Source: a virus. Taken from it: a DNA stretch of 64,000 bases. This document shows, piece after piece, positions 1-64,000 of this stretch. A program made the position numbers and the translations under genes. The notes under the pieces are model-generated. The model did no database searches. It saw only the letters and a program-made list of their open reading frames with translations, and was not told the DNA's origin. Location of the stretch: the IMG/VR virus record IMGVR_UViG_3300012009_000091, positions 32,001 through 96,000 of that record; one strand, 5' to 3'. Numbering within the stretch: the first letter of the stretch is position 1; the number at the start of each line of letters is the position of its first letter.

Positions 1-1
1 G

Positions 2-796
2 CGACTCGGGCTTCTTTGATTTCTTGACGCTCTCTTCGGTTTCTTTGGTTCGCAAGATTACGGCGTTCTGTAAGTGGTCCAAAGCCTCCTGCAAAACAGT
101 CGGACACTCCTCCTCTGAGAGCGGCGGATCTTCACCCTTGACAGCGGCGTCTGTTGATCCAATGAGGAGGAGGATGGCTTTGTGGATGTCCAGAAGGGTC
201 TTATGTTGGGCGGCCAAGACTTGGACCATTTGCCGCAGATCTTCGATGGAGCTGTCAACTCCGTCGAACCGCTTCCCGATATGTTTTGCTACGGGGGTCA
301 GTACCTCGAACAGGGTTTCTTGAACTTCTTTTTTGGTCAAGTGAGTCACAGGTTCTCCTCCGGAGACGGTCATTGTGACTGTGGAGGGTTTTGTCTCTTC
401 CGGCTCTTTTTCTACCGGTTTGTTCTCCACCTTCTCTACCTTCTCCGTTTTTGTCTTCTCCGGCGCTTCTTCGACTTTCTCTTCCTCTTTCGGTGTATCG
501 TTGACTTCTGCGTCTTTGATGTCCGGACGAGGTGCTGTGTTCTTCAACGTAGTACTGCCGGCATGCCCCTCCTCTTGGTATTTCTCCCAGATGAAGTCGA
601 TGCACTGTTCTGGCTTACGCAGATCCCCGGTGAATGGGCCACTAGAAGGGTACCCGGGAGGTGCTTTGGATTTGCCACGGGGGACATCCCATCTTTCCTC
701 GATGTATTTCATCAAGGGGACGCGATTGATCTGGCGCAATTCTGGTCGCGTGTAACAGAATTGTGGGTCAAGAGATGTTACTTGTTGAGTAGCCAT
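2..796 (-). CDS. Hypothetical protein, partial (runs off the left edge), E/K/P-rich middle
   Basis: Not in the ORF track. Read manually: GGAGG then ATG at 796, MATQQVTSLDPQFCYTRPELRQI..., open to the window edge. Confidence 0.75.
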   Translation of the reverse strand, partial: MATQQVTSLDPQFCYTRPELRQINRVPLMKYIEERWDVPRGKSKAPPGYPSSGPFTGDLRKPEQCIDFIWEKYQEEGHAGSTTLKNTAPRPDIKDAEVNDTPKEEEKVEEAPEKTKTEKVEKVENKPVEKEPEETKPSTVTMTVSGGEPVTHLTKKEVQETLFEVLTPVAKHIGKRFDGVDSSIEDLRQMVQVLAAQHKTLLDIHKAILLLIGSTDAAVKGEDPPLSEEECPTVLQEALDHLQNAVILRTKETEESVKKSKKPES

Positions 797-1104
797 TGGT
801 CCTCCACTGGAAGATAGCCTCCTCTTTTCATGGTTCTGTGCTGGAGCAGGAAGCAATGCGCCAGCACACCAAATGGACACGCAATACAATCCAGTTCACC
901 TGGATGTTGCGCTTTGATCCGGTCCCAATGATCTTCGATCCAATCAAACATCAGGACACGGAGTTCACGTTCCGGGTCTTCACCGCCCATCCCTTCGCCG
1001 GTTTTCAGACAGCGTAGAGCCTCACGAGCGGTCGCCGCGGAGGAGATCTGCAATCCTTGCAGCCGAGCTGTGTGGATCAGATCCCGTCTGTTCAGTCGCT
1101 TCAT
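778..1104 (-). CDS. Hypothetical protein with CxxC
   Basis: AGGAGG before MKRLNRRDL at 1104; C-terminal CIACP..HC. Confidence 0.6.
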   Translation of the reverse strand: MKRLNRRDLIHTARLQGLQISSAATAREALRCLKTGEGMGGEDPERELRVLMFDWIEDHWDRIKAQHPGELDCIACPFGVLAHCFLLQHRTMKRGGYLPVEDQWLLNK

Positions 1105-1594
1105 AGTCCTCCTGTGTAACCGGATTTTCATTCTCCGGCAAGAGTTGAATACGTACTTCGACGCGCGGGTCACTGGCGTCTTCTTTCTTGTCCAGTGTCC
1201 ATGGGAAGAAGTTGCTATCGTCGATGCCCAACAGGTCCTCGAGGCAATCTGAGAACAGCTTGATGAAGTTCTGGACATCCTCCCGTCGGTAGATGGATGT
1301 CCATTTGGCCCGACGTTTGGGTCCCGGATCTTTCTTCAGCAGGCGGGGCAGCCAAAACAAAGCCGTGACCGAATAGTGTGCGTCGATCCTTTTGAAATCG
1401 TCGGTCAACTTTAGGAGGTCAACGTTACGTGGATCTTCAAGTACGGTCTGAGTAAAGGCTGTCTCATACTTGCGTGCCTCCGACGTTTTCAGAATCGTAG
1501 CAATCTGTTTCCCGTTAATCTCTTGAATGGCCGGCTTGTAGAGCTTGTTTGAGCTCGGCGGCAATGGACAAACAAATGTGAGTTCATGATCCAC
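1022..1594 (-). CDS. rusA: RusA-family Holliday junction resolvase
   Basis: N-terminal PLPPSSN, EDVQNFIKLFSD...GIDDS acidic/Lys motif, PRVEVRI. Confidence 0.8.
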   Translation of the reverse strand: MDHELTFVCPLPPSSNKLYKPAIQEINGKQIATILKTSEARKYETAFTQTVLEDPRNVDLLKLTDDFKRIDAHYSVTALFWLPRLLKKDPGPKRRAKWTSIYRREDVQNFIKLFSDCLEDLLGIDDSNFFPWTLDKKEDASDPRVEVRIQLLPENENPVTQEDYEATEQTGSDPHSSAARIADLLRGDRS

Positions 1595-2288
1595 GGCGTA
1601 ATTTCCGTCTGTCTGCGGGGCTTATACTTCTTCTCTCGCGCCCGGGGGCCGCTCCTAGTCCAGGACTGTCGGAGTCGCGAGCCATGCGTTGTCGGTTCAA
1701 GCTCTCGACGATGTCTTTGCGACCGGACACAATGGCAGAGGCGTAGTCGTAGGTAGTGTCTCCTATCAACACTCGTTCTTCTGCCTCCTCGACTCGAGGA
1801 TCTGTTTCCGCTGCTTGTTTTCGGGCCGCGTCGGTGTACTTTTTGTCTGTTGATGGGTCGATTTCTCCCTTTAGTGTCGCCAAGATCATCTTCTTGGTCT
1901 GTTTCAGGTTGGCTCTTGCGATGTCTCGATCTGCTTGGAGATCAGCCAGTTTGTCTCGATATGCCGCCAGTTCTGCATGGAAGAATTGACTTAGACCTCG
2001 AAGAGTTTCGTCATCTAGTTTGTCTGCGTTTGCTGGCGGAACGAGGGAGAGTTCTTCTTCGGGGATATTCTCACCCAGATCGCTCAGGTAGTACTTACGG
2101 CCTTCCCACTCAACCTGGATGTGGGCTTTCAAGTACTCGGGTATGTCTGGCATGGCCAATCCCCGTAGTCGTTTACTGGCCAGAAGTGCGTGGACTCGGG
2201 CCTTGAGTTCGTCTACACCCGCGCTCGCTCTTGAAATGTCGTCGGCGAGCGGCACTTGGAATCGTCGTATTTGGAAGTTGTCGCTCAC
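1584..2288 (-). CDS. Helical protein, possibly a UvsY-like recombination mediator
   Basis: Coiled-coil with TDAARKQAAETDPRV segment, inside the recombination cluster; function is inference. Confidence 0.4.
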   Translation of the reverse strand: MSDNFQIRRFQVPLADDISRASAGVDELKARVHALLASKRLRGLAMPDIPEYLKAHIQVEWEGRKYYLSDLGENIPEEELSLVPPANADKLDDETLRGLSQFFHAELAAYRDKLADLQADRDIARANLKQTKKMILATLKGEIDPSTDKKYTDAARKQAAETDPRVEEAEERVLIGDTTYDYASAIVSGRKDIVESLNRQRMARDSDSPGLGAAPGRERRSISPADRRKLRRGS

Positions 2289-3058
2289 CAGACGTCCTCC
2301 TTACAAGGTTGAGCGTACGGGCACCGGTAGCACCAGCTCCCCTCGCTCTTTTCGGGGGCTTCTCCCAGTTCATCGATCGGAGCGGTCACTCGGTTTCGGA
2401 TGCGGTCTTCGAAGTATGTCCAGCGAGCCTCCTCGAATGTAGCGACTATTGGTTCCACGTCGGCTTTCTCGAGTTCCCCCTGAATATACTCTTCAGAGAC
2501 GTAATCAGCGGGCAACATGATTTGGGTTTCGAGGTCATTCAACGCGTCCATATTGATGTACAGATACGTACAAGCTTCCCACCCGAAGCCTTTGAACAGG
2601 AACAGCCCTTGATCCAGGTGTTGCCGTGTTGGCTTTCCGGATCGTACGACGGCGTCGAACACTCGAGCAGAGGCGGTTTTGATCTCTAGTCCAAAGCGTT
2701 TGTCCAGAATGCCATCTGCGAACATCCGCAGGTACAGATCTGGAATTCGAGCTTCGGACTCGACGGACACCCTGTTGCCTCCGTAGATGTCAACTATATA
2801 GTTCTGGTACAGCTTATGGATTGCGCTGCCTGCATCCATTCGCCGACGCATAGCGGGTTCGATTTTGGGTGTCCCCGGCATACCGACTAGTTTGTATCCC
2901 AGAAACAGGTCACACCTCGGCCCCTGTTCTGTGGACAGAATGAGTGACGGCGACAGGTTAGCAGAGCCTGTATAGATCTTTTCTGCCGGTTTGTTCTTCT
3001 CAAGATGGTACTTGAGAATCTTTCGTTTGAGATCCCACGGATCTCGGATGTGTATCAT
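2285..3058 (-). CDS. Cas4-like PD-(D/E)XK exonuclease
   Basis: GSAIH, ADG...LEIKT, Q motif, one N-terminal Cys plus C-terminal CYRCPYAQPC; GGAGG and ATGA overlap at 3058. Confidence 0.8.
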   Translation of the reverse strand: MIHIRDPWDLKRKILKYHLEKNKPAEKIYTGSANLSPSLILSTEQGPRCDLFLGYKLVGMPGTPKIEPAMRRRMDAGSAIHKLYQNYIVDIYGGNRVSVESEARIPDLYLRMFADGILDKRFGLEIKTASARVFDAVVRSGKPTRQHLDQGLFLFKGFGWEACTYLYINMDALNDLETQIMLPADYVSEEYIQGELEKADVEPIVATFEEARWTYFEDRIRNRVTAPIDELGEAPEKSEGSWCYRCPYAQPCKEDVW

Positions 3059-3567
3059 TGGTCCTCCTTGTATGTGGCGACAAACCGTTCCCACGTTGTC
3101 AATAGAAGAAACCCTAAAGGGGTATCAAGCAGTAGGCTCTCCTCAGGTTCTAGGATGCGGACAAGTCCGCTATGGATACGGAAGCTTTTCCGTCCCTTGT
3201 TTAGCTGGAGGGGTACGAGATCTAGTGAAGGTTTTCCGCTGATCTCTTCCCAATCAGATGGCATGAGGACGGCTACCGGTTCTTGCCGTTCGACTGTGAT
3301 TCGGAAGACGGGGATCTTTCCTCCTTTAGCTTGTGCCCCGTCTTTCAGTTTTTGCCAATCGATTTTGGTCAAGTAGAAATGGCCCGTTCTATACTTGTCC
3401 TCTATCAGCAAGTCGTCACAGTAAACATCCCCAAACCATCCGCGTGCAGCCCCGCTATTAGGGGTAGTTTGCCCGTTTAGGTCGGCGGCTGCACGCTTCT
3501 CGGAATGGAGAGATCTACGCTTCCTCTCCTTCTGGGATTTCTTCCTCTTTTCCCACATTGAGCGCAT
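3055..3567 (-). CDS. PD-(D/E)XK nuclease, Holliday-junction-resolvase-like
   Basis: EKRAA...PNSGA...GDV...LIEDK pattern. Confidence 0.65.
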   Translation of the reverse strand: MRSMWEKRKKSQKERKRRSLHSEKRAAADLNGQTTPNSGAARGWFGDVYCDDLLIEDKYRTGHFYLTKIDWQKLKDGAQAKGGKIPVFRITVERQEPVAVLMPSDWEEISGKPSLDLVPLQLNKGRKSFRIHSGLVRILEPEESLLLDTPLGFLLLTTWERFVATYKEDQ

Positions 3568-4825
3568 TCAGTACCTTCTCACGAAGCGCGTGATCATTTC
3601 GAAGCCGTGCATCTACATGGTTCCTTTTGCCAGGGATGACGACCATCTCGTCGGTTCCTGGGACGGTCAGGTGGTACTCAGATCCTCTTCTGACCAAGAA
3701 TTTCTGTTTCACCAGCTCAGCGCGCAATGTGCCGCTCTCATCAATGGTTCCTATCGGCACGGTGAGCTCTTTTCCGTCGTAGTGATTGTGGTGATAAAAT
3801 CGGAATTCACACATCTCGCCTGTGGCGATCCCATATTTCCCTTTGTTGATGTATACGCGGTGCATATCAGACGTGGGAACGTGGGATGGGTTGCGGTCGT
3901 CTTTCGGGCCTATATATGTGCGTTCGTCCTTTTTCCCTTTCTCCACTTCAATGGTCACTGCTGAGTAGTACTGAACAGATTGACCACCACTGATTGATTT
4001 GTGGCTGACGGAATATGAAGATGTGTGAGCCATTCGAAATTGAGATACCCAGAAGAATGTCGTCTCTCGAAGTTTGTCCTCCTCTTCCATTTCTTCAAAA
4101 GGAGCCATCATGATTGCGTTCTGATTACGGTAGTGGGCGCTGAGAAGTAGTGCGCGCCCTTCGCCTCCTCTACCTTTACCAAACTCTCCAATGCCGCCTT
4201 CATCTACAGCGTCCCGTTCAGCGGCAGATGACATAGCGTCGATTGAGTTGAGAATTACGATTTGATAGATCCCGCTCTCCGCGAAGAGGCGCATGTAATC
4301 GAGTGCCGCTTCGGTCGTATCTGGCGTAACGACGTCGACTTCGCCAATCTGACACGATTTCATGGATTTCTTCTCAGCGGCCGTGAACTTTTTCTGTTCA
4401 ATCTCCTCTAGAATGTTGAGCTCTTCTGAGCTGTAGTTCACCTGCACACCGACATTGCGGGCGTGCTGCTTGTCCCATCCACCCTGTTCTAGGTAGATAA
4501 TGCCGACTGCGGATTCGTCTCCGTATCGTCTCTGGTTCTCTCGGATAGCGAGGTTCAAGAGGAGGTCTTTGCCAGAGCCTGGTTTTCCCACTAGTACAAC
4601 ATTGCATCCATGGGGGTAACCGCCGTTGGTGATCCGATCCAGTCCTATGACTCCGGTACTGCGTCTACGTAGGTAGACATTGGTGAGGTCTGATGCAGGG
4701 GTGAATACTGATCCGTCCAAATGCTTACGGGCATTTCGGATAAGTTCTTGTCGTTTTTTCCTTCTCCAGGCTAGACGGTCAGTCTTGTTGGCCTTCGATG
4801 TCTTCTTCGTTTTCTTCGTAGTCAT
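3515..4825 (-). CDS. recA: RecA/UvsX-family recombinase with variant Walker motifs
   Basis: STGVIGLDRITNGGYPHG, GKPGSGKD, YLE, ILNSIDAM, SQFR, SGGQSVQYYS. Confidence 0.85.
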   Translation of the reverse strand: MTTKKTKKTSKANKTDRLAWRRKKRQELIRNARKHLDGSVFTPASDLTNVYLRRRSTGVIGLDRITNGGYPHGCNVVLVGKPGSGKDLLLNLAIRENQRRYGDESAVGIIYLEQGGWDKQHARNVGVQVNYSSEELNILEEIEQKKFTAAEKKSMKSCQIGEVDVVTPDTTEAALDYMRLFAESGIYQIVILNSIDAMSSAAERDAVDEGGIGEFGKGRGGEGRALLLSAHYRNQNAIMMAPFEEMEEEDKLRETTFFWVSQFRMAHTSSYSVSHKSISGGQSVQYYSAVTIEVEKGKKDERTYIGPKDDRNPSHVPTSDMHRVYINKGKYGIATGEMCEFRFYHHNHYDGKELTVPIGTIDESGTLRAELVKQKFLVRRGSEYHLTVPGTDEMVVIPGKRNHVDARLRNDHALREKVLNALNVGKEEEIPEGEEA

Positions 4826-4964
4826 GGTCCTCCCATGGTTCTGTGCCGCATCGCGGACACCAGGTGACGGGGCCGTGGTGTTGTACTTCGGCTCCGCACG
4901 AACAGGTACCGCTTGGGGCTGCTGTCTTCTTGGTGACTTTTTGTTCTACTCCATACTTGTCCAT
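4779..4964 (-). CDS. Small zinc-ribbon protein
   Basis: MDKYGVEQ...CSCG...CPRCGTEPWE; fills the polA-recA gap. Confidence 0.6.
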   Translation of the reverse strand: MDKYGVEQKVTKKTAAPSGTCSCGAEVQHHGPVTWCPRCGTEPWEDHDYEENEEDIEGQQD

Positions 4965-4971
4965 GATGCAC

Positions 4972-6927
4972 CTATGGTTTTGCGTTTGCCCATTCCCTGG
5001 CCCAGCCACCGTCTGATTCAATGGGGACATCGAATGGCAGGCCTGGCCAGCCAATGGGATTATCCATAATTTGACCATAGCGTGCATCCGCTTCTTCTGC
5101 ATATTTTTCTGGACACTCAGCAGCCAGCTCGTCATGCACTTGAAGGACGGTCCGTACGCCCATTCTACGGAGTTCCTCGTCTTCTTCGATTTGAATCATC
5201 GCCAGTGTGATGAGATCGGCTGCTGTACCCTGAATCGGCGTGTTTATGGATTGCCTCTCTGCTCGAAGTCTTGAGGACCAGTTTGAATCGTAGATCCCGC
5301 CCGGACGACGCTTGCGCCCCAAAATGGTTGTGATGAATCCGTTCTGGAATACTTCTCGTTTGTACCGTTCAATACCCTCTTGGATACCTGGACGGACTTG
5401 GAAATAGAGTTCGATGAGTTGTTCGCCTTCGGTGCGTGTGGTGGCGATACCTGTCTCTTGTGAGATCTGCGAGGCGAGTTTGGCGGGCCCTACGCCATAG
5501 TTGATGCCAAAGCCTGTCCGTTTGGCTGCCGTTCGGCAGTTCACTAGGTAGTTCTGGTGCTGCGTAGGATTGTCAGCTTTCTTAGCTTCGATGATCTCCT
5601 CATAGTCGAGATTATACATCATAGAGGCAGTGAGGGCGTGTAAATCACGGCCCGCGAAGATGTCTTCGATCATCCCTTCATCACCGAATAATGCGGCGGC
5701 GATGCGCATTTCAAGACCGCTGTAATCTCGACAAAGGAGCACATGATTCTCAGGTGCAATGAATGCCCGTCGAATGCGTTTCCCTTCTTCACTTCTCGCA
5801 GGGATATTCTGTAGATTGGGACTGCTCATACGCAGACGACCACTGACTGTGGTATGTAGCAGAGAACCGTGGACTCGGCTATCCGCTTGTACTGCTTTTT
5901 GAAGACCTACAATGTACGTGGAGTGTAGCTTCTTTAGATCGCGGTATATGAGGATATCGGTTGCGACTTGGTGACCGTCGGCTTGGATGTCTTCCAGTAC
6001 TTCTCTCTTCACTGAGTAAGCGCCTTTGGCTGTTCGTATTGTTCCTTTGAGTCCGAGGTCTTCAAATAGCAGTTTGCGTATTTGTGCGTCACTGCCTGGA
6101 TTGACCGGGCTGTTGGTGGACTCGCAGATCCGTTGGGTAATTTCCACCAACCTCCGCTTCATGGGAGCGTCCTGAGATTCGAGATAGCCGACATCGACGA
6201 GTACACCTCTCTGTGCGTACTTTTGGAGTACGGTATTCAAGGGCATGTCAAACACTTGATGGAGGTCCCAGTAATTGTGCGGAGGATCGGGCAGGTATTC
6301 TTCAGGTGTATTCCATTCCTCGTCCTCAAGGATTTCCCGGAAGTACTCGTAGAGTTCCAAAGTGGCCCAGGCATCGAGAGTGGCATACTCCACCGCTCGT
6401 GGACGACGTTCTGGGTCGTCGAAGACCTCTTTGACTTTGTCTCGAACTTTCCCCCCTGGCTTGATGTCAAAGACTTTTGTGAATGCTAGTAGGTTGAGGT
6501 GAAGAATGTTTTTGGCCAAGGTTTTTAGATCGTGTCGTTCCTCTTCATCTATCAAGTGGTGCATCTTCATGGTGTCCGCGATCACATTGTTGACCTGGAT
6601 CTGGTGACGCTTCATGACTCGATAGTCGTACGGGGCGTTGTGGGCGATTTTGCTACAGTTTGTCGATTCAAACCATGGTTGAAGCAAATCGAAGAACTGG
6701 TATTGCTGTGGGTGTATGACCGGGACCACAAGACGTCGACTTCCATGCACAGGAGACCGATAGGCGAGAGCGATGAGGTAACAAACAACCGCCCACTCGA
6801 GCCCACTGGTCTCTGTGTCATAGGCCACAGGGCCGGGGGACGACATCATGTCGTCCACCAGCGCCTGTACGCCTTCAGGAGTGTCGACAATCTCCGGTTC
6901 CGGTAAGTCTAACCGGAATCGTGGCAT
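4972..6927 (-). CDS. polA: Family A DNA polymerase (3'-5' exonuclease plus polymerase, no 5'-3' exonuclease)
   Basis: DTETSG, HNAPYD, YATLDA, SGRL..PNLQNIP, DYSGLEMR, AKRTGFGINYG, PIQGTAAD, QVHDEL. Confidence 0.96.
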   Translation of the reverse strand: MPRFRLDLPEPEIVDTPEGVQALVDDMMSSPGPVAYDTETSGLEWAVVCYLIALAYRSPVHGSRRLVVPVIHPQQYQFFDLLQPWFESTNCSKIAHNAPYDYRVMKRHQIQVNNVIADTMKMHHLIDEEERHDLKTLAKNILHLNLLAFTKVFDIKPGGKVRDKVKEVFDDPERRPRAVEYATLDAWATLELYEYFREILEDEEWNTPEEYLPDPPHNYWDLHQVFDMPLNTVLQKYAQRGVLVDVGYLESQDAPMKRRLVEITQRICESTNSPVNPGSDAQIRKLLFEDLGLKGTIRTAKGAYSVKREVLEDIQADGHQVATDILIYRDLKKLHSTYIVGLQKAVQADSRVHGSLLHTTVSGRLRMSSPNLQNIPARSEEGKRIRRAFIAPENHVLLCRDYSGLEMRIAAALFGDEGMIEDIFAGRDLHALTASMMYNLDYEEIIEAKKADNPTQHQNYLVNCRTAAKRTGFGINYGVGPAKLASQISQETGIATTRTEGEQLIELYFQVRPGIQEGIERYKREVFQNGFITTILGRKRRPGGIYDSNWSSRLRAERQSINTPIQGTAADLITLAMIQIEEDEELRRMGVRTVLQVHDELAAECPEKYAEEADARYGQIMDNPIGWPGLPFDVPIESDGGWAREWANAKP

Positions 6928-6935
6928 GTCTTCTC

Positions 6936-8093
6936 CTACTGATTACGCCGACTACGACGGCGCTTGCTCCGAGGATCTTCCTTCGGAGCATTGTTGTTTT
7001 GTGAGTTGGTGTATTCTTTCCCGTAAGCCCTAGCGGCCGAGTCGAATGGGAATGCCATTCCTAGTTCTTTTGCTTGGTCTTCCAAGGAGAGGATGCGGAG
7101 CGAGCTAGTGAAGTCCCTGCCTTCCGCGAAAGCGTCCCAGGCTCCTTGAGGGACTTCGTAGTTCACCCAATCTTGCCAGGAGATGCGGTCGTCCCGAGTC
7201 CAGATGTAGACCGTGTCTTGTGCTTCCCCCGTCCGGTTGACCAGGGCGGGTTTCATGAAGGGAGAGCATGGGGTAGCGCCTGGGCAGGCGGTTTCTCCGT
7301 TCTCCACATGGTTGAGACAGGAATATTCCGGCTTCAGAATGTAGCCAGGGTGGTCATTTGCCACCTTGTCCTGGTTCCAGCACCCGCCTTCGTCTTCGTC
7401 TAAGCAGGGGTGTAGCTCATTCAGGATGTTGTCCCGAATCTGTTGGGCGGTTCCTTCCGCGTCCAGATCGTCAACGTCGAAGACGACGGCTCCGCATTCC
7501 GGACACACGGCCTGCTCGACGGTGCAGAGAGACAGATCCGGATTGTTCGTTTTGGCGACGCAGGTACACACGTCCTCGAGGGTGCCGACGTACTTCATGA
7601 AGTTCATCCAATGGGTGATGCCCATCCGAAAATCACGAGCGCCGCCGATGATCGCCCCGTCCGGTGCTTTGGTTCCTGTCCGTCTGGGTTGCCAGATGGT
7701 GTACCGTTCTCGGCCATTGCGACCTGTTTCGATGACGTAGTGGTTCGGGTCCCAAACGCCGAGGAAAACGTATTCTATCTCTTGGATTTGGTACTTTCGA
7801 TCGTTCCACTTGGTTCCAGCTTCCGCCTCACGGCCCGCACAGAAAACGCAGTGACCGTCGAAACCGTCAACTTCGGCGGTACATCGGAAGAGGGATCGTC
7901 CTGTCACTTTCGACTTGTGAGCGACCAGCATCTCGAGCTGCTGATTACCTTCAGCATCTTCCATGGGAATGAAGGGCGCAGTCACGCCATTCGGAACCGC
8001 GATAGGCCACTTTCGCAGGGACTGTAGTGCGTAGTCTTTGTTACGTGCTTTGCCACGGAGTGCGCTTCGTTTTCTCATCTCTGCGATACTCAT
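6936..8093 (-). CDS. Probable single-stranded DNA-binding protein (gp32-like) with Cys-rich insert
   Basis: H...C...CxxC zinc site, RTGEAQDTVY motif, position between primase and polymerase. Confidence 0.5.
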   Translation of the reverse strand: MSIAEMRKRSALRGKARNKDYALQSLRKWPIAVPNGVTAPFIPMEDAEGNQQLEMLVAHKSKVTGRSLFRCTAEVDGFDGHCVFCAGREAEAGTKWNDRKYQIQEIEYVFLGVWDPNHYVIETGRNGRERYTIWQPRRTGTKAPDGAIIGGARDFRMGITHWMNFMKYVGTLEDVCTCVAKTNNPDLSLCTVEQAVCPECGAVVFDVDDLDAEGTAQQIRDNILNELHPCLDEDEGGCWNQDKVANDHPGYILKPEYSCLNHVENGETACPGATPCSPFMKPALVNRTGEAQDTVYIWTRDDRISWQDWVNYEVPQGAWDAFAEGRDFTSSLRILSLEDQAKELGMAFPFDSAARAYGKEYTNSQNNNAPKEDPRSKRRRSRRNQ

Positions 8094-9060
8094 GTTGTTT
8101 TCTCCATTCGAGAAATGTTTGAGGTTTGCGGACTAGACGTGTGATCTCTCTGAGATCTGATACATCACTGATGTCCTTTACCTCTTTTGTTAGGACGACT
8201 TTCGGATGAGTAAACCGAAGAAGTCGCCGGCCCAATTTGTCGACAGCTTGCTGTCCCGGTTTATCATTGTCTAGAGCAATAATGAACCGACACTTAGTTC
8301 GGTAGTGCAGCCGTCTGAGGATGTCTACTTGTTGGCGGGTGAATTGAACTCCCAAAAGCCCTACTCCAACGATCCCAGCTTGATGCAGTCTCATTACTTC
8401 CTTGAACCCTTCACAGATCAGCACAGATTCTCGTGCGTTGACAGTGTACGCTCGTTGGATGTTGTAGATCAGCTGAGCCCGTTTTGGGGTGTAGTCTTCT
8501 GGAGCTAGGTTGTATAGGTCCTCCTCTCGATAGATTTTGTATTTCGGAATGACGTTCGGATATGGGGTCCTCCCTGATATGGCCATGAGTTGATTGTATT
8601 GGTTTCGGATGGGAAATGTGATTCGTCCAATGCCTGTATCGTAACCGATTTCAAAGGCGTAGAGGAGTTCTTCCGGCCATCCGTCATTCAGCATGGTCTT
8701 CGGACATTTGTGAAACAAAGCGAGGGTTTCTTCCGGAAGAATGGAGTCGGCATTCCGCTGTCCGACCGGTGTGATCTGCTTGCGTTTAGCTGGACGTCTT
8801 GGCCTTTTGGCTCCTTGTAGAAGCTGTTTGACTTGTTCCTGACTGTATCCCAAGCGGAGCAGTAAAGAATCGATCCAACCACCGCCACACCCAGACCAGC
8901 ACACCCACGTCCCCATATTGAGGCTCATTCCAAAACTGGGATTACGATCTGGATGGAGGGGACAACACGCACGTATACGCGGGTGCCCGTCACCTCCTAT
9001 GTAGTGATTAACTCTCTCCAGCTGGTCGACTACTAGTTGTACTGCAGTCTCTAAGCTCAT
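8041..9060 (-). CDS. dnaG: DNA primase (CHC2 zinc finger plus TOPRIM)
   Basis: CPLHPDRNPSF..CWSGC, RITFPI, ICEG, LDNDKPG. Confidence 0.92.
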   Translation of the reverse strand: MSLETAVQLVVDQLERVNHYIGGDGHPRIRACCPLHPDRNPSFGMSLNMGTWVCWSGCGGGWIDSLLLRLGYSQEQVKQLLQGAKRPRRPAKRKQITPVGQRNADSILPEETLALFHKCPKTMLNDGWPEELLYAFEIGYDTGIGRITFPIRNQYNQLMAISGRTPYPNVIPKYKIYREEDLYNLAPEDYTPKRAQLIYNIQRAYTVNARESVLICEGFKEVMRLHQAGIVGVGLLGVQFTRQQVDILRRLHYRTKCRFIIALDNDKPGQQAVDKLGRRLLRFTHPKVVLTKEVKDISDVSDLREITRLVRKPQTFLEWRKQHEYRRDEKTKRTPWQST

Positions 9061-9061
9061 G

Positions 9062-10357
9062 TCAGTCCCTCTCGTAGAGCTTATCTTGTGGTTTTTTCCG
9101 TCGTCTTCTCCTTGGACTAGTGTCTGATGATGACTTCTGAATTCTCGGGTCGTCGTAAGGAATCTCTGCTAAATTGGTGCAGGGTTCCCACGCTGTGTAC
9201 CAGTCGTCGACGTCTGCTTCTCTGGCAGCACGTACCTCAAATTTTCGGTAGCCTTGCTTCTTATATAGTTCGACGTAGATCACGGCGTCCACTACTTGTC
9301 CGATTTGGCTGGACTCGCCGACCTCTTTCTCTGTGTTTGCTTGTGTAGAAAGGATGATCGGTATGTCTTGTTTGCGGGAGAACTTTTTCAACCGTTTGCA
9401 GATGGCGCCCAATAGATGGCGTAATTCTTTATATCCGCTGAACCCGTCCATGTAGATATATTGCATCTGATCAATCAAGACTATGTCTGGTGTCACCTCT
9501 TCGATGATCCCCTCAACAGAGTCGACGGACATGGTTGCTTCATCATCTCCGCTGTCGTAGATGATGAAGTTCTTCATTTCCGAGAATGATGTAATAACCT
9601 GCAAGAGTTTAAGTCGGTTTTGTTCTGCCGCTGGACTGTCACCGAGGAACAGTTCGCGAGTTCGAAATTCTCGGTAGGGGAACTGTCCTCGAATGGCGTG
9701 GGTACGATCGGTAAGAGTTGAAGCTCGCATTTCCGCAGGTGAGATGAGGAGTACGCGGTATCCTTTCCATGACATGTATTCTGCGATCTCGAGTAGAGCG
9801 AATGTCTTGCCTTGCTTTTTCAAACCGTAGAAGACAAAGACTTCTCCGCCGTGAATGCCGAGAGTGGCATGTTGTAGTGTTTTCCATGGAAGAGGTATGG
9901 ACGTTTCCATTGCGTCTAGAGAAATGCGGCGCTCGAACTCTGCGTCCGCATGAGATCCGACAGTATACAGAGGGGTCTTTCCAAATTTCGCACTCAAAGC
10001 ACTGAACTCACGCGCAAGTTTGCGCGCAGCCTCTTGTGGTGTGTATTGCATCAGCAAGTCTTCTGAGCGCAACTGTAGATCTCGATACCCGATTTCGGTT
10101 AGTTCGGCGGCGACGTGCTCACAGAGAATATCAATGTGCGTGTCGACATGATCTACTAGTTCAACATTAGGCAGGCTGCGCAACAGCGCCTGACGAGACG
10201 GTATTTCTCCTGTTGTTTGGTAGCAATAGGAAATGTACTCGAGTGCATCTTGTGCATCTGGATCAGTGAGTGCCTGCGGCGCGATGTGGTACGTACGTAG
10301 GGTACGAAGATCTCCTGTATCGATGACCCTGGTGATGAGGGCCATTTGATGACTCAT
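9062..10357 (-). CDS. dnaB: DnaB-like replicative helicase
   Basis: GLKKQGKT, AEM, LIDQMQYI, LSTQAN; adjacent to primase. Confidence 0.88.
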   Translation of the reverse strand: MSHQMALITRVIDTGDLRTLRTYHIAPQALTDPDAQDALEYISYCYQTTGEIPSRQALLRSLPNVELVDHVDTHIDILCEHVAAELTEIGYRDLQLRSEDLLMQYTPQEAARKLAREFSALSAKFGKTPLYTVGSHADAEFERRISLDAMETSIPLPWKTLQHATLGIHGGEVFVFYGLKKQGKTFALLEIAEYMSWKGYRVLLISPAEMRASTLTDRTHAIRGQFPYREFRTRELFLGDSPAAEQNRLKLLQVITSFSEMKNFIIYDSGDDEATMSVDSVEGIIEEVTPDIVLIDQMQYIYMDGFSGYKELRHLLGAICKRLKKFSRKQDIPIILSTQANTEKEVGESSQIGQVVDAVIYVELYKKQGYRKFEVRAAREADVDDWYTAWEPCTNLAEIPYDDPRIQKSSSDTSPRRRRRKKPQDKLYERD

Positions 10358-10403
10358 TCAACCCTCCGTATTGGATCATGTAAGGTACTCCGATCAGGCC
10401 TTT

Positions 10404-10700
10404 TCAAGAGTCCATGGTGATGCGGGGAGATTTGTTCTTGGGTGCCTCTTGTCCACTTTCGCCGAGTGTATTCTCCACGTCTCGCTGTACCGACTGTACG
10501 AGCTCTTTCATCTTGGCCGCTGTTTCTGGAGACCATGTTACCACCACCATCGCATCCATGAGCGCGTTGAACTCGACATCAGCCGTCGAGATCTTCACCT
10601 CCGGGATACGTACATCTACTGGCTGATCGTCCCAGTCAAATGCCGCGGTGACTCTGAAGTCGACGGATGGGATATATTTGACCTTACTACTCTTCAACAT
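10404..10700 (-). CDS. Hypothetical protein
   Basis: GGAGG before MLKSSKVKY at 10700. Confidence 0.6.
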   Translation of the reverse strand: MLKSSKVKYIPSVDFRVTAAFDWDDQPVDVRIPEVKISTADVEFNALMDAMVVVTWSPETAAKMKELVQSVQRDVENTLGESGQEAPKNKSPRITMDS

Positions 10701-11070
10701 CTTGATCCTCCATGAATGGGAAACCGCGCCGTTCGGGACGTCCATATTCTGGGATCCACCCATCTTCTAGGGCTTCTATCCAATCCAACGCCCGGTCGGC
10801 ACACAACTCGGCTAGCATACTATGAGGACCTCCGTCAAAGAAGTCTTCATCGTTGACTGCCAGTTTGGCGGACATTTCGACTGTCACCGATTGGTAGTCT
10901 CCGGTTGCCGTGAACCGAACAGTCGCGCCGATCTCATTGTTGCGGTCGGTCTTTCGCGCTATCTTATGTAGATTATCCAATCCAGGATAGTCTACTTCAG
11001 CCACTCTCGTGCCTGTGTTTCGATCTTTGAGTTCGATTCGTCCAGACCAGTAGTTTCTTCTTGTCATCAA
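10687..11070 (-). CDS. Hypothetical protein
   Basis: AGGAG RBS; overlaps both neighbours in the operon. Confidence 0.65.
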   Translation of the reverse strand: MMTRRNYWSGRIELKDRNTGTRVAEVDYPGLDNLHKIARKTDRNNEIGATVRFTATGDYQSVTVEMSAKLAVNDEDFFDGGPHSMLAELCADRALDWIEALEDGWIPEYGRPERRGFPFMEDQDVEE

Positions 11071-11621
11071 TTGTCTCCTGTCGGTTTGAATGATGCTCGC
11101 CGTGTATTCGGTTCGCGGGTGACGATCCCTGCGTCTATGAGTGCTTCTTCGTCGATCTCTCCGGCCTTGACGAGCTTCTTCCAGACGCCGCGATCGACTT
11201 TTATTTCACGTCGGAGAAGGGGCTTTCCTTTGTGTTCCATTTTGAGATCTACATGTTGCTCGAGTTTTTCCAGATCGAATGTGTAGCCGTATCCTCCAGA
11301 CGTACTTTTGCACTTCCATCCCTTGTATTCGATTGCCCTTTGTGTTTTGCGGGCGAGTTCATGGCCCCGAGCTACGAGTGTGTTTCGTCGACTGAGCAAA
11401 GTCGATTCTTGTTCTTCCCAGCTCGTAGGCGCGGGAGTGTTGGTTGAGAGGTCCTCTACTTGCTCGAGGAGATCGGGATGCTGCTTCAGCGTCTCGTAGA
11501 GCAGATGGGCCTGGTTTTTTTCCTGCTGAAGGATCGATAATTTGCCGTCTATTATGTGGATGTTGTCGATGATGCGACGTACAGATCCGGTGCCACGATC
11601 CATTTTCATCGTTGTCTTCAT
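11067..11621 (-). CDS. Hypothetical coiled-coil protein
   Basis: AGGAG before MKTTMKMD at 11621. Confidence 0.6.
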   Translation of the reverse strand: MKTTMKMDRGTGSVRRIIDNIHIIDGKLSILQQEKNQAHLLYETLKQHPDLLEQVEDLSTNTPAPTSWEEQESTLLSRRNTLVARGHELARKTQRAIEYKGWKCKSTSGGYGYTFDLEKLEQHVDLKMEHKGKPLLRREIKVDRGVWKKLVKAGEIDEEALIDAGIVTREPNTRRASFKPTGDN

Positions 11622-11629
11622 GGGGTCTC

Positions 11630-12382
11630 CTATACGACGTACTTGGCGACATCTTTGATGTAGCTGCTGATTTGACTGCCGGTGTATTGCGCCTGGATGT
11701 AATCCACGACCGCTTGGGCTCGAACCAGACTCCACACAAATTGGTAGTAGGGGTGCGTACCTTGAGCCAGTTTGTGGCCATTGGTGATCGATGGGTAGTC
11801 GTCAGTACGGCTGTCCAGTTTGCGGTTCACGTAGGACGGGTGCCATGTGATCATCGCTTCATATGTCAAGTTTCCCTTTACGCGACTAGGAATGGTAAAC
11901 GCGGCCACTTCTCCTCTTACACTGCCGATCGACACATTACCTAGAAGCGCTTTGGCCGCGTGGGTGCCCATAGCAATAATGAGAAGAGGGTCTACGTGGT
12001 AGATTTCTTCGTATAGTCGAGGTCGGCATGCTTTTACTTCGGCATCTGTTGGGGCGATGCTTTTTTTCCAATTGTCGTGATCGCACGGTCGACACATCAC
12101 CGCGTTGGTGATCCGAATGGAGCTTCTATCGATGTCGATAATGCTCAATACATCGTCGAGTAGCTCCCCTGATTGACCGGTAAATGGCATGCCAGTTTTC
12201 TCATCATGTCGTCCTGGGGCTTCCCCGATGATCATGATGTCGGCATTCAAATCACCTGCCCCCCAAACTGGAGGGCCTCTCCGTCTGGCCGCAATTTCGC
12301 AACGTTCACACTCTTCGTTCCAGCCCTCCTCATCCATCCAGGACTCGAACCGGTTGGGGTCCAGAATTCCTATGTTTTCCAT
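11630..12382 (-). CDS. udg: Uracil-DNA glycosylase family 4
   Basis: CERC, IIGEAPG, PFTGQSG, TNAVMCRP, TWHPSY. Confidence 0.92.
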   Translation of the reverse strand: MENIGILDPNRFESWMDEEGWNEECERCEIAARRRGPPVWGAGDLNADIMIIGEAPGRHDEKTGMPFTGQSGELLDDVLSIIDIDRSSIRITNAVMCRPCDHDNWKKSIAPTDAEVKACRPRLYEEIYHVDPLLIIAMGTHAAKALLGNVSIGSVRGEVAAFTIPSRVKGNLTYEAMITWHPSYVNRKLDSRTDDYPSITNGHKLAQGTHPYYQFVWSLVRAQAVVDYIQAQYTGSQISSYIKDVAKYVV

Positions 12383-13722
12383 GTGGTCCTCCTGATTTGA
12401 TATGCATAGCGAATACAGTTCCGTTCAAACCCACGAAAGGTGCGATTGAGCAGCGGAACGTCTGTGGGGTTGTAGGCGAAAACCATGGGTTGTTTCTTGT
12501 CAGGGTGCTCTCTGACGATTCTTCCTAGTCCTTGGATGAATCGCCGTGTCCCAGACCACGGCAGACAGATGTGTAGCGTGTCCAACTCCGGTTTATCGAG
12601 CCCTTCTGTTGCAATCGACGCGCTGGCGAGAATCGTGTCACATGTTGTGAGGATGTCTTGCCGTTTCTTTGCGTCCGTATCGCCGACGAGGACTTTTGAG
12701 TTCGGTATACGGTTGGACAAGAGACGCAACTGTTCGATTCGATCACTCAAGATTAATTGAAGTCGTCCGTTTTTTTGATTCTCTACAATGTAGTGGGTGA
12801 TAGCGTCGTTGATGCGGCTGGCCGCCACTTCGTTAATGGTGCGCGCACGTTCAGAATCTACACCAGCGTCGAAGGCAAAGATCCGCCGCTTCGCCAATGC
12901 GGATAATTGCGCTTCGACATCTACGATAGTGACCATCGGGTCTAGATCCGTCTCTTCACTTCGATAGATGACGCGGCCGATATGGTTCAAGAAAACTCTT
13001 TCTCGACCGGCCATCGCCACTGTTGCGCTGAGACCAACTCGAACACCGTTGCAGATTGGAAGGGCATGTCGAAATGATCGGCCTTGATAGTGGTGAACCT
13101 CATCGTAAATGGCCAATCCGAATTGCCCGCTGAGGTGTAGGCTTTTATCTCGATTGCGGGATAAAGATTGAGCCATACCGACTACCAGATCTTTTCCTTG
13201 CCAGGTCCACTTCCCTCGCTCCCCACCGATGCTCCCGATCTTCTCTTCTGGAAGCCCCATGAGTTGGACAGCCCCTTTTATCCATTGCGATTGGATAATG
13301 GCTGTGTTTACCACTACGAGTGTTGGAACTGCGTAGTGTTGCATGAGTTGATATCCAACGGCCGTCTTTCCTGTGCCTGGCGGTAACTCGATGATACCTC
13401 CTCCAGCTTCGAGGAGACAGTCAATTGCCTCGGCTTGTACGCGCTGAGCCCGCACTGATTTGGCGCCTTGTGGGCTTACGGAGCGCGTACAAGCCGCAAA
13501 GGCCACGGGGACTGGCGGATCCAGTCGATCTACTGGCAGACTGAGCTGCGCCATTGTTTCGTCTGTCAGTAACTCACGAGGTACTGCCCACACATCCCCC
13601 AGATCCCGGAATTCTTGAATGACCGTGTTGTCTGGATAAACACACGCTGCTTTGCGTTTCAAGAAGTGCGGATTGAGGGATCCTTTGGGAAAGTAGGCCC
13701 ATGACCCTTTGATGACCTTCAT
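12370..13722 (-). CDS. Superfamily 2 DExH helicase
   Basis: PPGTGKT, DEVHH, GLSAT, EGLDKPELD, QGLGRIVR. Confidence 0.92.
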   Translation of the reverse strand: MKVIKGSWAYFPKGSLNPHFLKRKAACVYPDNTVIQEFRDLGDVWAVPRELLTDETMAQLSLPVDRLDPPVPVAFAACTRSVSPQGAKSVRAQRVQAEAIDCLLEAGGGIIELPPGTGKTAVGYQLMQHYAVPTLVVVNTAIIQSQWIKGAVQLMGLPEEKIGSIGGERGKWTWQGKDLVVGMAQSLSRNRDKSLHLSGQFGLAIYDEVHHYQGRSFRHALPICNGVRVGLSATVAMAGRERVFLNHIGRVIYRSEETDLDPMVTIVDVEAQLSALAKRRIFAFDAGVDSERARTINEVAASRINDAITHYIVENQKNGRLQLILSDRIEQLRLLSNRIPNSKVLVGDTDAKKRQDILTTCDTILASASIATEGLDKPELDTLHICLPWSGTRRFIQGLGRIVREHPDKKQPMVFAYNPTDVPLLNRTFRGFERNCIRYAYQIRRTTWKT

Positions 13723-14219
13723 TTGATGTCCTTCTTAGTGAGCCAGTCATTTGTCAGTACCATCAAGCCGACTCCGTATGCTCCGTTCAGGAGCGCTTTT
13801 GTTTTATCGGCGATCCGGGCTTCCATCGGTCGTTTGCGCTCCGCGGGTTTCGACCGGCCGGTGAACAGTGTACTACTGATGTCCAGCAGAGTCTCGCGGT
13901 TCACCATTCGCTGGACCCGCCTTCTTCTTTTCTGATACTCGAACTCTTCGGCGTCCAGTTCATCCACCTCTTCTTCTTCGTCCTCCTCGTCCTCCTCGTC
14001 CTTCGCGTCCACAAGGACGTCTCCGTATTCTTCTTCCAGTAGGGCAAGCTCTTCCTCTAACTCGCGTTCCTTTTTTCTTTTGCGCCTTCGCCTGTGTGCT
14101 AGAGTCTCTCGAACAGATCGTCGATGTCGTTTTCGGCGACGTCTCTTCTGGGGACTTTCTTCGTTTTCGTCAAGGGCATCTGTGTCGTCTCCATACTTCG
14201 ACGTGTACCAGTCATTCAT
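13719..14219 (-). CDS. Highly charged protein with alternating Arg/Lys and Asp/Glu tracts
   Basis: GGAGG RBS; first gene of the minus-strand operon. Confidence 0.7.
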   Translation of the reverse strand: MNDWYTSKYGDDTDALDENEESPQKRRRRKRHRRSVRETLAHRRRRKRKKERELEEELALLEEEYGDVLVDAKDEEDEEDEEEEVDELDAEEFEYQKRRRRVQRMVNRETLLDISSTLFTGRSKPAERKRPMEARIADKTKALLNGAYGVGLMVLTNDWLTKKDIK

Positions 14220-14250
14220 AGCGTCGTAACCTCCGGTTTAGGTGCTGCCA

Positions 14251-14257
14251 CTTATAC
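14251..14257 (-). promoter_or_regulatory. GTATAAG motif, candidate phage-RNAP promoter for the replication operon
   Basis: 32 nt upstream of ATG 14219; the same heptamer lies upstream of other non-structural units. Confidence 0.7.
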
Positions 14258-14271
14258 GGAGTGTCCACTCG

Positions 14272-14300
14272 TTGACGCCCCTGATTTCTCAGGGTAAGCT
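14272..14300 (+). promoter_or_regulatory. Sigma70-type promoter for the first virion operon
   Basis: TTGACG (14272-14277), 17-nt spacer, TAAGCT (14295-14300), then GGAGG and ATG 14326. Confidence 0.7.
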
Positions 14301-14325
14301 GGGGATCGAATAACGGAGGATAGTC

Positions 14326-15429
14326 ATGCTTCAAGTAGATCCTTACGACGATAATCGAGAGCGGTTGAATCAACTTCCAGTCGAACTACGTGATGAATTG
14401 CTCAAAACAGGAGCAGATTTGACGTCGACACTCAATTCTCTTCCAGATGTTGACTTTGCTTTGGTCGTAGTGGCTCCCGGTGAGGACAATCGGATTCATA
14501 AGTTTCGGAAGTTTGCGTGTGTGGATGAGGGAAACACAGCCCAGTCCGTGTGGTACTTTTTACAGACGCGCAATCATCTGCCGGATGAGATGCGGAAGGT
14601 GGCTGCACAAAATCTTTTGCGAAGTGCGCGGGATTTTGAGCTCACCCCACCGCCCGATTTGGTGCTGTTGGCCGAAGAGGAAGATCCTTTGCCCGTCACC
14701 AATGTTGTTATCTCCTCTATGGACAAGATCGCGTCGTTTCTTCCTCCGCCAGAAACGGTGGAAAAGATCGCGTCCGAACCTGTTCCTGTGATCAACTGCA
14801 AAGAAGATGTCTTCGACGCTCTTGCTTACTACCACGACAACGCCTTTGCTTTGGATGGGTGGGAAAAGCAAGCACTGGCCCGTCTGCTCGTTCCAGCGGC
14901 CGAAAGATTCGAGGTATCTGTGCCGACGGAGATCGAAAAGCGCGCGGCAGATACCTATGCCGCGGATCTGGTGGAAGCCGTTGTGTGTCGTCAGGTTATG
15001 TTGGCTCCTGAGGATGACTCAGAAGAGTCTTTCCAGAAGGTCGCTCATGTGAACGGCCAGTATCAAAGTCTACTGTGGAGCCGAGCTGATATGGGCCCTA
15101 CCGAATTCGCGCATGAACTTGATCGGATCGACAGTCTGGCTCAACTAGACGGATTTGTTCCAGATGCGGTGTATTCGACCTTCGGGAAGGTTGCGCAAAC
15201 TCAGCCAGATCCTATTTTTGATAACGGGGTCAACAAGCTTTATGAGGACGAGCTCGTCTGGTTTTGTCAGAGCTATCCCAAGATGGTGGAAAACCAATTC
15301 GGAGAGGAGCTTGCAACCGCCATTCTGAAGAAGCCCGTTGTGATTTTTCAATCCCTACCGAAGCCAGTTCAGGTCGCGTTAGCTCGTCTGATTGCTCAGA
15401 AGAAGTCTGAGTACGGGGTTCAACTGTGA
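14326..15429 (+). CDS. Probable head/core protein with multiple KxA motifs
   Basis: RKVAA, DKIAS, EKIAS, EKRAA, QKVAH, GKVAQ; first gene of the virion operon. Confidence 0.6.
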   Translation: MLQVDPYDDNRERLNQLPVELRDELLKTGADLTSTLNSLPDVDFALVVVAPGEDNRIHKFRKFACVDEGNTAQSVWYFLQTRNHLPDEMRKVAAQNLLRSARDFELTPPPDLVLLAEEEDPLPVTNVVISSMDKIASFLPPPETVEKIASEPVPVINCKEDVFDALAYYHDNAFALDGWEKQALARLLVPAAERFEVSVPTEIEKRAADTYAADLVEAVVCRQVMLAPEDDSEESFQKVAHVNGQYQSLLWSRADMGPTEFAHELDRIDSLAQLDGFVPDAVYSTFGKVAQTQPDPIFDNGVNKLYEDELVWFCQSYPKMVENQFGEELATAILKKPVVIFQSLPKPVQVALARLIAQKKSEYGVQL

Positions 15430-16235
15430 CGAAGGACGCCAAACCGGAAGTTCGTGTTCTGACGATCCACGGCTGGTTGGACGATCTGGATACTCTTTTC
15501 CAGGATGTCCCCGAAGGGACAGTAGATGATTTTGAGATCGACGAAGATCCTGATGAGGATCTCGATCCAGGCGTGCCCGAAGTAGTCACTACAACGTTTA
15601 CGTTGACAGATCTAGAACCGACCACCCTTCTTTTTATTCTCCGACATCAATTCGGAAAAGATTGGTGGCAGCAAGATCGAGAAGCTCTGTTTGAGCTACT
15701 ACGCACTATCGGGCAGACGGTGGATGAGCCTGACAAAGACGCTATTCGTGCGCTGCAACTTCTTCATGTGGATGAGGCGTTTTGGACAGAGTGGGAAGTA
15801 TTTAACTGGATCACGCAGGGGCTGACCGACGGACAAGTCGATTTCACCAATCTGCCTGTTCTCTCGCTGAAAGACATCATGCGATCGATGTTGATGGCCA
15901 TGATCGTAGCACAGAGTCAAAAGGTAGAAGCACATTACAGCGAGGAGACTCTCTCGTACATTGCTGCAACGTGCGTGGAGCACGGTCTTTGGGCTTTGCC
16001 CTTCCCTATGGATGTGGCACAATCCCGCATTCAGCAGATCTTGAAGTGGCGGGGAGCGTCGGATCTGCCTATTGGTCACGTGAAGCAGCTCGTCAAAGAG
16101 AGTGCGACTCCTACGCCCGTAGACGAAGTGTCTACGCAAGCGTACCGATTCCGACTCCTCTTGGATTTTGCCATTCAAGGTCTGAAAGAGACGAAGTCGG
16201 AAATTGACGCTTACAGAGACGCAGTCAAGGAATAG
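15426..16235 (+). CDS. Hypothetical virion-module protein
   Basis: GTGA overlap with the upstream gene; precedes the portal candidate. Confidence 0.65.
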   Translation: MTKDAKPEVRVLTIHGWLDDLDTLFQDVPEGTVDDFEIDEDPDEDLDPGVPEVVTTTFTLTDLEPTTLLFILRHQFGKDWWQQDREALFELLRTIGQTVDEPDKDAIRALQLLHVDEAFWTEWEVFNWITQGLTDGQVDFTNLPVLSLKDIMRSMLMAMIVAQSQKVEAHYSEETLSYIAATCVEHGLWALPFPMDVAQSRIQQILKWRGASDLPIGHVKQLVKESATPTPVDEVSTQAYRFRLLLDFAIQGLKETKSEIDAYRDAVKE

Positions 16236-16238
16236 AAT

Positions 16239-18236
16239 ATGTTCGGATCTTCGGCCAGTCTTTCCTCTCCGATGACCCAGCGGCATAATACACGCGGCTC
16301 TGGGCGAATCGGGATTAACTACCCGAACCCCTTCTTTGATTTGTCGCAGATTTACCTACCCCAGAACATGCGCTCGTTGTTCAAGTGGTGTAGATACTAT
16401 GCACTCACGTACGGGCCCATTTTCGCGTTTGTCACCAAGATGGCCTCGTACGCATTGACTCGGTTAGTATGGGGAAGTGATGCCCAGGCAGACCCTGAAA
16501 GGAGGGCTAATCAGAATCTAGCGACGCAGTGGAAAGATTTCTTTGAAGATACGCTGCAGATCTACAAGGCGTGTTATCGAGGTGGGCTGCATTACTGGAC
16601 GTACGGTAATTGGTACTTGTCTATTCACTATCCGTTTGATCGGTGGCTCGCCTGTCCTTCATGTAAACATGAGATGCTGGCGAGAAGATTCCCCAAGAAG
16701 GGGTATCGGTGGCATAGTTACAAGTTCCACGGTAGGTGTACAGCATGCGGATCTGATGTGACTTTCAAAGTCAAGGATGTGCCAGTCCGTTCAAGCAAAC
16801 GCATCAAGCTCAAGCTGTGGAATCCCGAACGTGTGTATCCAGTCGTCAATGAAGCGACGGACGATGTGGAATACTACTATAAGCCGACTCAACAGCTCAT
16901 CAAACGTATCGATCGAGGCGATCGGAAAGTCGTAGAAACTACGCCTTGGCCTTTTATTCAAGCGGCTAAGAAAAATAAAGACGGGTTGGTCAAGTTCAAC
17001 AATCGGAACTTCTTGCACATCTCCGCTCCATCACCCGACGGAAACGAGACGGGGATGGGGCACCCGCCGATACTAGCGGCCATCAAGGATGTGTTTCACT
17101 TACAGTTGATGAAGAGGGCACAGGAGGCTAATGCTGTAGAGCGGACTATTCCTCTTACCGTAGTGCACCCTCTCCCGATGGGAGATGATACGATCAATCC
17201 TCTTCAGTCCACGAATTTAGTCAACTTGATGGACTTCCTCAAAGATGAGGTGGCGATCGCGCGCCGAGATCCCAACTACATTCCATTTTCTCCTCTTCCT
17301 GTCGGCACGTCGCATATCTGGGGAGAAGGGAAGAATCTCCTCCTCGTCCCGGAGATTCGTGGGTGGACCGAGTTGATTGCAGCTGATCTCGCGGTGCCCA
17401 TTGAGTTTATGTTTGGCGGGATGCAATGGTCAGGGTCCAACGTCAGCTTGCGTATGCTCGAGAATCAGATCCTGACTTTCACGACTGGGTACAAGCAGGT
17501 CACTAGGTTCGTCACCAAAGCTGTGGCTAGATTCTTATGGTGGCCTGAGTGTCCGCATGACTGGACTCCGTTCAAAATGGCCGATGACATACAGCTCAAG
17601 CAGCACATGTTGATGTTGTCGCAGCTGAACAAGATTGGTGATTCTACTCTACTCTCTCACTTCGGGAAGAACCCTGTCGATGAAAAAGCCGACATCGAAG
17701 CTAGCATGAAGCAAGCGAATCGCATCGCAAAAGATCAGTTGCTTGCTCAAGCGGAGGCTCAGGTTGAGGCCATGGAGATGCAGCAGAATGCTCAGATGGA
17801 GATGCAGCAACAGCAGAGTACGGGACTTCCTACCGAAACCAGTCAGGCTGCGGCGGGAGCGCCACCTCCTGTGCAAGAGGAGGAATCACAAGAGGAGTTT
17901 GCATATCGTATGGCGGAGCAGCTTGTGAATCAGTCTGAAGATGTGATCCAGCAGACGTTACAACAGGTGTCTGCTCAGTCTCCAGAATTAGCTCAGTTCA
18001 TCTATCAGTTGATTCAACAGCTTCGCGCGGAGACGCAGCAGCCTGTGCAATATGGTCAGCAGCCTGCCCAACAGCCTGCCCAACAGCCTGCTATGGGCGG
18101 ATACAATCAAGCTCAGGTTGTTAGCGGTCCAGAAGGCCAGCTACATCAACAATATGCAGCATCGACTCGACAGATGATGCAGCCTCAACCGCAGATGCGT
18201 CCTCCACAGCGGGGACCTGCTAGTACAGCAATCTGA
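16239..18236 (+). CDS. Probable portal protein with zinc-ribbon insert and Gln-rich tail
   Basis: Portal-like layout (YGNWYL, WNPERV, GHPPIL, LAVPIEFM); CPSC/CTAC insert. Assigned from pattern and context. Confidence 0.65.
   Translation: MFGSSASLSSPMTQRHNTRGSGRIGINYPNPFFDLSQIYLPQNMRSLFKWCRYYALTYGPIFAFVTKMASYALTRLVWGSDAQADPERRANQNLATQWKDFFEDTLQIYKACYRGGLHYWTYGNWYLSIHYPFDRWLACPSCKHEMLARRFPKKGYRWHSYKFHGRCTACGSDVTFKVKDVPVRSSKRIKLKLWNPERVYPVVNEATDDVEYYYKPTQQLIKRIDRGDRKVVETTPWPFIQAAKKNKDGLVKFNNRNFLHISAPSPDGNETGMGHPPILAAIKDVFHLQLMKRAQEANAVERTIPLTVVHPLPMGDDTINPLQSTNLVNLMDFLKDEVAIARRDPNYIPFSPLPVGTSHIWGEGKNLLLVPEIRGWTELIAADLAVPIEFMFGGMQWSGSNVSLRMLENQILTFTTGYKQVTRFVTKAVARFLWWPECPHDWTPFKMADDIQLKQHMLMLSQLNKIGDSTLLSHFGKNPVDEKADIEASMKQANRIAKDQLLAQAEAQVEAMEMQQNAQMEMQQQQSTGLPTETSQAAAGAPPPVQEEESQEEFAYRMAEQLVNQSEDVIQQTLQQVSAQSPELAQFIYQLIQQLRAETQQPVQYGQQPAQQPAQQPAMGGYNQAQVVSGPEGQLHQQYAASTRQMMQPQPQMRPPQRGPASTAI
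18060..18092 (+). repeat. 12-bp tandem repeat encoding QQPA x3
   Basis: CAGCCTGCCCAA units in the portal C-terminus. Confidence 0.75.
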
Positions 18237-21200
18237 TGCAAGAGATATATAATTTCGATCAAATCAAAGAATCGGTTCAGGAGGCTCTCGGCCAGATTTT
18301 TCCTGTCGCTGGAAGAAACTTGGTTGTCGATCTCAATTCTCTTGATATACGAGATCGGAAGAATCCCGCATCGGTTCATGAGCAGTACGGAGCGTTGACG
18401 TCAGGTCGTTCGTGGACCATCCCGGTCTATGCCAACGTTACGCTTCGCGGCCCGGACGGGGAGTTGGATCGAGGACGGGTTAAAGTACTTGAACTTCCGA
18501 AACTGACCGAGAGAAATACGTTTATCGTCGATGGGAACGAACGTCAGTTGCACAGTGTGCTTCGACGGAAATCCGGAGTGTACACGCGACATGATGAAGT
18601 GGGGGACCTTGTTTCCGAGTTCAATTTGGATAACGGTCTGCATGAGGGAGGAAAGACTGACCGAGGTCGGAAGTTCGCCATACATTTCGACAACACGACC
18701 AACCAGTTCTACACACGTTTAGGTGGAAAGAAGAAAATCAATGCCTACACGCTTCTCGAGTCTCTGGGTCACGATATGGAGGGTCTCCGACAGCGCTTTG
18801 GGGATGAGATCCATTCGAAGAATCTCAAACGGACGTCGAAGAAGATCAAGCAAGATGTTTCGAAGATCTATGACACGATCTACGGATCGAAGGCCAAATC
18901 AGGATTGACTTCAGACCAGATGCGGCAACAGATCCAAGAGGCTTTCCGTAGAACGAAAGTAGATCCGGATACGACTAAAGTTACCCTTGGTACGCCAGCC
19001 GATTCCATTGACTCTAACATCCTCGTGAGAAGCATGGACAAGTTGTTGAACATCTCTCGCGGTCAGGAGAAGGAAGATGATCGTGAGAGTTTGGTGTTCA
19101 AGAAGGTCGTGTTCCCCCCGCAATTGATTGCGGAACGTGTGTCGCATCACCGCAACATCGAGCAGATTCGAGGGAAGATTCGGGCCAAGCTCAATGTCCG
19201 CGGTCGTGGTCGGAAATCACCTGAGCGAGTTGGCGAAGCTGTACCTACGCGCTTGTTGGATAAACCTTTACATGATCTCTTCGCTGAGTCGACCGAATCC
19301 GATCTGGTTGATCAACCTAACCCTGTAGGGATTGCGTCGGGCTACAATCGGATCAGCATGTTGGGTACAGGTGCAATTCGGTCTCTTGATCAGATCCCAT
19401 CAAGTGCTCCTCTGATTTCTCCGTCTCACTTAGGATATATTGATCCGCTACATACTCCAGAGTCGCATAAGGCCGGCGTGTCTGTACATCTCCCGATGAA
19501 CACCAAGATGGGAGAGGACAAACGCCTCGTTTCTCGTATGTTGACTCCGGATGGAGAGGAGAAGTGGGTAGCCGCGGAAGACGCTGCTCAAGCGGTGGTT
19601 GCTGCTCCTGATAGTTACGATATGCGTAGCGGTCGTCCTGTGCCCCGCGGTAAGACTGTTCAAGTTCAGCGAAATGGAGAGATTGAAGACGTCGATCCGA
19701 CTGAAGTAGATTACATCATCCCTCATGCGCGTGATGTGTTCGATGTTGCTACGAACTTGGTGCCTTATCTTCAGAACAACCAAGGGAATCGCGCGATGAT
19801 GGCCGGAAAACATGCTACTCAGGCGCTTCCCTTGAAATACAGAGATACTCCTCCAATTCAAACAGGAATCGAAGGAGATTTAGGCGAGACTGCCGGTGCA
19901 CGGAGGTCGCCTGTTTCAGGGCGTGTTTCTGATATCACTGAAGTGGATGGCGCGTATGAAATCCGCATCCAAGAATCAGGAAAGACCCGTCCGACCATCG
20001 TTCGTGCGTATCGCAACTATCCCATGGCGAAAGGCGTGGTGATGGATTCAGACTTGAAGGTCCAACCAGGGGACTCAGTCAAAACGGGTGATCTTCTAGC
20101 GGATTCGTCTTTCACCAAGGATGGTATGCTGTCTATGGGGACGCCTCTTCGTACAGCTTACATGCCTTGGTATGGCAGGAACTTTGAGGATGGGGTCGTC
20201 ATTTCGGATCGGGCCGCAGACCAGCTCACGTCTCTTCATCTCCATGAAAAGTCAAAGTATGAACCTGAGGCTATCAGTGATAAAACTCGGTTTCTGGATT
20301 GGTATCGGGCTCGATTTCAATCGCAAGATGAGATCAATGCTCTTGATGGAAGTGGTGTGATTCAGAAAGGGCAGACTGTCCAACCTGGTCAGATCCTGAT
20401 GGCTCGACTCAAACAGGTCGAGCGAGATAGTGAGGAAGCTAGACTTCGCAAACGGATGAAGCTAACGCCGTTTGATCCAGTCGTCATGACCTGGGATAAG
20501 GAGGTGCCGGGGACAGTCACTGATGTTCGGAAGAACCGAGACGGTACTGTCCGCGTCTTTGTGAAGACCGAAGAGAAGATGCGGGAAGGAGACAAGCTGG
20601 TCAGCCGCAATGCAAATAAAGGGATTGTGGTGAAGATCCTACCTGACGCAGAGATGCCACAAACAAAAGACGGGAAGCAAGTGGATGTTCTCTTGTCACC
20701 ATTAGGTATTCCTAGTCGCATTAATCTAGGACAAGTACTTGAGACGGCGGCGTCCAAAGTCGTAGAGAAAACAGGGAAACCGATCAATCTGTCGGATCAG
20801 ATGTTTGGCCCCAATAGCGATATTAAACATGTCCAACGATTACTGAAAGACGCTAAAATCACTGATACAGAAGAGCTGGTCGATCCTACTCGAGGGAACA
20901 AATCATTCGGGAAGGTTTTTACTGGTCCACAGTATTTCTATAAGTTGGAACATCAAGTCGCAAAGAAAGAGCGCTCTCGAGGACAAGGAAAATATGATCG
21001 ATGGGATGTGCCTGCAGGGGGAGATGGAGGCGCGCAGACCATCGGAGAGTTAGGCACGTACGCCATGTTGTCTCATGGGGCGGTTGAGAATCTACGGGAC
21101 ATGCAGCTCTACAAATCTCAGAAGAATGATGAGCTCTGGGATGCTTTGATCCACGGCCAACCTATCCCGCCTCCTAAACACATTACGCCCAATGTGCGCT

Positions 21201-24200
21201 TCGAGTCTTTATTGCGTACTGCTGGGGTGAAGTTGAAGAAAGGGGATACACTCAGTTTGATCCCACAGACCGACGAGCAGACCGAAAAGCTGGCTCGGGG
21301 ACGTCCTCCGCTGGAGGACGCCGGACGGATGTATGCGTTTCAACGAGATCGGGTTGTGGAAGAGCCTGAAGGCCTGTTTGATCCTGTCAAGACTGGTGGG
21401 TCAGAGGGAGATAGGTGGAGTTACTTTCGGCTTCCGGAACCGATTCCCAATCCAATGTTTGCTCCGGCTATTTCGTCTTTGACGGGTTGGTCTGAGTCTA
21501 CACTCAAACGGGTGGTCGAGGGTAAACAGGAATATGGGGGTTTGATCGGTGGACCGGCGGTCGCGAAGCGCCTTGAGGAGGTAGATCTGGATGCGGAAGA
21601 AGCGAAGCTTCGGGAGCAAGCCCAGAGTGTACAAGGAAGAAAACGCCTCAACATGGAGAACAAAGCCAAGGAGTTGAGTCGGATCTATCGGAGACTTCGG
21701 TATGTAACGGCTTTGAAAGGTCGGGATCTTCGTCCTGAGAAAGTGTATATGATGCAGAATGTTCCTGTTCTGCCGCCAAAGTTGCGTCCTGTTATCGCTC
21801 TTAGTAGTGGGGAGCGGTCGGCTGACGACATGAACAACCTTTATCGAGATCTTGCGCTGGTTTCGAATACTATGAAGGAGAGTCAAGAGCGGGGGGTCTC
21901 TCCTAAGCACCTGCAGCCTTTGCGTGGCGCCTTGTATGATGGCCTCTCTGCTTTGATCTCTGCTAAGAGTGGGGATCGCCCGTTGAGTGGGGCATACAGA
22001 GGGGTCATTGGTTCTATCTCCGGTAAACGCCCTGTAGAGGAGGGAAAAGGCGAAGTAGGGCAGGCCAAAGGCGGATTATTTCAAGATCAAATCACGCGTC
22101 GTCGACAGGATTTCTCAGCTCGGACGACGATCACGGTTGAACCTCGACTCGAGATTGATCAGATTGGTATGCCCTTCAAAATGGCGTACGAGATTTATTC
22201 TCCGTGGGCACAAAAGCGGTTGCGGGAAAAGTATGGGTACGCTACTCGAGACGCGCGTAAGTACTATGAAGAGAAGGGCCCTGATGATCCGCGTGTACGG
22301 GACGTTCTCTCTGATGCGGTAGCCGAGCGGCCTTCACTTGTCAAACGGGATCCCGCTTTGCACAAATTCAACGTGATGGCTTTCAATCCAGTTCTGGTGG
22401 AAGGCAGTGCATTACAAATCCACCCGTTGGTGACCGGAGGATTCAATGCGGACTTTGATGGCGATACGATGTCCGTATACGTGCCTGTGAAAGAGGAGGC
22501 GGTTGAAGAGTCTTATAAGATGTTGCCTTCTAACAACATCTACAATCCGACAAACGGCAAGTTGATGTACGCCCCGAGTCAAGAAATGGTTTGGGGCTTA
22601 CACAGTCTCACTAGCGTAGGAAAGAAGACCAATTGGAAGTTTGGATCTCGCAAAGCAGCGGAAAGCGCGTTGAATCGTGGGGATGTTCACCAAACAGATC
22701 GCATCAAAATAGGCACGCGTGAGACAACTTTAGGGTGGGAAAAAATCAACGACATTCTCCCCGGCCGGTTTCGTTTCAAAGGGTCTTTGGACAATCGAAA
22801 GCCACTTGACAAGCATCGAATTTCTGACTTGTTGAGTAAGGTCGCTGCAAAGGAACCTGAAACATTCGCCCCACTGGTAAACACTCTCAAGGATGTCGGT
22901 AATCAAAACGCTACAGAAGATGCGTCGTCTTTTTCTCTGAAAGACTTTGATGTGGTAGGTCAGGAGTTCCGAGATCGCACTTTTCGGGAAGCCGAAGAAA
23001 AGGCATCTCGAAGTAAAGATCCACTTGGCGTGCTGTCTGATGCGCTCAAGAAAGTTGATCGACACACTCTTGAAGTGCTGAGTTCGCAAAAGAAGCCGAA
23101 TGCGATCTTTCAAATCGTCACGTCGGGATCGAAGGCCAGTTGGCCTCAGCTCAAGCAAATTGTCAGTGCTCCTGCATTGGTGTACGACACTCAAAATCGA
23201 ATTGTCCCGCGATTGATCAAAAAGTCGTACAGTGAAGGTTTACCGTTGATGGATTATTGGACGGGTCTCCACGGAGCCCGAAAAGGGGCTATCAATAAGT
23301 CCATCTCGACGTCCCGTCCCGGATATCTTGGGAAACAGGTGATGCGGTCTGTGATTGATCAGGTTGTTGTGGAAGATGATTGCGGAACGCGACAAGGTCG
23401 ATCGATGTCGCCGGATGATCCAGAAGCGGTTAATCGGTATTTGGCGTCCGGTATTCGAGTTCAGGGCGGGAAGCGAGATCGGAATTTCAATCGTAATTCG
23501 GTGGTAACGCCGAACATAGTGTCCTCTCTTCGTGCCCACAAGACCCCTTCGATACATGTACGATCTCCCATGCGATGCGAAAGTACGGACGGTGTGTGCG
23601 CTAAGTGTATGGGGTTGGACGAGGAAGGACGGGATTATGCCGTTGGAACGAATGTCGGTGTTCAGGCCGCTCAAGGAGTAGGGGAGCCGTCGACGCAGTT
23701 GTCATTGAATGTATTTCATACCGGTGGGGTGGTAGAGGATCCCAATATTCCTGTTGAGAGCGATCGTCTGCAGCGTGCTGAACACTTGTTGCGGCTTACT
23801 CAACGAATCCCCAATAGTGCTGTGCTCTCTCCGAGATCTGGAAAGATCGAAGGAGTACGAGAAGCTCCTCAGGGAGGACATGAGGTTAAGATCGATGGAA
23901 AAGAGATCTACATTCCCCATGAGAAGAAGTTGTTCGGCAGTATCAAACCGGGTCAGGAGATAGGCAAAGGCGATCCGATGACAGCGGGGCCCATCCATCC
24001 GCTCGAGGTATTGAAGTACAAAGGTACGTATGCCGCGCAGGATACTCTCGCGGATCAATTGTACGACCTCTATAAGGGTGCTCGTGGCACCAAGAAGAAA
24101 CACTTTGAGGTGATCGTACGAGGGATGTCCAAGAACACACAGGTATTGGATCCAAAGGACTCTGAGTGGGAGTCTGGACAAGTGACGTCATTGACGAAAG

Positions 24201-24478
24201 TTAAGAAACATAATCGAGAAGCAGGGAAAGACCAGCGGGTCAAACATCTGCCTATCATGCGTGGAATTGGGACGTCTCCCCTGTTGTCTGAAGATTGGAT
24301 AGCTCGGCTCAATGGAGAGCGACTTCGGAGTACTATCGTAGGGGCGGCCACTCAAGGTTGGGAATCTCAGGCGCACAGTACTCACCCTATCCCCGCGATG
24401 ACTTTTTTGAATGAAGAAGAGCTGTCGGAAGAGTCAGGCTTTGGGCGGCCTATCCAACCGATACGATCTCCGTATTAG
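18236..24478 (+). CDS. rpoBC: Single-chain two-barrel DNA-directed RNA polymerase (beta-beta' fusion)
   Basis: Beta motifs TFIVDGNER, IDPLHTPES, GNRAMM, YGRNFED, GDKLVSRNANKG, PLGIPSRINLGQ, YKLEH, GAQTIGE; then beta' motifs VLPPKLRP, RRQDFSAR, RDPALH, NADFDGD, HGARKG, GEPSTQLSLNVFH, KHFEVIVR. Confidence 0.97.
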   Translation: MQEIYNFDQIKESVQEALGQIFPVAGRNLVVDLNSLDIRDRKNPASVHEQYGALTSGRSWTIPVYANVTLRGPDGELDRGRVKVLELPKLTERNTFIVDGNERQLHSVLRRKSGVYTRHDEVGDLVSEFNLDNGLHEGGKTDRGRKFAIHFDNTTNQFYTRLGGKKKINAYTLLESLGHDMEGLRQRFGDEIHSKNLKRTSKKIKQDVSKIYDTIYGSKAKSGLTSDQMRQQIQEAFRRTKVDPDTTKVTLGTPADSIDSNILVRSMDKLLNISRGQEKEDDRESLVFKKVVFPPQLIAERVSHHRNIEQIRGKIRAKLNVRGRGRKSPERVGEAVPTRLLDKPLHDLFAESTESDLVDQPNPVGIASGYNRISMLGTGAIRSLDQIPSSAPLISPSHLGYIDPLHTPESHKAGVSVHLPMNTKMGEDKRLVSRMLTPDGEEKWVAAEDAAQAVVAAPDSYDMRSGRPVPRGKTVQVQRNGEIEDVDPTEVDYIIPHARDVFDVATNLVPYLQNNQGNRAMMAGKHATQALPLKYRDTPPIQTGIEGDLGETAGARRSPVSGRVSDITEVDGAYEIRIQESGKTRPTIVRAYRNYPMAKGVVMDSDLKVQPGDSVKTGDLLADSSFTKDGMLSMGTPLRTAYMPWYGRNFEDGVVISDRAADQLTSLHLHEKSKYEPEAISDKTRFLDWYRARFQSQDEINALDGSGVIQKGQTVQPGQILMARLKQVERDSEEARLRKRMKLTPFDPVVMTWDKEVPGTVTDVRKNRDGTVRVFVKTEEKMREGDKLVSRNANKGIVVKILPDAEMPQTKDGKQVDVLLSPLGIPSRINLGQVLETAASKVVEKTGKPINLSDQMFGPNSDIKHVQRLLKDAKITDTEELVDPTRGNKSFGKVFTGPQYFYKLEHQVAKKERSRGQGKYDRWDVPAGGDGGAQTIGELGTYAMLSHGAVENLRDMQLYKSQKNDELWDALIHGQPIPPPKHITPNVRFESLLRTAGVKLKKGDTLSLIPQTDEQTEKLARGRPPLEDAGRMYAFQRDRVVEEPEGLFDPVKTGGSEGDRWSYFRLPEPIPNPMFAPAISSLTGWSESTLKRVVEGKQEYGGLIGGPAVAKRLEEVDLDAEEAKLREQAQSVQGRKRLNMENKAKELSRIYRRLRYVTALKGRDLRPEKVYMMQNVPVLPPKLRPVIALSSGERSADDMNNLYRDLALVSNTMKESQERGVSPKHLQPLRGALYDGLSALISAKSGDRPLSGAYRGVIGSISGKRPVEEGKGEVGQAKGGLFQDQITRRRQDFSARTTITVEPRLEIDQIGMPFKMAYEIYSPWAQKRLREKYGYATRDARKYYEEKGPDDPRVRDVLSDAVAERPSLVKRDPALHKFNVMAFNPVLVEGSALQIHPLVTGGFNADFDGDTMSVYVPVKEEAVEESYKMLPSNNIYNPTNGKLMYAPSQEMVWGLHSLTSVGKKTNWKFGSRKAAESALNRGDVHQTDRIKIGTRETTLGWEKINDILPGRFRFKGSLDNRKPLDKHRISDLLSKVAAKEPETFAPLVNTLKDVGNQNATEDASSFSLKDFDVVGQEFRDRTFREAEEKASRSKDPLGVLSDALKKVDRHTLEVLSSQKKPNAIFQIVTSGSKASWPQLKQIVSAPALVYDTQNRIVPRLIKKSYSEGLPLMDYWTGLHGARKGAINKSISTSRPGYLGKQVMRSVIDQVVVEDDCGTRQGRSMSPDDPEAVNRYLASGIRVQGGKRDRNFNRNSVVTPNIVSSLRAHKTPSIHVRSPMRCESTDGVCAKCMGLDEEGRDYAVGTNVGVQAAQGVGEPSTQLSLNVFHTGGVVEDPNIPVESDRLQRAEHLLRLTQRIPNSAVLSPRSGKIEGVREAPQGGHEVKIDGKEIYIPHEKKLFGSIKPGQEIGKGDPMTAGPIHPLEVLKYKGTYAAQDTLADQLYDLYKGARGTKKKHFEVIVRGMSKNTQVLDPKDSEWESGQVTSLTKVKKHNREAGKDQRVKHLPIMRGIGTSPLLSEDWIARLNGERLRSTIVGAATQGWESQAHSTHPIPAMTFLNEEELSEESGFGRPIQPIRSPY

Positions 24479-24487
24479 AGGACCACC

Positions 24488-26185
24488 GTGCCACAATCGA
24501 GAATACAGCAGCGTGATCGAACGTCGAGACGACAGCCTCCTGCAGCTATCTCTAAGGGCCGGATTCGAGATGTGCATCCTAGATATTGGACGGTAGATGT
24601 GGAGCTCGAGAATGGCGCATTCATCGAGAGCGCACCTGTGGTCTCTCCGTATTTTCACCAGGAAAATGGAGAAGGGTTCAGCGCTCTTCCGGAAATAGGG
24701 GCTCACTGTCTTCTCCTTACTGGTACCGCAGAGGGGTATGAACCGGCGGTGTTAGCGTTCACGCCGCTTCGATCCACGGAGTATCAAGAATCTGAGGAAC
24801 CAGAAGAAGATCATAGTGCTGGGCGAGGTCCTGCTGTCCCTGGGGATATTTACATCCACGGCCGAGATGAGAATTTCGTACGGCTTCGACGTGGGGGAGT
24901 TGTAGAGATCGGGGCGGATGAAGGCACTCGCTCTTGGTACATTCCATTTGGCAATCTCATTCGGCATATCTGCGCTAACTATGAGCTGTCTGTCAGCGGT
25001 TCGGTGGCGCGGATCAATACCCTCGATTCGCCGGAGATCCCGGAAGAGGGGCCGACCCCTCTTCAACTCGATCTGAGATTGCAAGAGTACGTCGAGAAAG
25101 CCCCTCTCATCGACTTGAAAATGGGACACGTGGTGGATGACGAGGGGAGGTCCTTGGCGGCCAATCAGGGGGATATCGTTGCGCGTATGTTGGTGTTTGA
25201 TCAAACAACCGCAGATGCTGCTCAGCGGGATGGCATTGATCCTAGTCCGGATCAAGCCGCTGTGGCGATTCGTTTTGATAAGAACGGAAATGCTGAGCAG
25301 ATCATGTCGGGTCAGTGGCTCGTGCAAGCAGCTGGTCGCCGTCTGTACCTGACCGATTCCGATGTTCAATTAGTCCGAGGAAATCGACGTGAGGAGATCA
25401 CGGGAAATGCAGACCGTCATATCGGAGGCGATGTTATCGATCGTGCTGATGGTTCGCGGGTGATTCAATCACGAGGCCCCTTGACGATCAGTTGTGAACA
25501 ATTACAGATCGAAGAACAGCGAGCGCGACAGACTTCGATGGCCGGGAATCGAGGTACTATTGTAGGTGGGAATTCGGAAGATCAGGTCGCGGGTGATCGA
25601 ACTACTGGATCGGGTGGTGGGGTCAACGATACGTGTTTGGGGAATCGAGCTGTTACTACTGGTGGGAAGGTCATCGAGACAGTGTTGCATGCAGCAGAAC
25701 CGACTAGCATGTTGCAGGGTGCTGTAGCACATCTACTCGACGTCCTGGACGGCACGATTCGTCAAAAAGCGCGGCTGGGAAATATAGAGCTCGAGGTTGG
25801 TCCTCTCGGCTCTCCGATTTGTAAAATTACAGTACACAACAACCCCACACAACCTACAGAGATAGGACGTGTTTCTATTACCTGGGCGAACCCTGCTATG
25901 AAGTTGATTATCGACGGGTTGACGGGAGCGGCCACATTTACGAATATGATAGGGGAGTGGACACTGGGTGCTGACGGTCGGCAGTATGTCGGCCCTCGTG
26001 GTGGAAGCGGGCCTGGTGCAGGGAATGTCGTGACGACGAATACACATCCGTTCTGTTACGTAACCGGCGCGCCCATTATTGGGTGTTCAGGCTCTACTGC
26101 TGCTGGGGTTCCGGCGCCAGGTCCAGCTGCTCCGGTAGTAGGGCCAGCGGATAACATTCCTGATCCTGACATACCGAGGCCGTGA
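24488..26185 (+). CDS. Baseplate central spike (gpV/gp5-like)
   Basis: N-terminal OB-fold pattern (GRIRDV..WTVDV, PEIG), VGGN/GNR beta-helix repeats, C-terminal HPFCYVTG. Confidence 0.7.
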   Translation: MPQSRIQQRDRTSRRQPPAAISKGRIRDVHPRYWTVDVELENGAFIESAPVVSPYFHQENGEGFSALPEIGAHCLLLTGTAEGYEPAVLAFTPLRSTEYQESEEPEEDHSAGRGPAVPGDIYIHGRDENFVRLRRGGVVEIGADEGTRSWYIPFGNLIRHICANYELSVSGSVARINTLDSPEIPEEGPTPLQLDLRLQEYVEKAPLIDLKMGHVVDDEGRSLAANQGDIVARMLVFDQTTADAAQRDGIDPSPDQAAVAIRFDKNGNAEQIMSGQWLVQAAGRRLYLTDSDVQLVRGNRREEITGNADRHIGGDVIDRADGSRVIQSRGPLTISCEQLQIEEQRARQTSMAGNRGTIVGGNSEDQVAGDRTTGSGGGVNDTCLGNRAVTTGGKVIETVLHAAEPTSMLQGAVAHLLDVLDGTIRQKARLGNIELEVGPLGSPICKITVHNNPTQPTEIGRVSITWANPAMKLIIDGLTGAATFTNMIGEWTLGADGRQYVGPRGGSGPGAGNVVTTNTHPFCYVTGAPIIGCSGSTAAGVPAPGPAAPVVGPADNIPDPDIPRP

Positions 26186-26201
26186 TGGGCTGGCTCCAAA
26201 T

Positions 26202-26671
26202 TGTGAAAAAACGTGGAGCGAGAACGGACAATGAGTAACACAGTTTTACAGGCTTTTGTAACTGCTTTTGAGAAATGTGCAGTTGATCCTGAATCTGCGT
26301 TGGCTGGAGGAGGCGTCGGCACTTTGGTCGGAGGGGCGGGTGGTGCGACCATTGCGGATCGGGCAATGAAGGCGTATATGGCGCGGAAGTACGGGTTGAA
26401 TAAAATCAATCCTGCGTACTTAAAGCACTTGCGAGGGCGGGCTCGTGGGGCGGGAGCTTTGGGAGCCGCTATTCCACTCGGTCTTGCAGGTGCATTAGCG
26501 GGAGGTATGATAGGGGGGTGAGAAAACGGTCAGCAGTGTGAAGACACGTAGAGTGAGAATGGACAATGAATAACACAGTTTTACAGGCTTTCGTGACTGC
26601 TTTCGAGAAGTGCGCAGCTGATCCTGAATCTGCTTTGGCTGCCGAAAGCGTCGGTGCTTTGGTTGGAGGGG
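26202..26671 (+). repeat. Imperfect direct repeat of about 135 bp (26202-26336 and 26537-26671)
   Basis: Covers about 29 nt of upstream sequence and the first ~35 codons of two tandem genes; offset 335 bp. Confidence 0.9.
26231..26521 (+). CDS. Small glycine-zipper protein with AFVTAFEKCA leader
   Basis: MSNTVLQAFVTAFEKCA then two GxxxG-rich hydrophobic segments around a basic linker. Confidence 0.75.
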   Translation: MSNTVLQAFVTAFEKCAVDPESALAGGGVGTLVGGAGGATIADRAMKAYMARKYGLNKINPAYLKHLRGRARGAGALGAAIPLGLAGALAGGMIGG

Positions 26672-26991
26672 GTGAGAAAACGGCCGGTAGGCGGCGGAGG
26701 CTCCTTCTCGGGTTGGGCGGTTTAGGTGCGTTGACAGGTGGAGGGTTGTTAGGTCTGCAAGCATTGGGGACAAAAAGCGGGGACTGGGAGGACTACTTGA
26801 TTCCAAATCCGCAGGCTATAGCTGCGGGAGGGGAGCGTGTAGGCCAGTTGTCTGGGCAGTTGGCCGCTCATTTTGCCCGTCAAAGACCGACTACTATAAG
26901 CGATATGCGCGAAAGCAGTAGAAAGTGGAGGGGCCGACTCGATGGTATCAGTGACCGCATGTCCAATGCCGTTTTAGACTATGATTTGTGA
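26566..26991 (+). CDS. Small glycine-zipper protein with AFVTAFEKCA leader
   Basis: MNNTVLQAFVTAFEKCA...EKTAG RRRR LLLGLGGLGALTGGGLLG. Confidence 0.75.
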   Translation: MNNTVLQAFVTAFEKCAADPESALAAESVGALVGGGEKTAGRRRRLLLGLGGLGALTGGGLLGLQALGTKSGDWEDYLIPNPQAIAAGGERVGQLSGQLAAHFARQRPTTISDMRESSRKWRGRLDGISDRMSNAVLDYDL

Positions 26992-27011
26992 TAATGCTGG
27001 TTGTGTCCACC

Positions 27012-27686
27012 ATGGCGACTTACATGTTTGACGCATGTGTCGTAGCCTTCCCGGAAATGGCGACTTTCTATCGAGCTAATGCATATAGCGTTCCTATCGT
27101 TTCTGCGCATCGTCCAATCGAAGAGATTTGTTCGGCGATTGCGAGTGCAGTAGTTGACCTTCTCCCCACTTCAATGACCTTTGTAGGGGTCGGTCCAGGC
27201 GCTAATGCATCGCCGGGTCCATTTCCTGTAACCCCCGCTGATTTCTCTGTGGCTGGGCCTGCGGCTAAAACCGACGCTGTACAGGACACGCAGACGGCAC
27301 TTGGCTGGGTTGGAAAGAGTGGTCCATCTTTGATCGAGGTATTGATGCGTGCCATGATGGACTACATCACGCTCAATCTTACGCTCTCAACGTCCACAGG
27401 ATTGACTGACGCAGGTTCGGGAGGGACTATGAGTATTTCAGCGGGATCGCTTCCTTCTGGAAGTGCGATCTCCGCCGCTGCTCTTGCTATTTTGTCTGAC
27501 GCGGGGCAGTTTTATAAGAATGACAATCCGTCTTTAGGGTTGGCCCCTTCGTTGGTAAACATGATCGACGCGTATTGTTCTGGGGTTCCTGGCGTGTGTG
27601 CTGCATTGGGTGGCGTGGTCACCATCTCGCCAATTGGTCCTGCTACGGCCACAACTATGTCCATCGCCGCAGGATCGGTATCATGA
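27012..27686 (+). CDS. Ala/Gly/Ser-rich hypothetical protein, possibly baseplate-associated
   Basis: ORF downstream of the spike; start uncertain (26988-27023). Confidence 0.55.
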   Translation: MATYMFDACVVAFPEMATFYRANAYSVPIVSAHRPIEEICSAIASAVVDLLPTSMTFVGVGPGANASPGPFPVTPADFSVAGPAAKTDAVQDTQTALGWVGKSGPSLIEVLMRAMMDYITLNLTLSTSTGLTDAGSGGTMSISAGSLPSGSAISAAALAILSDAGQFYKNDNPSLGLAPSLVNMIDAYCSGVPGVCAALGGVVTISPIGPATATTMSIAAGSVS

Positions 27687-27818
27687 CAGAGTGGACATCT
27701 GTCGACCGCTGTCAGATAGAGGTCGTTCTGGACAAGACGTGTTCGCTGTTGTACTCCATAGTGACGAAGGCTATGCAGGCGGAAGGAATCCGTACAGCGA
27801 ATTTATTGAGGGCCGTAG

Positions 27819-30800
27819 ATGAGCATGTCAGAGTGGAAACAGACCAAACTGTTCAGTCCAGACGCCTCGAGGTTCTTGCTCGAACTATCGAGCGGGACCT
27901 CATCTTACGTAAGGGAGGGGAGTCGATGGCTGGACAATTTAGCGGATTTAGCTGGTCCGCTTCGGGCCATCGTCGAAGCTCTCAATCTGGCCAGCCCCTC
28001 GATTGGTATACTGAATGCTGCTGCAGCAGCGATTCAGGCGCTGATCAATGATTTCTTAGAGTCCGGCGCCTACCTCATCATCCACCACAATTTCCAATCT
28101 GTACTCGATTACTTCGGGATTGCCAATGTACACGGAGATGCTGAGGCAGTTAGCAATCTCGATCCAGTGCCGACAGGTCTAGGGCCAGACGCCTCCTGGG
28201 GCGATCAATGGTTGACAGTAGACGAGCTCGACTTTTTCGAGGGGACACATTTCCAAGATGTTCAAGGATTTGAAGAGTGGGTTCGAGACATTCTCAATGC
28301 GTTCCATGATCCGCTGGATCCACGTCGACCTCGTATTGACGCTGACGGACAGATCGGTGGGTTTTTGTTCTTGACCGGCGCTCCAGACCTTCTCTCGTTT
28401 GCGCCGCTCATTGAATCCGTTGCTACTTTGTTTGAGCTTAGAGAGATTCGTTTGTTGTGGGAAGGTCTCAAGAGATTAGAATCGATTGATCTCACTGATC
28501 TAGCTCGTTTGCGCTCTGCTGGTATGTTTTCTTTCGTGCAAGACAGTGCCTTTCAAGGACGAGGTCAAGCTCCTGATTTTATGAGTTTCAAAGTTGGGGA
28601 TTTGATTCCGCAGATCGGCTCAGTACTGGTTTCTTTTGATGCGCTAGCTGACATCCTCCAAGCATCCGATACTGTCGGTAATGTCGTGCAAGCTTTGCTT
28701 ACGATCATTGAACATAAGCTGCGACGACTCAGCGAAGCTGTTGAGAAAGTCGCAGGCCTTACGGATTGGCTTGGGCGTTTTTCTCAAGCGGCGAGTACGT
28801 GGAGTGTTCTTCCTTTGGAAGTCGAGAGTGGTGGAGTTTCCAATCTAGCCACGCGCATTCAACAGTCTATTAACCGGCCGCCATTCGGGGCAGGTTCCCT
28901 ATTGTTTGGCGGTGGGGTATTTGTCACGCGTCCGGAAATCTATGATCTTCTGGAAAGTCTCTTTGAATTCACTGAAGATCCTCGAGCACACACGACACTC
29001 AATCTTACGCCGTTTGATCGGTTGGCCGGTATGGATGTGTCTGAAGCAGTCATTCCGTCGGAAGATTGGGCAGCTTGGAGTGGGACTGAGTTGTCCATGA
29101 GTAGGATAGCTCGAGGTGTGTACAATCGTCAGGGGTTTCTGAACTCAACATCGCGAGGAGTTGCATTGACACCGACAGAAGGCCTATCTCCAGGTCTTCT
29201 CGGCGGTCTCGGTGGAGGAGAGGATGAAGCGGGTGCAGGAGGCGGTAGGCCCGGCATCGCACCTGGCGGGCGTGGAGACACTTTGAACCCCAGTAGTGGC
29301 GGTAGTGGTCGTCCAGGCGTCTCTCGACCTGGTAGCGAAGAAGGTGAATCTATCGGAGGGATCGGTTCTACTGTAGGAGGGATGACTCTCCAGCGCGCCT
29401 CTTGGGGCGCCCACAAAATCGAAGTCACTGATGTACGTATGGGTACAGAAGAAGGCCGAGCTGTGATTTCAGAAACGGGTCGACGAACCTACTTTGTGAA
29501 TCATGCAGCACATGATGTGCCTCGATCAGAACCTTTCGCATTGAGCGGGTCCGGGGTACTCCCTACAGGGCTTCTTTTGGAAGGAGCTGTTAATAACCAG
29601 TTCTGGGATTCTGATCGTTTGAGTCAGACTACGTTAGGATCTTCACTCATCTCGAGAGAGCTGGTTTTGAATGGAGCGCCAACAACGGATCTCAGTAGAT
29701 TCCGAGATGATGCAGGTCCAGTGGCTAAGTTGACTGCTGAACAGGAGATCGTCTCTTGGTTGTACACAGGGTTGACGGGTAGTGTAGATCATTCGGGGTG
29801 TGCTATCTCGAACGTCAACCAGTCTGATGGAAGTCCACTGATACTTGACTCGTCTTTCATTGGGAAGAGGGTGTATGGCCGGCAGCGAACGAATATTCTG
29901 GCAGTTGAGCGGTGGACCCCATTCATCACTAAGATCATTGATGTGGATCCGGCAACACGTACGATCTTTATTGCTCCATCGGTGTTTACCGAGCCTCTAG
30001 CGCTGAACATGATGATCGAAACGTTCAGCATTACGGAGCTGGATAGCGGGCCCTATTACACTTATGTGGAGCAGCTCATTGATTCCTTCGATACAGGTCT
30101 GGGTACGTTTTCTGTATTCGCTCGTGCAGAGAATGCCTATTCGTCTTGGAATACGGTTTGTCTGGGGTTGACTGGGGACCTTCTTGGGCCCGGGTATTTC
30201 GTTGAGCAAAGTTTGGAGCTGCCGTTACTGCGTACGCTGATCGAGCCTAGCAACGGATTTCAGATAGAAGATGGCGTATTGATCGCAGACCCCGGTTCGC
30301 CCGAAATCCCTGAAGGCTCTCTAGTTGAGCTCTATACCACTTCCGATCAGATCACGGTTTTCTATGTTGCGGAGGTTGAGGAAGATGCCACCAGTGTTCG
30401 CATCACTTTAGAGACGGCGGCAGGAGATCCACTTGAGTTTTTGGATCACACCATAGATTCTGTTCTGATTCGCGATGTGTCTGGTACTTATCAAGGATTC
30501 TTGCGAGCGTCGCTTGAATTGCCTGTTCGGCATACATCTCGTTGCGCCATCGTACCGCCACTGACTGATACACCTATGTTGACCCTGGCTCATCAACAGG
30601 TGCAGGACATTGAAGCAGGTGTGGTAGAGCTAGATGAGACGGTCACTTCTCTGACATATGATGCCGCTCTTGGTGGGGTATCATACCGACTAGAGTTGGG
30701 TGTTGGTCTGGAAGGACGCGCTGCAATTCGCCTATCCGCTTCTGCCCACGCTTTGTATGTTGGTCGTTTGATTCAGGTGGACTATCGGATGGATTTTCGC

Positions 30801-31412
30801 AGTGGATACGCTCGAATCTATCCCAACAAGTTTCAATATCCTGGAGTGATCTACGCTTGGAGAGCCCAGTGGGAGCAAGGGCCGCTTTCAAGTCCCGTAC
30901 CCACAGCTCCCTCCAGCTCTAGACGAAGAGAGCCAGATAAGCTGTTTGCCGAGGGAGGCGTATTTCGGATCCCCGTTGATGCGGAAGCTCAAGTCACTGC
31001 GGTGTACTCTCCTACGAATCGACAGCCGGATGTGTTAATCGACGGCCTCCGTCGGATTCTTTTTTATGGAACATCACATTTTGTGGTCTCTCTCGTGGGG
31101 AATGCGACTGACTGTTCACTACGAGTGAGTGTCGGCAGTGTCGACTTTGATTCCACTGGATTCACTTTCGCCGCTGAGGATCAGATTGAACTGGTCGTTG
31201 GTGTGACTTATGGCCTGGCTGATGTAAAGTATAAAGTGACGATCAACGACTCGGTCGAGATCGACGAGACGAAAAACTTCGCGGTTTCTGTACCGTACAT
31301 TGACGACTTGGTGACTCCTGGTGCTAGAATATATGTCGGATCAGATCCAAATGGGGGGCACTCATGTCTCGGTCGGATCATCAATCTGAAAGTAGAGGAT
31401 GAAATCACATGA
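27819..31412 (+). CDS. Large tail/baseplate protein: helical N-terminus, Gly-rich linker, beta-rich LamG-like C-terminus
   Basis: GLLLEGAVNN motif and terminal IYVGSDPNGGHSCLGRIINLKV; function inferred. Confidence 0.55.
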   Translation: MSMSEWKQTKLFSPDASRFLLELSSGTSSYVREGSRWLDNLADLAGPLRAIVEALNLASPSIGILNAAAAAIQALINDFLESGAYLIIHHNFQSVLDYFGIANVHGDAEAVSNLDPVPTGLGPDASWGDQWLTVDELDFFEGTHFQDVQGFEEWVRDILNAFHDPLDPRRPRIDADGQIGGFLFLTGAPDLLSFAPLIESVATLFELREIRLLWEGLKRLESIDLTDLARLRSAGMFSFVQDSAFQGRGQAPDFMSFKVGDLIPQIGSVLVSFDALADILQASDTVGNVVQALLTIIEHKLRRLSEAVEKVAGLTDWLGRFSQAASTWSVLPLEVESGGVSNLATRIQQSINRPPFGAGSLLFGGGVFVTRPEIYDLLESLFEFTEDPRAHTTLNLTPFDRLAGMDVSEAVIPSEDWAAWSGTELSMSRIARGVYNRQGFLNSTSRGVALTPTEGLSPGLLGGLGGGEDEAGAGGGRPGIAPGGRGDTLNPSSGGSGRPGVSRPGSEEGESIGGIGSTVGGMTLQRASWGAHKIEVTDVRMGTEEGRAVISETGRRTYFVNHAAHDVPRSEPFALSGSGVLPTGLLLEGAVNNQFWDSDRLSQTTLGSSLISRELVLNGAPTTDLSRFRDDAGPVAKLTAEQEIVSWLYTGLTGSVDHSGCAISNVNQSDGSPLILDSSFIGKRVYGRQRTNILAVERWTPFITKIIDVDPATRTIFIAPSVFTEPLALNMMIETFSITELDSGPYYTYVEQLIDSFDTGLGTFSVFARAENAYSSWNTVCLGLTGDLLGPGYFVEQSLELPLLRTLIEPSNGFQIEDGVLIADPGSPEIPEGSLVELYTTSDQITVFYVAEVEEDATSVRITLETAAGDPLEFLDHTIDSVLIRDVSGTYQGFLRASLELPVRHTSRCAIVPPLTDTPMLTLAHQQVQDIEAGVVELDETVTSLTYDAALGGVSYRLELGVGLEGRAAIRLSASAHALYVGRLIQVDYRMDFRSGYARIYPNKFQYPGVIYAWRAQWEQGPLSSPVPTAPSSSRRREPDKLFAEGGVFRIPVDAEAQVTAVYSPTNRQPDVLIDGLRRILFYGTSHFVVSLVGNATDCSLRVSVGSVDFDSTGFTFAAEDQIELVVGVTYGLADVKYKVTINDSVEIDETKNFAVSVPYIDDLVTPGARIYVGSDPNGGHSCLGRIINLKVEDEIT

Positions 31413-33316
31413 TCACCAGCTTGTTCACCCAGCCTGAGAAACTAGCCGCCGGAGCGTCGAGCTCCATCAAGACTCGAGTGGAAGGGCCGCCGGAGACCTG
31501 GGCCGAACAGGCTATGTCAGATCTCTACGAGGAGCACCCGTACGTCGCGGAGTATCAACCAACCATTGATGTGGTACGCATGGATCCGGACCGCGGATAC
31601 ATGGTGGCGTTCATCAGCATTGAAGGGAACAACAAGAAAATCAATATTCCTGTAATCGTACAGGACCATGAGTTGCTTCCCTACGCCACGTTTGCGTCCG
31701 GCGATCAGATCTTTCCTCTTACGGAGGATCGTTTGGCGTCGGAGTTGCTAGATTATGTAGCGGAGCGAGGGGTCGACATGACTGACCGGGAACTGGAACA
31801 GATGCTCCAGTTTCAAGAGCTCGAGCCGCCGGATAGCACAACTTGGGGTGGGAATCGGACTGTTCTTAGCAAACTCAGCTGGGCGCATATGGACGACTTT
31901 CATGACTTCATGGAGAAGTCCAACAGCGCTGTCTATTCGACGGTGAGAGAGCGTGTTCAGCAGCTTGAGAAGAAAGCGAAACCTCTGTCAAACGGCATCA
32001 CTGCATCGGATTGGGATCCTGTGCACGATACCATGCTCATCGAAACCAGTCCGAAGTCTACGCAGAGATATCGTATCACGTCAACCTCCTCGCAGTTTCT
32101 CAAGTCTGCACATGTTCAAGAGGTGACTCGATCCAAGGCAGCGCAGGTTCTCCCTCCTGAAGTGCTGCAGAAGGCGGGGCAGGTAGGGTATGCCGTGATC
32201 GGCGGGCCTCCGGTCAAACTAGCGATGGAGACGCTTACTGAGGCGGAACAAGTTGATCGCGCAGGTATTTGGAGCGTGAAGACAGATACGGGAATGTCAT
32301 TGACGGGATCCGTGATTCCTCATGTAGTGGATTTCAACGGGCAACTGCTACCGTTGGCCTTGTTCTACAACGGCGCTGTTGCCGCCGTACAGGATCAGAT
32401 TGCGGGGGTGTGCATCTCCGAACTCCGTCTACCACCGACGGAATTGAAGTCACACGGGGAGAGTGCCTTTCTCTTTCGACATCCTAGTGGGGGAATCCGA
32501 GCGACTCTCTCTTTTGTGGTCAACAGTGAAATTCCGACTGAGTTCGGGCCTGCACTCGTCGTTGAGACTTATCTGGGGGATGTAGTGCGGTTGGTGCGGG
32601 ATACGTGTGATTCGCTGGCGCAGGTAGATCCGCAGACGTATTTGATACCTGCCAAGTATAGTCTGGTGAACCTTGGCCATCCCAAAAACCGGGTTTCTCT
32701 TGTGGAGATGCCGGAGGATTACGATGCTTTTCACAAGATGGGCCAACAGAAAGCATTGGAAATTATCGGCAACGGCACGTACGATGTGAAAGGAGGAGAT
32801 GTCGCTCTCCACGACTTGGATGAACGTCAAGCGGAGTTCAACTTGACTGCTTTGGGAGCCCCCGACCCGCCACGCCTACTCAAGGCTGCCAATGTCCTCG
32901 GTTCAGTTCGTCTATACGGCACGCCCCCGGTCGATGGGAGTCAGCAGGTGATGGAAAAGGTCGGGATGATGGAGAAACATGCACGCAAGGTGTGTGATAG
33001 TTGGCGGCCTGACTCGAGTGACCTCATCAATGCTGCCGCTTGGATGCTGGCTGAACCTTCTATGGAGAAGATCGGTAATATTCCGGTCGATACTGTAGAC
33101 AACGTCCTTTCCCTTGGGTTCATTCGACCAGAAAACACTAAGACCTATGTGGATTCTCTAGGAGATCTTGAGGACACTGTGGCCAAGCTTGCGTCTCTCG
33201 TGTTGGCTAGTCAACTCGGCTACTCAGAGATTCCAACTGAAGACGCTATCAATGCGATGGAGGGCATGGAGCGCGTGGTCAAGGGACTGCGGAAGTTGAA
33301 AGCGGAAGTTGGGTAA
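31409..33316 (+). CDS. Probable head/core protein with many Kx(A/G/S) motifs
   Basis: EKLAA, EKKAK, LKSAH, VKLAM, HKMGQ, LKAAN, EKVGM, EKHAR, EKIGN, AKLAS. Confidence 0.6.
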   Translation: MITSLFTQPEKLAAGASSSIKTRVEGPPETWAEQAMSDLYEEHPYVAEYQPTIDVVRMDPDRGYMVAFISIEGNNKKINIPVIVQDHELLPYATFASGDQIFPLTEDRLASELLDYVAERGVDMTDRELEQMLQFQELEPPDSTTWGGNRTVLSKLSWAHMDDFHDFMEKSNSAVYSTVRERVQQLEKKAKPLSNGITASDWDPVHDTMLIETSPKSTQRYRITSTSSQFLKSAHVQEVTRSKAAQVLPPEVLQKAGQVGYAVIGGPPVKLAMETLTEAEQVDRAGIWSVKTDTGMSLTGSVIPHVVDFNGQLLPLALFYNGAVAAVQDQIAGVCISELRLPPTELKSHGESAFLFRHPSGGIRATLSFVVNSEIPTEFGPALVVETYLGDVVRLVRDTCDSLAQVDPQTYLIPAKYSLVNLGHPKNRVSLVEMPEDYDAFHKMGQQKALEIIGNGTYDVKGGDVALHDLDERQAEFNLTALGAPDPPRLLKAANVLGSVRLYGTPPVDGSQQVMEKVGMMEKHARKVCDSWRPDSSDLINAAAWMLAEPSMEKIGNIPVDTVDNVLSLGFIRPENTKTYVDSLGDLEDTVAKLASLVLASQLGYSEIPTEDAINAMEGMERVVKGLRKLKAEVG

Positions 33317-34155
33317 TGGAGCGAGCCCCCTACGAGCTCTACCTCTCTTTGATGTTGATCCGCAATTACTCGGATGAACAGATTGATGAGGAGCTCCGTT
33401 TGTTGGACTATCTTCTGCCCGACCCAGAGTTGGTCGATTTCCTTCGAGAGGACACGCCAGTTGTTCGACGACGTTTGTTCCGTGCAACCAAGGAACTGCA
33501 AAAATGGGCCGATGATCGGTTCCTAGATCGCGCACTGCTCAACGTTAACTCGAAGCGGGTCTTGAGCGCCCGAAAGATTTGTTTTCATTCTCGCATTCGA
33601 CATGCACTTGAGCTTTGTCTTCTTCGACCTGATATGCCGTGGGAGACTATCGTCGATCAACTCGACGAGATCGGCAATGTTATCGGGCTCACAGAACAGA
33701 TGGTTCAGGATTACCACCAGCTGTTTTGGTCTTTTGATCACATGTCTCTCCCAGCCAAGCGCGCGTATTTAGAGAGTGCAGGTGCGACTGAAGGGGCAAT
33801 GACCGCTATGGGAGGCCATCCTCGAGTAGGGGTGGCGTTGGATCTAGGGATCCATGTCGGTTTGTCGGATGTAGAACGTCTGTCGTTCATGCGTGATGTG
33901 GCTTTCACTCGGTTTGCTCGAGACGCGAGTATAGGTGTTTTGGCTGCAAAGGAAGCTAAAGACTGGTCGTATATCGTAAAGGATATGATGAGCGAGATCA
34001 GGCGGGTGCAACCTCCTACCGAGAAGACCACGGTTGAGTTGGATGCGGGGGTCATTGACCATATTCCTCACATCGATTATCTACAACAAGAAGACGATGA
34101 GTCTTCGGAGGACCACAATGCCAATGCCGACCTCATCCCGTTCCGACAGCGGTAA
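33316..34155 (+). CDS. Hypothetical protein (small terminase candidate by position only)
   Basis: TAATG coupling; helical; about 1.3 kb upstream of terL. Confidence 0.5.
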   Translation: MERAPYELYLSLMLIRNYSDEQIDEELRLLDYLLPDPELVDFLREDTPVVRRRLFRATKELQKWADDRFLDRALLNVNSKRVLSARKICFHSRIRHALELCLLRPDMPWETIVDQLDEIGNVIGLTEQMVQDYHQLFWSFDHMSLPAKRAYLESAGATEGAMTAMGGHPRVGVALDLGIHVGLSDVERLSFMRDVAFTRFARDASIGVLAAKEAKDWSYIVKDMMSEIRRVQPPTEKTTVELDAGVIDHIPHIDYLQQEDDESSEDHNANADLIPFRQR

Positions 34156-34678
34156 GCGTGTCAAGTACGAGTACCGATCTAAGCGTGAACGCGAAGTACT
34201 TCAAGATTCTGAGAATGTCGGGCACCGGCCCACGGCAGTTCCATTTCGTGTATACGAGAAGCAATTCTACGACGTAGAGGTAGTTTTCAAGGCGAACGGT
34301 GATGTAGATTACCATTTCTTTCCGCTTAAAGGGAGATTCGACTTCCCGTTCAGCTTTCGTATTATCGGCCTTTTAATTGAGGATGCGGCAGTTTGGTCTG
34401 TTGGTCCCAGCGTTCAAACAGAGGCGGACTATTTTGACCGGGAGATAGCACAATGGTTCATGCGCGCCGGTGAAGATCCCTCTCGGTCATTAGGGCAGCC
34501 TACCTTCTTTGTCCGCTTTCAAAAAGTCGGACATCGCATGGGTGCTGAGGAGATTCTCATAGATCGTTTCTTGGGACGGCTGGACATGCTACTGAAAGAA
34601 GTGTCGTCAATGTCCATTCGTGGGATTCCAAGCAGTCAGATCTACCAAGACATTCGTGTCAATCGCCGTCGTTCATAA
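34118..34678 (+). CDS. Hypothetical protein
   Basis: GGAGG then ATG 34118. Confidence 0.6.
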   Translation: MPMPTSSRSDSGKRVKYEYRSKREREVLQDSENVGHRPTAVPFRVYEKQFYDVEVVFKANGDVDYHFFPLKGRFDFPFSFRIIGLLIEDAAVWSVGPSVQTEADYFDREIAQWFMRAGEDPSRSLGQPTFFVRFQKVGHRMGAEEILIDRFLGRLDMLLKEVSSMSIRGIPSSQIYQDIRVNRRRS

Positions 34679-35021
34679 TTCGCCCTTTCCTTTTCATTCG
34701 TCGTAAGGTTAAGTGGGTCGTTCCGACTATGTCTGCCGTGATGATATAGCGCCAGCGAGTACCCACTCGATGTCTTTTCGCTCGAACATGTCTGGTCTCA
34801 TGATCTGGTATTGATAGTGCTTGCACCAGCTCTTTGAGAGATTGAGTCAGCTCTTTAGACAGTGCCGTGACGCGAGCTAAGAGAAAAGTCGGATCGCCCA
34901 ACTTTTCTCCCTCTTTGAGAACTACTTCGGCTGATTCGACCATCAGCTCGAGATCCTTTTGGAGGTTTTTAGCCACTAAGCGCGTATTCAGCAATTTCCC
35001 GAGCGGTGAGTTCTTGTCCAT
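34659..35021 (-). CDS. Hypothetical protein
   Basis: Second gene of a small antisense unit. Confidence 0.55.
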   Translation of the reverse strand: MDKNSPLGKLLNTRLVAKNLQKDLELMVESAEVVLKEGEKLGDPTFLLARVTALSKELTQSLKELVQALSIPDHETRHVRAKRHRVGTRWRYIITADIVGTTHLTLRRMKRKGRIMNDGD

Positions 35022-35385
35022 GCGGACACAGTATACATCGTTCGTACTGTGAGCACACGAACCCTCTCTTGACTGCCTCGTTCAAACAGACCCGATGACT
35101 CACTGTGGCGATCAGCAGATCCTGAACAGCCCATCGTTGCTCTGTATTGAGTTGCCGAAGAGCTTGTCGATCGATGTTGTGCGCTTGCAGAAGCTCGGCC
35201 ACGTCATCCGCATCGACCGTTCGTATCAGTTTTCGTAGAAGGTCTACATCCCGTAATTCGGCTAGTTTCACTTCCAAGTCCTCAGTGGTTCGGTGTTGAT
35301 ACTGATTCAACACACTTCCGCATCGACAGTCCGAAAAGAATCGCGTCTCTGTCCGTTTTTCTATGATCGTCTGTATAGTACGCAT
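34969..35385 (-). CDS. Cys-rich hypothetical protein
   Basis: GGAGG before MRTIQTII at 35385; CRC and CxxxxxCxxC motifs. Confidence 0.65.
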   Translation of the reverse strand: MRTIQTIIEKRTETRFFSDCRCGSVLNQYQHRTTEDLEVKLAELRDVDLLRKLIRTVDADDVAELLQAHNIDRQALRQLNTEQRWAVQDLLIATVSHRVCLNEAVKRGFVCSQYERCILCPHGQELTAREIAEYALSG

Positions 35386-35409
35386 TACTGTCCTCCATGT
35401 GATATGGTT

Positions 35410-35416
35410 CTTATAC
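35410..35416 (-). promoter_or_regulatory. GTATAAG motif
   Basis: 25 nt upstream of ATG 35385; CTCCGTATAAG is shared with the 14251 site. Confidence 0.7.
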
Positions 35417-35425
35417 GGAGGCGTC

Positions 35426-37078
35426 ATGTTGCATATCGAACGTCCGCGTGAACGAGCAGAGTTGAGTGAAAATCGAGCCGTCAGGATATCGACGGCCAAT
35501 TGGATTGACGGGAATTTGCGGGTCAGCGGTAAAGCGCTCAATTTACGTTGGCGACCGTGGTGGAGACTGCCCTACAACTTGGAGCATCATCGATTCCCAG
35601 ATGGTATGTATCGACGTGCATCGGTCATTGTCGCCGGACGACAGGTTGAGAAGTCTACTGCGTTAGCCAATAAACTTTTGAGCGAGAGTCAGGTGCCGTG
35701 GACTAGTTCGCTTTACGTAGCCCCGTCTGCAGCACAGCTCTCTGAATTTAGCTTTCGTCGAATCGATGAAGTGGTCGACACCTCGCCCGCCATTTCGGAG
35801 ACTAAAGATTATGACGCCTGGAGCGTCAGTCGTAAGGGTTTCCTCAATCATTCGAATATTACCTTACGTGCTGCTTTTCGTTCTCCAGATCGAGTCCGAG
35901 GTATTCCTGCTGATGTTCTTGTTCTAGATGAGTCTCAGGATCTTCTGCTCGAAAACATCCCCATCATTCGAGAGACACAAGCGCATTGCATTCGACCGGA
36001 AGGTCCCATCTATCAGATGTTGGGCACTCCAAAGTCCTATGACAATCCATTGGAATATTTCTGGTCTATGACATCCACTCAAGACGAGTGGTGCATCCGG
36101 TGTGAGAGATGTCGAACGTGGGTAGAAGGCATCAGTGAGGATAACATCGGAAAGTCAGGCATTGTCTGCGCGAAATGTGGAAAGTACTTGAACCCATTCG
36201 CCGGCTTGTGGATGCGCACAGGTCCAGAGGATGCCCCTTTGGAGGGGTTTCGGATTCCGCAGTTGCTGCTGCCCTACAGCTATGCCTATGACCCGCGCAT
36301 CTTCTATCGGATATGGAGAGAGATTCTCAACAAGTGGAAGTTGTATCCTCGAGCACAATTTTACAACGAAGTGTTGGGCATTTCGTATGATAGCGGAGAC
36401 AAGCCGATCACTCGAGACGACTTGAAAACTTGTTGTGTCGGAAATCGGATGATACCTCTTCATCTTCCTACCACTGTGTTGGATGCTCGAATCGCCAACG
36501 GTCTGGTATTTTGTGGAGTGGACTGGGGGACAGGGGGCGCGTCTAAGACGGTTTTTTCTGCATGTCATTATCGAGGCGATGTGTTCAACGTCTTCTACAT
36601 GAAGAAATTCGAGGGTCCGGAATCAGACCCTGAATACATCGTGCCGGCAATCTTACAGTTGTTAGAGAGAGTCAAGGCCGATCTGGTGGGGGTAGATTGG
36701 GGTTTTGGATTTGGTCTCAATAGTAGAATTCGGCAGGGCTTTGGAGCGGATCGGACGTTTGAATTTAGCCACTCTCAAATGCAACGCGAAAAGATCAAGT
36801 ACGACTCGTCCGCTAACGTGTTCGTGACGAACCGTACTGCAGTGATGTCTGATTTGTTTCGGCTTATGAAACAAAGGGGTTTTAGCTTGGACGTGTCTTG
36901 GCCTGAGCTAAGAGATTCGGGGTTTTCGCAGGACTTCCTTTGTAACCATCGAGAGGCGACCCGGGTGGGCAAGATGTTATTCAATCACCCACCCGGGACC
37001 GCTGATGACGCGTTACATAGTGTGCTATTTGCGTTTCTCACTTCATTATCGAGATATCCTCGACCTGACTTGAATTAG
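35426..37078 (+). CDS. terL: Terminase large subunit (GpA-like)
   Basis: AGRQVEKST, LYVAPS, RVRGIPADVLVLDESQD, GTPK, CERC/CAKC, GVDWG, DDALHS; GGAGG before ATG 35426. Confidence 0.9.
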   Translation: MLHIERPRERAELSENRAVRISTANWIDGNLRVSGKALNLRWRPWWRLPYNLEHHRFPDGMYRRASVIVAGRQVEKSTALANKLLSESQVPWTSSLYVAPSAAQLSEFSFRRIDEVVDTSPAISETKDYDAWSVSRKGFLNHSNITLRAAFRSPDRVRGIPADVLVLDESQDLLLENIPIIRETQAHCIRPEGPIYQMLGTPKSYDNPLEYFWSMTSTQDEWCIRCERCRTWVEGISEDNIGKSGIVCAKCGKYLNPFAGLWMRTGPEDAPLEGFRIPQLLLPYSYAYDPRIFYRIWREILNKWKLYPRAQFYNEVLGISYDSGDKPITRDDLKTCCVGNRMIPLHLPTTVLDARIANGLVFCGVDWGTGGASKTVFSACHYRGDVFNVFYMKKFEGPESDPEYIVPAILQLLERVKADLVGVDWGFGFGLNSRIRQGFGADRTFEFSHSQMQREKIKYDSSANVFVTNRTAVMSDLFRLMKQRGFSLDVSWPELRDSGFSQDFLCNHREATRVGKMLFNHPPGTADDALHSVLFAFLTSLSRYPRPDLN

Positions 37079-37710
37079 GCGGGGTTGGCTATAGAGGGGG
37101 TTGATAGTTGAGGGTGGAATTGAGGGTAGACGTTAGTGTATGGGTTATGGAGCCGTGTAGCGATTTGCCCGAGCTTGAAGCAAGCGAAAACGCCTAATCC
37201 GATTTTGATGGCGTCCAGAACCCACCCTATATAGGTTGTTCCTTGTCTCGCTTGCACTGCGTCGAGTAGGTGCTCTTCTAGCATGGCGTTGATTTGTTTG
37301 CTTTGTCGCGTTGCCTCTTCAAATGCTTCCGTTGACGCCTCCATTTCTTCTCTCAATGTATCGAGTCCTGCCAATGTGCTGGCCAGGAGTCTTCGATTCT
37401 CTCGTTCGGCTGTGCGTACCCCCTCTTGATCCTTCTGCATCGCGGATATCATCTCACGATGTAGTTCCAGTATGGAGTTGAGATCCATTCCTGCTTCCTC
37501 CGTTTTCTTCTTTTTTGTGTCGCGTTTTAGTTTGGATCGGACTGCATCAACAGCTGCTCCGGATGCACCGGCTAATCGTTCGGCGGCAGATGGCTCTTTC
37601 TCCTTCTTCTGCTTCTTTTTCTCCTTCTCCTGTTTCTTTTCTTCCTCGGAATCTTTGTACGGTGCGAGTTCAGTCGAAGTTCCATAATCCTCTGGCAAAT
37701 TTCCAGGCAT
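37075..37710 (-). CDS. Coiled-coil protein with a C-terminal hydrophobic segment
   Basis: GGAGG RBS; IGWVLDAIKIGLGVFACF segment. Confidence 0.65.
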   Translation of the reverse strand: MPGNLPEDYGTSTELAPYKDSEEEKKQEKEKKKQKKEKEPSAAERLAGASGAAVDAVRSKLKRDTKKKKTEEAGMDLNSILELHREMISAMQKDQEGVRTAERENRRLLASTLAGLDTLREEMEASTEAFEEATRQSKQINAMLEEHLLDAVQARQGTTYIGWVLDAIKIGLGVFACFKLGQIATRLHNPYTNVYPQFHPQLSTPSIANPA

Positions 37711-37736
37711 ACACCCTCCGTAGTATGATGTGTTGT

Positions 37737-37743
37737 CTTATAC
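37737..37743 (-). promoter_or_regulatory. GTATAAG motif
   Basis: 27 nt upstream of ATG 37710. Confidence 0.7.
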
Positions 37744-37745
37744 GG

Positions 37746-38435
37746 CTAAGCGGCTTGGGAGGCGAGGATGAGGCCGTCGATAGGTGAGAGGCGGTGGGGG
37801 ATATGGAATTGACATTTCACAAGGGGATAGCTGGGTTCAAAGGCTTCTAGCAAGTACCGGAGGTGTCGGACAGCTAGGAGGACACGAGTCTTCTCTTTTT
37901 TGGTCGATAAGTATGGAAGTAACCGGTGTCCGAGCTTCATCAACCAAATAGGTAATTCTCGAAGTTCGGGATTCTTAAGACAATATTGGACGACCCCTGC
38001 ATTGAAATGTTCCATCGCCAGAATCCAGCGCGCTTTTTCCTCATCGTTGATCGAATCTGGAGTCAGGTTCCTTCGAATCGCTTCTTCCATCAATGATAGA
38101 AGGCGCGTCTTGCTGATTCCATGGCCTCGCAAACTGATCCCCGAGATATGTTCGAGCACCTCTAGTCTTTCGTGAATACTGGATAGCTCGCGCAGATAAG
38201 TCGAATCGAACCCGCGATAGATTGCTTCTGCTTCTTCTTCGCGAGGATCAACTGGTCCAGACGTCGTTCCCATGAGGCGTTCTACATCTAGTCGATCGAT
38301 GAGAACTCGATTCTTTTGTTTCTTTGTTCGTAGGTGTTTTCTGCGGATGTGATAATCGATAGCGCGCACTCCCAAATCGAGTAGATCTGCGGCTTCTTGT
38401 CTAGTAACGAATCTATGTCTCTGGCTAGTTGACAT
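37746..38435 (-). CDS. Excisionase/MerR-type HTH DNA-binding protein
   Basis: VTRQEAADLLDLGVRAIDYHIRRKHL...VLIDRLDVERL; AGGAG before ATG 38435. Confidence 0.75.
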   Translation of the reverse strand: MSTSQRHRFVTRQEAADLLDLGVRAIDYHIRRKHLRTKKQKNRVLIDRLDVERLMGTTSGPVDPREEEAEAIYRGFDSTYLRELSSIHERLEVLEHISGISLRGHGISKTRLLSLMEEAIRRNLTPDSINDEEKARWILAMEHFNAGVVQYCLKNPELRELPIWLMKLGHRLLPYLSTKKEKTRVLLAVRHLRYLLEAFEPSYPLVKCQFHIPHRLSPIDGLILASQAA

Positions 38436-38458
38436 GTTGTGTGCTCCTACCCTACGAT
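38429..38458 (+). promoter_or_regulatory. Sigma70-type promoter for the head/tail operon
   Basis: TTGACA (38429-38434), 18-nt spacer, TACGAT (38453-38458). Confidence 0.65.
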
Positions 38459-38498
38459 TGCAGAGGAAAACGTCTTTGTGGAACCCCAAGAGGCTTCC

Positions 38499-39578
38499 TT
38501 GAGTGTAACAATTGACAAAGCATTAATCACCAGCCTTGTAGACAAAGCTGCGGATTTGTTCATTGGAGACTGTTCTCCTGACCTGAGTACGGCTGTTGCG
38601 GATGCTATTGGGGATGTGCCATTCAATGAGGACCAGGTGGCGCGAATTGCACAAGCGACTAACCAGACAGTTTGGGCTCGATTGTCGTCCAGCAGAAAAC
38701 CGTGTACGGTAAGGTTTGAGCCCGCAATCGTCGAGGTTATCATGGAAAAGACAAAGGGAGCGCCGGAGAAAACAAAAACGGCGAATCGGGACATGCGCTG
38801 GGCTACAGGTCCTCAAAATCATTTTGAGGACCTGGTAGGTGCAGTTCTTGAGAAGACGGCAGCCAAAAGTAAGAAGCCGTCGGTTAAAAAACAAACCAAG
38901 ATGCGTTCGATCACCCCCAACTATTGGCGGGCACGAAATCTTCGTCGGAAGGGCTCCCAAGCTCCGGGAGCTCCGCCTACAAAAACACCGGAGATCAAAC
39001 GCGCTGCTCAGCTTCTTCCAGATACCCAATCGAGTTGGGGTCGTATTATCGAACAGTTGAAGACTGCGCAAGATGAGCTTGAGCTGCGTTTGCACAAACA
39101 CGAACAAAATTTCGAGGAAGAGCTGTCGGCGTTGAGTAAGACCGCGTCAGATCTTTTGTACGATGGTATCTCCCAGGAGACCGTCGAGAAGGCAGTGCTC
39201 GCTTCAGCAGACGAGCAAACAGGGCCTGCTTTAGTTGCTTGGCTCCAGAAACACGCCTTTCCCAAACATCCTGTGTTCCGAGATGAGTTTTCCTTCTTCG
39301 ATAAAAAGGCTCAACAAGTCTACGGCAACGTTACGGTATGGGATCCGATTTCTCTAGAGAAGACTGCCGAAGCCGACGATGTCGAAGAGTTCGATTCTAC
39401 TGCGCTCAATCCGGATCACCCTCTTGTCAAAGCGGCGGAAAGTTTGTGTGGCTTTCGGGTTGAGGGCCAACGAGCATCTGTCGCCATCGAAAAAATCCAA
39501 CAGCGGATTAAAGAGGCGTCTGATCTGAAACAAGCGGGAATTGAGGTGCCATTTCATGCCAGCGTTGGACACAGCTAA
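38499..39578 (+). CDS. Head core protein with many KxA motifs
   Basis: DKAAD, TKTAN, EKTAA, IKRAA, LKTAQ, SKTAS, QKHAF, DKKAQ, EKTAE, VKAAE, IKEAS, LKQAG; probable TTG start after GAGG. Confidence 0.65.
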   Translation: MSVTIDKALITSLVDKAADLFIGDCSPDLSTAVADAIGDVPFNEDQVARIAQATNQTVWARLSSSRKPCTVRFEPAIVEVIMEKTKGAPEKTKTANRDMRWATGPQNHFEDLVGAVLEKTAAKSKKPSVKKQTKMRSITPNYWRARNLRRKGSQAPGAPPTKTPEIKRAAQLLPDTQSSWGRIIEQLKTAQDELELRLHKHEQNFEEELSALSKTASDLLYDGISQETVEKAVLASADEQTGPALVAWLQKHAFPKHPVFRDEFSFFDKKAQQVYGNVTVWDPISLEKTAEADDVEEFDSTALNPDHPLVKAAESLCGFRVEGQRASVAIEKIQQRIKEASDLKQAGIEVPFHASVGHS

Positions 39579-40653
39579 ATCCCTTCTCGGGTTCGGCCGG
39601 GGTACGGTTGATGATACGTTCACAGGTGCCGCTGGGTTAGGTTCTCTAGCCATGTCTGGGTGGTCTCCGTTGAAAGCCTGGACACATCCTCTATACTACA
39701 GCGCAATGGGTCGCTCACCGACAGCGGCGTTGAAGGGGTACGGTACCACCAAACGGCGTCTGTTAGGGTTGCCTGAACCGCGGTCACAGTCCAATCGACA
39801 GCAGTTTCGGAAAACGGGGGAGGAGAGTTCCATGCAGAAGACAGCGCTGGGAAGATTAGTCAGAAAGGCCAAGAATTGGTTGGCACCAGAACTCGGCACT
39901 CTTGCGCGACAAGCAGCTGATCCCGGCCGTCGTACTCTCCGTCCGTCTCTTCGAGCTCCTCTTGCTGTAGCTGGCCTTTCCGCTGCTGCGTATGGAGGCG
40001 CGCAAGGATTAGGATACTTGGGCGATCAAGCTAGTGTAATCGGGCGAGCGCGTGGGTATCGTCAGTTGATGAAAAAGTATGGACCGGAGCTTCACGCGAT
40101 TGCTGAGCAGACACATGTGCCTGTACCTGAAGAGCGGATGCGTGATGTTTATAACGCTCTCTACAAGATGTCTCCAGATGTTGCGAAAGAGCCGACTCTC
40201 GCTGCAGCTCAAATGGCGCCGCTTATTCGTGAAGCTGGTTCTCCGAGTGGGACTATGGAGGGGGCGGAGGGGCCTGTTCCTCGTGTTATGTTGGAGGGGG
40301 GATTGGAACAAATGGCTGTTCCATCTCGTATCCAGTCTGGGATGCCAGACTCGTTTGCGGACCGTACTCAACCATGGGTACGCAGTGCAGTCGGCGCTTT
40401 TGGGGACTACGACTTAAACACGGCGGCCCAACGTGAGATGATGAGAGCTGAGTTTCAGCAACCTGATTTGAAAGCCAAAAGTGACTTGGCGGCTGATCTG
40501 AGTTCGTTGGGTCGTCGACGTATGGAATTGCAAGCTCTCTATCGACAGAAGGCGGATGCTCTGAGAGCTGGAAACCAGACGGCTATTCAAGCTCTTGAAT
40601 CGCGGATTCGCCAACTTCGCACAGGTAGACCAGAGGCAGCGTCGAGGATTTGA
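39556..40653 (+). CDS. Basic, Gly/Ala-rich probable internal virion protein
   Basis: GAGGTG RBS; internal MQKTAL followed by LAVAGLSAAAYGGAQGLG. Confidence 0.6.
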   Translation: MPALDTAKSLLGFGRGTVDDTFTGAAGLGSLAMSGWSPLKAWTHPLYYSAMGRSPTAALKGYGTTKRRLLGLPEPRSQSNRQQFRKTGEESSMQKTALGRLVRKAKNWLAPELGTLARQAADPGRRTLRPSLRAPLAVAGLSAAAYGGAQGLGYLGDQASVIGRARGYRQLMKKYGPELHAIAEQTHVPVPEERMRDVYNALYKMSPDVAKEPTLAAAQMAPLIREAGSPSGTMEGAEGPVPRVMLEGGLEQMAVPSRIQSGMPDSFADRTQPWVRSAVGAFGDYDLNTAAQREMMRAEFQQPDLKAKSDLAADLSSLGRRRMELQALYRQKADALRAGNQTAIQALESRIRQLRTGRPEAASRI

Positions 40654-43340
40654 TGGAGAAGTTCATCAAAATAGGCGCCAGCTCAGGGGGCCATTGGGAC
40701 TCATTTTACCACATCATGCGCGGAGATCGTGCGGACATGGTGAAATGGGCGGCTGCTGGAAGTTATCATCCACGTATCGAAAGATACCTTGCGACAGAGC
40801 CTTTTACTCGTCGTGACCTCGTGCTCGTCGTGGTTCCTTTAGGAGCTCATGAGGCTTGGGGCTGTAATGTCAATGGAGATGCATTCCAGCAAGAGCAGAT
40901 TGAGCCGGCTCATCGAGATTGGGGTCACGAGAGTTTCGTCCATCACGCCAATGCGTTTGTTCATCATCAGAACAAAGATCCACAGAAAGGATTCGGAAAA
41001 GTACCTATTGCGGTATTTGAACCCGTGATGCGGAGAATCGAAGCCGTCTTCAAGCTTGACCGAGACAAGGCGGATCGTGTCGGGGCTGGCACCTATGTCC
41101 GAAAGCTCGATGAGGGGGGGTCAGCTGATCTCAGCATGGGGTGTTTTCCGGCTGGCACGCTCGTTACTATGGCGGACGGTACTCAGAAACCAATCGAGAC
41201 GGTAGTGGTGGGGGATCTGGTTCTGACGAGTACAGGTCGAGCGCAGCGTGTAACGTCATTACACCCTCGTGAGTACGAGGGGCCACTACTGCGCATCAAA
41301 GTTTTTGGGCAGATAGAAGTGCGAGTTACTCCCGAACACCCGTTTTGGGCCACCCCCCGATCTTCGGTGATCAAAAATCGACGTTGGGTAGGAAAGGAGG
41401 ACGGCGCTCAGTGGGTACACGCAAAGTGTTTGCAGGAAGGGGATTATCTCACCACTCCCGTACTCCAAGAGGTTCTGACTCCGTCATATGCGTCACCTGC
41501 GCTGGCGCGACTGCTAGGATACTACCTCGCTGAGGGTCACGTACTCTATAATAAAAAAGGTGAGTACGTCGGCATCGAGCTGGCTGTAAATCGGATGGAC
41601 GCAGTGCTGGACGAGATCGAAAGCCTGTGTCGTGATTTCGGGTCCAGAAACGCGCCAGCTATCCGTCCACGCACAAATTCCAAACACGCGTTGGCAATTC
41701 AGATATTCGACCCACACTTGGCGGAGCTTTGTTTCAACCACTGTGGGAGTTACGCACGCCACAAGCGACTATCCGAAGATGTCATGTGGTGGGATCCAGA
41801 GTTGCAGCGACAATTGATTGGGGCCTACATTAATGGGGACGGGGGACAGTTGGAATCATGGCAACCTGGGGCTGTGGTCCTCTCCACGTTATCTGATCAT
41901 CTCGCCGCGCAGATCCCGCAGCTTCTCTTTCGTTGTGGCGTCAAATCCAACACTCAGTTGTTACGACATGAATCCGGAGGTGGATTCAATAGCAGTGCCA
42001 CCTTTGAACACCAGATCTACATCGGGAAACATCAAGTTCCGTCGTTGTTGGATGTAGCGCGTCTCAAAATGCCAGAACTGAGTCGTGATACGAACCCTGG
42101 GGCAAAGTTGGAAGGCGGCCTTGTCTTCTCGAAACTCCGAGAGATTTCCACGGAGTTTTTTCAAGGTACGGTATTCAACTTCGAGGTGGAAGAAGACGAG
42201 TCGTATGTGGTGGAGGGCCTAGCTGTACACAATTGCAAGGTGCCCTATGACATTTGTTCCATTTGCGGCCAGGAGTCTAAGTCTGTCGCGAATTATTGTA
42301 CCTGTCTCAAAGATGAGATGTTGAAGATCGAACCGGATGGTCGGATTCACTGTGCCTATAATCCTCGTCCTCGATTCTTCGATCTCAGCATTGTTATTGT
42401 TCGGGCAGCTAAAGAAGCTGCCATCCTAGAAAAGGCCGCGGCAGCGGGTATGGTCATGGATCAGAAAGACCCAGTAGATTGGACGACATCTTCCTTTTCA
42501 TTGGATGATGATTCTGGTCTTTATTTGACTAAAGCCGCCAGCGCGAAGGAAGCTGACACCAAACTAGCGGAAATCGAGAAGAAGCTCCCTGAAGTCTTCC
42601 ATGAGATGGTCTGGCCGATGATACGTTCTGAGGAGGCTCTCCCTGAGAGTCTTATGGATCGGTTGTCGGATCATACTCTCCCTAAAAGTCTGGCCTCTAC
42701 TTCTGCTTGTGGGATTGTCCTTCGCCCGCGTGAGTTCCAGCGTTTGTATCTTAGGCGAACAGGGCGCCCAGAAATGGCTGAGGAATTACACAAAAAGCGG
42801 TGTATTTTTTCTCCGCGTGATAGTCGCCATGCTTATCGTCTCCAATCGGATGACATAGAAGAGAAGATTCTCCCCTTGTTACACGATCTCCTCCCGAAGA
42901 GGAGCGTGTTCCAGCCGTTTGTGAGTAAGCGCATTATCATTGTTCGTCTTCGCGGGGAGAGGCCGACTGAACCAGAACTTGTAGAAAAAACCAGTGAGGC
43001 CCTTGACGAAGTCGGAGAAGAGTACGCAAAATATATCAACGGTCTGGCTCGCTTGCCATCTCTGCTTAAATCTGCGATGGTACGACATGGAGATCTTTAT
43101 GATGCATTTGCGGCAGAATCATATGACCCGATGCGAAAGGTCGCCGGATCTCTTGCATCTATCGTTGGGGCTGGTGTTGGTGTCGTATTGCCGGTATACT
43201 TGATGGCGTCAAAGTGGCGTGCAGATGCGACTCGTGGATATGATCCGGGACTACTTAAGGGAATTGTGGCTGATTACCCCGCCACAACATCCATTGGGGT
43301 GTTGACAGGCCTGCGTTATTTGGGCAAAAGAGGGAAGTGA
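40653..43340 (+). CDS. Prohead maturation protease precursor containing an intein
   Basis: NGDAF, HHQNKDP (His), DLSMG (Ser), FFDLSIV..AAKEA: HK97/assemblin-like motifs; lies upstream of scaffold and capsid genes. Confidence 0.75.
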   Translation: MEKFIKIGASSGGHWDSFYHIMRGDRADMVKWAAAGSYHPRIERYLATEPFTRRDLVLVVVPLGAHEAWGCNVNGDAFQQEQIEPAHRDWGHESFVHHANAFVHHQNKDPQKGFGKVPIAVFEPVMRRIEAVFKLDRDKADRVGAGTYVRKLDEGGSADLSMGCFPAGTLVTMADGTQKPIETVVVGDLVLTSTGRAQRVTSLHPREYEGPLLRIKVFGQIEVRVTPEHPFWATPRSSVIKNRRWVGKEDGAQWVHAKCLQEGDYLTTPVLQEVLTPSYASPALARLLGYYLAEGHVLYNKKGEYVGIELAVNRMDAVLDEIESLCRDFGSRNAPAIRPRTNSKHALAIQIFDPHLAELCFNHCGSYARHKRLSEDVMWWDPELQRQLIGAYINGDGGQLESWQPGAVVLSTLSDHLAAQIPQLLFRCGVKSNTQLLRHESGGGFNSSATFEHQIYIGKHQVPSLLDVARLKMPELSRDTNPGAKLEGGLVFSKLREISTEFFQGTVFNFEVEEDESYVVEGLAVHNCKVPYDICSICGQESKSVANYCTCLKDEMLKIEPDGRIHCAYNPRPRFFDLSIVIVRAAKEAAILEKAAAAGMVMDQKDPVDWTTSSFSLDDDSGLYLTKAASAKEADTKLAEIEKKLPEVFHEMVWPMIRSEEALPESLMDRLSDHTLPKSLASTSACGIVLRPREFQRLYLRRTGRPEMAEELHKKRCIFSPRDSRHAYRLQSDDIEEKILPLLHDLLPKRSVFQPFVSKRIIIVRLRGERPTEPELVEKTSEALDEVGEEYAKYINGLARLPSLLKSAMVRHGDLYDAFAAESYDPMRKVAGSLASIVGAGVGVVLPVYLMASKWRADATRGYDPGLLKGIVADYPATTSIGVLTGLRYLGKRGK
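41142..42233 (+). mobile_element. Intein with LAGLIDADG homing endonuclease (364 aa)
   Basis: Starts CFPAGTLV, block B VTPEHPF, LLGYYLAEG and LIGAYINGDG, VFNFEVEEDESY, ends VHN followed by Cys. Confidence 0.96.
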
Positions 43341-43348
43341 GGTATCCG

Positions 43349-43639
43349 ATGGTCAACTCGCAAGAACAATTGGCCCAGGCAATTCGACAGTTGGTGAGTT
43401 CTGATGGACGGCTTACCAAGTATGCAGCTGCTCAACATCTCGTTCAGAACGAGCAGTTGATGAAGCTGGCACAAGATCGACAGTACTCTGATGAGCTACA
43501 GGGGCAGATCATGTTCGAATCCTTTCTCGATGAATTGGATAAGATCGCATCTGCTGAAATGGCCACAGGTGAACGTTTTTCTCTGACGGACTATGAGAAA
43601 CGCCATCCCCTCGAGTTCGTTCAATACGTATGGAGCTGA
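43349..43639 (+). CDS. Small head core protein
   Basis: TKYAA, MKLAQ, GQIMFESFLDELDKIAS. Confidence 0.65.
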   Translation: MVNSQEQLAQAIRQLVSSDGRLTKYAAAQHLVQNEQLMKLAQDRQYSDELQGQIMFESFLDELDKIASAEMATGERFSLTDYEKRHPLEFVQYVWS

Positions 43640-43640
43640 G

Positions 43641-44432
43641 ATGTCAGGCGATATCCTTTCCAAGTTGTTCTCACAGATCCCTCCTGACCAAGGTGACTTT
43701 CAGAAGACCGCTGGACAATCGGCTCTAACCGACCAGATCCAAGGTTTCTTGGACATGTTCAAGGGTGCCGAAAACAACACCGAGTCGGTGGAAGAGCAAG
43801 CCGAAGAGAAGGCGAAAAAGAAAAAGGAAGAGGCGCGCGGAGCCGCTACGACTTCCGGGAAGGGAACTCAGAGTGAGATCCCGCCCGAATTTCTTGCTCA
43901 GCAAGAGAGTGAGGACAAGAAAAAAGAGGAAGGTTCTGAAAAGGAAGCTTCTTTGAGTCCGGGTGCCGTTCGACAAGCTATCGACTTTTTGGTGCAGAAC
44001 CAACTGCAGTCTTCTTCCGTCAAGCTCGCTGAGGATCAAAAGCGGACCAAGTTGGCCGCCGCTGCCGAGCTGTCTCAAACCAATTGGGGAGGGAAGGTCA
44101 AGGCGGCAGCGGCAGCTGATGAACTGGCCAAGATTGCCTACTATGAAGCGGTCGGTGTTCCCTTCGAGGCTTACTTGAAGATGGCGCAAGGCGCAGATCC
44201 AGCGGCGGCGATGGCTGCCGCAGCTCCGAGTGGTCCTCCGCCTGGAGGCCCCCAGGGACCTCCTCCGGGACCTCCTCCGGGTCCGCCAGCTGAAGGCCCT
44301 CCGGGACCAGGGCCGGGCGGCGGTCCGCCGGTAGATCCCAATGCGGTTCTCGAGGATCTGATGGCACTGCCTCCGGAGGTACAAGCTCAGATCCTCGCAG
44401 CCGTCAGCGGTGGCGGTGGCGGAGGACAGTAG
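43641..44432 (+). CDS. Scaffold/core protein with GPPPG repeats
   Basis: QKTAG, EKEAS, VKLAE, TKLAA, DELAKIAY, LKMAQ; Pro/Gly repeat at about 44230-44330. Confidence 0.65.
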   Translation: MSGDILSKLFSQIPPDQGDFQKTAGQSALTDQIQGFLDMFKGAENNTESVEEQAEEKAKKKKEEARGAATTSGKGTQSEIPPEFLAQQESEDKKKEEGSEKEASLSPGAVRQAIDFLVQNQLQSSSVKLAEDQKRTKLAAAAELSQTNWGGKVKAAAAADELAKIAYYEAVGVPFEAYLKMAQGADPAAAMAAAAPSGPPPGGPQGPPPGPPPGPPAEGPPGPGPGGGPPVDPNAVLEDLMALPPEVQAQILAAVSGGGGGGQ

Positions 44433-44457
44433 TTCATCGAACAAGGGAGTCGCGAGG

Positions 44458-45429
44458 ATGAAGTTCTCACAAATCGAAGATATCATCGCCGAGTCGCTCG
44501 AGGCGGCCGAAGAGGAACGGCGTCAACATTTGAAGGTGGCGTCTGTTCCTATTTCAATAGAGGGTGCTGACCTCGATCATCAAGTCGAAAAGTTAGCAGC
44601 TGTTTACGACTATTTGGCTCGGGAGCCCGATGCCATCGCTAAAGTCTCGATGGCACCGCACAATGGGAGTAATTCCCCAGAAGTGCAACCGCCTACAGAC
44701 GAGTCTCGGAGCACCACTGAGATGATGAGTGCGCAGACCACGCCTAACAGTCCTCACACTGATCAGGACGGGGTTGTGTCTGAACCATCCACTGACGTGG
44801 ATCGAGCTACCGCTGACTTTCAAAGTCCAGAGCCGGTCTTGAAGCAGTCGTCAGATTTGCAAGCACATGTTTATGCGACTGCTCAGATCTTCGATGCGGC
44901 CAACAAAAACCGCATGCCTGATATTGATAAGATCGCCGCTGACTCTGGTCTCAGTCCGGATACTGTCCATGGGATCCTGAAGAACATTGTCAGTACCAAG
45001 AAGATGGCTCAGGAGGACATTCCGGCTGCGAAGGAGGAAGAGGAGGGGCCTCCTCCGAAAGAGGAAGGGAACGAAGGACAACAGCCGGCACCTGAACCGA
45101 CAGATCAGCCTCAAGAAAGTAAAGAGAAGGACAAAAAGTCGTCAGACCAGCCTTCTCCCAAAGTAGCCGGGGCGGAAAACGAGTCGGCTGCTTCGCCTAC
45201 CGAGTTCGCGGCTGGCGAGGGAGGGTCCACTTCTCCAGAAGCCCAGTCCTTTTTGTCTACCCACGAGGCGGCTATTTCCTTCAAAAAGAGGCAAGCTAAG
45301 TTGACGAGCAATCAGAAGGCCCTGAATGGCTTGTTTTCTACTAGTGCCTATCAAGACCCCGTCGTCCACCGGCACTTCGAACATGCCAATGAAGCCGGGG
45401 TAAAGACTACGCCGGGAGGGCAGTCATGA
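44458..45429 (+). CDS. Acidic, low-complexity scaffold-like protein
   Basis: LKVAS, EKLAA, AKVSM, LKQSS, DKIAA, KKMAQ, PKVAG. Confidence 0.65.
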   Translation: MKFSQIEDIIAESLEAAEEERRQHLKVASVPISIEGADLDHQVEKLAAVYDYLAREPDAIAKVSMAPHNGSNSPEVQPPTDESRSTTEMMSAQTTPNSPHTDQDGVVSEPSTDVDRATADFQSPEPVLKQSSDLQAHVYATAQIFDAANKNRMPDIDKIAADSGLSPDTVHGILKNIVSTKKMAQEDIPAAKEEEEGPPPKEEGNEGQQPAPEPTDQPQESKEKDKKSSDQPSPKVAGAENESAASPTEFAAGEGGSTSPEAQSFLSTHEAAISFKKRQAKLTSNQKALNGLFSTSAYQDPVVHRHFEHANEAGVKTTPGGQS

Positions 45430-45806
45430 CTGATCAACGTCAAGAATTGTTTGCCAAAACGGCCCAGCTTCTGCGGAATTTGAATTCTGAAAGACTGGCC
45501 GTCATCCGCGAGCGAGACAACGCTCAAGAAAAGGTGGCGGACGCCGAGAAAAAAGATCGTGCATATGCGCTTGCCAAAACGGCCGTCACTCGTGGTATCA
45601 TTGATGATGACTTCGAGAGCGTGCAAAGCTTTGTTGATGATGTTCTCGATTCGAGTCGACCATTTGAGGTCATCGAAGAAGCGACCAAGATGGCGACAAG
45701 CAGTGCACAGTTCTCAGTCCGGGAAGTTCCGGAGGATGAGACAGGAACCGGCGGACGTCGGGTCGATGCTCTGACCAGCTTGATCATGGGGTCTGTAATC
45801 GAGTAG
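45426..45806 (+). CDS. Small coiled-coil scaffold-like protein
   Basis: AKTAQ, EKVAD, AKTAV, TKMAT; directly before the decoration and capsid genes. Confidence 0.6.
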   Translation: MTDQRQELFAKTAQLLRNLNSERLAVIRERDNAQEKVADAEKKDRAYALAKTAVTRGIIDDDFESVQSFVDDVLDSSRPFEVIEEATKMATSSAQFSVREVPEDETGTGGRRVDALTSLIMGSVIE

Positions 45807-45833
45807 TGAACTCGAGAAGTAAGGAGAATAATC

Positions 45834-46331
45834 GTGTTGAAAGGATTTGGACACTTCCAGGTGCTGACCGCTGAGGAGTTCAACACTCGGTTCGCGCACA
45901 AAGTCGCTGATCCGACTCTACTGAGTCCTATGGACGCAGATGCGTTCGAGCAGGGTGAGTGGCTGAAACCCACCGCCGCTGACGGGACCAAGTTTGAGCG
46001 TGCGGGTGCAGGCGGCAATGGTCCGGGGATCGCATATCCCATAGCGGGCCGGAAAGGCGCGACTGACGCTCAGAGCCGCAAGAAGATCGAACTCTACGCG
46101 GTTTGGGAGCAGGCACACACCACCAGCTTCGATCCCAACGGTACCTACAATGTAGGTACTCCTCTTCGCGTGGAGCTCAAGGATATCGGCGGTGGGGTTA
46201 TGAGATCAGTTCTGACCGATGCTGCAGCCTCCGGTGAAGTTGTAGCAGAGGTGGAAGTACCTCCGGTTGCCCCGCTGACGGATTTCAACCAGATGCGGAT
46301 CAAACGGGCACGATATCAGTTGAATCCCTAG
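45834..46331 (+). CDS. Probable head decoration/cement protein
   Basis: 165-aa beta-rich protein immediately upstream of the capsid gene; AAGGAG RBS. Confidence 0.55.
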   Translation: MLKGFGHFQVLTAEEFNTRFAHKVADPTLLSPMDADAFEQGEWLKPTAADGTKFERAGAGGNGPGIAYPIAGRKGATDAQSRKKIELYAVWEQAHTTSFDPNGTYNVGTPLRVELKDIGGGVMRSVLTDAAASGEVVAEVEVPPVAPLTDFNQMRIKRARYQLNP

Positions 46332-46382
46332 TCGGATTAGCTGAGAACGTTCCGAGGACACATCTTCAGGGAGATGAATAGG

Positions 46383-47450
46383 ATGAGTGGAACCAACGAC
46401 CCCATGCAGTTCAATCAGGCTTTCGTGGCCTATTTGGACAATGAAGGGGGAATGCAGAAGATGGCCGCAGCCGGTCGTGCTTTCGTACGTGATCACCTGA
46501 GAGAAGAGTCGGCAGCTCGTCGACTTCTTCCTCCGGAAAGGCTGTCGCCGCAGAGCCCCAGAGTAATTCCGTCGCTCAACTCCGACACGCTAGTTGTGCG
46601 GAAGGACCTTGAGCCTGGGAGCCGCGCCGTTTCATTGACATTTGGCGCTTCTCCTGCAGCCTCGATCGTCAGTACGCAGCGAATCGATATTCCGGTCTTC
46701 ACGATCAGCTCAGAGATGTTCCATATCCGCGAGCAGCATCTGTTGGCGTATGAGGCTCCAGTCACGCGACTCGTCGAAGATAACACTGGGAAGGACATCC
46801 AAGAGATCGAAGATCTCGAGTGGAGGACCTACTCGGAGGCGGCTGTCGTATCAACGGGTCGCGTGGTTCGAGGAGCACAGGCGGCGGCAGATGCTGCTGT
46901 TCACGGCAATGGCTCTGGATTTCGTGGCGAAATTGAGCGTCCGGATTTTGTGGACCTTGCCAACGTTATGTTGGATGACGGCAATCGGAAGCGTCTCAAC
47001 AAAATCTGGATGAACGACATCGACTTCAACACTATCTTGAAGTGGACGGTCGAAGATGTCGGATCGGCTCATCAGGGTGAGACGTTGGTCAAGGGGTACA
47101 CCTACGATAAGGTTCTGAACTACCTCATCGTGCGTACCATCAAGACCGACCTGCTTCAGACGGGCAACGTCTTTGGTTATGCCGAACCGGAGTTTCTCGG
47201 GTTCTTCTTCATCCTGAATGACGTGAAGTTCTACATCGACAAGGTGGCGAACCTCATTCGGTGGCAGGCCTGGGAAGACATCGCAATTTCCATTTCGAAC
47301 ATCTCCTCGGTTGCCAAGGGGGAGCTGTACAACGGTCAAGGTGGGGGGGACAACAGCCCCGACGCGTTGCCCGAGGAAGAGGACCTGTTCCAGCAGACGA
47401 ACCCGGTGTTCCAGGGTGGAACGGCGTTCCCGTCAGTCACTCTCTACTAA
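46383..47450 (+). CDS. Major capsid protein (HK97 fold expected)
   Basis: About 355 aa, position after protease/scaffold/decoration genes, N-terminal QKMAA site, DIQEIED spine-helix-like segment. Confidence 0.75.
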   Translation: MSGTNDPMQFNQAFVAYLDNEGGMQKMAAAGRAFVRDHLREESAARRLLPPERLSPQSPRVIPSLNSDTLVVRKDLEPGSRAVSLTFGASPAASIVSTQRIDIPVFTISSEMFHIREQHLLAYEAPVTRLVEDNTGKDIQEIEDLEWRTYSEAAVVSTGRVVRGAQAAADAAVHGNGSGFRGEIERPDFVDLANVMLDDGNRKRLNKIWMNDIDFNTILKWTVEDVGSAHQGETLVKGYTYDKVLNYLIVRTIKTDLLQTGNVFGYAEPEFLGFFFILNDVKFYIDKVANLIRWQAWEDIAISISNISSVAKGELYNGQGGGDNSPDALPEEEDLFQQTNPVFQGGTAFPSVTLY

Positions 47451-47484
47451 TCCAGAAGCAGAGAGTGCGATAAAGGAGGGCTCC

Positions 47485-48006
47485 ATGGCGCCCAAGAAAG
47501 AACGGCGCTTCCACATTCGGAACATTTCCGGTCGTCCGGGGGTAACGCGGACTATCATCCCTTATGGGGGTGTGTCTTCATTACCTCCCGGTACTCACCG
47601 GAGACGTAAGCCCCGACGTAAACCAGGAAGGCATACTGCCATCATTGCCGAATCCGAACTCCGGAGGCTGGTCGGGCTCTATCGAGCTGGGCAGATGAGT
47701 GTTGAGGCCATGGATGGCCTACCTCTTCCTTCTTGGTTGTCGTCTGTACCGCAGACGATAGAGACGGTGGTCGAACAGGAAGCCGATAAGGTCGAACAGG
47801 TCGAACAAAAAGTCGACCAGGTCGAGGCCACGATGGAGAAGCGAGGTGTCGTCTCTCCGTCTGACATGACGGTTTCAGAAATCGGGGTTTGGGCTATGCG
47901 ACAAGATCTCGAAAGCTTGAAAGCGGCCTTGAAGTTGGAATCCGATAACAAAGGTCGGAAAACAGCTTTGCAGGTTCTCCAAGATCGTATCGAGGAGCTG
48001 TCATGA
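47485..48006 (+). CDS. Hypothetical protein after the capsid gene
   Basis: AAGGAGG before MAPKKERR. Confidence 0.65.
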   Translation: MAPKKERRFHIRNISGRPGVTRTIIPYGGVSSLPPGTHRRRKPRRKPGRHTAIIAESELRRLVGLYRAGQMSVEAMDGLPLPSWLSSVPQTIETVVEQEADKVEQVEQKVDQVEATMEKRGVVSPSDMTVSEIGVWAMRQDLESLKAALKLESDNKGRKTALQVLQDRIEELS

Positions 48007-48182
48007 AAGCACGCAAGACAGTGGGCGTGGTTCAAGTAGCCGGAACCTTCCTGCGTCCAGGGGAAAACAAGATCGTAGATACCGACAAGATCACGCCTCA
48101 GCAGCGTAAGTGGCAGGGGTCGTTGATTGAGATCAGAGACATGGGCCACGGGAAGAGCCAAGTGGTTCGTCGCCCGGTCTAG
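48003..48182 (+). CDS. Small hypothetical protein (59 aa)
   Basis: Below the track cutoff; GAGGAG RBS, ATGA overlap, MKARKTVGVVQVAGTFLRPGE... Confidence 0.6.
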   Translation: MKARKTVGVVQVAGTFLRPGENKIVDTDKITPQQRKWQGSLIEIRDMGHGKSQVVRRPV

Positions 48183-48194
48183 AGGGCCGGGTTA

Positions 48195-48683
48195 ATGACC
48201 GTCCAATCTCCAGCTCAAACTCTTCAAACCTTCGTTACCGAAGTCCGGAATTATCTCCGCGATTTTCCTTCTCTCAATCTTCTCTTAAACAATCAGGAGG
48301 AGACGTCTGATCGACAGCTCCTTTGGATTATTGCTGAGGTACTGGATGATTGGAACCAGTCTACGCCTCCGATCGGGTTCTTGGATATCAATCAGATCCC
48401 TCGAAGTTACCTCCTGAAGGGTGTCGTCGCTGAAGTTTTGATGTCGGTGGCTATCTTGAATCTTCGTAACTCCTTGCGATACACTGACGGACAGGTTACG
48501 GTGGACCTGGATAAGTATCAGCAGCTCATGGCTATGCGGCAGATATTGCGACAGGAGTACGAAGCGAAACGGAAGGCGTGGAAGACGTCTCGGAATTTGG
48601 AGATGGCTTTAAGTTCTTCCACTGGTGTACACTCTGAGTACTTCTACGTGAGCTGTGGGTGTTTCAGTACGTACACAGACTAG
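48195..48683 (+). CDS. Probable head-tail adaptor (neck) protein
   Basis: Helical, VRNYLRD...DWNQSTPP...YTDGQVTV; position after the capsid gene. Confidence 0.55.
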   Translation: MTVQSPAQTLQTFVTEVRNYLRDFPSLNLLLNNQEETSDRQLLWIIAEVLDDWNQSTPPIGFLDINQIPRSYLLKGVVAEVLMSVAILNLRNSLRYTDGQVTVDLDKYQQLMAMRQILRQEYEAKRKAWKTSRNLEMALSSSTGVHSEYFYVSCGCFSTYTD

Positions 48684-48693
48684 GAGAGATGAG

Positions 48694-49170
48694 ATGAACT
48701 TGTTCGAGCAACTCGTTCTGGGAAAGACGGCTGAAGAAGTTCCGTCGGCAATGACTGAACCGCAGACGGAAGAAGAACAGATCCGGGCTCTAGTCGATGA
48801 GCTGGATATGAACGACCTCTCCAACGAAGAGCTCTTGGAGCTGGCTGAGCAGGCCCGCGCTCAAGAGCTTCAGTTGACTGACGAAGACGACGAGGGCATG
48901 GAAGAGATGGACGCTGGAGCGAAAACTGCGTCTGTCGCAGACTATGAGCAATATGGAGAAGCGCTGAAGCAGGCCAATGCGTTCCTGGGTCGCGTCCGTG
49001 CTCATGCTTTCTGGGATGAACTCGAGAAGATCTCTCAATCTGATGATTTCTCGGAAGAGAAAAAGGACGAGAAGAAGAAGGACAAGAAGAAGAAAGAGGA
49101 GATGGAGAGTGAAAAAGAGGCGAGTTCCAAATTCGCCGAGGCGCTTCGTATCATCTCCGAAGGACTATAG
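48694..49170 (+). CDS. Acidic head core protein
   Basis: GKTAE, AKTAS, LKQAN, GRVRAHAFWDELEKISQ, EKEAS, SKFAE. Confidence 0.65.
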   Translation: MNLFEQLVLGKTAEEVPSAMTEPQTEEEQIRALVDELDMNDLSNEELLELAEQARAQELQLTDEDDEGMEEMDAGAKTASVADYEQYGEALKQANAFLGRVRAHAFWDELEKISQSDDFSEEKKDEKKKDKKKKEEMESEKEASSKFAEALRIISEGL

Positions 49171-49179
49171 GAGAGCACA

Positions 49180-49677
49180 ATGAGCAATCTGTTCATGATT
49201 CCGTTTGTCGAACCCTCTCCGTCGGAAAAAACGGCTTCGGGTGGGCCTGACGAATACGCCCAAGTTTTGGTGTCTGGAGACCCCGAGTCAATCGCATCCA
49301 TCATGAGTGATGAGGATCTGGCCTTTCACAAGTTGGGTGAGGATCTGATGGAGAAATTGGCCGGAGGATCTCCTCTGACCGAGCAGGATGTTGATGTTCT
49401 GGATGACACTGAGGTCGCGGCCCTGTCACTCTTGAGTGATGGAAACGAGCCTGGACCTGAGATCATGTACAAAGTGGCTGCGTATCTCGAGTTCTACAAT
49501 GAACTCGCCGCCAATGAACGCGCTGGCCGTAACTTTGCGCGTGCGTATGTCCAGCAGCAGAAACTGGCTTCTGTCCGACAGGAAGAGGACGTCCAGAAGT
49601 TGGCCAATCATCCGGGTTTTCAGATGGCTATGGCGACGAAGGCACAGCAGATTCTCCACCACCGTGGAGTGAAGTAG
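49180..49677 (+). CDS. Acidic head core protein
   Basis: EKTAS, HKLGE, EKLAG, YKVAA, GRNFARAYVQQQKLAS, QKLAN. Confidence 0.65.
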   Translation: MSNLFMIPFVEPSPSEKTASGGPDEYAQVLVSGDPESIASIMSDEDLAFHKLGEDLMEKLAGGSPLTEQDVDVLDDTEVAALSLLSDGNEPGPEIMYKVAAYLEFYNELAANERAGRNFARAYVQQQKLASVRQEEDVQKLANHPGFQMAMATKAQQILHHRGVK

Positions 49678-49678
49678 C

Positions 49679-50482
49679 GTGCCGTACTCTGCTTTACAGT
49701 TGGGGAGAGCGCATCGCTATCAAGCGGATATGCCTCATCTTCCAGTTGAAGATCGAGCGAGGCATGAACATGCGGCGATGCAGTCCTTTGGGCAGAACCC
49801 AACAGGCTACGTAGCGGAAAGAGGACTTCGCGGTCTTCTCCCCATGGGAGCAACTACTGCTCTTGCGACTGCAGTGGCTGCTCCTAGATTTGCGAGGAAG
49901 TTTCAATACCAAGCGGCAGATGCTTTACATAATCAGGCTACAGGTAGTTGGTTGAGGCTGGCCGGCATACTAGAACCTGACGCCATCAAAGGAGAATTGG
50001 AAAAGCAGGTGGCTCGGCGCCGCTTCACGCAGAAAGGGGTGGACTTCATTGAGAAGGAGGTTCGGCCGCTCGCCGAGTCCCAAATGCAAGCGGCTGAGAA
50101 ACAATTGGGTCGAGTACCGGTTGACCCTTCGACCCTGTCTCGTTCGGTAGACAAACTTCCTACTCCTCAACGAAAGGCTGCGCGGAAAGAGCTGAGGTCT
50201 CTCATTCTGGGGTCTCAGAAAGCTCGTTATTACAAGACTCTCGGCGAGAAAGTATTCGGCCGTCTGCACAAACATAAGCTCCCTTTGATCGCTGGCGCTT
50301 CCATTTTGGGTGGCCTGATTGGTGCCGGAGCCGGAGCTGCTCGATTGTCGAAAGCGGAATCGAAAACGCCTGATGATTACCGAAGAGAGATCGCAGCAGC
50401 AGAAACGGAGCAGGCTATCAACTATCAGAAACCGCGCTCGACGCAAATTGCTGACGTAGCGTGGCAAGCTCTGGCGGAATAG
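49679..50482 (+). CDS. Basic protein with glycine-zipper segments
   Basis: GLLPMGATTALATAVAA and LIAGASILGGLIGAGAGAA. Confidence 0.6.
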   Translation: MPYSALQLGRAHRYQADMPHLPVEDRARHEHAAMQSFGQNPTGYVAERGLRGLLPMGATTALATAVAAPRFARKFQYQAADALHNQATGSWLRLAGILEPDAIKGELEKQVARRRFTQKGVDFIEKEVRPLAESQMQAAEKQLGRVPVDPSTLSRSVDKLPTPQRKAARKELRSLILGSQKARYYKTLGEKVFGRLHKHKLPLIAGASILGGLIGAGAGAARLSKAESKTPDDYRREIAAAETEQAINYQKPRSTQIADVAWQALAE

Positions 50483-50494
50483 GACTCGTGAACT

Positions 50495-51406
50495 GTGTTG
50501 GTCGTTCGGGACATTCGAGTACGCAGCCTCAGCGTAGACTACGCTCATGTCATCTGGCAGATCGAACCGACCACTGAAGACCTCTCTCTTTACAACTTCT
50601 ATGTTCTTCGGTCTGGAGGACAAGAAGGTCCATATGAAACAGTAAGTAGTCCTCTCGTTGATACGTACGTTTGGCGTGATAATTGGAGCCAGGATGTACG
50701 TGCGTGGGGAGGCCATTACTACCGTATTCTCGTCGAGCATCGGGGTACGGGAGAGACTCAAGAGTTCGGTCAACGAACGCCAGAAGAAGTAACTGAAGGC
50801 CACGCAATCGGTGGTGTTTCTTATTTACCGGAACCCACGCCCATTGGACGGGAGATTTCGCGTCGACAGGATCTGGTCAATCGGATTTATGCTGGGAGAG
50901 ACTATTTGATCTTTCAGCGACGTGTGTTCGGACAACGTTGTCCTACGTGTTGGGATCCGATTCAACGTCAAATGTCAGAGAGCCGATGTAAAACCTGTTT
51001 CGGTTCTTCCTTTGTAGGAGGCTACTACCGTCCCATACAGGTTGCTCTTAGTAAGTCCGTGGCGCCTCGAGTAGATGATCTCGGGCCGATGAAAAAACAG
51101 TCGGAGGCCGTGAGTTTTCGTTTAGCAAGCTTTCCAGAGATCAAACCAGGCGATATGATAGTGGAAGTGTTAGGCAACCGAAGGTGGCGTGTGAACCAGG
51201 TCGTTCCGTCATATGTGCAAGGTGCCTTAGTTAGTCAACAGTTGGTAGGTGCATTGATCATCAAGTCCGATATCGAGTACTCTGTACCTGTGAGGGGGAT
51301 CGACCCGATTCGGTTCGAAGCCATTGCAGCGCACCACTACGAGGGTGCAGTGAATACTGAGTCGCAAATCGAAATACGAAATCGTCGCGATCCCCTGGAG
51401 GTGTAA
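50495..51406 (+). CDS. Probable neck/head-closure protein with zinc finger
   Basis: Ig/FN3-like N-terminus, RCPTCWD...CKTCFG..GGY, PEIKPGDMIVE..RWRV. Confidence 0.5.
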   Translation: MLVVRDIRVRSLSVDYAHVIWQIEPTTEDLSLYNFYVLRSGGQEGPYETVSSPLVDTYVWRDNWSQDVRAWGGHYYRILVEHRGTGETQEFGQRTPEEVTEGHAIGGVSYLPEPTPIGREISRRQDLVNRIYAGRDYLIFQRRVFGQRCPTCWDPIQRQMSESRCKTCFGSSFVGGYYRPIQVALSKSVAPRVDDLGPMKKQSEAVSFRLASFPEIKPGDMIVEVLGNRRWRVNQVVPSYVQGALVSQQLVGALIIKSDIEYSVPVRGIDPIRFEAIAAHHYEGAVNTESQIEIRNRRDPLEV

Positions 51407-51409
51407 AGA

Positions 51410-52090
51410 ATGAATATCAACGCGCTAGAGTCTTTTGCCTACGAGTTTGAGAAGATCGCTGCGCCGGAGTTCTCTGTGCCGGATGTCGCGGGTTTCTTTA
51501 CGCCGGATCCCACTGCGTCGGCATCGCCATCGTCAGGAGTACGGCGTGGTTCTTCTGGGTTCGGAGTTCTTGGGGGATACGACGAGGAAGACAACGAGGA
51601 GTACCTGGGTTTTTCGTCTGGTTTTGATCCTGGAGATATTACAGACGTTGGTTCTCGTATCGGGGAGACGGTAGCTGGTCCAGCCGGAAACATCGCTGGT
51701 GGTGCTCTTGCCACCGCACTGCCCTTCCTCGCTGCTTACGCGGGTGTTCGGGGATTAGGCCGACGACTCGGGCGTTCGGCTGTTAATCCTCAGACAGGAA
51801 AGGTCGTCGGAAAGGGGCTCAAAGGATGGCTTGCGAAACGGTTTCCTAAGAGCGAGGTACAGGCAACGCGAATCAAGGCCTTGGAAAGGGCTCGCAGGGG
51901 CACCGGATCGAAATTAACAGAGCAAAAGCGCACGATTCGTGATTTGCAAGATCAAATTGATAGTCGGACGCCGTATTGGCGACATCCTGCGACTTTAGTT
52001 GGAGGAGGTGTACTGGGGAGCCAGCTACTTTCTGACGGGTCTGACGGGTCCGGTGGATCTGGTAGAGGTCGGGTAGTTAATGTTGTGTAG
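51410..52090 (+). CDS. Glycine-zipper protein with SFAYEFEKIA leader
   Basis: MNINALESFAYEFEKIAA; IAGGALATALPFLAAYAG and LVGGGVLG segments flanked by basic tracts. Confidence 0.7.
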   Translation: MNINALESFAYEFEKIAAPEFSVPDVAGFFTPDPTASASPSSGVRRGSSGFGVLGGYDEEDNEEYLGFSSGFDPGDITDVGSRIGETVAGPAGNIAGGALATALPFLAAYAGVRGLGRRLGRSAVNPQTGKVVGKGLKGWLAKRFPKSEVQATRIKALERARRGTGSKLTEQKRTIRDLQDQIDSRTPYWRHPATLVGGGVLGSQLLSDGSDGSGGSGRGRVVNVV

Positions 52091-52093
52091 AGA

Positions 52094-52876
52094 ATGAGCA
52101 CGATTAACCAACAGGTCCTTTATGGCAATTTCCAAAGTGAGACTCTTCAAGCCATCATTGAAGAGTATCGGCGGATTCGTCCAGACGATGACCTGCCTAG
52201 CGACGCCATTCTCAACACTACATTGATTTTTCTTCGTTCCTTGTTCTTTCTCCTCCCCGCTGATTACTCGTATCGGTGGGAAGGGGATGTCTACGGCGAG
52301 ATGGATGAAGCGGCTTCTGGTATTTGGATTGAAGCTGAACCTGATATCCACTCAGAGAAAATCGAAGTCCGCCCTGCTATCCTCCTAAGTTTAGACGGGC
52401 GTAAGTTCAGCGGTTTGCATTTGGACCAGTTCAAATACCACAGCCTCTTACGCGATGCATATACTCAACACGATCTCATCATGGGATCTCTTCGGACAGA
52501 CGTCATCTCGCGTCATTCAAAGGAGTGTCGGCGCCTCGCTGATTGGATCGGATTGGCGTATCGGCTTTTGGTACGTTATCTGACGTTTGACAGGTTTCAT
52601 TCAATCCACCCTGAGATTGGCTGGACGCCAGTCGGATCTGCAGGGGAAAAAGTTCGAGGGACATCTACATACGAATACCGAATGGCCTCTGTCGTCTTCA
52701 AATATAGTTGGGGATGGACGGGACGAACTGAGCTCAAACCAGATGTACCAGGGTCCTCGAAATGGACTCACCATATCGTCTCTTATGGTACCCCAGTCCT
52801 TGACGGGGGTCCTGATGATGATGGTATAGTCGAGCGTGACAAGGTCACGCACATCCTTGAGGTGGAAGACGAATAA
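52094..52876 (+). CDS. Probable tail terminator/completion protein
   Basis: RPAILL motif; directly upstream of the sheath gene. Confidence 0.5.
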   Translation: MSTINQQVLYGNFQSETLQAIIEEYRRIRPDDDLPSDAILNTTLIFLRSLFFLLPADYSYRWEGDVYGEMDEAASGIWIEAEPDIHSEKIEVRPAILLSLDGRKFSGLHLDQFKYHSLLRDAYTQHDLIMGSLRTDVISRHSKECRRLADWIGLAYRLLVRYLTFDRFHSIHPEIGWTPVGSAGEKVRGTSTYEYRMASVVFKYSWGWTGRTELKPDVPGSSKWTHHIVSYGTPVLDGGPDDDGIVERDKVTHILEVEDE

Positions 52877-55578
52877 TGGCTACGATAGCACCAGCAATCA
52901 GAGAACCTTCAGTCGATATCTTTCAGCAGGTTGCTCCGACTGCCACGCCGGCGGCGGTTGTTGGCATGAGCCCCTGTTGTGTGGCTCCGAACTATCAGGT
53001 TGTTCGGGCTCAAGATGACGACGGAAATTTCCGTTCAGCAGCTCTCATGGGAACCTATGAGGATCTGGATGAAACCATCACGTATGCCGTTCCATCTTTG
53101 GAAGATGGGGCTACGTTGGATGATGACAGTCTTCGTGTGTGGTTGAAGATCGGTTCGACCGATCAAGAGCTCGACGGTGAGAGCGATGAAGCGGTCGTTG
53201 TCAGTAGCGAAGCCGATTCGGTTGCGATCAATGGCAGTGAGTTCGATTTGACTGATGCCATTCAGGACTTCGTCGGTAGTGGTGTTCTAGCTAGTCAAGC
53301 GATCAGCGGTTCGGACTATGTTGTTCGGATGCTTGGCACAGATCTACAAACGAGGGACTTCCCCATCACCAATGTTGCGTCTACGGTCTTGACCGTCAGT
53401 CGGGACGCCGAGGGGTACGCGCCTTTACAGGGTGTGCCGCCGGCAACGGATGAGTATGAAGTCATTCTCAATCCGACCAAGTTCGTTGTGAATGCGGCAG
53501 CCATTTCATCTCAGCTTCGAGTTGATACGGAAACCGCCACGCTAACGATTCCTGGAGCAGCCACTCCGAATGGGGATCTGTTATACACTGCGGTTTTGGC
53601 AGGAAACGACGGCAATCAGATCACGGTCGAACATGTCGACGGGGGTGCTGGGTATACACCAATCCTCGTTGAGGTGACGAACTATGTCATCAAAGTGACG
53701 TTCGATGCCTCTGCTGATGATGCTTCGGACATTCGAGATGCTGTGCTGGCTCATGCACAGGCCCCTTTGTTGGTCACTCCGTCGATCAATGTAGACGGGC
53801 TCAGTACAGCAGCCGCTGCTGCTAATCTGACCGGCGGCAGTCACGTCATCTACTCGGCTCCAACAGGGGGTACGGCTGGAGACATCAAGCGGATCCGATA
53901 TGCGGACGGAGGGGCATTGGCGCTGTCGCTCGTCGGAAATGATCTGACGATCACATTGAATACAGGCACCACCACCGACGAAGACATTCGAGATGCCATT
54001 GAGGATCCGCTTGATCCAGCCTACGACTCCACAGTCAATGCCTGGATTAACGCACAGCACTATGGAGGGATAGCAACTCCTGAGGCCGCCGATCTACCCA
54101 ACTACACGAATCTGTCCGGCGGACAAGACGCGGACAGCGTCACTTTGGACGGTAATCTCATCGGCCAGGCGGGTATCAGTGCCAACGTGTATGTGGAATA
54201 TCGGGCGTTGAGACTGGTGTATACAGCCAGTGCTTCAATGGCGACGACGGGAAATAATCCTCGTCTGGTCCAGGCGAACAACCTCACGACCCTCGAGGAG
54301 GTAGTCGGTGAATTTTCCACCGATAATCCTCTTGGTCTGATGATGTATTACGCTCTCCTCAATTTCCCCGGTGGCGCTGTTTATGGGTTGGGGGTGGATG
54401 AGGTTAGCGAGTCGTATCCAGATGGAACCGATGCCGCATGGCAACGAGCTGCTGATTTCATGATCTCTCAGATGCCGTACTTCATGGCGATTGGTTCGCA
54501 ACGCGATGTGGTTCATGACATTTGGGTCAATCACATCAACCTCATGAATGGTGATGGTGTGTCGACAGCTGCTCGAACCGAGCGGTTCTTGTTCATCAAC
54601 AAAGAGACCCCGACCATGAGCCCCGATAGTCTATTGGGGAATGGGGATGATCTGACTGGGTCTGCCGGCACCTATCTCGCCAGCGAGAACTTTTATCTTC
54701 TCGGCGTGGCTGAAGACGACATCCTCGTAGTGGAGGATGGAAGTACGGGACCATATACTCTTCAGAACGGTCTGAAGGGGTACTATTGCAATGCGGCAGC
54801 GGTAGGGAGTCCTTACCAGCTTACTATCAAAGATCCAACGCCTTTGGCGTATCCCAATTTGGCAAGCGATACAAATTGGGCGATCTACAATCCTGGTAGT
54901 GCCCTTCAAACGGCCGGTGTGTGGGACAAAAATCTGATGGCGGAGACTGTCAATCAGTTGGCACAACAAATCTCGAATCGGAAAGTGTCGTACACATTTC
55001 CGGACAATGTGACCGTCACTATCGATGGGGCGGAACAGAGCATTGCCGGGTATTACCGGGACGCCATGCAGATCGGCCAATGTGCAGCTCAGCCGCCACA
55101 ACAATCCAAGTATCGACAATCGCTCACTGGAGCCGAGAGTCTGCGGTTCTCTGGAGACTTCTTCACCGGAGATCAACTGGATCTCATCCAGGGAGGCGGC
55201 GTGTGGGTGTATTATCAGCCTATCCCCAACGGAGCGGTGGTAACGCGACACTCCCTCACTACGGATGTCAGTAACGCGCTTACCCGGAATCCCACTTGCA
55301 GCTGGCAAGTGGACAAGTACTGTCGTGCGGTCCGAACGACCACCCAACGATCACTTGGACCGCCTATCACTCCTGCGCTTCTCTCGAACATCGGAGTGAA
55401 AATCGAAGCAGTCGGACGCTTTTCTGTCGAAAAGGGACAGTTGGCTAGCGCCGGTGTGGATTCCATCGAACAAGGAGATGGGGTCACTGCGGATTACGAC
55501 GAAATCGTGGTCCGCGGAGAGGCCAGTCCGCTGTTACCTAATAATGGTATCAAATACTACGTGGCCATCTCAGCGTAA
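52876..55578 (+). CDS. Contractile tail sheath protein
   Basis: 900 aa; N-terminal PSVDIFQ, LTGG/LSGG insert ends, C-terminal GYY..A..G..AAQPPQQ, GGVWV, VTRHSLTTD. Confidence 0.75.
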   Translation: MATIAPAIREPSVDIFQQVAPTATPAAVVGMSPCCVAPNYQVVRAQDDDGNFRSAALMGTYEDLDETITYAVPSLEDGATLDDDSLRVWLKIGSTDQELDGESDEAVVVSSEADSVAINGSEFDLTDAIQDFVGSGVLASQAISGSDYVVRMLGTDLQTRDFPITNVASTVLTVSRDAEGYAPLQGVPPATDEYEVILNPTKFVVNAAAISSQLRVDTETATLTIPGAATPNGDLLYTAVLAGNDGNQITVEHVDGGAGYTPILVEVTNYVIKVTFDASADDASDIRDAVLAHAQAPLLVTPSINVDGLSTAAAAANLTGGSHVIYSAPTGGTAGDIKRIRYADGGALALSLVGNDLTITLNTGTTTDEDIRDAIEDPLDPAYDSTVNAWINAQHYGGIATPEAADLPNYTNLSGGQDADSVTLDGNLIGQAGISANVYVEYRALRLVYTASASMATTGNNPRLVQANNLTTLEEVVGEFSTDNPLGLMMYYALLNFPGGAVYGLGVDEVSESYPDGTDAAWQRAADFMISQMPYFMAIGSQRDVVHDIWVNHINLMNGDGVSTAARTERFLFINKETPTMSPDSLLGNGDDLTGSAGTYLASENFYLLGVAEDDILVVEDGSTGPYTLQNGLKGYYCNAAAVGSPYQLTIKDPTPLAYPNLASDTNWAIYNPGSALQTAGVWDKNLMAETVNQLAQQISNRKVSYTFPDNVTVTIDGAEQSIAGYYRDAMQIGQCAAQPPQQSKYRQSLTGAESLRFSGDFFTGDQLDLIQGGGVWVYYQPIPNGAVVTRHSLTTDVSNALTRNPTCSWQVDKYCRAVRTTTQRSLGPPITPALLSNIGVKIEAVGRFSVEKGQLASAGVDSIEQGDGVTADYDEIVVRGEASPLLPNNGIKYYVAISA

Positions 55579-55588
55579 GGAGGAGACC

Positions 55589-56371
55589 GTGGCAAAACTC
55601 GAGGAATGGGACTTCTTCAATCGCAATGTCCAGAGTGGTCTGACTGAAGGCCAGTTTATGGCAGCCCAGTATACGATGATCGCTGCTGGACCGCCCAATC
55701 TAGCCTATCTCTCTGATACCAATCCATCAAATGATGATGCTGGAGTGGGTGAGAACGGGAGTGCTGTTGTGTTCCCTATGGGTTGCTCACAGCGATTCGG
55801 GATCAATCAAACACGTCAGCATGCGCGAGTCTGGGAAATTGGCTCTGAAAGGAGCTACTGGATTTCCGGTCGCGCGGTCGGGCAAATCACGCTTGGGAGG
55901 ATCGTATATCACGGTCCTAATCTCTTGCGATCACTATACGCTTACTACAGCACTACGCCGGATCCAGAGACTTTATATCCGTTTCCTTCTCTTATGGGCG
56001 ACAGTCCTGAGATCGAAGAGGCGAATAAAAATCGGAATCCACATAAAATTTCGATCTCTCCAGGGCACAAGAACATCTTCTTGAACCTGGCATCAGATCT
56101 ATTCGCGCAGACAATCGGCTTGCTGATCTACTTCAAGGACAGCAACGATGAGTCGGTGTATGCCTGCTATGCTGAGAATTGTGTGATTCCGACACATAGT
56201 TTAGGGCTCGATGCGGGTGGAACGGTCATGCAGGAGAACGTTCAGATGCAGTTTGAGCGTCTTCAGCCCGTTCACTTGACCAACGTTCTGTCGTTGGTTG
56301 ACATCACTTACTCGGGTTCTATGTCTGGTATTCCAAATAGACGGGACGTCTCGACAGGACGCAACCAGTAG
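55589..56371 (+). CDS. Tail tube protein
   Basis: Follows the sheath; QRFGINQ...RVWEIGS, YAENC, ENVQMQFE; AGGAGG before GTG. Confidence 0.7.
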   Translation: MAKLEEWDFFNRNVQSGLTEGQFMAAQYTMIAAGPPNLAYLSDTNPSNDDAGVGENGSAVVFPMGCSQRFGINQTRQHARVWEIGSERSYWISGRAVGQITLGRIVYHGPNLLRSLYAYYSTTPDPETLYPFPSLMGDSPEIEEANKNRNPHKISISPGHKNIFLNLASDLFAQTIGLLIYFKDSNDESVYACYAENCVIPTHSLGLDAGGTVMQENVQMQFERLQPVHLTNVLSLVDITYSGSMSGIPNRRDVSTGRNQ

Positions 56372-56389
56372 ATTCAATGAGGTAGAAAC

Positions 56390-57280
56390 ATGGCAGTAGT
56401 AGACTATTTCGAGACCTTCGAGCCGGTCGAGGAGCCCGATCCGAGGAGTGCTGTTCTGGAGCAGGCCGAAGCAAAGACCTACTCAAGAGTGGGTCGGCAC
56501 GTTCAAGCGTTCGTCGATGATTTGCGTTGGGATGTAGATGACGCTTTCTCCCGATTGGGAAGCGCCCTGTTCCAGAATCCGGACGACAAAGACTTCACCA
56601 AGATGCTGGGTGTGGCGCTGGTGGATGGCAAGATTTCCAACGCAGCGGCGGACAATACCCCTGTGTTCAAGGGTAACTATGCTGCGGAGAAGGATGGTGC
56701 ATCCCCGTCATCTGCCCGGGCGGTTATCGGTTCGGGAAACGGGGAACTCACACTCAATTCTGTGTTTCCTGGTGCAGGTTCCGATGTTCACCCATGCGGC
56801 AACCGCATTCTCATCACGTTCCGCAATCCTGGAACTCTCGGCGCGGCGCTGGCTGTAGATAGTGCGATCATCGAGCTTGGAGATAACGGCCGGAAGTTCT
56901 TCGCGGTTGACGTGTCTCTCGGCACTGATGGAGCAGGCGCACTTGATCCGGCGAAGAATACTGCTACGCTGGTGGCTGCTGCTCTGAATGGAGACGCGGA
57001 TATCAGCTACTTTTTGAAGATTACGGCTGGTGGTACCGGTGCTGATGCAGTCGGCGAATACGATCCGTTCCAACTTGAAGGAGGTGAGGGCGGGATCTAT
57101 TGTGTGATGATCGGTTCGGCCGCCGGGGCGTGGGAGAAAGCTTCCGTGACCACCTGGACTGATACTGCTATCACCATGGGGGACATCGACGGTACCGCAC
57201 ATACAGTTGATGATACTCTCAACTTTCTTGTCTTGGTCAACGGACTTCAGCTCCCCATTTCTGTCCACGTCGTAGCCTAG
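56390..57280 (+). CDS. Structural protein carrying a sheath-type insert domain
   Basis: GNRILITF...VDVSLGTD...TATLVAAALN...LEGG resembles the sheath inserts in this window. Confidence 0.5.
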   Translation: MAVVDYFETFEPVEEPDPRSAVLEQAEAKTYSRVGRHVQAFVDDLRWDVDDAFSRLGSALFQNPDDKDFTKMLGVALVDGKISNAAADNTPVFKGNYAAEKDGASPSSARAVIGSGNGELTLNSVFPGAGSDVHPCGNRILITFRNPGTLGAALAVDSAIIELGDNGRKFFAVDVSLGTDGAGALDPAKNTATLVAAALNGDADISYFLKITAGGTGADAVGEYDPFQLEGGEGGIYCVMIGSAAGAWEKASVTTWTDTAITMGDIDGTAHTVDDTLNFLVLVNGLQLPISVHVVA

Positions 57281-57293
57281 TTGGAGAGGTAAC

Positions 57294-57701
57294 GTGGCCA
57301 ATACCGACGCGCTCATGCGGAAATTAGCAGCTGCTGCTCTTGAGAAGTCTGCCTTTACTCCCACTGAGACGGATTTCTGGGCAGCGGCTGCTGGTCCTCC
57401 TGGGGCAGCTTTGTCTGCGCCGGAAGGGCAAGGTACGGTCTCTCTGTTGGGATCTCTTGCCGGTCTGGGAGCGGGCTACTTTCTGGGCAAGAAACTCCAA
57501 CCTACTCTGGCGCGTCGTATGGGAACGAGGCTCGGTGGACTCCTTAGTCGCTATCCACAATATGTAGGTATGGCTGGGGGTTCTTTACTCGGAGCTCGAC
57601 TTGCTCGTAAAGCCCTCGCAGCTCGGGATGTTGAGGACCTAAGCCAGCAGTACGCGCAATATCGTTATGGACCGCCCAACCACTATGGCCCGCCCGGTTG
57701 A
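57294..57701 (+). CDS. Small glycine-zipper protein with KLA/EKSA leader
   Basis: MANTDALMRKLAAAALEKSAF; LLGSLAGLGAGYFLG and VGMAGGSLLGA. Confidence 0.7.
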   Translation: MANTDALMRKLAAAALEKSAFTPTETDFWAAAAGPPGAALSAPEGQGTVSLLGSLAGLGAGYFLGKKLQPTLARRMGTRLGGLLSRYPQYVGMAGGSLLGARLARKALAARDVEDLSQQYAQYRYGPPNHYGPPG

Positions 57702-58006
57702 ATGATCGGAAACTGACCCATATCGAATTTCCACATTGTATCATGGGGTCCTGGATAGAGGGTCCAGAGTCCTGCACGCTTGCCCACGATGGCCAGTATA
57801 TTGTCGTCCTGCGGGTTCAAGCCGGCTTCAAGGGCTAAGACTCGAATTGATTTCCCGGAGACGATTTGGAGCCTATTCTGAAGCGTCTCGACGAGATCCT
57901 CCGGCACTGGATCTTCGGGAAGAATGGCGAAGCGGTTAGGACCAACATGGTAGATCTTACCATGTTGTCCTGTTTGCACCCACGGGTGTGTACGTAGCCA
58001 GTTCAT
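57683..58006 (-). CDS. Hypothetical protein
   Basis: MNWLRTHPW...; start uncertain, no clear RBS. Confidence 0.45.
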   Translation of the reverse strand: MNWLRTHPWVQTGQHGKIYHVGPNRFAILPEDPVPEDLVETLQNRLQIVSGKSIRVLALEAGLNPQDDNILAIVGKRAGLWTLYPGPHDTMWKFDMGQFPIIQPGGP

Positions 58007-58068
58007 GTGAGAAGAATATCCGATAGAGGCTAAAAAGACCAGTTTGGGCTGGCCTTGGTAGGTAGGTA

Positions 58069-58245
58069 TTAGGGGCGGGACAGGGCTCTCCTGATCCCCG
58101 TCAGAGTAGCAGGTGGAGATGGCACCCGCGCTACCTGTCTTCCCTCGAGGAAGACGAGGATGTGGGTGCCGTCTTGCACTACTATGACCCGCTGACCGCG
58201 GATCTTGCGGGCCCAGCCCGCCCACTGAATTTTTTTACCTTCCAT
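58069..58245 (-). CDS. Small basic protein (58 aa)
   Basis: Below the track cutoff; GAGG RBS, MEGKKIQWAGWARK...; GTATAAG 32 nt upstream. Confidence 0.6.
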   Translation of the reverse strand: MEGKKIQWAGWARKIRGQRVIVVQDGTHILVFLEGRQVARVPSPPATLTGIRRALSRP

Positions 58246-58276
58246 GGTATTTTCCTCTCTCTAGTCTTTATATATC

Positions 58277-58283
58277 CTTATAC
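58277..58283 (-). promoter_or_regulatory. GTATAAG motif overlapping the upstream stop codon
   Basis: 32 nt upstream of ATG 58245. Confidence 0.6.
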
Positions 58284-58760
58284 GACTTGCTGGATGTATT
58301 CGATGGGCGGCTCATGGTAAATGTTCCAGTGGTATAACAGCCGTTGTTTGTCTGCCATCCGTGGATTTTTCAACCGACCAGGATACCGACCGTCTCGTAC
58401 CCAAGCTTCCATCAATTCACGGGCAACTAGGATAACACCTGGTTCGTTCTCCAGCTCTTCTTCTGCCTCTTGGACAGCCTGGACGATTGTCGGGGTCAAT
58501 ACGTATTGAACTCGATGGATGGAGAACATCTTTGTGTTGTCCACTTCAGATTTCTTGCCGAGGGATAGCGCAATGCGGCGCTCTCGAGATACTCCAGGAA
58601 CAGTGATCCATTGTCCTGTTGCCAAGTCTTGTTTGTTGAAGCGGTATGAATGCTCCGAACTGAAGTTGGCAATCCAGAATCCCGCGCGTGTGCCGTTGTC
58701 TCGATTTTCCCTTACGCTCATATCTACCCAAATTTTGGGCATTTGATCTAGAGGTCTCAT
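58278..58760 (-). CDS. Hypothetical protein
   Basis: AAGGAG RBS; GTATAAG upstream. Confidence 0.7.
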   Translation of the reverse strand: MRPLDQMPKIWVDMSVRENRDNGTRAGFWIANFSSEHSYRFNKQDLATGQWITVPGVSRERRIALSLGKKSEVDNTKMFSIHRVQYVLTPTIVQAVQEAEEELENEPGVILVARELMEAWVRDGRYPGRLKNPRMADKQRLLYHWNIYHEPPIEYIQQVV

Positions 58761-58798
58761 TTCTATTCTCCTTTGTATTAGATGCGGACCGTCTTTGA

Positions 58799-58805
58799 CT
58801 TATAC
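58799..58805 (-). promoter_or_regulatory. GTATAAG motif
   Basis: 39 nt upstream of ATG 58760. Confidence 0.7.
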
Positions 58806-58810
58806 TAAGA

Positions 58811-58831
58811 GGGAAGGGAAAATCCCTTCCC
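58811..58831 (-). terminator. 9-bp hairpin, probable terminator of candidate ncRNA B
   Basis: GGGAAGGGA-N3-TCCCTTCCC followed by TCTT on the minus strand; short U tract. Confidence 0.5.
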
Positions 58832-58838
58832 CCTACGG

Positions 58839-58947
58839 GAGGAAACTACCACGCTGCTGACGAGCTTGAGTCGCACAATATGCGTCTCAATATGCTCAAG
58901 CCAACAGCGTTCTAGTTTCCTCGATGCTTGTCCTTGCGTGCTACCTA
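58839..58947 (-). ncRNA. Candidate ncRNA B, long irregular hairpin
   Basis: GAGGAAACTA/TAGTTTCCTC, ACGCTGTTGGC/GTCAGCAGCGT and CTTGAG/CTCAAG stems; own GTATAAG; no credible ORF. Confidence 0.55.
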
Positions 58948-58954
58948 CTTATAC
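58948..58954 (-). promoter_or_regulatory. GTATAAG motif (TGGTATAAGTAGG)
   Basis: 13-nt identity with the 59139 site. Confidence 0.65.
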
Positions 58955-58970
58955 CATAGTAGCTAACACG

Positions 58971-59138
58971 TCGGGAGGGGGACTCCCCCCAGGGTCCGCT
59001 CGGACCATCCCGGTGGCCGCGGAAAGCTTTGCAGCTGAGCGAACCTTAGTCTAGGGTTTTGCCGTTCATAACGACCGCATCCCCGAGCCGCACCGGGTCG
59101 GTAATCGGTACTCACTCCTCCCGAGTGATTTCACCCTA
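58971..59138 (-). ncRNA. Candidate ncRNA A, multi-stem
   Basis: Closing stem TCGGGAGG/CCTCCCGA, CCCGGTG/CACCGGG, hairpins GGTCC-GAGC-GGACC and GTCGTT-ATG-AACGGC; own GTATAAG. Confidence 0.5.
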
Positions 59139-59145
59139 CTTATAC
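59139..59145 (-). promoter_or_regulatory. GTATAAG motif (TGGTATAAGTAGG)
   Basis: Intergenic; heads candidate ncRNA A. Confidence 0.65.
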
Positions 59146-59160
59146 CACGGTGAGATGTGT

Positions 59161-59397
59161 TCAAAGTTTGTCAATTAGAATCCGTGTCAAGACCCACCCG
59201 CGCCAGCTGGCATCGTGGGATGTCTCGATGTTCTCATCCCACCCTATATTGATCTCTTCATGGCATCGAGGGCAGGTAATCACCGTTGAATGTCCTGGTT
59301 CTTTCCCAAATCCCCAATGGTCGTGGAAGGATTGCATGCACGAAGGACATGTGAACTCGTCTGTCGGATAGGAGATTGTCACATGTTTATGCATCAA
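59161..59397 (-). CDS. Small zinc-ribbon protein
   Basis: FTCPSC...ITCPRC. Confidence 0.65.
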   Translation of the reverse strand: MMHKHVTISYPTDEFTCPSCMQSFHDHWGFGKEPGHSTVITCPRCHEEINIGWDENIETSHDASWRGWVLTRILIDKL

Positions 59398-59725
59398 TCC
59401 CCGCGGAGAAGTCTTCGGCTTCTTCTTCGGTCTGTTGCATCTCTTGGATCACTTGTTCTTCATCTTTTTTCGCGGGCGGAGGTGGAGAATTTTTGACCAT
59501 CTCATAGAATACCATGAGCGCATTCCGAATGATGTGACTCTCGTTTCGTGCATTGGTGTTTGCTAACAGTTCACACAGAGCTTGATGTTCCATCTCGTTC
59601 AACGTAATTGTCATTGAGTAGGGATGTTGTCCTCGCTGCTTTTTCTTCTTCATCTCTTGTCGTCGACGTTTGAGTTTTCTCTTCGCGCCAGGTGGAGGGG
59701 CAGTGTGGGTGTTGTTCTCTGTCAT
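59387..59725 (-). CDS. Ribbon-helix-helix-like DNA-binding protein
   Basis: YSMTITLNEMEHQALCELL...NESHIIRNAL; AAGGAG RBS. Confidence 0.6.
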   Translation of the reverse strand: MTENNTHTAPPPGAKRKLKRRRQEMKKKKQRGQHPYSMTITLNEMEHQALCELLANTNARNESHIIRNALMVFYEMVKNSPPPPAKKDEEQVIQEMQQTEEEAEDFSAGIDA

Positions 59726-59823
59726 TGATCTACTCTCCTTCTTTGTGGTGTGGAGGGGCGGTAAAGGATAGACGTGTCTTACCTTTCACTTCTTATCCCT
59801 CTTACTCCAACGTCACCTTGACT

Positions 59824-60117
59824 TCACTTCTTAGCTCGTAGATTGTCATTCACTTCCGGCGGAGGGCCAGATACCATCTGTGGCCACCCTCCGGTTTTGA
59901 TGTACCAGTAGATGAGATTGCGAACAATTACCTCGGGCGCGATCTTCTCTCTCAATTCGATCCCTAAATCCTTCGCTTCTTTGTTCAGTCGGTGGGCATG
60001 TGAACGTAGTGCCCTCTCCCAACGGTGGGGAATGGGGACCTGTAAATCGAGTGTAAAAACCTCTTCAGTGTGTCTGATCGGCCCCAATAGTATGATATCT
60101 TCCGCTGAGTTCCTCAT
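59824..60117 (-). CDS. Small protein, possibly RHH-like
   Basis: LDLQVPIPHRWERAL...PEVIVRNLIYWYI. Confidence 0.45.
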   Translation of the reverse strand: MRNSAEDIILLGPIRHTEEVFTLDLQVPIPHRWERALRSHAHRLNKEAKDLGIELREKIAPEVIVRNLIYWYIKTGGWPQMVSGPPPEVNDNLRAKK

Positions 60118-60131
60118 GAGTGTAAGATACT

Positions 60132-60228
60132 CTTACAGTGAGCTTTACACAAGTCTGGAAAGTTCGCTTTGCGCCTAATTGAGATGCTTTTACAGGTAAT
60201 TTTACACAGAGGTTTACACCACAGTTTA
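60132..60228. repeat. (C/T)TTACA direct repeats with 12-bp period
   Basis: Copies at 60132, 60144 and 60189, 60201, 60213, (60225 partial); inverted TGTAAG at 60121. Confidence 0.7.
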
Positions 60229-60231
60229 TGT

Positions 60232-60238
60232 GTATAAG
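60232..60238 (+). promoter_or_regulatory. GTATAAG motif
   Basis: Heads the rightward accessory operon at a strand switch. Confidence 0.65.
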
Positions 60239-60334
60239 GCGGATGTTGAACGCCGGCTTGTGTTGCCTGCTTGGCAGCCGGATCCCCGGCGTTCTTCTTT
60301 ATCATGTAGACCAGTAAATCAAAGGAGAACATTG

Positions 60335-60748
60335 ATGGATGCAAGTACGACATTGGCCGTTACAGCTACGTTTGTACCCCCTGAGCGGGTACTGTCCCTT
60401 TTCCGAGCGGACGGGGTGGTGGTTCTTCATGGACTTTATATTGTCTCGCACGGAGGCAAGGCCAGAGGACCAGTGCAGTTGACTGTGGGAGATACGGAAA
60501 TCCTCTCTTCATCACAAGATCATCGGTGGGGTAATCATGAGCAGGTCAATGCCTGCTCTCCCGTACTGGTGTTAGATCAAGCTGAGATTATTTTCCGTAC
60601 GGAGTCTAGCACGTTGACCAGTACCACTTTCACCGTTCTCGCGTTGTACTCCCCGACGTCCGCGAAAGCGCGGCTGGTTAGGGTACCGCTTGAACCCACC
60701 AGACCTAAGCCTGATCCAGAGAAGGCAAGACGATTGCTTAGTCGCTAA
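60335..60748 (+). CDS. Hypothetical protein
   Basis: AAGGAG before MDASTTL. Confidence 0.6.
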   Translation: MDASTTLAVTATFVPPERVLSLFRADGVVVLHGLYIVSHGGKARGPVQLTVGDTEILSSSQDHRWGNHEQVNACSPVLVLDQAEIIFRTESSTLTSTTFTVLALYSPTSAKARLVRVPLEPTRPKPDPEKARRLLSR

Positions 60749-60778
60749 CCTCACGTCAACACAGAGAGAGATAGAACG

Positions 60779-61162
60779 ATGAAAATATCAATCGAGAGCG
60801 CAGAGAAGATCTTTATCGATGCGGGGTTCAAGAAAGACCATTGTGAGCATCTGGATTGTGAAGCCAGTTTCTACAGACGGGAGGAAACGGATGCTCCTAA
60901 ATGTCTGTGCAACGATCGGATTCCTGTTGTAGGAGTCGAACTATATGACATTCCCCATGGGAATTCCAATTACAGGTCTATTGCATTCGGTCTCACTGGA
61001 AAGGCCCCTTGTGGGTGGGTGCAGATCCGTGTCTACGGATTCGATCTCGATGACCAGGTCCTTGAACAGTACGAAAGATCGTCGTCGGCTCTTTTGGAAT
61101 CTTGGACTGCCTTGTTCCAACAGGCCGAAGGAGCAGACAACGATTGTAGAACTACGGAATAG
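60779..61162 (+). CDS. Hypothetical protein
   Basis: ORF in operon; CLCND motif. Confidence 0.6.
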   Translation: MKISIESAEKIFIDAGFKKDHCEHLDCEASFYRREETDAPKCLCNDRIPVVGVELYDIPHGNSNYRSIAFGLTGKAPCGWVQIRVYGFDLDDQVLEQYERSSSALLESWTALFQQAEGADNDCRTTE

Positions 61163-61180
61163 GACTGAGGACGGGAAAAT

Positions 61181-61456
61181 ATGCGTTGTGATTGTTCAGT
61201 GGATGTAGTCGAAGAGCCAACTCTCTATCGAGAGACGTGGCCTCGTGCTCGAAGACTTTATATGTGTTGTGAGTGTGGGGATAAGATCCACACGGGAGAA
61301 CAGTATCAGTGTACTACGGGTCTATGGGAAGATGAGTGGGCTACGTACCGTACTTGTATGCTGTGTGCGAAGATCCGAACTGACTATTGTGCTTGGGGGT
61401 GGGAATATGGACAGCTTGCTGAAGCACTCTGGGAATGCCTGGAGGTGGAGCTGTGA
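61181..61456 (+). CDS. Small Cys-rich zinc-binding protein
   Basis: RARRLYMCCECG..IHTGEQY...TCMLC. Confidence 0.7.
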   Translation: MRCDCSVDVVEEPTLYRETWPRARRLYMCCECGDKIHTGEQYQCTTGLWEDEWATYRTCMLCAKIRTDYCAWGWEYGQLAEALWECLEVEL

Positions 61457-61857
61457 TAAAGCTAGAAGAGTGTGACCGATTCATACATGCCGCAGGGGAT
61501 TTGGCACGTTCCATCGCACACATTAACCCGTTTGGGGGACAACCTGTAGGGGTGTTTGAAAAGCTCCCCGAAGAGACCCGAGCGTTAAATCTTCTGTGTG
61601 GAACTTCTACCGCCACATCTTACATTCGTCTGGGCTGTAGGATCAAAGACAGGTCCTTGCTTAATGAAGAGGAGCAAGAGACGGCGATCCTTACATTGGA
61701 TTTGGCTCCGGAGAATGAAAATCAGGGTATCTACCCGCCGTTCAGTCTTCCCTCTCAAGCAACTCAGCAAGCTGATCTCGTCGAGGAAGATCTTGGCGGG
61801 AGATATCGGATTCTGTTTGTGACGAATGCTCAGGCAATAGTCTGTACTATTCTTTAG
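61453..61857 (+). CDS. Hypothetical protein
   Basis: GGAGG RBS, GTGA overlap. Confidence 0.6.
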   Translation: MIKLEECDRFIHAAGDLARSIAHINPFGGQPVGVFEKLPEETRALNLLCGTSTATSYIRLGCRIKDRSLLNEEEQETAILTLDLAPENENQGIYPPFSLPSQATQQADLVEEDLGGRYRILFVTNAQAIVCTIL

Positions 61858-61867
61858 GAGGGCGAAT

Positions 61868-62935
61868 ATGGACGATCTCGTAGAACCAAGTGTGAAAGAT
61901 TTGATGACAGTTCTCGTCGACTTTGAGTTCGACGGTAAGAAATTGTTCATCTTCGAATATAAAGGACGGAAGTGTTGTCTCGCTCAGAATCTTGGAGAGG
62001 TTTTGGGATACGGCGAGAAGTCTCTGCCCCGGCGGTTGCTCGAGTGGGGTGATGAACTTGAACTCGGTGAGGATGTGGAAACCCTTACAGGAGAGGATTT
62101 GGCCACATTGAAGCAACTGGTAGCGGTATTCGCTACCGGTGGTTTTCTCGGTGCTAGAGCTGCTCAAGCACAGATCCTATACCGAGGCGGAATTCATCTA
62201 GTGCTGATGAAGACGAACAAACCGATCGGGAAGATGGTCCGGGAGGTTCTCAAGAAGGAGATCTTCCCAAAGCTCGAGGATGGGTATTCCATCGCTCAGA
62301 TCGGAACAGATGCTCAGACTGGATGTACAGATGAAATCTTCCGTGAATGGATTGGTGATCTCAAGATGACCAAGACTCTCCCGCAAGAAGTCTATGAAAG
62401 GCTGTTGATGTCTCTACATGCCGCCCGTCTCAACGCGGCTACGGGTGTGGAGATCGCCAACCATCCCATTCAAACATTGCTCTTTTCTCAAGAGGATGTG
62501 GAAAAGCCCGTTGCACGGCTTCATGATCATCAACGGAAACCCAATCCGGATCAGTGGCGGAGTGTTGGGGATATTGCCCGACGTTACGGCTATAAGGGGG
62601 CTGAGCTCATCCGAAGGATTCTTCAGGACGTCGGTCTTTACCAGGATCGAAGAGGTAAATGGATTGAGCTTGCAGGTGTTTCGTATCTGGATATGAACGA
62701 AGAACATGACCAACCATATCTTCGCTATCATCCAGGAGTAGTGTACGTAGTTCTGCTGGAGATCTGGAGGCGAAGTCGAAAGGACAAGCGGATGGATCAG
62801 GATATTCGGCGGAAACTCGAGTCAGGGAACACTACAATGTGGCCTATGACCACCGATGATTTCGTGAGGTGGGAAAAGAGCGTTCGAGTACAATTGCCCA
62901 AGAAGTTTCTTGAGGCAATCAAGGAGGAGATCTAG
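61868..62935 (+). CDS. Bro-N domain DNA-binding (antirepressor-like) protein
   Basis: FEFDG...LAQNLGEVLGY...LYRGGIHLVLMKTNKPIGK...EIFPKL. Confidence 0.75.
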   Translation: MDDLVEPSVKDLMTVLVDFEFDGKKLFIFEYKGRKCCLAQNLGEVLGYGEKSLPRRLLEWGDELELGEDVETLTGEDLATLKQLVAVFATGGFLGARAAQAQILYRGGIHLVLMKTNKPIGKMVREVLKKEIFPKLEDGYSIAQIGTDAQTGCTDEIFREWIGDLKMTKTLPQEVYERLLMSLHAARLNAATGVEIANHPIQTLLFSQEDVEKPVARLHDHQRKPNPDQWRSVGDIARRYGYKGAELIRRILQDVGLYQDRRGKWIELAGVSYLDMNEEHDQPYLRYHPGVVYVVLLEIWRRSRKDKRMDQDIRRKLESGNTTMWPMTTDDFVRWEKSVRVQLPKKFLEAIKEEI

Positions 62936-62974
62936 ATTTGCAGAGCAGCCGTTCCTCGCGTCTGCTCTTAGTGT

Positions 62975-62981
62975 GTATAAG
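62975..62981 (+). promoter_or_regulatory. GTATAAG motif upstream of thyX
   Basis: Follows hairpin AGAGCAG/CTGCTCT (62942-62968); about 35-45 nt before the possible thyX starts. Confidence 0.7.
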
Positions 62982-63026
62982 AATTTGTCTAGACAGCAGT
63001 TCACACGGAACAACATGGAGAAACAG

Positions 63027-64000
63027 ATGACGAAGGAACAGATGAATGATGAAGATCGGACTCTTCTGAGTAATTTCGTAACCAATGTCGAGGGCGATGT
63101 GTTCGCTCTAAAGAATCTGTCGCCGGAACTTCAGGCGGCCGTATTCGGTCGATACGCTCGCAGCTCTAAGGGAGCACGAACGTTGTTGGTGACGGAATTC
63201 CGCGACCAACTGACTGATCCGGAACAGAGTGAGCGGGCTCGAGAATTCAATAATCGTGTGTTCAACGAGTTCGGACATGCATCATTGTCTCAACTGTGCA
63301 CGGTTCATCTCGGAATCGAGGGCGTGAGCCAGATTGCCACGAAACTCATCGAGCGGAGTCGTCTCTGCAGCTACATGGAGCAGAGTACACGTGCCATCGA
63401 CTGGTCCAACAATCCGCAATACGTAGTCCCGTCCGAGCTCACTAATGTTGGGCTCGAGGAGCCGTACCTGGAAATCTGCGATCGTGCGTTTACCTGGTAC
63501 GCTAAGTGGATGCGTCGTTTACTAGATGCCGTCTACAACCCCCAGAAGAAGCGCCGTATAGACAAGTCTGCGGTGCTGGACATTGTACGCGGAGCTTTGC
63601 CGCTGAGTATCAAGAGCTCACTTGGCATGGTGGGTAGCGCACAGTCCTATGCATCGTTGATTTCGCGATTGTGGACTTCACCGTACGTTGAGGCAGTTGA
63701 GATCGGAGACAAAATATTCGATCAGTTGACACAGGTGGCTCCTACGTTCATGCGTCACACTAAAGACAGTGTGGGATTCCGTACACAGCGTGGTCAGTTC
63801 CTCCTCAACGAGGAGGATGATCTATTGGGTCCAGAGAGCGTGACCCTACAGGGTCCAAGTGTTCGGCTCATTGATTGGGACCAAGACTGGTTGCAGAAAC
63901 TGACGTCGGCCGTACTATTCGAGCGAGGTTATGGGCTCGAATACGGAAGACAGGCGGCCAACAAACTGACGTATGCCCAGGCCCTGAGGCTCGTGGAAGG
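63027..64000 (+). CDS. thyX: Flavin-dependent thymidylate synthase, long form, partial
   Basis: Not in the ORF track (runs off the edge). FVTNVEGDVFAL, GRYARS, EFGHASL, IERSRLCSYMEQSTR. Confidence 0.88.
   Translation, partial: MTKEQMNDEDRTLLSNFVTNVEGDVFALKNLSPELQAAVFGRYARSSKGARTLLVTEFRDQLTDPEQSERAREFNNRVFNEFGHASLSQLCTVHLGIEGVSQIATKLIERSRLCSYMEQSTRAIDWSNNPQYVVPSELTNVGLEEPYLEICDRAFTWYAKWMRRLLDAVYNPQKKRRIDKSAVLDIVRGALPLSIKSSLGMVGSAQSYASLISRLWTSPYVEAVEIGDKIFDQLTQVAPTFMRHTKDSVGFRTQRGQFLLNEEDDLLGPESVTLQGPSVRLIDWDQDWLQKLTSAVLFERGYGLEYGRQAANKLTYAQALRLVE

What the first reader, a model, noticed from the sequence alone, without database searches (positions are those of the whole stretch)
1621..62981. 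GTATAAG marks non-structural transcription units: candidate promoter of the phage RNAP
Seen: ten copies found by eye (minus strand 1621, 14251, 35410, 37737, 58277, 58799, 58948, 59139; plus strand 60232, 62975). All are co-oriented with the downstream unit, seven lie about 25-45 nt before a start codon, and none heads a structural gene. I see no shared -35 element. The last base breaks the highly conserved T of the sigma70 -10 box. The raw count alone is not far above chance for a 7-mer; position and orientation are the evidence. The TAAG core recalls baculovirus late promoters, which may be coincidence.
Basis: partly seen in the sequence, partly recalled or inferred. Interest (0 to 1): 0.8.

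Follow-up and report, generated by a model that had tools for sequence, protein, structure and literature searches.

The report
Phage early-gene promoter motif GTATAAG
GTATAAG is a real, sharply defined promoter-like signal in front of the non-structural genes of a 167-kb phage; distant relatives share its TATAAG core, and it is most likely read by the phage's own bacterial-type RNA polymerase together with a phage-encoded sigma factor.

Summary
The window holds exactly the ten GTATAAG copies listed, against 2.5 expected. The complete 167-kb phage genome holds 32. It is the most over-represented 7-mer (z 9.1). 26 of 32 copies lie in the 13% non-coding DNA, 28 of 32 point at the next gene, and none lies in the three structural blocks. 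Every one-mismatch variant is at background, including GTATAAT. There is no -35 element. A pyrimidine-purine step 5-6 nt after the motif fits a -10 geometry.

The TATAAG core recurs in distant relatives:
- Salmonella phage Arash uses tGGTATAAG-N5-TGTA: 40 copies, 36 on the strand of non-structural genes.
- Vibrio phage D69 uses GTTATAAG: 13 of 13 copies on one strand.
- Three lineages with RNAP 58-61% identical keep GTATAAG at the same divergent junction.

The genome encodes one fused beta-beta' RNAP of 2080 aa and one sigma70-family protein, an Arash gp10 homologue. In Arash both proteins were found in virions.

Best reading (about 0.6): a -10-like promoter of early or middle genes, read by the phage RNAP with this sigma. 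No transcript 5' ends or biochemistry exist, so the polymerase assignment is inferred.

I found no earlier description of this motif.

The parts
1621..1627 (-). GTATAAG copy inside the 3' end of ORF 1584-2288 (-), 26 nt before the GTG of the RusA-like gene 1022-1594 (-). Candidate internal promoter of the replication operon.
14251..14257 (-). GTATAAG copy heading the minus-strand replication operon (14219 down to about 1), 31 nt before the ATG at 14219. Conserved as TCCGTATAAGT in relatives L004/L005 and as CCGTATAAG in L012.
35410..35416 (-). GTATAAG copy 24 nt before the ATG of a 138-aa unknown gene (34969-35385, -). It lies at the divergent junction with the large terminase gene.
37737..37743 (-). 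GTATAAG copy 26 nt before the ATG of a 211-aa unknown gene (37075-37710, -).
58277..58283 (-). GTATAAG copy overlapping the stop codon of gene 58278-58760 (-), 31 nt before the ATG of a 58-aa ORF (58069-58245, -).
58799..58805 (-). GTATAAG copy 38 nt before the ATG of a 160-aa unknown gene (58278-58760, -). A strong G+C hairpin sits directly upstream.
58948..58954 (-). GTATAAG copy with no convincing ORF within 180 nt. It may drive a leader or a small RNA, or act as a tandem promoter.
59139..59145 (-). GTATAAG copy (TGGTATAAG) 23 nt before a doubtful 50-aa GTG ORF. TTGACA-like repeats lie upstream.
60232..60238 (+). GTATAAG copy heading the plus-strand non-structural block. The first ORF with a Shine-Dalgarno sequence starts 93 nt downstream (60335-60748). 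Three TTTACA repeats lie upstream.
62975..62981 (+). GTATAAG copy 45 nt before the ATG of the ThyX-domain gene, which starts at 63027 and runs past the window end. A hairpin sits directly upstream.
18236..24478 (+). Single-chain fused beta-beta' multisubunit-type RNA polymerase, 2080 aa. The proposed catalytic reader of the motif. It lies in a structural operon directly after the portal gene.
16239..18236 (+). Portal protein gene (homologue of the Arash gp204 portal). It gives the context that places the RNAP in a late, structural operon.
14272..14300 (+). TTGACG-N17-TAAGCT, back to back with the 14251 motif. Both hexamers are conserved in L004/L005 and L012 while the spacer has diverged. Candidate promoter, of a different class, for the portal/RNAP structural operon.

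Best explanation
GTATAAG is the core of the promoter class that drives the non-structural genes of this phage. These are the early or middle genes: replication, nucleotide metabolism and many small unknowns.

It works as a -10-like element. TATAAG occupies positions -12 to -7, with an obligatory G at -13 and no -35 element. Transcription starts about 6 nt downstream, at a pyrimidine-purine step.

It would consist of the single-chain beta-beta' RNAP (window 18236-24478) and the phage's one sigma70-family factor. That factor is encoded at genome 9459-10178, outside the window, and is a homologue of Arash gp10. In Arash both proteins are in the virion, so the enzyme would be injected and would start transcription without the host polymerase. 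The invariant G at the position where sigma70 needs T would keep these promoters away from the host enzyme.

Shown here:
- the motif statistics, positions and orientation
- conservation in relatives
- the sigma and RNAP identities

Inferred:
- the transcription start point
- which enzyme reads the motif
- virion packaging in this particular phage
- the timing class of the genes
For: Motif statistics:
- 10 copies in the window against 2.5 expected.
- 32 in the genome, the top 7-mer, z 9.1.
- 26 of 32 in non-coding DNA, p 4e-18.
- 28 of 32 co-oriented with the next gene.
- 18 of 32 have a Shine-Dalgarno sequence and start codon within 60 nt, against 4.9 for random positions.
- None lies in the structural blocks.

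Sharpness: all one-mismatch variants are at background and GTATAAT is never intergenic. A host sigma70 should like GTATAAT at least as well.

Geometry: no -35 element. At position +11 from the motif's first G, 21 of 28 sites have a pyrimidine. At +12, 25 of 28 have a purine.

No sign of reliance on the host enzyme: the bipartite sigma70 consensus is not enriched in intergenic DNA, 18 hits against 17.5 +/- 4.6 in shuffles.

Conservation in relatives:
- Arash has 40 copies against 14 for the control, 36 of them on the strand of non-structural genes, mostly 25-45 nt before annotated starts. Its consensus is tGGTATAAG-N5-TGTA.
- D69 has 13 copies of TTATAAGWAA, all on one strand, against a control of 1.
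- The orthologous junction keeps the motif in L004/L005 and L012, whose RNAPs are 58-61% identical.

Sigma factor:
- Pfam Sigma70_r3 above the curated cut-off.
- The family profile matches SigA, RpoS and RpoD with E 2e-22 over regions 2-4.
- The predicted structure has pLDDT 87.8 and three sigma domains.
- Foldseek top hits are all sigma factors.
- In the alignment to E. coli RpoD, T429, Y430, T432, W434, the R451-I452-P453 triplet and E458 are kept.
- Homologues are present in Arash, D69 and G001.
- The second sigma type (Arash gp196 / D69_0246) and the late motif CTAAAATA occur together in Arash and D69, and both are absent here. That leaves the gp10-type sigma as the factor that travels with TATAAG.

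Virion data: in Arash the RNAP beta and beta' subunits and gp10 were detected in virions by mass spectrometry (PMC10585845).

Complex model: sigma region 2 docks on RNAP residues 1200-1232.
- Score 0.68, best of 3 controls 0.01.
- That mark was reached by 58 of 80 solved complexes and 2 of 110 mismatched pairs.
- The runs agree in at least 28% of contacts.
- Partner pLDDT is at least 69.
- This is the canonical sigma / clamp-helix interface, so the pass may only reflect likeness to solved holoenzymes.
Against: - No transcript 5' ends or in vitro data exist for this phage or any relative, so neither the start point nor the reading enzyme is shown.
- The sigma has a region-4-like domain, yet the motif has no -35 partner.
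- A bipartite TTGACG-N17-TAAGCT element, conserved in relatives, heads the portal/RNAP operon. The single phage sigma might read that element instead.
- Arash's TGGTATAAG matches the extended -10 consensus of host sigma70 at 8 of 9 positions, so some use by the host enzyme cannot be excluded.
- Region 3.0 of the sigma is not conserved between this lineage and Arash or D69, although the TATAAG core is the same. No clean protein-DNA covariation was found.
- The phylogenetic profile rests on only three lineages.
- The Arash authors note that abundant enzymes might contaminate virion preparations.
Confidence: 0.6

Rival explanations
1. The motif is a -10 element read by the host RNA polymerase with its primary sigma factor, as an extended -10 promoter that needs no -35. 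The phage RNAP would then serve other genes.
For: TATAAG matches TATAAT at 5 of 6 positions. Arash sites read TGGTATAAG, which is 8 of 9 of the extended -10 consensus. The implied spacing to the start site fits sigma70 geometry. Most phages use the host enzyme for early genes (general knowledge).
Against: - The last base is invariably G at 32 of 32 sites here, and also in Arash and D69. Yet T at -7 is one of the best conserved sigma70 contacts (established knowledge).
- GTATAAT occurs once in the genome and never in intergenic DNA.
- The TG dinucleotide is not conserved here.
- Such sharpness, with no tolerated variants, is unlike host-type promoters.
- Canonical sigma70 promoters are not enriched.
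- The same core is kept in phages of Salmonella, Vibrio and an unknown host, along with a conserved phage sigma.
Confidence: 0.14
2. The phage sigma-like protein reads GTATAAG but redirects the host core polymerase, as T4 gp55 and SPO1 gp28 do. The phage RNAP would use another signal.
For: The protein is a full sigma70-family member. Phage sigmas that capture host core polymerase are the textbook case, and Iyer et al. (2021) assign that strategy to sigma-bearing jumbo phages without an RNAP of their own (PMC7824862).
Against: - This phage has its own bacterial-type core enzyme. In Arash that enzyme and the sigma are both found in the virion.
- The model docks the sigma on the phage enzyme's clamp helices, score 0.68 against 0.01 for the best control. 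This does not exclude the host enzyme as well.
Confidence: 0.1
3. The phage RNAP reads the motif without the sigma. Recognition would come from another phage factor or from the motif acting as an initiator, as in phiKZ/AR9-type promoters or the baculovirus TAAG late promoter. The sigma would instead serve the bipartite TTGACG-N17-TAAGCT class.
For: - The sigma has a region-4-like domain and the bipartite element is conserved in three lineages.
- Known phage multisubunit RNAPs work without sigma homologues (PMC7598289 abstract; PMC7824862).
- The TAAG core resembles the baculovirus late promoter, which is read by a viral multisubunit enzyme (general knowledge).
Against: - The motif has the exact shape of a sigma70-family -10 element, with T at -12, A at -11 and a start signal 5-6 nt downstream.
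- The sigma keeps the Y430 and W434 equivalents used for -10 melting.
- The bipartite class is not enriched genome-wide: two exact sites, and a relaxed scan gives 16 against 14 in shuffles.
- Arash and D69 lack the bipartite element at their late genes and use CTAAAATA, yet they keep both TATAAG and the gp10-type sigma.
Confidence: 0.1
4. The motif is not a promoter. It would be an operator for a phage DNA-binding protein, an RNA processing site, or another punctuation signal placed between genes.
For: Position between genes and strict sequence identity would also suit a protein-binding site or an RNase site. About a quarter of the copies follow a hairpin directly.
Against: - The motif is asymmetric and strictly co-oriented with downstream genes.
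- It sits at a fixed short distance before Shine-Dalgarno sequences and start codons.
- It heads divergent operons where transcription must start, at 14251, 35410 and 60232.
- A start-site-like signal lies downstream.
- The shortest Arash spacing, 16 nt to the ATG, still leaves the Shine-Dalgarno sequence inside a transcript that starts about 6 nt after the motif.
Confidence: 0.05

Closest known systems
Extended -10 promoters of bacterial sigma70 (TGnTATAAT)
   Same: A single -10-region element suffices without a -35. It shares the TATAA core, with T at -12 and A at -11. The start is about 6-7 nt downstream.
   Different: - The last base is invariably G instead of the conserved T.
- G at -13 is obligatory here, whereas TG at -15/-14 is conserved only in Arash.
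- There is no tolerated degeneracy.
- The presumed reader is a phage sigma on a phage core enzyme.
T4 late promoters (TATAAATA) read by gp55
   Same: A short A+T-rich -10-type element with no -35, read by a divergent phage sigma. It is specific to the phage genome.
   Different: T4 uses the host core enzyme, and also gp33 and the sliding clamp. T4 late promoters head late genes, whereas this motif heads non-structural genes. The closer analogue of the T4 late promoter in this clade is the CTAAAATA motif of Arash and D69, which this phage lacks.
Early promoters of phiKZ / AR9-type jumbo phages read by virion multisubunit RNAPs
   Same: A phage-encoded enzyme related to cellular beta/beta', packaged in the virion, transcribes early genes from phage-specific short motifs independently of the host enzyme.
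   Different: Those enzymes are split into several polypeptides and have no sigma homologue (PMC7824862). Here the core is one fused chain that gives clear Pfam beta and beta' domain hits, and a true sigma70-family factor is present.
Baculovirus late promoter (A/G/T)TAAG
   Same: A TAAG core and a virus-encoded multisubunit RNA polymerase.
   Different: In baculoviruses TAAG is the initiator, with the start inside the motif, and it belongs to a eukaryotic virus with no sigma. Here the start-site signal lies after the motif. The resemblance is most likely coincidental.

Membership tests
sigma70-type -10 promoter element | Hexamer with T at -12, A at -11 and T at -7 on the non-template strand | tested here: not met
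   T and A are invariant at the first two positions. The last position is G in 32 of 32 copies, and GTATAAT is never intergenic. The motif works like a -10 element but is not a canonical sigma70 hexamer.
sigma70-type -10 promoter element | Transcription start about 6-8 nt downstream of the hexamer | tested here: inconclusive
   There is only an indirect signal. A pyrimidine-purine step lies 5-6 nt after the motif here, and TGTA lies at the equivalent place in Arash and D69. No transcript 5' ends are available.
Extended -10 promoter class | TG at -15/-14 and no need for a -35 element | tested here: inconclusive
   No -35 element is present. TG is not conserved here: position -1 relative to the motif's G is mixed. 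In Arash the base before the motif is G in 20 of 20 sites and the one before that is T in 11 of 20.
Phage-specific promoter of a phage-encoded transcription enzyme | One sharply conserved sequence repeated before a gene class, co-oriented with it and excluded from other classes | tested here: met
   There are no copies in the structural blocks.
Phage-specific promoter of a phage-encoded transcription enzyme | Initiation at the motif by the phage enzyme and not by the host enzyme | not testable with these tools
   This needs 5'-end mapping with rifampicin, or in vitro transcription.
sigma70 protein family (the proposed reader, genome 9459-10178) | Domains sigma2, sigma3 and sigma4, with region 2.3-2.4 and 3.0 motifs | tested here: met
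   - Pfam Sigma70_r3 at 27.6 bits against a cut-off of 25.3.
- 42 of 46 family members match r3 and 12 of 46 match r4.
- The profile matches SigA, RpoS and RpoD with E 2e-22 over positions 36-230.
- The fold model has three helical domains.
- Foldseek hits are sigma factors.
- The Y430, W434 and E458 equivalents are kept.
- The Pfam region 2 model itself does not fire.
Multisubunit (beta/beta') RNA polymerase (window 18236-24478) | Rpb2 domain 6 together with Rpb1 domains 1-5 | tested here: met
   Pfam hits: RNA_pol_Rpb2_6 at 2.8e-51, Rpb1_2 at 1.1e-24, Rpb1_5 at 2.4e-24 and Rpb1_1 at 1.2e-10, all in one 2080-aa chain.
Virion-packaged RNAP system (as in Arash) | RNAP and sigma physically present in virions | not testable with these tools
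   This is known only for Arash, by mass spectrometry (PMC10585845). Here only the synteny is seen: the RNAP follows the portal gene and the sigma lies in a structural operon.

The most novel reading that the evidence does not exclude
This phage clade includes Arash of Salmonella, D69 of Vibrio and uncultured relatives. It may carry a self-contained bacterial-type transcription system: a beta-beta' core, fused here into a single chain, plus its own sigma70-family factor, both delivered in the virion. The factor's -10 code would be TATAAG, with G where every cellular sigma70 wants T. The phage promoters and the host enzyme would then be mutually blind. That would be a natural orthogonal sigma/promoter/core set.
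Probability: 0.5. Interest if true: 0.75.

Novelty: new variant of a known kind. Interest (0 to 1): 0.65.

Why it matters
Known phage multisubunit RNAPs of the phiKZ and AR9 type work without a sigma homologue. Known phage sigmas borrow the host core enzyme.

A phage with both its own core and its own sigma, and a simple promoter that can be read off the genome, would be a third arrangement. It gives a directly testable case of how a sigma factor changes its -10 code, from T to G at -7.

The motif also gives an immediate transcription map for Arash-like phages. One of these, Arash, was isolated as a candidate alternative to antibiotics. It also offers a compact orthogonal expression module for synthetic biology.

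Tried and rejected
- **Near-identical relatives.** A megablast search of the phage collection found none.
- **Second sigma.** I searched with Pfam Sigma70_r2 and r4, phmmer with Arash gp196 and D69_0246, and my own profiles. All came back empty. The weak r4 hit at genome 104880 is an XRE-type HTH protein.
- **CTAAAATA as a late promoter here.** Rejected. In this genome CTAAAA words are the tails of terminator hairpins, and there are no copies before structural operons.
- **Bipartite TTGACG-N17-TAAGCT as a general late class.** Not enriched genome-wide, 16 against 14 in shuffles.
- **Terminator hairpin upstream as a constant feature.** Only about a quarter of the sites have one, and the mean z is -0.4.
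- **Mobile repeat or adapter artefact.** The flanks are unrelated, so neither applies. GTATAAG does occur in the Nextera adapter, which is why the literature search for the word returned only primer lists.
- **tRNA and Rfam scans of the window.** Both empty.
- **Relatives of the DNA polymerase in viral contigs.** None found.
- **Protein-DNA covariation.** I compared sigma region 3.0 with the base before TATAAG across lineages. No clean pattern emerged.
Full report
**Observation.** Dinucleotide shuffles give 2.5 +/- 1.5, and none of 100 shuffles reached ten. The window is bases 32001-96000 of a complete 167,069-bp IMG/VR virus record with terminal repeats and 52% G+C.

Genome-wide there are 32 copies. 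Against a third-order Markov model GTATAAG is the most over-represented 7-mer, 32 against 7.4, z 9.1. I used a home-made gene map, since no gene caller was at hand. On that map 26 of 32 copies lie in the 13% of the genome that is non-coding (p 4e-18). GTATAAG is the commonest 7-mer there, ahead of ribosome-binding-site words.

Three of the six copies that count as genic overlap the stop codon of the upstream gene. Only one copy, at genome 152988, is clearly antisense inside a gene.

- 28 of 32 copies point at the next gene, p 2e-5. In the window it is 10 of 10.
- 18 of 32 have a Shine-Dalgarno sequence, a start codon and an ORF within 60 nt. Random positions give 4.9, and the same sites read backwards give 4.
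- All 21 single-mismatch variants are at background. GTATAAT occurs once and never between genes.

**What the motif heads.** No copy lies in the three plus-strand structural blocks: genome 1-31674, window 14326-34678 and window 38478-57701. These blocks hold the portal, RNAP and terminase-side genes, identified through Arash homologues.

- The copy at 14251 heads a minus-strand replication operon: SF2 helicase, UDG-family protein, DnaB-like helicase, primase, family A DNA polymerase and a RecA-like ATPase.
- The copy at 1621 lies inside that operon, before a RusA-like gene.
- The copy at 62975 precedes a ThyX-domain gene.
- The remaining copies precede small unknown genes.

**Anatomy.** Aligning the sites shows no conserved -35 region and no conserved flanks, so this is not a repeat element. 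Five to six bases after the motif there is a pyrimidine (21 of 28 sites) followed by a purine (25 of 28). That is the usual look of a start site placed as it would be after a -10 hexamer. Read this way, TATAAG occupies -12 to -7 and the leading G is -13. The canonical bipartite sigma70 consensus is not enriched in intergenic DNA (18 against 17.5 +/- 4.6; window 57000-64000: 3 against 5.4).

**Relatives.** The RNAP has no close relative among deposited phages. It is 26-30% identical to proteins of Vibrio phage D69 and Salmonella phage Arash.

- *Arash.* It carries 40 GTATAAG copies against 14 for the control pattern. 36 are on the strand that encodes its non-structural genes. Most lie 25-45 nt before annotated starts, and one lies 13 nt before a tRNA. 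Its consensus is longer, tGGTATAAG-wAAnG-TGTA. G precedes the motif in 20 of 20 good sites, and TGTA sits where the start signal lies here.
- *D69.* It does not enrich GTATAAG. It uses GTTATAAG followed by the same (T)GTA. TTATAAGWAA occurs 13 times, all on one strand, against a control of 1.
- *Closer relatives.* Three lineages with RNAPs 58-61% identical (L004/L005 and L012) keep CCGTATAAG at the same divergent junction, about 4 kb upstream of the RNAP. The surrounding intergenic DNA has diverged.

So TATAAG, with G in the last place, is a clade-wide signal in phages of different hosts.

**The likely reader.** Window 18236-24478 encodes one 2080-aa chain with Rpb2 domain 6 and Rpb1 domains 1, 2, 3 and 5. 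It is a fused beta-beta' enzyme and sits directly after the portal gene.

Outside the window, at genome 9459-10178 in a structural operon, lies a 239-aa homologue of Arash gp10. It is a true sigma70-family protein:

- Pfam Sigma70_r3 above the cut-off.
- 605 relatives in an exhaustive search, many full-length at about 240 aa.
- Family members match r3 (42 of 46) and r4 (12 of 46).
- The family profile matches SigA, RpoS and RpoD with E 2e-22 over regions 2 to 4.
- A confident model (pLDDT 87.8) shows three helical domains and a disordered linker where the sigma finger would be.
- Foldseek returns only sigma factors.

In the alignment to E. coli RpoD 426-501 it keeps T429, Y430, T432, W434, R451-I452-P453 and E458. 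It changes W433 to N, Q437 to R, T440 to A and H455 to G. So the apparatus for a -10-type recognition is there, but with altered base-contact residues.

Homologues of this sigma lie at the same place in Arash, D69 and G001. In Arash, mass spectrometry found the RNAP beta and beta' proteins and gp10 in virions. The beta subunit had the highest spectral count of all (PMC10585845).

A complex model places sigma residues 20-29 and 54-70 on RNAP residues 1200-1232.
- The score is 0.68 and the best of three controls is 0.01.
- That mark was reached by 58 of 80 solved complexes and 2 of 110 mismatched pairs.
- The runs agree in at least 28% of contacts, and the partner's pLDDT is at least 69.

This is the canonical region-2 / clamp-helix interface. 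The pass may therefore reflect likeness to solved holoenzymes rather than anything specific to this pair.

**A phylogenetic profile.** Arash and D69 have a second sigma, gp196 / D69_0246, which are orthologues at 42% identity with a Sigma70_r2 hit only. They also have a second motif, CTAAAATA, before plus-strand structural genes. It resembles the T4 late promoter.

This genome has neither. The factor that travels with TATAAG in all three lineages is therefore the gp10-type sigma. This rests on three lineages only.

**Model.** The virion delivers the RNAP and its sigma. The holoenzyme recognises G-TATAAG as a -10-type element without a -35, melts the DNA at the conserved A at -11, and starts about 6 nt downstream. 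This would drive the non-structural genes without the host enzyme. G at -7 keeps the host sigma70 off these promoters.

The motif statistics, the conservation and the protein identities are shown. The start point, the reading enzyme, packaging in this particular phage and the timing class are inferred.

**Problems for the model.**
- The sigma has a region-4-like domain with no -35 to bind at these sites.
- A bipartite element, TTGACG-N17-TAAGCTGG, lies back to back with the 14251 motif. Both hexamers are conserved in three lineages while the spacer has diverged. A similar TTGACA-N18-TACGAT precedes the structural operon at 38478.
- That class is not enriched genome-wide, and its reader is unknown. 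It could be the same sigma.
- Arash's TGGTATAAG is close enough to an extended -10 that some host use cannot be excluded.
- I found no covariation between sigma region 3.0 and the base before TATAAG.

**Comparison with what is known.** The motif works like an extended -10 promoter, or like a T4 late promoter read by a divergent sigma. It fails the defining T at -7 of canonical sigma70 hexamers.

The system resembles phiKZ and AR9 virion RNAPs in being host-independent, but it differs in having a real sigma. A survey of jumbo phages found RNAP-bearing groups without sigma and sigma-bearing groups without RNAP (PMC7824862).

The Arash paper contains no promoter analysis: the word "promoter" occurs zero times. 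My literature searches found no description of this motif. I rate it a new variant of a known kind.

Noticed in passing
window 14272-14300 (+): TTGACG-N17-TAAGCT(GG) lies back to back with the 14251 motif. Both hexamers are identical in relatives L004/L005 and L012 while the 17-nt spacer is unrelated. This is a footprint of a bipartite promoter for the portal/RNAP structural operon. Its reader is unknown.
   Followed up: partly
window 38429-38458 (+): TTGACA-N18-TACGAT lies 20 nt before the start of the structural operon at 38478. It is the only other exact site of the bipartite kind in intergenic DNA that heads a structural block. The class is not enriched genome-wide.
   Followed up: partly
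L001 (Arash) and L006 (D69), before plus-strand structural genes: CTAAAATA lies about 30-40 nt before the starts of the portal, beta', endolysin and other plus-strand genes in Arash and D69. It often abuts the reverse complement of the TATAAG motif. It is a candidate late promoter and co-occurs with a second, region-2-only sigma (Arash gp196 / D69_0246). Both are absent from this genome.
   Followed up: partly
window 58948-59200 (-) and 60170-60335 (+): Two motif copies (58948, 59139) have no convincing ORF downstream, and the copy at 60232 has a 93-nt leader. The divergent region between them carries repeated TTGACA / TTGAAC and TTTACA words. Possible small RNAs, leaders or a regulatory region. 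tRNA and Rfam scans were empty.
   Followed up: partly
window 58806-58835 (-) and 62940-62967 (+); also genome 96560-96600, 109190-109220, 115720-115790: About a quarter of the motif copies follow directly after a strong G+C hairpin, giving terminator-then-promoter cassettes. Elsewhere in the genome terminator hairpins end in TTTTAG, for example the bidirectional pair at genome 133400-133450.
   Followed up: partly
genome 133529, 139560 and 139880 (-), outside the window: Three motif copies point into a stretch with few confident ORFs, genome 133-140 kb. Another first-stage note flagged that stretch as rich in structured RNA. They may drive non-coding transcripts.
   Followed up: no
window 11630-12382 (-) and 63027 onward (+): The motif-driven units encode a UDG-superfamily protein in the replication operon and a ThyX-domain protein. 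Both may bear on the phage's DNA base composition or modification.
   Followed up: no

What the first reader, a model, noticed from the sequence alone, without database searches (positions are those of the whole stretch)
14326..49677. K-x-(A/S/G) motif saturates head proteins: inferred prohead protease specificity
Seen: 3-12 copies each in 14326, 31409, 38499, 43349, 43641, 44458, 45426, 48694, 49180 and the protease itself, plus one near the capsid N-terminus (QKMAA). By eye it is rare in spike, sheath, tube and terminase. Established: T4 gp21 and phiKZ gp175 cut head proteins after short motifs ending in Glu; herpesvirus assemblin cuts after Ala. Inference: the 40653 protease cleaves after KxA, so motif density marks core proteins and implies an elaborate inner core of at least nine proteins.
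Basis: partly seen in the sequence, partly recalled or inferred. Interest (0 to 1): 0.8.

Follow-up and report, generated by a model that had tools for sequence, protein, structure and literature searches.

The report
Lys-x-Ala head-protease cleavage code
The head-assembly proteins of this uncultured 167-kb phage, and of relatives as distant as Salmonella phage Arash, carry about three times more Lys-x-Ala signals than chance allows, most likely marking where the phage's own T4/herpes-type capsid protease cuts, a rule not seen in the papers I could search; no cut has been measured.

Summary
The enrichment is real, but only for K-x-A. K-x-S and K-x-G sit at expectation. In the 13 plus-strand genes from 38439 to 49677, chosen without reference to the motif, K-x-A occurs 60 times against 22.4 expected (P=4e-11). 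It occurs in-frame only and uses all Lys and Ala codons.

K-x-A is also the top X-x-Y pair in 22 of 24 related IMG/VR head loci, and in the cultured phages Arash and Vibrio D69, whose capsid proteins are only 21-23% identical. The family consensus is [L/M/F]-E-K-[T/I/V/Q]-A-[S/A].

ORF 40650-43340 is a T4 gp21-fold prohead protease interrupted by an intein (VIA Z=10.2 to 5jbl). Its conserved K-x-A sites lie in the disordered segments around its catalytic domain. The capsid protein keeps an invariant Lys29 and near-invariant Ala31.

Best reading (about 0.65): K-x-A is the protease's recognition motif, probably cut after Ala. Cutting after Lys is not excluded. Most motif-rich proteins would be cut into pieces of 81 aa or less, so they look like disposable scaffold or core proteins. 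A retained nine-protein inner core is not shown.

This scan made the same call on at least six other phage genomes. I found no paper reporting the motif.

The parts
40650..43340 (+). Prohead (head-maturation) protease, 896 aa with intein (ATG at 40653). Catalytic domain with H105/H106 (HHxNK) and S162 (S-M-G), then a disordered linker, a helical C-terminal domain and a C-terminal tail.
   Evidence: Model of the intein-less L001 homologue: VIA Z=10.2, rmsd 3.0 A, 144 aa to T4 gp21 5jbl; herpes proteases follow at Z 4-5.8. Foldseek top hit 5jbl. phrog_18299 'head maturation protease' E=1.4e-9 for the L001 homologue. tblastn to phage G gp19 at 4e-8 and PaBG protease at 3e-6. Invariant H, H, S and D in alignment A1.
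41142..42233 (+). Intein (Hint plus LAGLIDADG), residues C165-N528, followed by the +1 residue Cys529. It is inserted 3 residues after the invariant Ser162.
   Evidence: Pfam Hom_end_hint, Intein_splicing and LAGLIDADG_3. Clean 364-aa gap against the intein-less L001 homologue; exteins 52% identical.
40743..40751 (+). N-terminal K-W-A of the protease (aa 32-34), a predicted autoprocessing site.
   Evidence: In the same alignment column, 26 of 28 homologues have K-x-A and 2 of 28 have K-x-[SG]. It lies in the pLDDT<50 segment 1-35 of the model.
42411..42569 (+). Linker cluster of five K-x-A sites (aa 588, 595, 628, 633, 638) between the catalytic and C-terminal domains.
   Evidence: Conserved columns (21/28, 23/28 and 20/28 K-x-A) in an otherwise variable, gap-rich linker with pLDDT<50 (model residues 219-284). 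All five align to K-x-A in L001.
43137..43145 (+). C-terminal K-V-A of the protease (aa 830-832), a predicted site releasing the C-terminal tail.
   Evidence: 27 of 28 homologues have K-x-[A/S/G] in this column. It lies in low-pLDDT segment 460-479 of the model.
38439..39578 (+). It has 13 sites, with the largest site-free piece 70 aa. Probable scaffold or core protein.
   Evidence: 13 against 3.5 expected, p=0.0005. A motif-rich ORF sits at the same syntenic position, two genes upstream of the protease, in all 8 relatives mapped. 6 of 13 sites align to K-x-A in L001.
43337..43639 (+). K-x-A-rich small protein, 100 aa, 3 sites.
   Evidence: 3 against 0.4 expected, p=0.002. Syntenic motif-rich ORFs in relatives.
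43593..44432 (+). K-x-A-rich acidic, Pro/Gly-tailed protein, 279 aa, 8 sites.
   Evidence: 8 against 3.1 expected, p=0.0065. Synteny. 4 of 8 sites conserved in L001.
44410..45429 (+). Acidic protein, 339 aa, 5 K-x-A sites. Marginal on its own.
   Evidence: 5 against 2.8 expected, p=0.14. Three sites align exactly with L001.
45426..45806 (+). K-x-A-rich small protein, 126 aa, 4 sites.
   Evidence: 4 against 0.7 expected, p=0.0015. A syntenic motif-rich ORF of about 120-140 aa in 5 of the 8 relatives mapped.
46374..47450 (+). Major capsid protein, 358 aa.
   Evidence: 24% identity to Arash gp226 MCP by blastp, E=2e-21. phrog_2522 major head protein. 258 relatives in IMG/VR.
46458..46466 (+). K29-M30-A31 of the MCP, a predicted maturation site that would remove a propeptide of about 31 aa.
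   Evidence: K29 invariant and A31 at least 90% conserved in alignment A2. Nearly all of the MCP homologues aligned show K-x-A in this column; three have K-x-S. Arash and D69 have K-E-A at the aligned place.
48655..49170 (+). K-x-A-rich very acidic protein, 171 aa, 5 sites.
   Evidence: 5 against 1.6 expected, p=0.012.
49180..49677 (+). K-x-A-rich acidic protein, 165 aa, 5 sites.
   Evidence: 5 against 0.9 expected, p=0.002.
14326..15429 (+). K-x-A-rich acidic protein, 367 aa, 8 sites, two genes upstream of the portal.
   Evidence: 8 against 1.8 expected, p=0.0005. Largest site-free piece 77 aa.
31409..33316 (+). Protein of 635 aa with 8 K-x-A sites, including one at aa 11-13. It would leave large pieces of 177 and 222 aa. 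It is not the portal.
   Evidence: 8 against 2.5 expected, p=0.0035. Fragment sizes. The portal is 16239-18236.
16239..18236 (+). Portal protein (context). Not K-x-A enriched: 4 against 2.8.
   Evidence: 28% identity to Arash gp204 portal, E=8e-74 (count).
35363..37078 (+). Large terminase (context). No K-x-A: 0 against 1.3.
   Evidence: Pfam GpA_ATPase. tblastn to annotated terminases. Count.

Best explanation
K-x-A, in fuller form [L/M/F]-E-K-[T/I/V/Q]-A-[S/A], is the substrate recognition motif of the phage's own prohead protease, ORF 40650-43340. This is a T4 gp21 / herpes assemblin-fold serine protease that first has to splice out an intein.

Proposed mechanism, all inferred: inside the procapsid the protease cuts itself at conserved sites. 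This frees the catalytic domain from its N-terminal 34 residues, from its helical C-terminal domain and from a C-terminal tail, much as herpes UL26 does. It then removes about 31 residues from the capsid protein. It also cuts the acidic, fast-evolving proteins encoded around it (38439, 43337, 43593, 44410, 45426, 48655, 49180, plus 14326 and part of 31409) into short peptides, clearing the head for DNA. Short N-terminal leaders ending in E-K-x-A on a few small proteins would be removed in the same way.

Shown: the enrichment, its conservation, the protease fold and the placement of sites. Inferred: that cutting happens at all, and that the scissile bond follows Ala (P3=Lys, P1=Ala, P1'=Ser/Ala).
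For: 1. Statistics. K-x-A is 60 against 22.4 in a gene block chosen without the motif (P=4e-11). Controls R-x-A, A-x-K, KA, KxxA, K-x-S and K-x-G are flat. It occurs in-frame only (60 against 3 and 4 in the other frames) with all Lys and Ala codons used, so selection acts on the protein.

2. Replication. It is the top X-x-Y pair in 22 of 24 related loci with no motif-based gene choice. It is also top in Arash gp218-225 (44 against 19.7, P=2e-6) and in Vibrio D69 (50 against 20.7, P=3e-8), while the D69 tail genes show 4 against 9.9.

3. Synteny without similarity. The motif-rich ORFs keep their places around the protease and MCP although BLAST finds no homologues beyond L001.

4. Selection on the motif. 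Against L001, 24 of 42 sites align to K-x-A with the middle residue free. Motif K/A residues are conserved in 54 of 84 cases against 86 of 278 for other K/A residues (Fisher P=9e-8).

5. Protease identity. VIA Z=10.2 to T4 gp21, herpes proteases next. PHROG hit. tblastn to annotated head maturation proteases.

6. Site placement. Conserved sites fall in the low-confidence segments 1-35, 219-284 and 460-479 of the model, flanking folded domains. MCP K29 is invariant.

7. Precedent. A-x-E at P3-P1 with Ser at P1' in SPN3US (PMC10052503). A logo from 1246 family sites shows S (25%, 3.6-fold) or A right after the Ala.
Against: No cleavage has been measured in any member of the group.

The Arash virion proteome reports 95-100% coverage for several motif-rich proteins in a search that, as far as the methods I read go, did not look for non-tryptic ends. 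Taken literally, that argues against complete cutting after Ala. The coverage figures look unreliable, though: one protein has 100% coverage from 2 peptides.

The MCP sequence after the motif is highly conserved and is predicted helical in a poor model (pLDDT 50), so conservation of K29/A31 alone does not prove a site. A second invariant K290-x-A292 sits in the MCP core and is unlikely to be cut.

Pfam protease models do not match. Correspondence of H105/H106/S162 to the gp21 catalytic residues was not checked residue by residue.
Confidence: 0.65

Rival explanations
1. The same protease and the same motif, but the cut falls after Lys ([L/M/F]-x-K then x-A). That gives P3 hydrophobic and P1 charged, exactly the T4 (L/I)-x-E geometry with Lys in place of Glu.
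For: A hydrophobic residue two positions before Lys is the strongest upstream signal (L/M/F 2.6-2.9-fold). L-x-K and M-x-K come next after K-x-A in Arash and are among the top five pairs in D69. Ends produced by cutting after Lys look tryptic, which would fit the near-complete coverage reported for Arash head proteins.
Against: P1' would then be mostly beta-branched or bulky (T/I/V/L), and Ala would be an unusually strict P2'. The strong Ser/Ala preference right after the Ala matches the P1' preference of SPN3US gp245 (PMC10052503) and, from general knowledge, the A-then-S sites of herpes assemblin.
Confidence: 0.17
2. K-x-A is a non-cleaved assembly signal, for example a repeated contact or capsid-targeting motif that binds the MCP, the portal or the protease's C-terminal domain.
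For: Motif-rich proteins of Arash are found in mature virions. Short N-terminal leaders ending in E-K-x-A recur on unrelated small proteins. No cutting data exist.
Against: A binding motif would not be expected at the domain boundaries of the protease itself, in disordered linkers. The three-residue P3-x-P1 spacing with a free middle residue is the hallmark of this protease family's sites (PMC10052503). Targeting and cleavage are not exclusive; from general knowledge, T4 capsid-targeting sequences end in a gp21 site.
Confidence: 0.1
3. The motif is read by another enzyme: a host or second phage protease, or a lysine-modifying or cross-linking enzyme.
For: Nothing specific. It is simply not excluded by sequence analysis.
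Against: No second protease was seen in the head module. The motif travels with the gp21-fold protease across hosts as different as Salmonella, Vibrio and uncultured hosts from varied environments.
Confidence: 0.05
4. Chance, amino-acid composition, helical periodicity or a DNA-level signal.
For: The proteins are rich in Lys, Ala and Glu.
Against: Shuffles that keep composition are exceeded. Neighbouring spacings, the reversed pair and Arg are flat. The DNA pattern is in-frame only. The result replicates in 22 of 24 relatives and in 2 distant cultured phages.
Confidence: 0.01

Closest known systems
Bacteriophage T4 prohead protease gp21 (PDB 5jbl) with its (L/I)-x-Glu sites in gp22, gp67, gp68, gp23, gp24 and the internal proteins
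   Same: Same fold (VIA Z=10.2, 144 aa). Encoded in the head module. Motif has P3-x-P1 spacing with a free middle residue. Many sites in acidic core or scaffold proteins, one near the MCP N-terminus, and sites in the protease itself. Short cleavable N-terminal leaders on small cargo proteins resemble T4 capsid-targeting sequences (the T4 facts are from general knowledge).
   Different: About 10% sequence identity and no Pfam match. Lys and Ala take the place of Leu/Ile and Glu. The protein is much longer (about 530 aa without the intein), with an extra helical C-terminal domain. The gene carries an intein.
phiKZ gp175 and SPN3US gp245 prohead proteases, (S/A/G)-x-E and A-x-E sites (PMC10052503, PMC5694885)
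   Same: A large myovirus with many head proteins cut at a three-residue code. Ser is preferred at P1'. The protease cuts itself. The virions of the cultured relative Arash carry RNA polymerase subunits, as phiKZ-like virions do.
   Different: P1 would be Ala (or Lys), not Glu. There is no detectable sequence relationship among the substrates. Cleavage in SPN3US is proven by mass spectrometry; here it is only inferred.
Herpesvirus assemblin (UL26 / VP24), cutting (V/L/I)-x-Ala then Ser at the R and M sites
   Same: Same fold family (Z 4-5.8). P1 Ala with P1' Ser/Ala would match. The layout is also parallel: protease domain, cleavable linker, helical domain, then a cleavable C-terminal tail, like UL26's protease, R site, scaffold and M site (general knowledge).
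   Different: P3 is Lys rather than a hydrophobic residue. The scaffold role of the C-terminal domain here is only an inference.
Head maturation proteases of Bacillus phage G (gp19) and Pseudomonas phage PaBG
   Same: Detectable sequence homologues of the catalytic domain (E=4e-8 and 3e-6). The phage G gp19 tail reads GADRQAKILEKVAS, like the family's GADKTAKxMxKIA. K-x-A is enriched in gp19 (8 against 2.4) and gp21 (7 against 2.8).
   Different: The block-wide signal in phage G is weak (25 against 13.3, not significant after correcting for 400 pairs). Its MCP has R-V-A at what looks by eye like the corresponding spot. No cleavage motif has been published for these phages in the papers searched.

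Membership tests
gp21/assemblin-fold prohead serine proteases (T4 gp21, HK97 gp4, herpes assemblin) | Characteristic protease fold | tested here: met
   AF2 model of the intein-less homologue L001:5594-7192 (52% identical over the exteins). The catalytic domain has pLDDT 80-95. VIA Z=10.2, rmsd 3.0 A, 144 of 164 residues of 5jbl_B, well above the next rows; herpes proteases at Z 4-5.8. Foldseek top hit 5jbl, prob 1.0.
gp21/assemblin-fold prohead serine proteases (T4 gp21, HK97 gp4, herpes assemblin) | Match to curated sequence models of the family | tested here: inconclusive
   No Pfam family at E<=1 for 28 homologues, and no PDB sequence hit with the profile. But phrog_18299 'head maturation protease' matches at E=1.4e-9 in 9 of 28 members, and tblastn finds annotated head maturation proteases of phage G, PaBG and Erwinia and Dickeya jumbo phages.
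gp21/assemblin-fold prohead serine proteases (T4 gp21, HK97 gp4, herpes assemblin) | Conserved catalytic His, then Ser, in that order | tested here: inconclusive
   Invariant H103, H104, S160 and D168 in L001 numbering (window H105, H106, S162) in alignment A1. The order His then Ser fits. The intein sits 3 residues after the Ser. Residue-level superposition on the gp21 triad was not available.
gp21/assemblin-fold prohead serine proteases (T4 gp21, HK97 gp4, herpes assemblin) | Encoded in the head-morphogenesis module, upstream of the MCP | tested here: met
   The gene lies 3 kb upstream of MCP 46374-47450. The same order holds in the 51 related loci with a protease homologue, and in Arash and D69.
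gp21/assemblin-fold prohead serine proteases (T4 gp21, HK97 gp4, herpes assemblin) | Proteolytic activity on head proteins at a defined motif | not testable with these tools
   Only indirect evidence: motif enrichment, conservation and placement.
Inteins (Hint domain with homing endonuclease) | Hint and LAGLIDADG domains, Cys1, C-terminal His-Asn, nucleophile at +1, and a clean insertion relative to intein-less homologues | tested here: met
   Pfam Hom_end_hint at 32.8 bits (cut-off 32.1) and LAGLIDADG_3 at 22.8 (cut-off 22.5). C165...H527-N528 then C529. A 364-aa gap against L001.

The most novel reading that the evidence does not exclude
K-x-A is the cleavage code of a deep, previously unrecognised branch of gp21-fold proteases. 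The branch would run from Arash-like and D69-like myoviruses and hundreds of uncultured 110-195-kb phages out to megaphage G. The same code would also act as a removable capsid-loading tag, because short leaders ending in E-K-x-A sit on unrelated small, partly membrane-active proteins. If so, the packaged and injected cargo of all these phages could be read straight from sequence.
Probability: 0.3. Interest if true: 0.7.

Novelty: new variant of a known kind. Interest (0 to 1): 0.55.

Why it matters
As far as I know and could find, every gp21-type phage prohead protease whose sites have been mapped (T4, phiKZ, SPN3US) cuts after Glu. A Lys-x-Ala rule would be a new specificity for this ancient fold, which phages share with herpesviruses, and its P1/P1' would resemble the herpes enzyme.

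In practice it gives a sequence-only way to do three things in a large, almost unannotated group of big phages (258 IMG/VR relatives, Arash, Vibrio D69/D181/D148): find head-internal, scaffold and possibly injected proteins; predict mature protein ends; and annotate Arash gp222 as the protease, where it is now labelled 'structural protein'.

It can be tested at once in a cultured phage.

Tried and rejected
- Near-identical DNA search in the phage collection: no match.
- Pfam and PHROG scans of the motif-rich proteins: no informative families.
- Pfam on 28 protease homologues and a PDB sequence-profile search: nothing relevant. The fold search was needed.
- AF2 model of the MCP with 25 homologues: pLDDT 49.8, too poor to place K29-A31 in the fold, so no fold search was run on it.
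- Arash paper and supplements: no peptide-level data and no mention of a protease or cleavage.
- Literature searches for a K-x-A code, or for cleavage data on PaBG or phage G: nothing. The P1 paper gave only one mapped MCP cleavage position (120 residues removed), with no motif relevant here.
- PaBG: its protease gene is not next to head genes, so no local test was possible.
- 31409 as the portal: rejected. The portal is 16239-18236.
- Proline avoidance around the motif: Pro is depleted on both sides, so it does not tell which bond is cut.
- Rejected explanations: composition, helical periodicity, a general basic-residue effect, and a DNA-level motif.
Full report
**Setting.** The window is bases 32001-96000 of a single 167,069-bp contig whose ends overlap by 55 bp, so it is a complete phage genome. 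It has no close DNA relative among 50,697 deposited phages. The nearest cultured relatives are Salmonella phage Arash and Vibrio phages D69, D181 and D148. Their capsid proteins are 21-23% identical by tblastn, their terminases 27%, and the Arash portal 28%. IMG/VR holds 258 relatives of the capsid protein, on contigs up to 195 kb.

Gene identities in the window:
- Portal: 16239-18236.
- Fused beta/beta'-like RNA polymerase: 18236-24478.
- Large terminase: 35363-37078.
- Major capsid protein (MCP): 46374-47450.

- Per-ORF shuffles that keep composition give the following K-x-A counts against expectation: 14326 (8 against 1.8), 31409 (8/2.5), 38439 (13/3.5), 43337 (3/0.4), 43593 (8/3.1), 45426 (4/0.7), 48655 (5/1.6), 49180 (5/0.9) and the protease (9/4.3). 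ORF 44410 is marginal at 5/2.8.
- Pooled, K-x-A is 68 against 21.4 (P=8e-16). It is the most enriched of all 1600 residue pairs at spacings 0-3.
- K-x-S (13/14.8) and K-x-G (10/12.4) are flat.
- R-x-A, A-x-K, KA, KxxA and KxxxA are flat, which rules out a general basic-residue or helical-periodicity effect.
- To avoid circular selection I took every plus-strand gene from 38439 to 49677. That gives 60 against 22.4 (P=4e-11). The extended motif, hydrophobic-x-K-x-A, is 30 against 5.9 +/- 2.3.
- Genome-wide, 6 of the 7 ORFs with p<0.01 lie in this window.
- The DNA pattern AAR-NNN-GCN is in-frame 60 times, against 3 and 4 in the other frames. All Lys and Ala codons are used. 29% of the Lys residues in the block begin a K-x-A, against 8.8% elsewhere.
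- Tail proteins and terminase sit at or just below expectation. Their low raw counts mainly reflect low Lys content.

**Replication in relatives.**
- In 24 related loci of about 20-21 kb centred on the MCP, I took all plus-strand ORFs near the MCP with no motif-based choice. K-x-A was the top X-x-Y pair of 400 in 22 of them, for example 59 against 24.5 in L047.
- The same holds in Arash gp218-225: 44 against 19.7, P=2e-6, followed by L-x-K and M-x-K.
- It also holds in Vibrio D69: 50 against 20.7, P=3e-8. Its tail genes show 4 against 9.9.
- The motif-rich ORFs keep fixed places: one lies two genes before the protease and two or three lie between the protease and the MCP. Yet BLAST finds no homologues for them beyond the closest relative, L001.
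- Against L001 (32-52% identity), 24 of 42 sites align to K-x-A with the middle residue free. Motif K/A residues are conserved in 54 of 84 cases, against 86 of 278 for other K/A residues in the same proteins (P=9e-8).
- A logo from 1246 sites in 130 enriched ORFs of the related loci gives [L/M/F]-E-K-[T/I/V/Q]-A-[S/A]-A. There is no information outside positions -4 to +4 relative to the Lys.

**The protease.** ORF 40650-43340 carries a 364-aa Hint plus LAGLIDADG intein at C165-N528, with +1 residue C529. The intein is inserted three residues after an invariant Ser in an S-M-G motif.
- Intein-less homologues of 519-650 aa align with invariant HHxNK, S-M-G and Asp residues.
- The closest intein-less homologue, L001:5594-7192, is 52% identical over the exteins. 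Its model has a confident catalytic domain.
- That domain's best structural match is T4 gp21: VIA Z=10.2, rmsd 3.0 A, 144 aa. Herpes proteases follow at Z 4-5.8.
- The L001 homologue matches PHROG 18299 'head maturation protease' at E=1.4e-9.
- tblastn finds annotated head maturation proteases of phage G (4e-8), PaBG (3e-6), and Erwinia and Dickeya jumbo phages.
- Pfam models do not match.
- In Arash the homologue gp222 is annotated only as 'structural protein'.

**Where the sites are.** In the protease family alignment, K-x-A is conserved at five places:
- the N-terminus, in 28 of 28 sequences counting K-x-[SG];
- twice just after the catalytic domain (GADKTAKxMxKIA);
- twice in the gap-rich linker (EKTAS, GKxA);
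- before the C-terminal tail, in 27 of 28 sequences.

All of these fall in segments of the model with pLDDT below 50 (residues 1-35, 219-284 and 460-479), which flank folded domains.

The layout is therefore: protease, cleavable linker, helical domain, cleavable tail. This parallels herpes UL26, a comparison I draw from general knowledge.

The MCP has an invariant K29 and a near-invariant A31. Arash and D69 have K-E-A at the aligned place.

A few small proteins carry N-terminal leaders of 12-23 aa ending in E-K-x-A: 26213, 26566, 51410 and 57294.

**Interpretation.** The simplest account is that K-x-A is the protease's recognition motif. This follows the T4, phiKZ and SPN3US precedent of a P3-x-P1 code that fills head proteins (PMC10052503).

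The scissile bond is not known. I favour cutting after Ala, giving P3 Lys, P1 Ala and P1' Ser/Ala. The strong Ser/Ala right after the Ala matches the P1' preference of SPN3US and the herpes Ala-then-Ser sites. Cutting after Lys instead would put bulky beta-branched residues at P1'.

Cutting after Lys remains possible. It would give P3 hydrophobic and P1 Lys, the T4 geometry. It would also be invisible to tryptic proteomics, which would fit the near-complete coverage reported for Arash head proteins. Those coverage figures look unreliable, however.

**On the 'inner core of at least nine proteins'.** Seven of the motif-rich proteins are acidic and would be cut into pieces of 81 aa or less. That resembles disposable scaffold or core proteins. 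ORF 31409 and the MCP would merely be trimmed. Arash homologues by position are detected in virions, so some material may stay inside. A structured inner body is not shown.

**Breadth.** In phage G the K-x-A signal is weak block-wide (25 against 13.3) but clear in the protease gp19 (8 against 2.4) and in gp21 (7 against 2.8). The gp19 tail reads GADRQAKILEKVAS. This hints that the code reaches further than the Arash-like group.

**Novelty.** I found no paper describing this motif. The Arash paper mentions neither a protease nor cleavage.

This scan's own notes record the same K-x-A reading on at least six other phage genomes and once more on this genome. Those are unchecked AI notes. My conclusions rest on the tests above.

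The kind of system is well known: a prohead protease with a short code. The proposed specificity and the protease subfamily are new.

Noticed in passing
window 41142-42233: The prohead protease gene carries a 364-aa Hint plus LAGLIDADG intein, inserted three residues after the invariant Ser of the S-M-G motif. Related phages have the gene both with an intein (937-1339 aa, so some may hold more than one) and without (519-650 aa). The protease can only become active after splicing.
   Followed up: partly
window 18236-24478 (and portal 16239-18236): A single 2080-aa ORF fuses the beta-like and beta'-like RNA polymerase modules that are separate genes in Arash (gp206 and gp216). In Arash these are among the most abundant proteins in virion preparations, which suggests a packaged RNA polymerase. 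The ORF is not K-x-A enriched (9 against 9.3).
   Followed up: partly
window 26213-26521, 26566-26991, 51410-52090, 57294-57701: Small proteins, several with Gly-zipper-like segments, begin with leaders of 12-23 aa ending in E-K-x-A. Two of them share a near-identical NTVLQAFVTAFEKCA leader. They look like T4-style cleavable capsid-targeting sequences.
   Followed up: partly
window 47241-47249 (MCP K290-V-A292): A second K-x-A inside the conserved MCP core has an invariant Lys and a near-invariant Ala across relatives. It is probably buried and structural rather than a cleavage site. This is a caution against reading every K-x-A as a site.
   Followed up: no
L085 (Bacillus phage G, gp19-gp21): The C-terminal tail of the phage G head maturation protease carries K-x-A sites in the same context as this family (GADRQAKILEKVAS...LLKIAS), and gp21 is enriched too. 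The code may extend to megaphage G.
   Followed up: partly
L081 (Salmonella phage Arash gp222, record 146737-148212): This gene is annotated 'structural protein' but is the intein-less homologue of the prohead protease. It is an annotation gap in a cultured, testable phage.
   Followed up: yes
genome 116208-116444 (-) and 6605-9172 (+), outside the window: Further ORFs have K-x-A near the N-terminus: a 78-aa Gly-zipper protein with three K-x-A sites in its first 40 residues, and an 855-aa protein with two early sites. They may be additional substrates encoded far from the head module.
   Followed up: no

What the first reader, a model, noticed from the sequence alone, without database searches (positions are those of the whole stretch)
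18236..24478. Compact single-chain beta-beta' RNA polymerase embedded between portal and spike genes
Seen: all core beta then beta' motifs in one 2080-aa chain. The beta' N-terminal zinc ribbon is deleted (EGLFDPVKTGGSEGDRWSYF), while the second zinc site, flap, clamp coiled-coil, bridge helix and trigger loop remain. No alpha, omega or sigma gene is recognisable in the window. Its ATG overlaps the portal stop (TGATG). Established: phage multisubunit-type RNAPs are known (split subunits in phiKZ-like phages, divergent single chains in crAss-like phages), and beta-beta' fusions occur in a few bacteria. Inference: a late-expressed, virion-packaged, alpha-independent enzyme that stays recognisably cellular in sequence.
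Basis: partly seen in the sequence, partly recalled or inferred. Interest (0 to 1): 0.8.

Follow-up and report, generated by a model that had tools for sequence, protein, structure and literature searches.

The report
Single-chain phage RNA polymerase beside portal
A complete 167-kb uncultured phage encodes both large subunits of a bacterial-type RNA polymerase as one 2080-residue protein right after its portal gene. It has its own sigma factor elsewhere in the genome and no alpha or omega, and it belongs to a large, barely studied phage lineage that probably carries the enzyme in the virus particle.

Summary
Window 18236-24478(+) is one 2080-aa ORF with beta then beta' domains. The catalytic residues, bridge helix, trigger loop, second zinc site and clamp coiled-coil are kept. 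The beta' N-terminal zinc ribbon and the E. coli insertions SI1-SI3 are missing.

The upstream gene folds as a portal and the downstream gene is a gp5-type spike. This portal-RNAP-spike order recurs in most of 81 related loci.

The complete genome has no alpha or omega. It does encode a divergent sigma-70-family factor at genome 9459-10178, outside the window, and 13 of 15 large relatives have a homologue.

The enzyme is about 28% identical to any bacterial RpoB/RpoC. In a tree, 23 bacteria from more than ten phyla fall on one side and all the phage enzymes on the other.

Relatives number more than 1300 proteins and more than 546 IMG/VR stretches. The cultured distant relatives are Vibrio phages D69/D148/D181 and Salmonella phage Arash. 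In Arash, published virion proteomics detected the RNAP, its sigma and the portal.

Virion delivery here is therefore plausible but inferred. This scan already met the same family on several other genomes. I rate it a new variant of a known kind.

The parts
16239..18236 (+). Portal protein gene (665 aa). Its stop overlaps the RNAP start codon. It carries a near-invariant 4-Cys insert (C139, C142, C167, C170).
   Evidence: AF2 model pLDDT 76.5. All top Foldseek PDB hits are phage portals, E down to 6e-9, prob 1.00. Homologous to Arash gp204 portal (E 4e-75) and to the D69 upstream ORF (E 5e-77). Found upstream of the RNAP in 63 of 81 related loci.
18236..24478 (+). Single-chain beta-beta' RNA polymerase gene (2080 aa, P0001).
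   Evidence: Pfam Rpb2_3, Rpb2_6, Rpb1_1 to Rpb1_5 in order. PDB sequence hits to bacterial beta' at E 1e-107. BLASTP to E. coli RpoB/RpoC gives 26-29% identity.
18236..21247 (+). Beta moiety (about residues 1-1004). It lacks E. coli SI1 and SI2. Holds the rifampicin-pocket region (residues 348-376), the flap, and active-site lysines K787/K795.
   Evidence: Alignment to E. coli RpoB. Ec H526 is Gly (G369) here and in 38 of 43 family rows.
21248..24478 (+). Beta' moiety (about residues 1005-2080), joined directly to the beta C-terminus without a linker domain. It lacks SI3.
   Evidence: The junction aligns Ec beta C-terminus with P0001 about 1004 and Ec beta' N-terminus with P0001 about 1005.
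21356..21487 (+). Site of the deleted beta' N-terminal zinc ribbon (residues 1041-1084; GLFDPVKTGG..DRWSYF).
   Evidence: Ec beta' residues 64-88 with C70/C72/C85/C88 are gapped in all 43 phage rows.
21800..21985 (+). Clamp coiled-coil (residues about 1189-1250), the sigma region-2 docking site in bacterial RNAP.
   Evidence: Aligned to Ec beta' 255-320. The surface residues differ from E. coli.
22445..22465 (+). Catalytic NADFDGD motif (N1404-D1410).
   Evidence: Invariant in the family.
23234..23815 (+). Bridge helix (about 1667-1705), second zinc site (C1716, C1781, C1788, C1791) and trigger loop (about 1802-1860, H1828) with no SI3-type insert.
24488..26185 (+). gp5-type baseplate central spike gene (565 aa), starting 9 nt after the RNAP stop.
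   Evidence: PHROG 430 at E 5e-5. Family profile versus PDB hits the T4 gp5 beta-helix at E 8e-7. Pfam Gp5_trimer_C or Phage_base_V in 6 and 4 of 18 homologues. Found downstream of the RNAP in 41 of 81 loci.
14326..16235 (+). Two conserved genes of unknown function (367 and 269 aa) that open the plus-strand block portal-RNAP-spike.
   Evidence: Homologues lie upstream of the portal in 29 and 28 related loci. No Pfam or PHROG hit.
14251..14257 (-). GTATAAG promoter-like motif in the divergent gap, pointing leftwards to the replication genes. It is a candidate phage-specific early/middle promoter class.
   Evidence: There are 32 copies in the genome, mostly intergenic, and always co-oriented with the next gene, in about half of the copies 20-50 nt before its start. 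There are 10 in the window against 2.5 +/- 1.5 expected. None lies on the plus strand inside the structural block. The motif is kept at the same place in the 61% relatives L002 and L003.
12370..13722 (-). SF2 (ResIII/DEAD) helicase gene, a conserved neighbour on the opposite strand.
   Evidence: Pfam ResIII at 1.7e-17. Homologue upstream in 27 loci. Arash has helicases gp197/198 in the same position.

Best explanation
The ORF encodes a working, minimised bacterial-type RNA polymerase core in which beta and beta' are one polypeptide. There is no alpha dimer and no omega, so the covalent link most likely replaces alpha's role as assembly scaffold. Promoter recognition most likely comes from the phage's own sigma-70-family protein (genome 9459-10178, outside the window), which would dock on the retained clamp coiled-coil and flap. 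The gene is translationally coupled to the portal gene and sits in a conserved portal-RNAP-spike block, so it is made with the particle proteins. By analogy with the cultured relative Arash, the enzyme and its sigma are then packed into the virion and injected with the DNA. There they would start transcription of the non-structural genes from a phage-specific promoter class (candidate motif GTATAAG), independently of the host polymerase and probably insensitive to rifampicin. Shown: gene structure, motifs, neighbours, the sigma gene, absence of alpha and omega, family size, and the position outside sampled bacteria. Inferred: sigma-RNAP pairing, alpha independence in vivo, virion delivery, the promoter assignment, and rifampicin insensitivity.
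For: Intact single frame with invariant catalytic residues across 43 diverged family members. All Pfam RNAP domains in order. Only one RNAP gene in the complete DTR genome. No alpha (PF01000, PF01193) or omega (PF01192), with positive controls ringing in 14 of 14 genomes. Sigma: Pfam Sigma70_r3 is above its cut-off. The family profile hits solved SigA/RpoS/RpoD/FliA at E down to 5e-14 over sigma2-sigma4. For the AF2 model (pLDDT 82), all top Foldseek hits are sigma factors. Homologues occur in 13 of 15 large relatives. It is homologous to Arash gp10 (E 3e-14). TGATG start/stop overlap with a structurally confirmed portal. Portal-RNAP-spike synteny in most of 81 loci, and also in cultured D69 and Arash. 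No terminator-like or sigma-70-promoter-like excess inside the block. Arash virion mass spectrometry: RNAP Gp206 3516 spectra (the highest of all), Gp216 1210, sigma Gp10 467 with 100% coverage, portal Gp204 877 (PMC10585845). GTATAAG motif distribution. Ec H526 is replaced by Gly in 38 of 43 rows.
Against: No experiment exists on this phage or on any fully fused member. Arash is only about 29% identical and has a split gene. Its virion preparation also yielded 116 proteins, including ribonucleotide reductases, a primase and kinases, and its authors themselves raise carry-over of abundant proteins. The RNAP has no N-terminal leader and no excess of the [ES]KxA motif that earlier notes on this genome link to head loading (2 observed, 1.2 expected; sigma has 0). 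Any packaging route is therefore unknown. Host alpha, omega or sigma binding is not excluded, and I could not test the alpha-contact surface. The link between GTATAAG and this polymerase is circumstantial, and the motif is not shared by the wider family.
Confidence: 0.6

Rival explanations
1. Non-virion polymerase. The enzyme is made during infection and transcribes middle or late genes inside the cell, as the phiKZ/AR9 non-virion RNAPs do. Host RNAP reads the early genes. The position next to the portal is inherited gene order without functional meaning.
For: No leader or processing motif suggests capsid loading. The Arash virion list is long and contains obvious non-structural enzymes, so RNAP detection could be carry-over. 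GTATAAG resembles a -10 element that a host sigma-70 enzyme might read.
Against: The gene is coupled to the portal gene and lies in a block without the early-type motif. A polymerase needed for middle genes would then be made too late. In Arash the RNAP gave the highest spectral count of all proteins, and sigma had 100% coverage. The adjacency is kept over very deep divergence (25-30% identity). GTATAAG sites have no -35 element, and both flanking G residues are invariant.
Confidence: 0.25
2. Hybrid enzyme. The fused chain recruits host alpha dimer, omega and/or host sigma, so it is not self-sufficient.
For: The fold is bacterial-type throughout and keeps the flap, clamp coiled-coil and second zinc site. 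To my knowledge, bacterial beta-beta' fusions (Helicobacter, Wolbachia, and the artificial E. coli fusion) still use alpha. A natural fusion also turned up in a Paceibacterota MAG.
Against: Hosts across this family must be very diverse (GC 32-61%, many environments), while the enzyme is only about 28% identical to any bacterium. That makes conserved docking of host subunits unlikely. The lineage keeps its own sigma. Clamp coiled-coil surface residues differ from E. coli. Known phage multisubunit RNAPs work without alpha (PMC7598289).
Confidence: 0.12
3. Recent capture of a host rpoBC operon that fused in the phage.
For: Sequence is clearly bacterial-type. The best PDB and GTDB matches are bacterial RpoB/RpoC.
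Against: The best bacterial identity is only 27-32%, with no preferred phylum. In the tree, 23 bacteria from more than 10 phyla form one side of a branch (SH-aLRT 100, length 0.78) with every phage enzyme on the other side. The zinc-ribbon deletion and other features are shared family-wide.
Confidence: 0.03

Closest known systems
RNA polymerase of Salmonella phage Arash (Gp206 + Gp216, sigma Gp10; Yousefi et al. 2023, PMC10585845) and of Vibrio phages D69/D148/D181 (GenBank OZ195729 and others)
   Same: Homologous enzyme (26-30% identity over up to 97% of P0001). A homologous portal lies immediately upstream. A homologous sigma-70-family factor is present. All are large phages of 167-187 kb; Arash is a myovirus, and this phage has a gp5-type spike and a baseplate wedge gene. 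No alpha or omega is annotated in the regions I read.
   Different: In those phages the chain is broken after about residue 1500 of the fusion, inside beta', by inserted DNA: homing endonucleases in D148/D181 and about 4.7 kb of opposite-strand genes in Arash. They also carry a second, more canonical sigma. Here the whole enzyme is one ORF and only the divergent sigma is found. In my tree the split forms are one derived subclade among fully fused forms. The Arash paper reports the virion proteome but does not analyse the polymerase.
mReC, multisubunit-RNAP-encoding Caudovirales (Weinheimer & Aylward 2020, PMC7481178)
   Same: Uncultured tailed phages, many of 100-300 kb. Their beta and beta' are still alignable with cellular enzymes and branch outside cellular clades.
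   Different: mReC entries list separate beta (about 960-1490 aa) and beta' (about 900-1370 aa) proteins, some in two sets, and no fusion is described. Their marker proteins are MCP PF07068/VOG11186 and TerL PF03237/VOG01069. Here TerL matches PF05876/phrog_675, and the capsid protein matches only phrog_2522. I could not retrieve mReC sequences to place them in the tree.
phiKZ / AR9-type jumbo-phage multisubunit RNAPs (Sokolova et al. 2020, PMC7598289; Iyer et al. 2021, PMC7824862)
   Same: Phage-encoded two-barrel RNAPs without alpha or omega. One set is virion-packaged and transcribes early genes.
   Different: Those enzymes are split into 4-5 polypeptides, come as two paralogous sets, are far more divergent, and have no sigma-70-family factor. 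Here there is one set, one chain and a sigma.
Single-chain two-barrel phage RNAPs: crAss-like gp66, YonO, P23-45 gp64/gp96 (PMC10770324; bioRxiv 10.1101/2020.03.07.982082)
   Same: Both barrels lie in one polypeptide. gp66 and gp96 are virion proteins injected to read early genes.
   Different: Those are so divergent that only the DxDxD region aligns, and they belong to the other major clade of two-barrel RNAPs. Here every cellular domain is recognisable by Pfam.
Bacterial beta-beta' fusions (Helicobacter, Wolbachia, from my own knowledge; a 2284-aa fused ORF in a Paceibacterota MAG, L142)
   Same: Same topology: the beta C-terminus runs into the beta' N-terminus.
   Different: The bacterial fusions keep alpha and omega genes and, in the Helicobacter and Wolbachia enzymes as I recall them, the zinc ribbon and lineage insertions. 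L142 groups with other CPR bacteria, not with the phage enzymes.

Membership tests
Bacterial-type multisubunit RNAP core (beta/beta') | Two double-psi beta-barrels: beta' NADFDGD Mg site and two beta lysines | tested here: met
   D1406/D1408/D1410 and K787/K795 are invariant in 43 rows. Pfam Rpb1_2 and Rpb2_6 hit.
Bacterial-type multisubunit RNAP core (beta/beta') | Bridge helix, trigger loop, C-terminal zinc site, clamp coiled-coil, flap | tested here: met
Bacterial-type multisubunit RNAP core (beta/beta') | Beta' N-terminal zinc-binding domain (Ec C70/72/85/88) | tested here: not met
   Deleted in all 43 phage rows.
Bacterial-type multisubunit RNAP core (beta/beta') | Alpha dimer and omega as partner subunits | tested here: not met
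   No PF01000, PF01193 or PF01192 match at E<=1 in the complete genome, while controls ring in 14 of 14 genomes. Use of host subunits is not testable here.
Bacterial-type multisubunit RNAP core (beta/beta') | Sigma-70-family initiation factor | tested here: met
   The 239-aa ORF at genome 9459-10178 hits Pfam Sigma70_r3 at 27.6 bits against a 25.3 cut-off. Its profile hits solved sigma factors at E 5e-14, and the fold search returns only sigma factors. Physical pairing with this RNAP was not tested.
Arash/D69-type phage RNAP lineage | RNAP gene immediately downstream of a homologous portal gene | tested here: met
Arash/D69-type phage RNAP lineage | Homologue of the Arash Gp10-type sigma | tested here: met
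   E 3e-14 to Arash gp10. Found in 13 of 15 relatives.
Arash/D69-type phage RNAP lineage | RNAP and sigma present in purified virions | not testable with these tools
   Shown only for Arash by mass spectrometry (PMC10585845).
mReC (Weinheimer & Aylward 2020) | Caudovirales contig with beta and beta' detectable by cellular profiles, clustering apart from cellular homologues | tested here: met
   The tree contains bacteria only, with no archaeal or eukaryotic rows.
mReC (Weinheimer & Aylward 2020) | Shared MCP (PF07068/VOG11186) and TerL (PF03237/VOG01069) families | tested here: not met
   TerL hits PF05876 and phrog_675. The capsid protein has no Pfam hit and only phrog_2522. VOG profiles were not available.
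phiKZ/AR9-type phage RNAPs | Beta and beta' each split into several polypeptides; two paralogous sets (virion and non-virion) | tested here: not met
   One ORF and one match in the genome.
crAss gp66 / YonO-type single-chain RNAPs | Extreme divergence: cellular RNAP profiles do not detect them | tested here: not met
   Seven Pfam RNAP domains are detected, the best at E 3e-51.

The most novel reading that the evidence does not exclude
This lineage runs a self-sufficient two-protein bacterial-type transcription machine: a single-chain beta-beta' core plus one sigma, with no alpha, no omega and no zinc ribbon. The machine is loaded into the particle next to the portal and injected, so the phage never needs the host polymerase for its first genes. 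The enzyme also descends from a branch outside all modern bacterial phyla. That would make it the smallest natural 'cellular-type' holoenzyme and a widespread one.
Probability: 0.4. Interest if true: 0.8.

Novelty: new variant of a known kind. Interest (0 to 1): 0.6.

Why it matters
If the fused chain plus its sigma is active alone, it is a natural minimal version of the bacterial transcription machine. It would show that alpha, omega and the beta' zinc ribbon are dispensable once beta and beta' are tethered. It would also give a compact, probably rifampicin-insensitive, sigma-programmed polymerase for structural work and for orthogonal gene expression. The family is abundant in metagenomes from many environments, so host-independent early transcription by an injected cellular-type enzyme may be a common phage strategy that has gone almost unstudied. 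Its position outside sampled bacteria also bears on the debate over the origin of phage RNA polymerases.

Tried and rejected
- **Portal by sequence:** Pfam and PHROGs gave nothing for the 665-aa protein, and a profile search of PDB sequences hit only zinc-ribbon noise. Only the fold search settled it.
- **Weak Sigma70_r4 hit:** the match at genome 104880 is an XRE-type HTH protein, not a sigma.
- **D69's annotated sigma:** it has no homologue in this genome.
- **Host-type promoter before the block:** a TTGACG-N17-TAAGCT that I saw by eye fails the scan's criteria. The block has fewer sigma-70-like sites than shuffles (4 against 10.9 +/- 3.2) and no terminator excess.
- **Capsid-targeting or protease motif [ES]KxA:** it is not enriched in the RNAP, sigma, portal or spike. 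One copy falls at the beta/beta' junction (EKLA, residue about 1017), but it is not conserved in the family, so I make nothing of it.
- **Synteny around the sigma gene with Arash:** no detectable homology of the flanking genes.
- **mReC in the tree:** the sequences could not be fetched by name, and a scan with a compact stand-alone beta' (P0132) returned one fragment.
- **T7-type RNAP search:** it found nothing, but its control did not ring either, so it is uninformative.
- **Literature:** searches for a description of the fully fused family found none. This does not prove that none exists.
- **First tree run:** the first treekit run timed out in MAFFT. The tree reported uses an FFT-NS-i alignment and a quick LG+G4 search.


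Full report
**What is there**

Window 18236-24478(+) is one open frame of 2080 codons. Its ATG shares its A with the TGA of the preceding 665-codon ORF, giving TGATG. The next ORF starts 9 nt after its stop.

Pfam finds Rpb2 domains 3 and 6 in the first half. It finds Rpb1 domains 1, 2 and 5 above their cut-offs in the second half, and domains 3 and 4 below them. BLASTP against E. coli RpoB and RpoC, taken from NC_000913, gives 26-29% identity over most of both proteins. The best solved relatives are all bacterial beta' chains, with E about 1e-107.

The window is bases 32001-96000 of a 167,069-bp IMG/VR virus record with direct terminal repeats, rated 100% complete. That record holds only this one RNAP match.

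**Anatomy**

I aligned 42 family members with concatenated E. coli beta+beta'. The main points are these.

- **Subunit sizes.** The beta part is about residues 1-1004 and the beta' part about 1005-2080.
- **Junction.** The beta C-terminal helix runs straight into the beta' N-terminus.
- **Invariant residues.** The NADFDGD aspartates (D1406/1408/1410), beta lysines K787/K795, trigger-loop H1828 and the four cysteines of the second zinc site (C1716/1781/1788/1791) are the same in all rows.
- **Other retained elements.** The bridge helix, flap and clamp coiled-coil are present.
- **Missing parts.** The beta' N-terminal zinc ribbon (Ec 64-88) is absent in every phage row, as are E. coli SI1, SI2, SI3 and two shorter segments.
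- **No additions.** There is no insertion of 15 residues or more relative to E. coli, so this is a purely reduced enzyme.
- **Rifampicin pocket.** Ec H526 is glycine here and in 38 of 43 rows. S531 is mostly Thr and I572 is Ser or Thr. Substitutions at H526 are classical rifampicin-resistance changes, which is established knowledge, so I infer that the enzyme is insensitive.

**Neighbours**

The 665-aa upstream protein had no Pfam, PHROG or PDB-sequence match. An AlphaFold model built on 35 homologues reached pLDDT 76.5. Foldseek against the PDB returned only phage portal proteins at the top, with prob 1.00 and E down to 6e-9. The protein also carries a near-invariant four-cysteine insert.

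The 565-aa downstream protein matches PHROG 430 weakly. A profile of 18 homologues hits the T4 gp5 spike beta-helix at E 8e-7. Several homologues carry Gp5_trimer_C or Phage_base_V.

'Between portal and spike' is therefore correct. The block contains no excess of terminator-like or sigma-70-promoter-like sites.

**Family and synteny**

A search of 5.8 billion proteins gave 1312 hits among the candidates scored. The best 120 were all 1762-2828 aa long and carried both beta and beta' domains. They came from contigs of up to 200 kb, and some carry intein or LAGLIDADG domains. Short hits were mostly fragments.

IMG/VR held at least 546 matching stretches. In 81 loci the order was 367-aa gene, 269-aa gene, portal, RNAP, spike, 635-aa gene, then TerL. 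Portal homologues lay upstream in 63 loci, spike homologues downstream in 41, and TerL in 34.

No GenBank phage is close. The best matches are Vibrio phages D69/D148/D181 and Salmonella phage Arash at 26-30% identity. Both D69 and Arash have a homologous portal directly upstream. In both, the polymerase is broken after about residue 1500 by inserted DNA.

**Not a captured host operon**

A scan of 185,579 GTDB species representatives returned only ordinary rpoB-rpoC operons at 27-32% identity. They came from many phyla, and there was no prophage copy.

I built a maximum-likelihood tree with 60 rows, 1930 columns, LG+G4 and a quick search. It puts 23 bacteria from more than ten phyla on one side of a branch (SH-aLRT 100, length 0.78) and all phage enzymes on the other. 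The split D69-type enzymes form one subclade among fully fused forms, so fusion looks ancestral and splitting secondary.

The tree has caveats. It has no archaeal outgroup and no mReC or phiKZ rows. Compositional heterogeneity was flagged in 26 rows, and the model is site-homogeneous.

**Partner subunits**

Pfam models for alpha (PF01000, PF01193) and omega (PF01192) find nothing in the genome at E<=1, while they ring in all 14 control genomes. Sigma70_r2 finds nothing either.

Weak r2 matches in two relatives led to a homologous 239-aa ORF at genome 9459-10178, which lies 22 kb before the window's start. The evidence that this is a sigma factor is as follows.

- It scores above the Pfam cut-off for Sigma70_r3 and matches many NCBIfam sigma models below threshold.
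- A profile of ten homologues hits solved SigA, RpoS, RpoD and FliA at E down to 5e-14, across regions 2 to 4.
- Its model (pLDDT 82) retrieves only sigma factors.
- Homologues occur in 13 of 15 large relatives.
- It is homologous to Arash gp10.

The sigma gene lies in another plus-strand block of large genes. That block includes a baseplate wedge protein. So the enzyme is alpha-less and omega-less, but very probably sigma-dependent.

**Virion delivery**

I read the paper. Mass spectrometry of Arash particles found RNAP Gp206 with the highest spectral count (3516), Gp216 with 1210, sigma Gp10 with 467 and 100% coverage, and portal Gp204 with 877.

This is the only experimental support for packaging, and it is imperfect. 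116 proteins were detected, among them clear non-structural enzymes, and the authors mention carry-over.

In this genome the RNAP has no N-terminal extension. It shows no excess of the [ES]KxA motif that other notes tie to head loading. I therefore put virion delivery at about 55%.

**Promoters**

GTATAAG occurs 32 times in the genome. It is mostly intergenic and always co-oriented with the downstream gene; in about half of the copies it lies 20-50 nt before the start codon. It has no -35 partner. In the window it occurs 10 times against 2.5 +/- 1.5 expected.

The motif is absent from the plus strand of both structural blocks, including those holding the RNAP and sigma genes. One copy, at window 14251(-), points to the replication genes: an SF2 helicase, a DnaB-like helicase and a family A DNA polymerase. 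That copy is kept in the 61%-identical relatives.

This fits a non-structural promoter class read by the injected holoenzyme, but the link is circumstantial.

**Comparison with the literature**

- **mReC** (PMC7481178) are phages with cell-like but separate beta and beta' genes, and with different capsid and terminase families.
- **phiKZ/AR9 enzymes** are multiply split, duplicated and sigma-less (PMC7598289, PMC7824862).
- **crAss gp66, YonO and P23-45 enzymes** are single-chain but belong to the other, highly divergent clade.

I found no paper describing the fully fused family. This scan has already reported the same family on several other genomes.

**Verdict**

This is a real, almost certainly functional gene. 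It is a new variant (single-chain, sigma-partnered, alpha- and omega-less) of the known kind 'phage-encoded cellular-type RNA polymerase'. It is interesting mainly because the family is large and biochemically untouched.

Noticed in passing
genome G000:C1:9459-10178 (+), 22 kb before the window start (L091:9459-10175): Divergent sigma-70-family gene (239 aa) inside a block of large structural genes. It is conserved in 13 of 15 large relatives and homologous to the virion-detected Arash Gp10.
   Followed up: yes
window 16239-18236, residues 139-170 of the portal: Near-invariant CxxC...CxxC insert in the portal family, predicted as a small beta-rich module. A zinc ribbon in a portal is unusual and its role is unknown.
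   Followed up: partly
whole genome; window 1621, 14251, 35410, 37737, 58277-59139, 60232, 62975: GTATAAG promoter-like motif: 32 copies, co-oriented with downstream genes and absent from the plus strand of the structural blocks. It looks like a distinct non-structural promoter class.
   Followed up: partly
window 40650-43340 (+): An 896-aa ORF with Hint/intein-splicing and LAGLIDADG matches at residues about 160-550. It is an intein-bearing gene in the head-gene region, and the host protein is not identified.
   Followed up: no
relatives P0005, P0041, P0093, P0094, P0104, P0117; loci L011, L039, L040, L045, L068: Some family RNAPs are 2400-2830 aa long and carry LAGLIDADG or intein domains. 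Some portal homologues are 1070-1950 aa. Mobile inteins seem to target both genes repeatedly.
   Followed up: no
L005 (Vibrio phage D69) 16527-17166; L185 (Arash) 13521-18292: In the cultured relatives the polymerase is interrupted at the same point (about P0001 residue 1492-1500, inside beta') by unrelated inserts: small ORFs or homing endonucleases in the Vibrio phages, and 4.7 kb of opposite-strand genes in Arash. This looks like a hotspot for mobile DNA. I did not examine whether any insert is a self-splicing intron.
   Followed up: no
L142 162-7014 (Candidatus Paceibacterota MAG): A natural 2284-aa fused rpoB-rpoC ORF in a CPR bacterium. In the tree it groups with other CPR bacteria, not with the phage enzymes.
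   Followed up: partly
window 12370-13722 (-): An SF2 (ResIII/DEAD) helicase is kept next to the portal-RNAP block on the opposite strand in 27 loci and in Arash. This recalls the Rad25-like helicase that tracks the RNAP genes in phiKZ-type phages (PMC7824862).
   Followed up: no
window 21284-21295 (P0001 residues 1017-1020, EKLA): One of only two [ES]KxA motifs in the RNAP falls exactly in the beta/beta' junction. It is not conserved in the family, so it is probably chance.
   Followed up: partly
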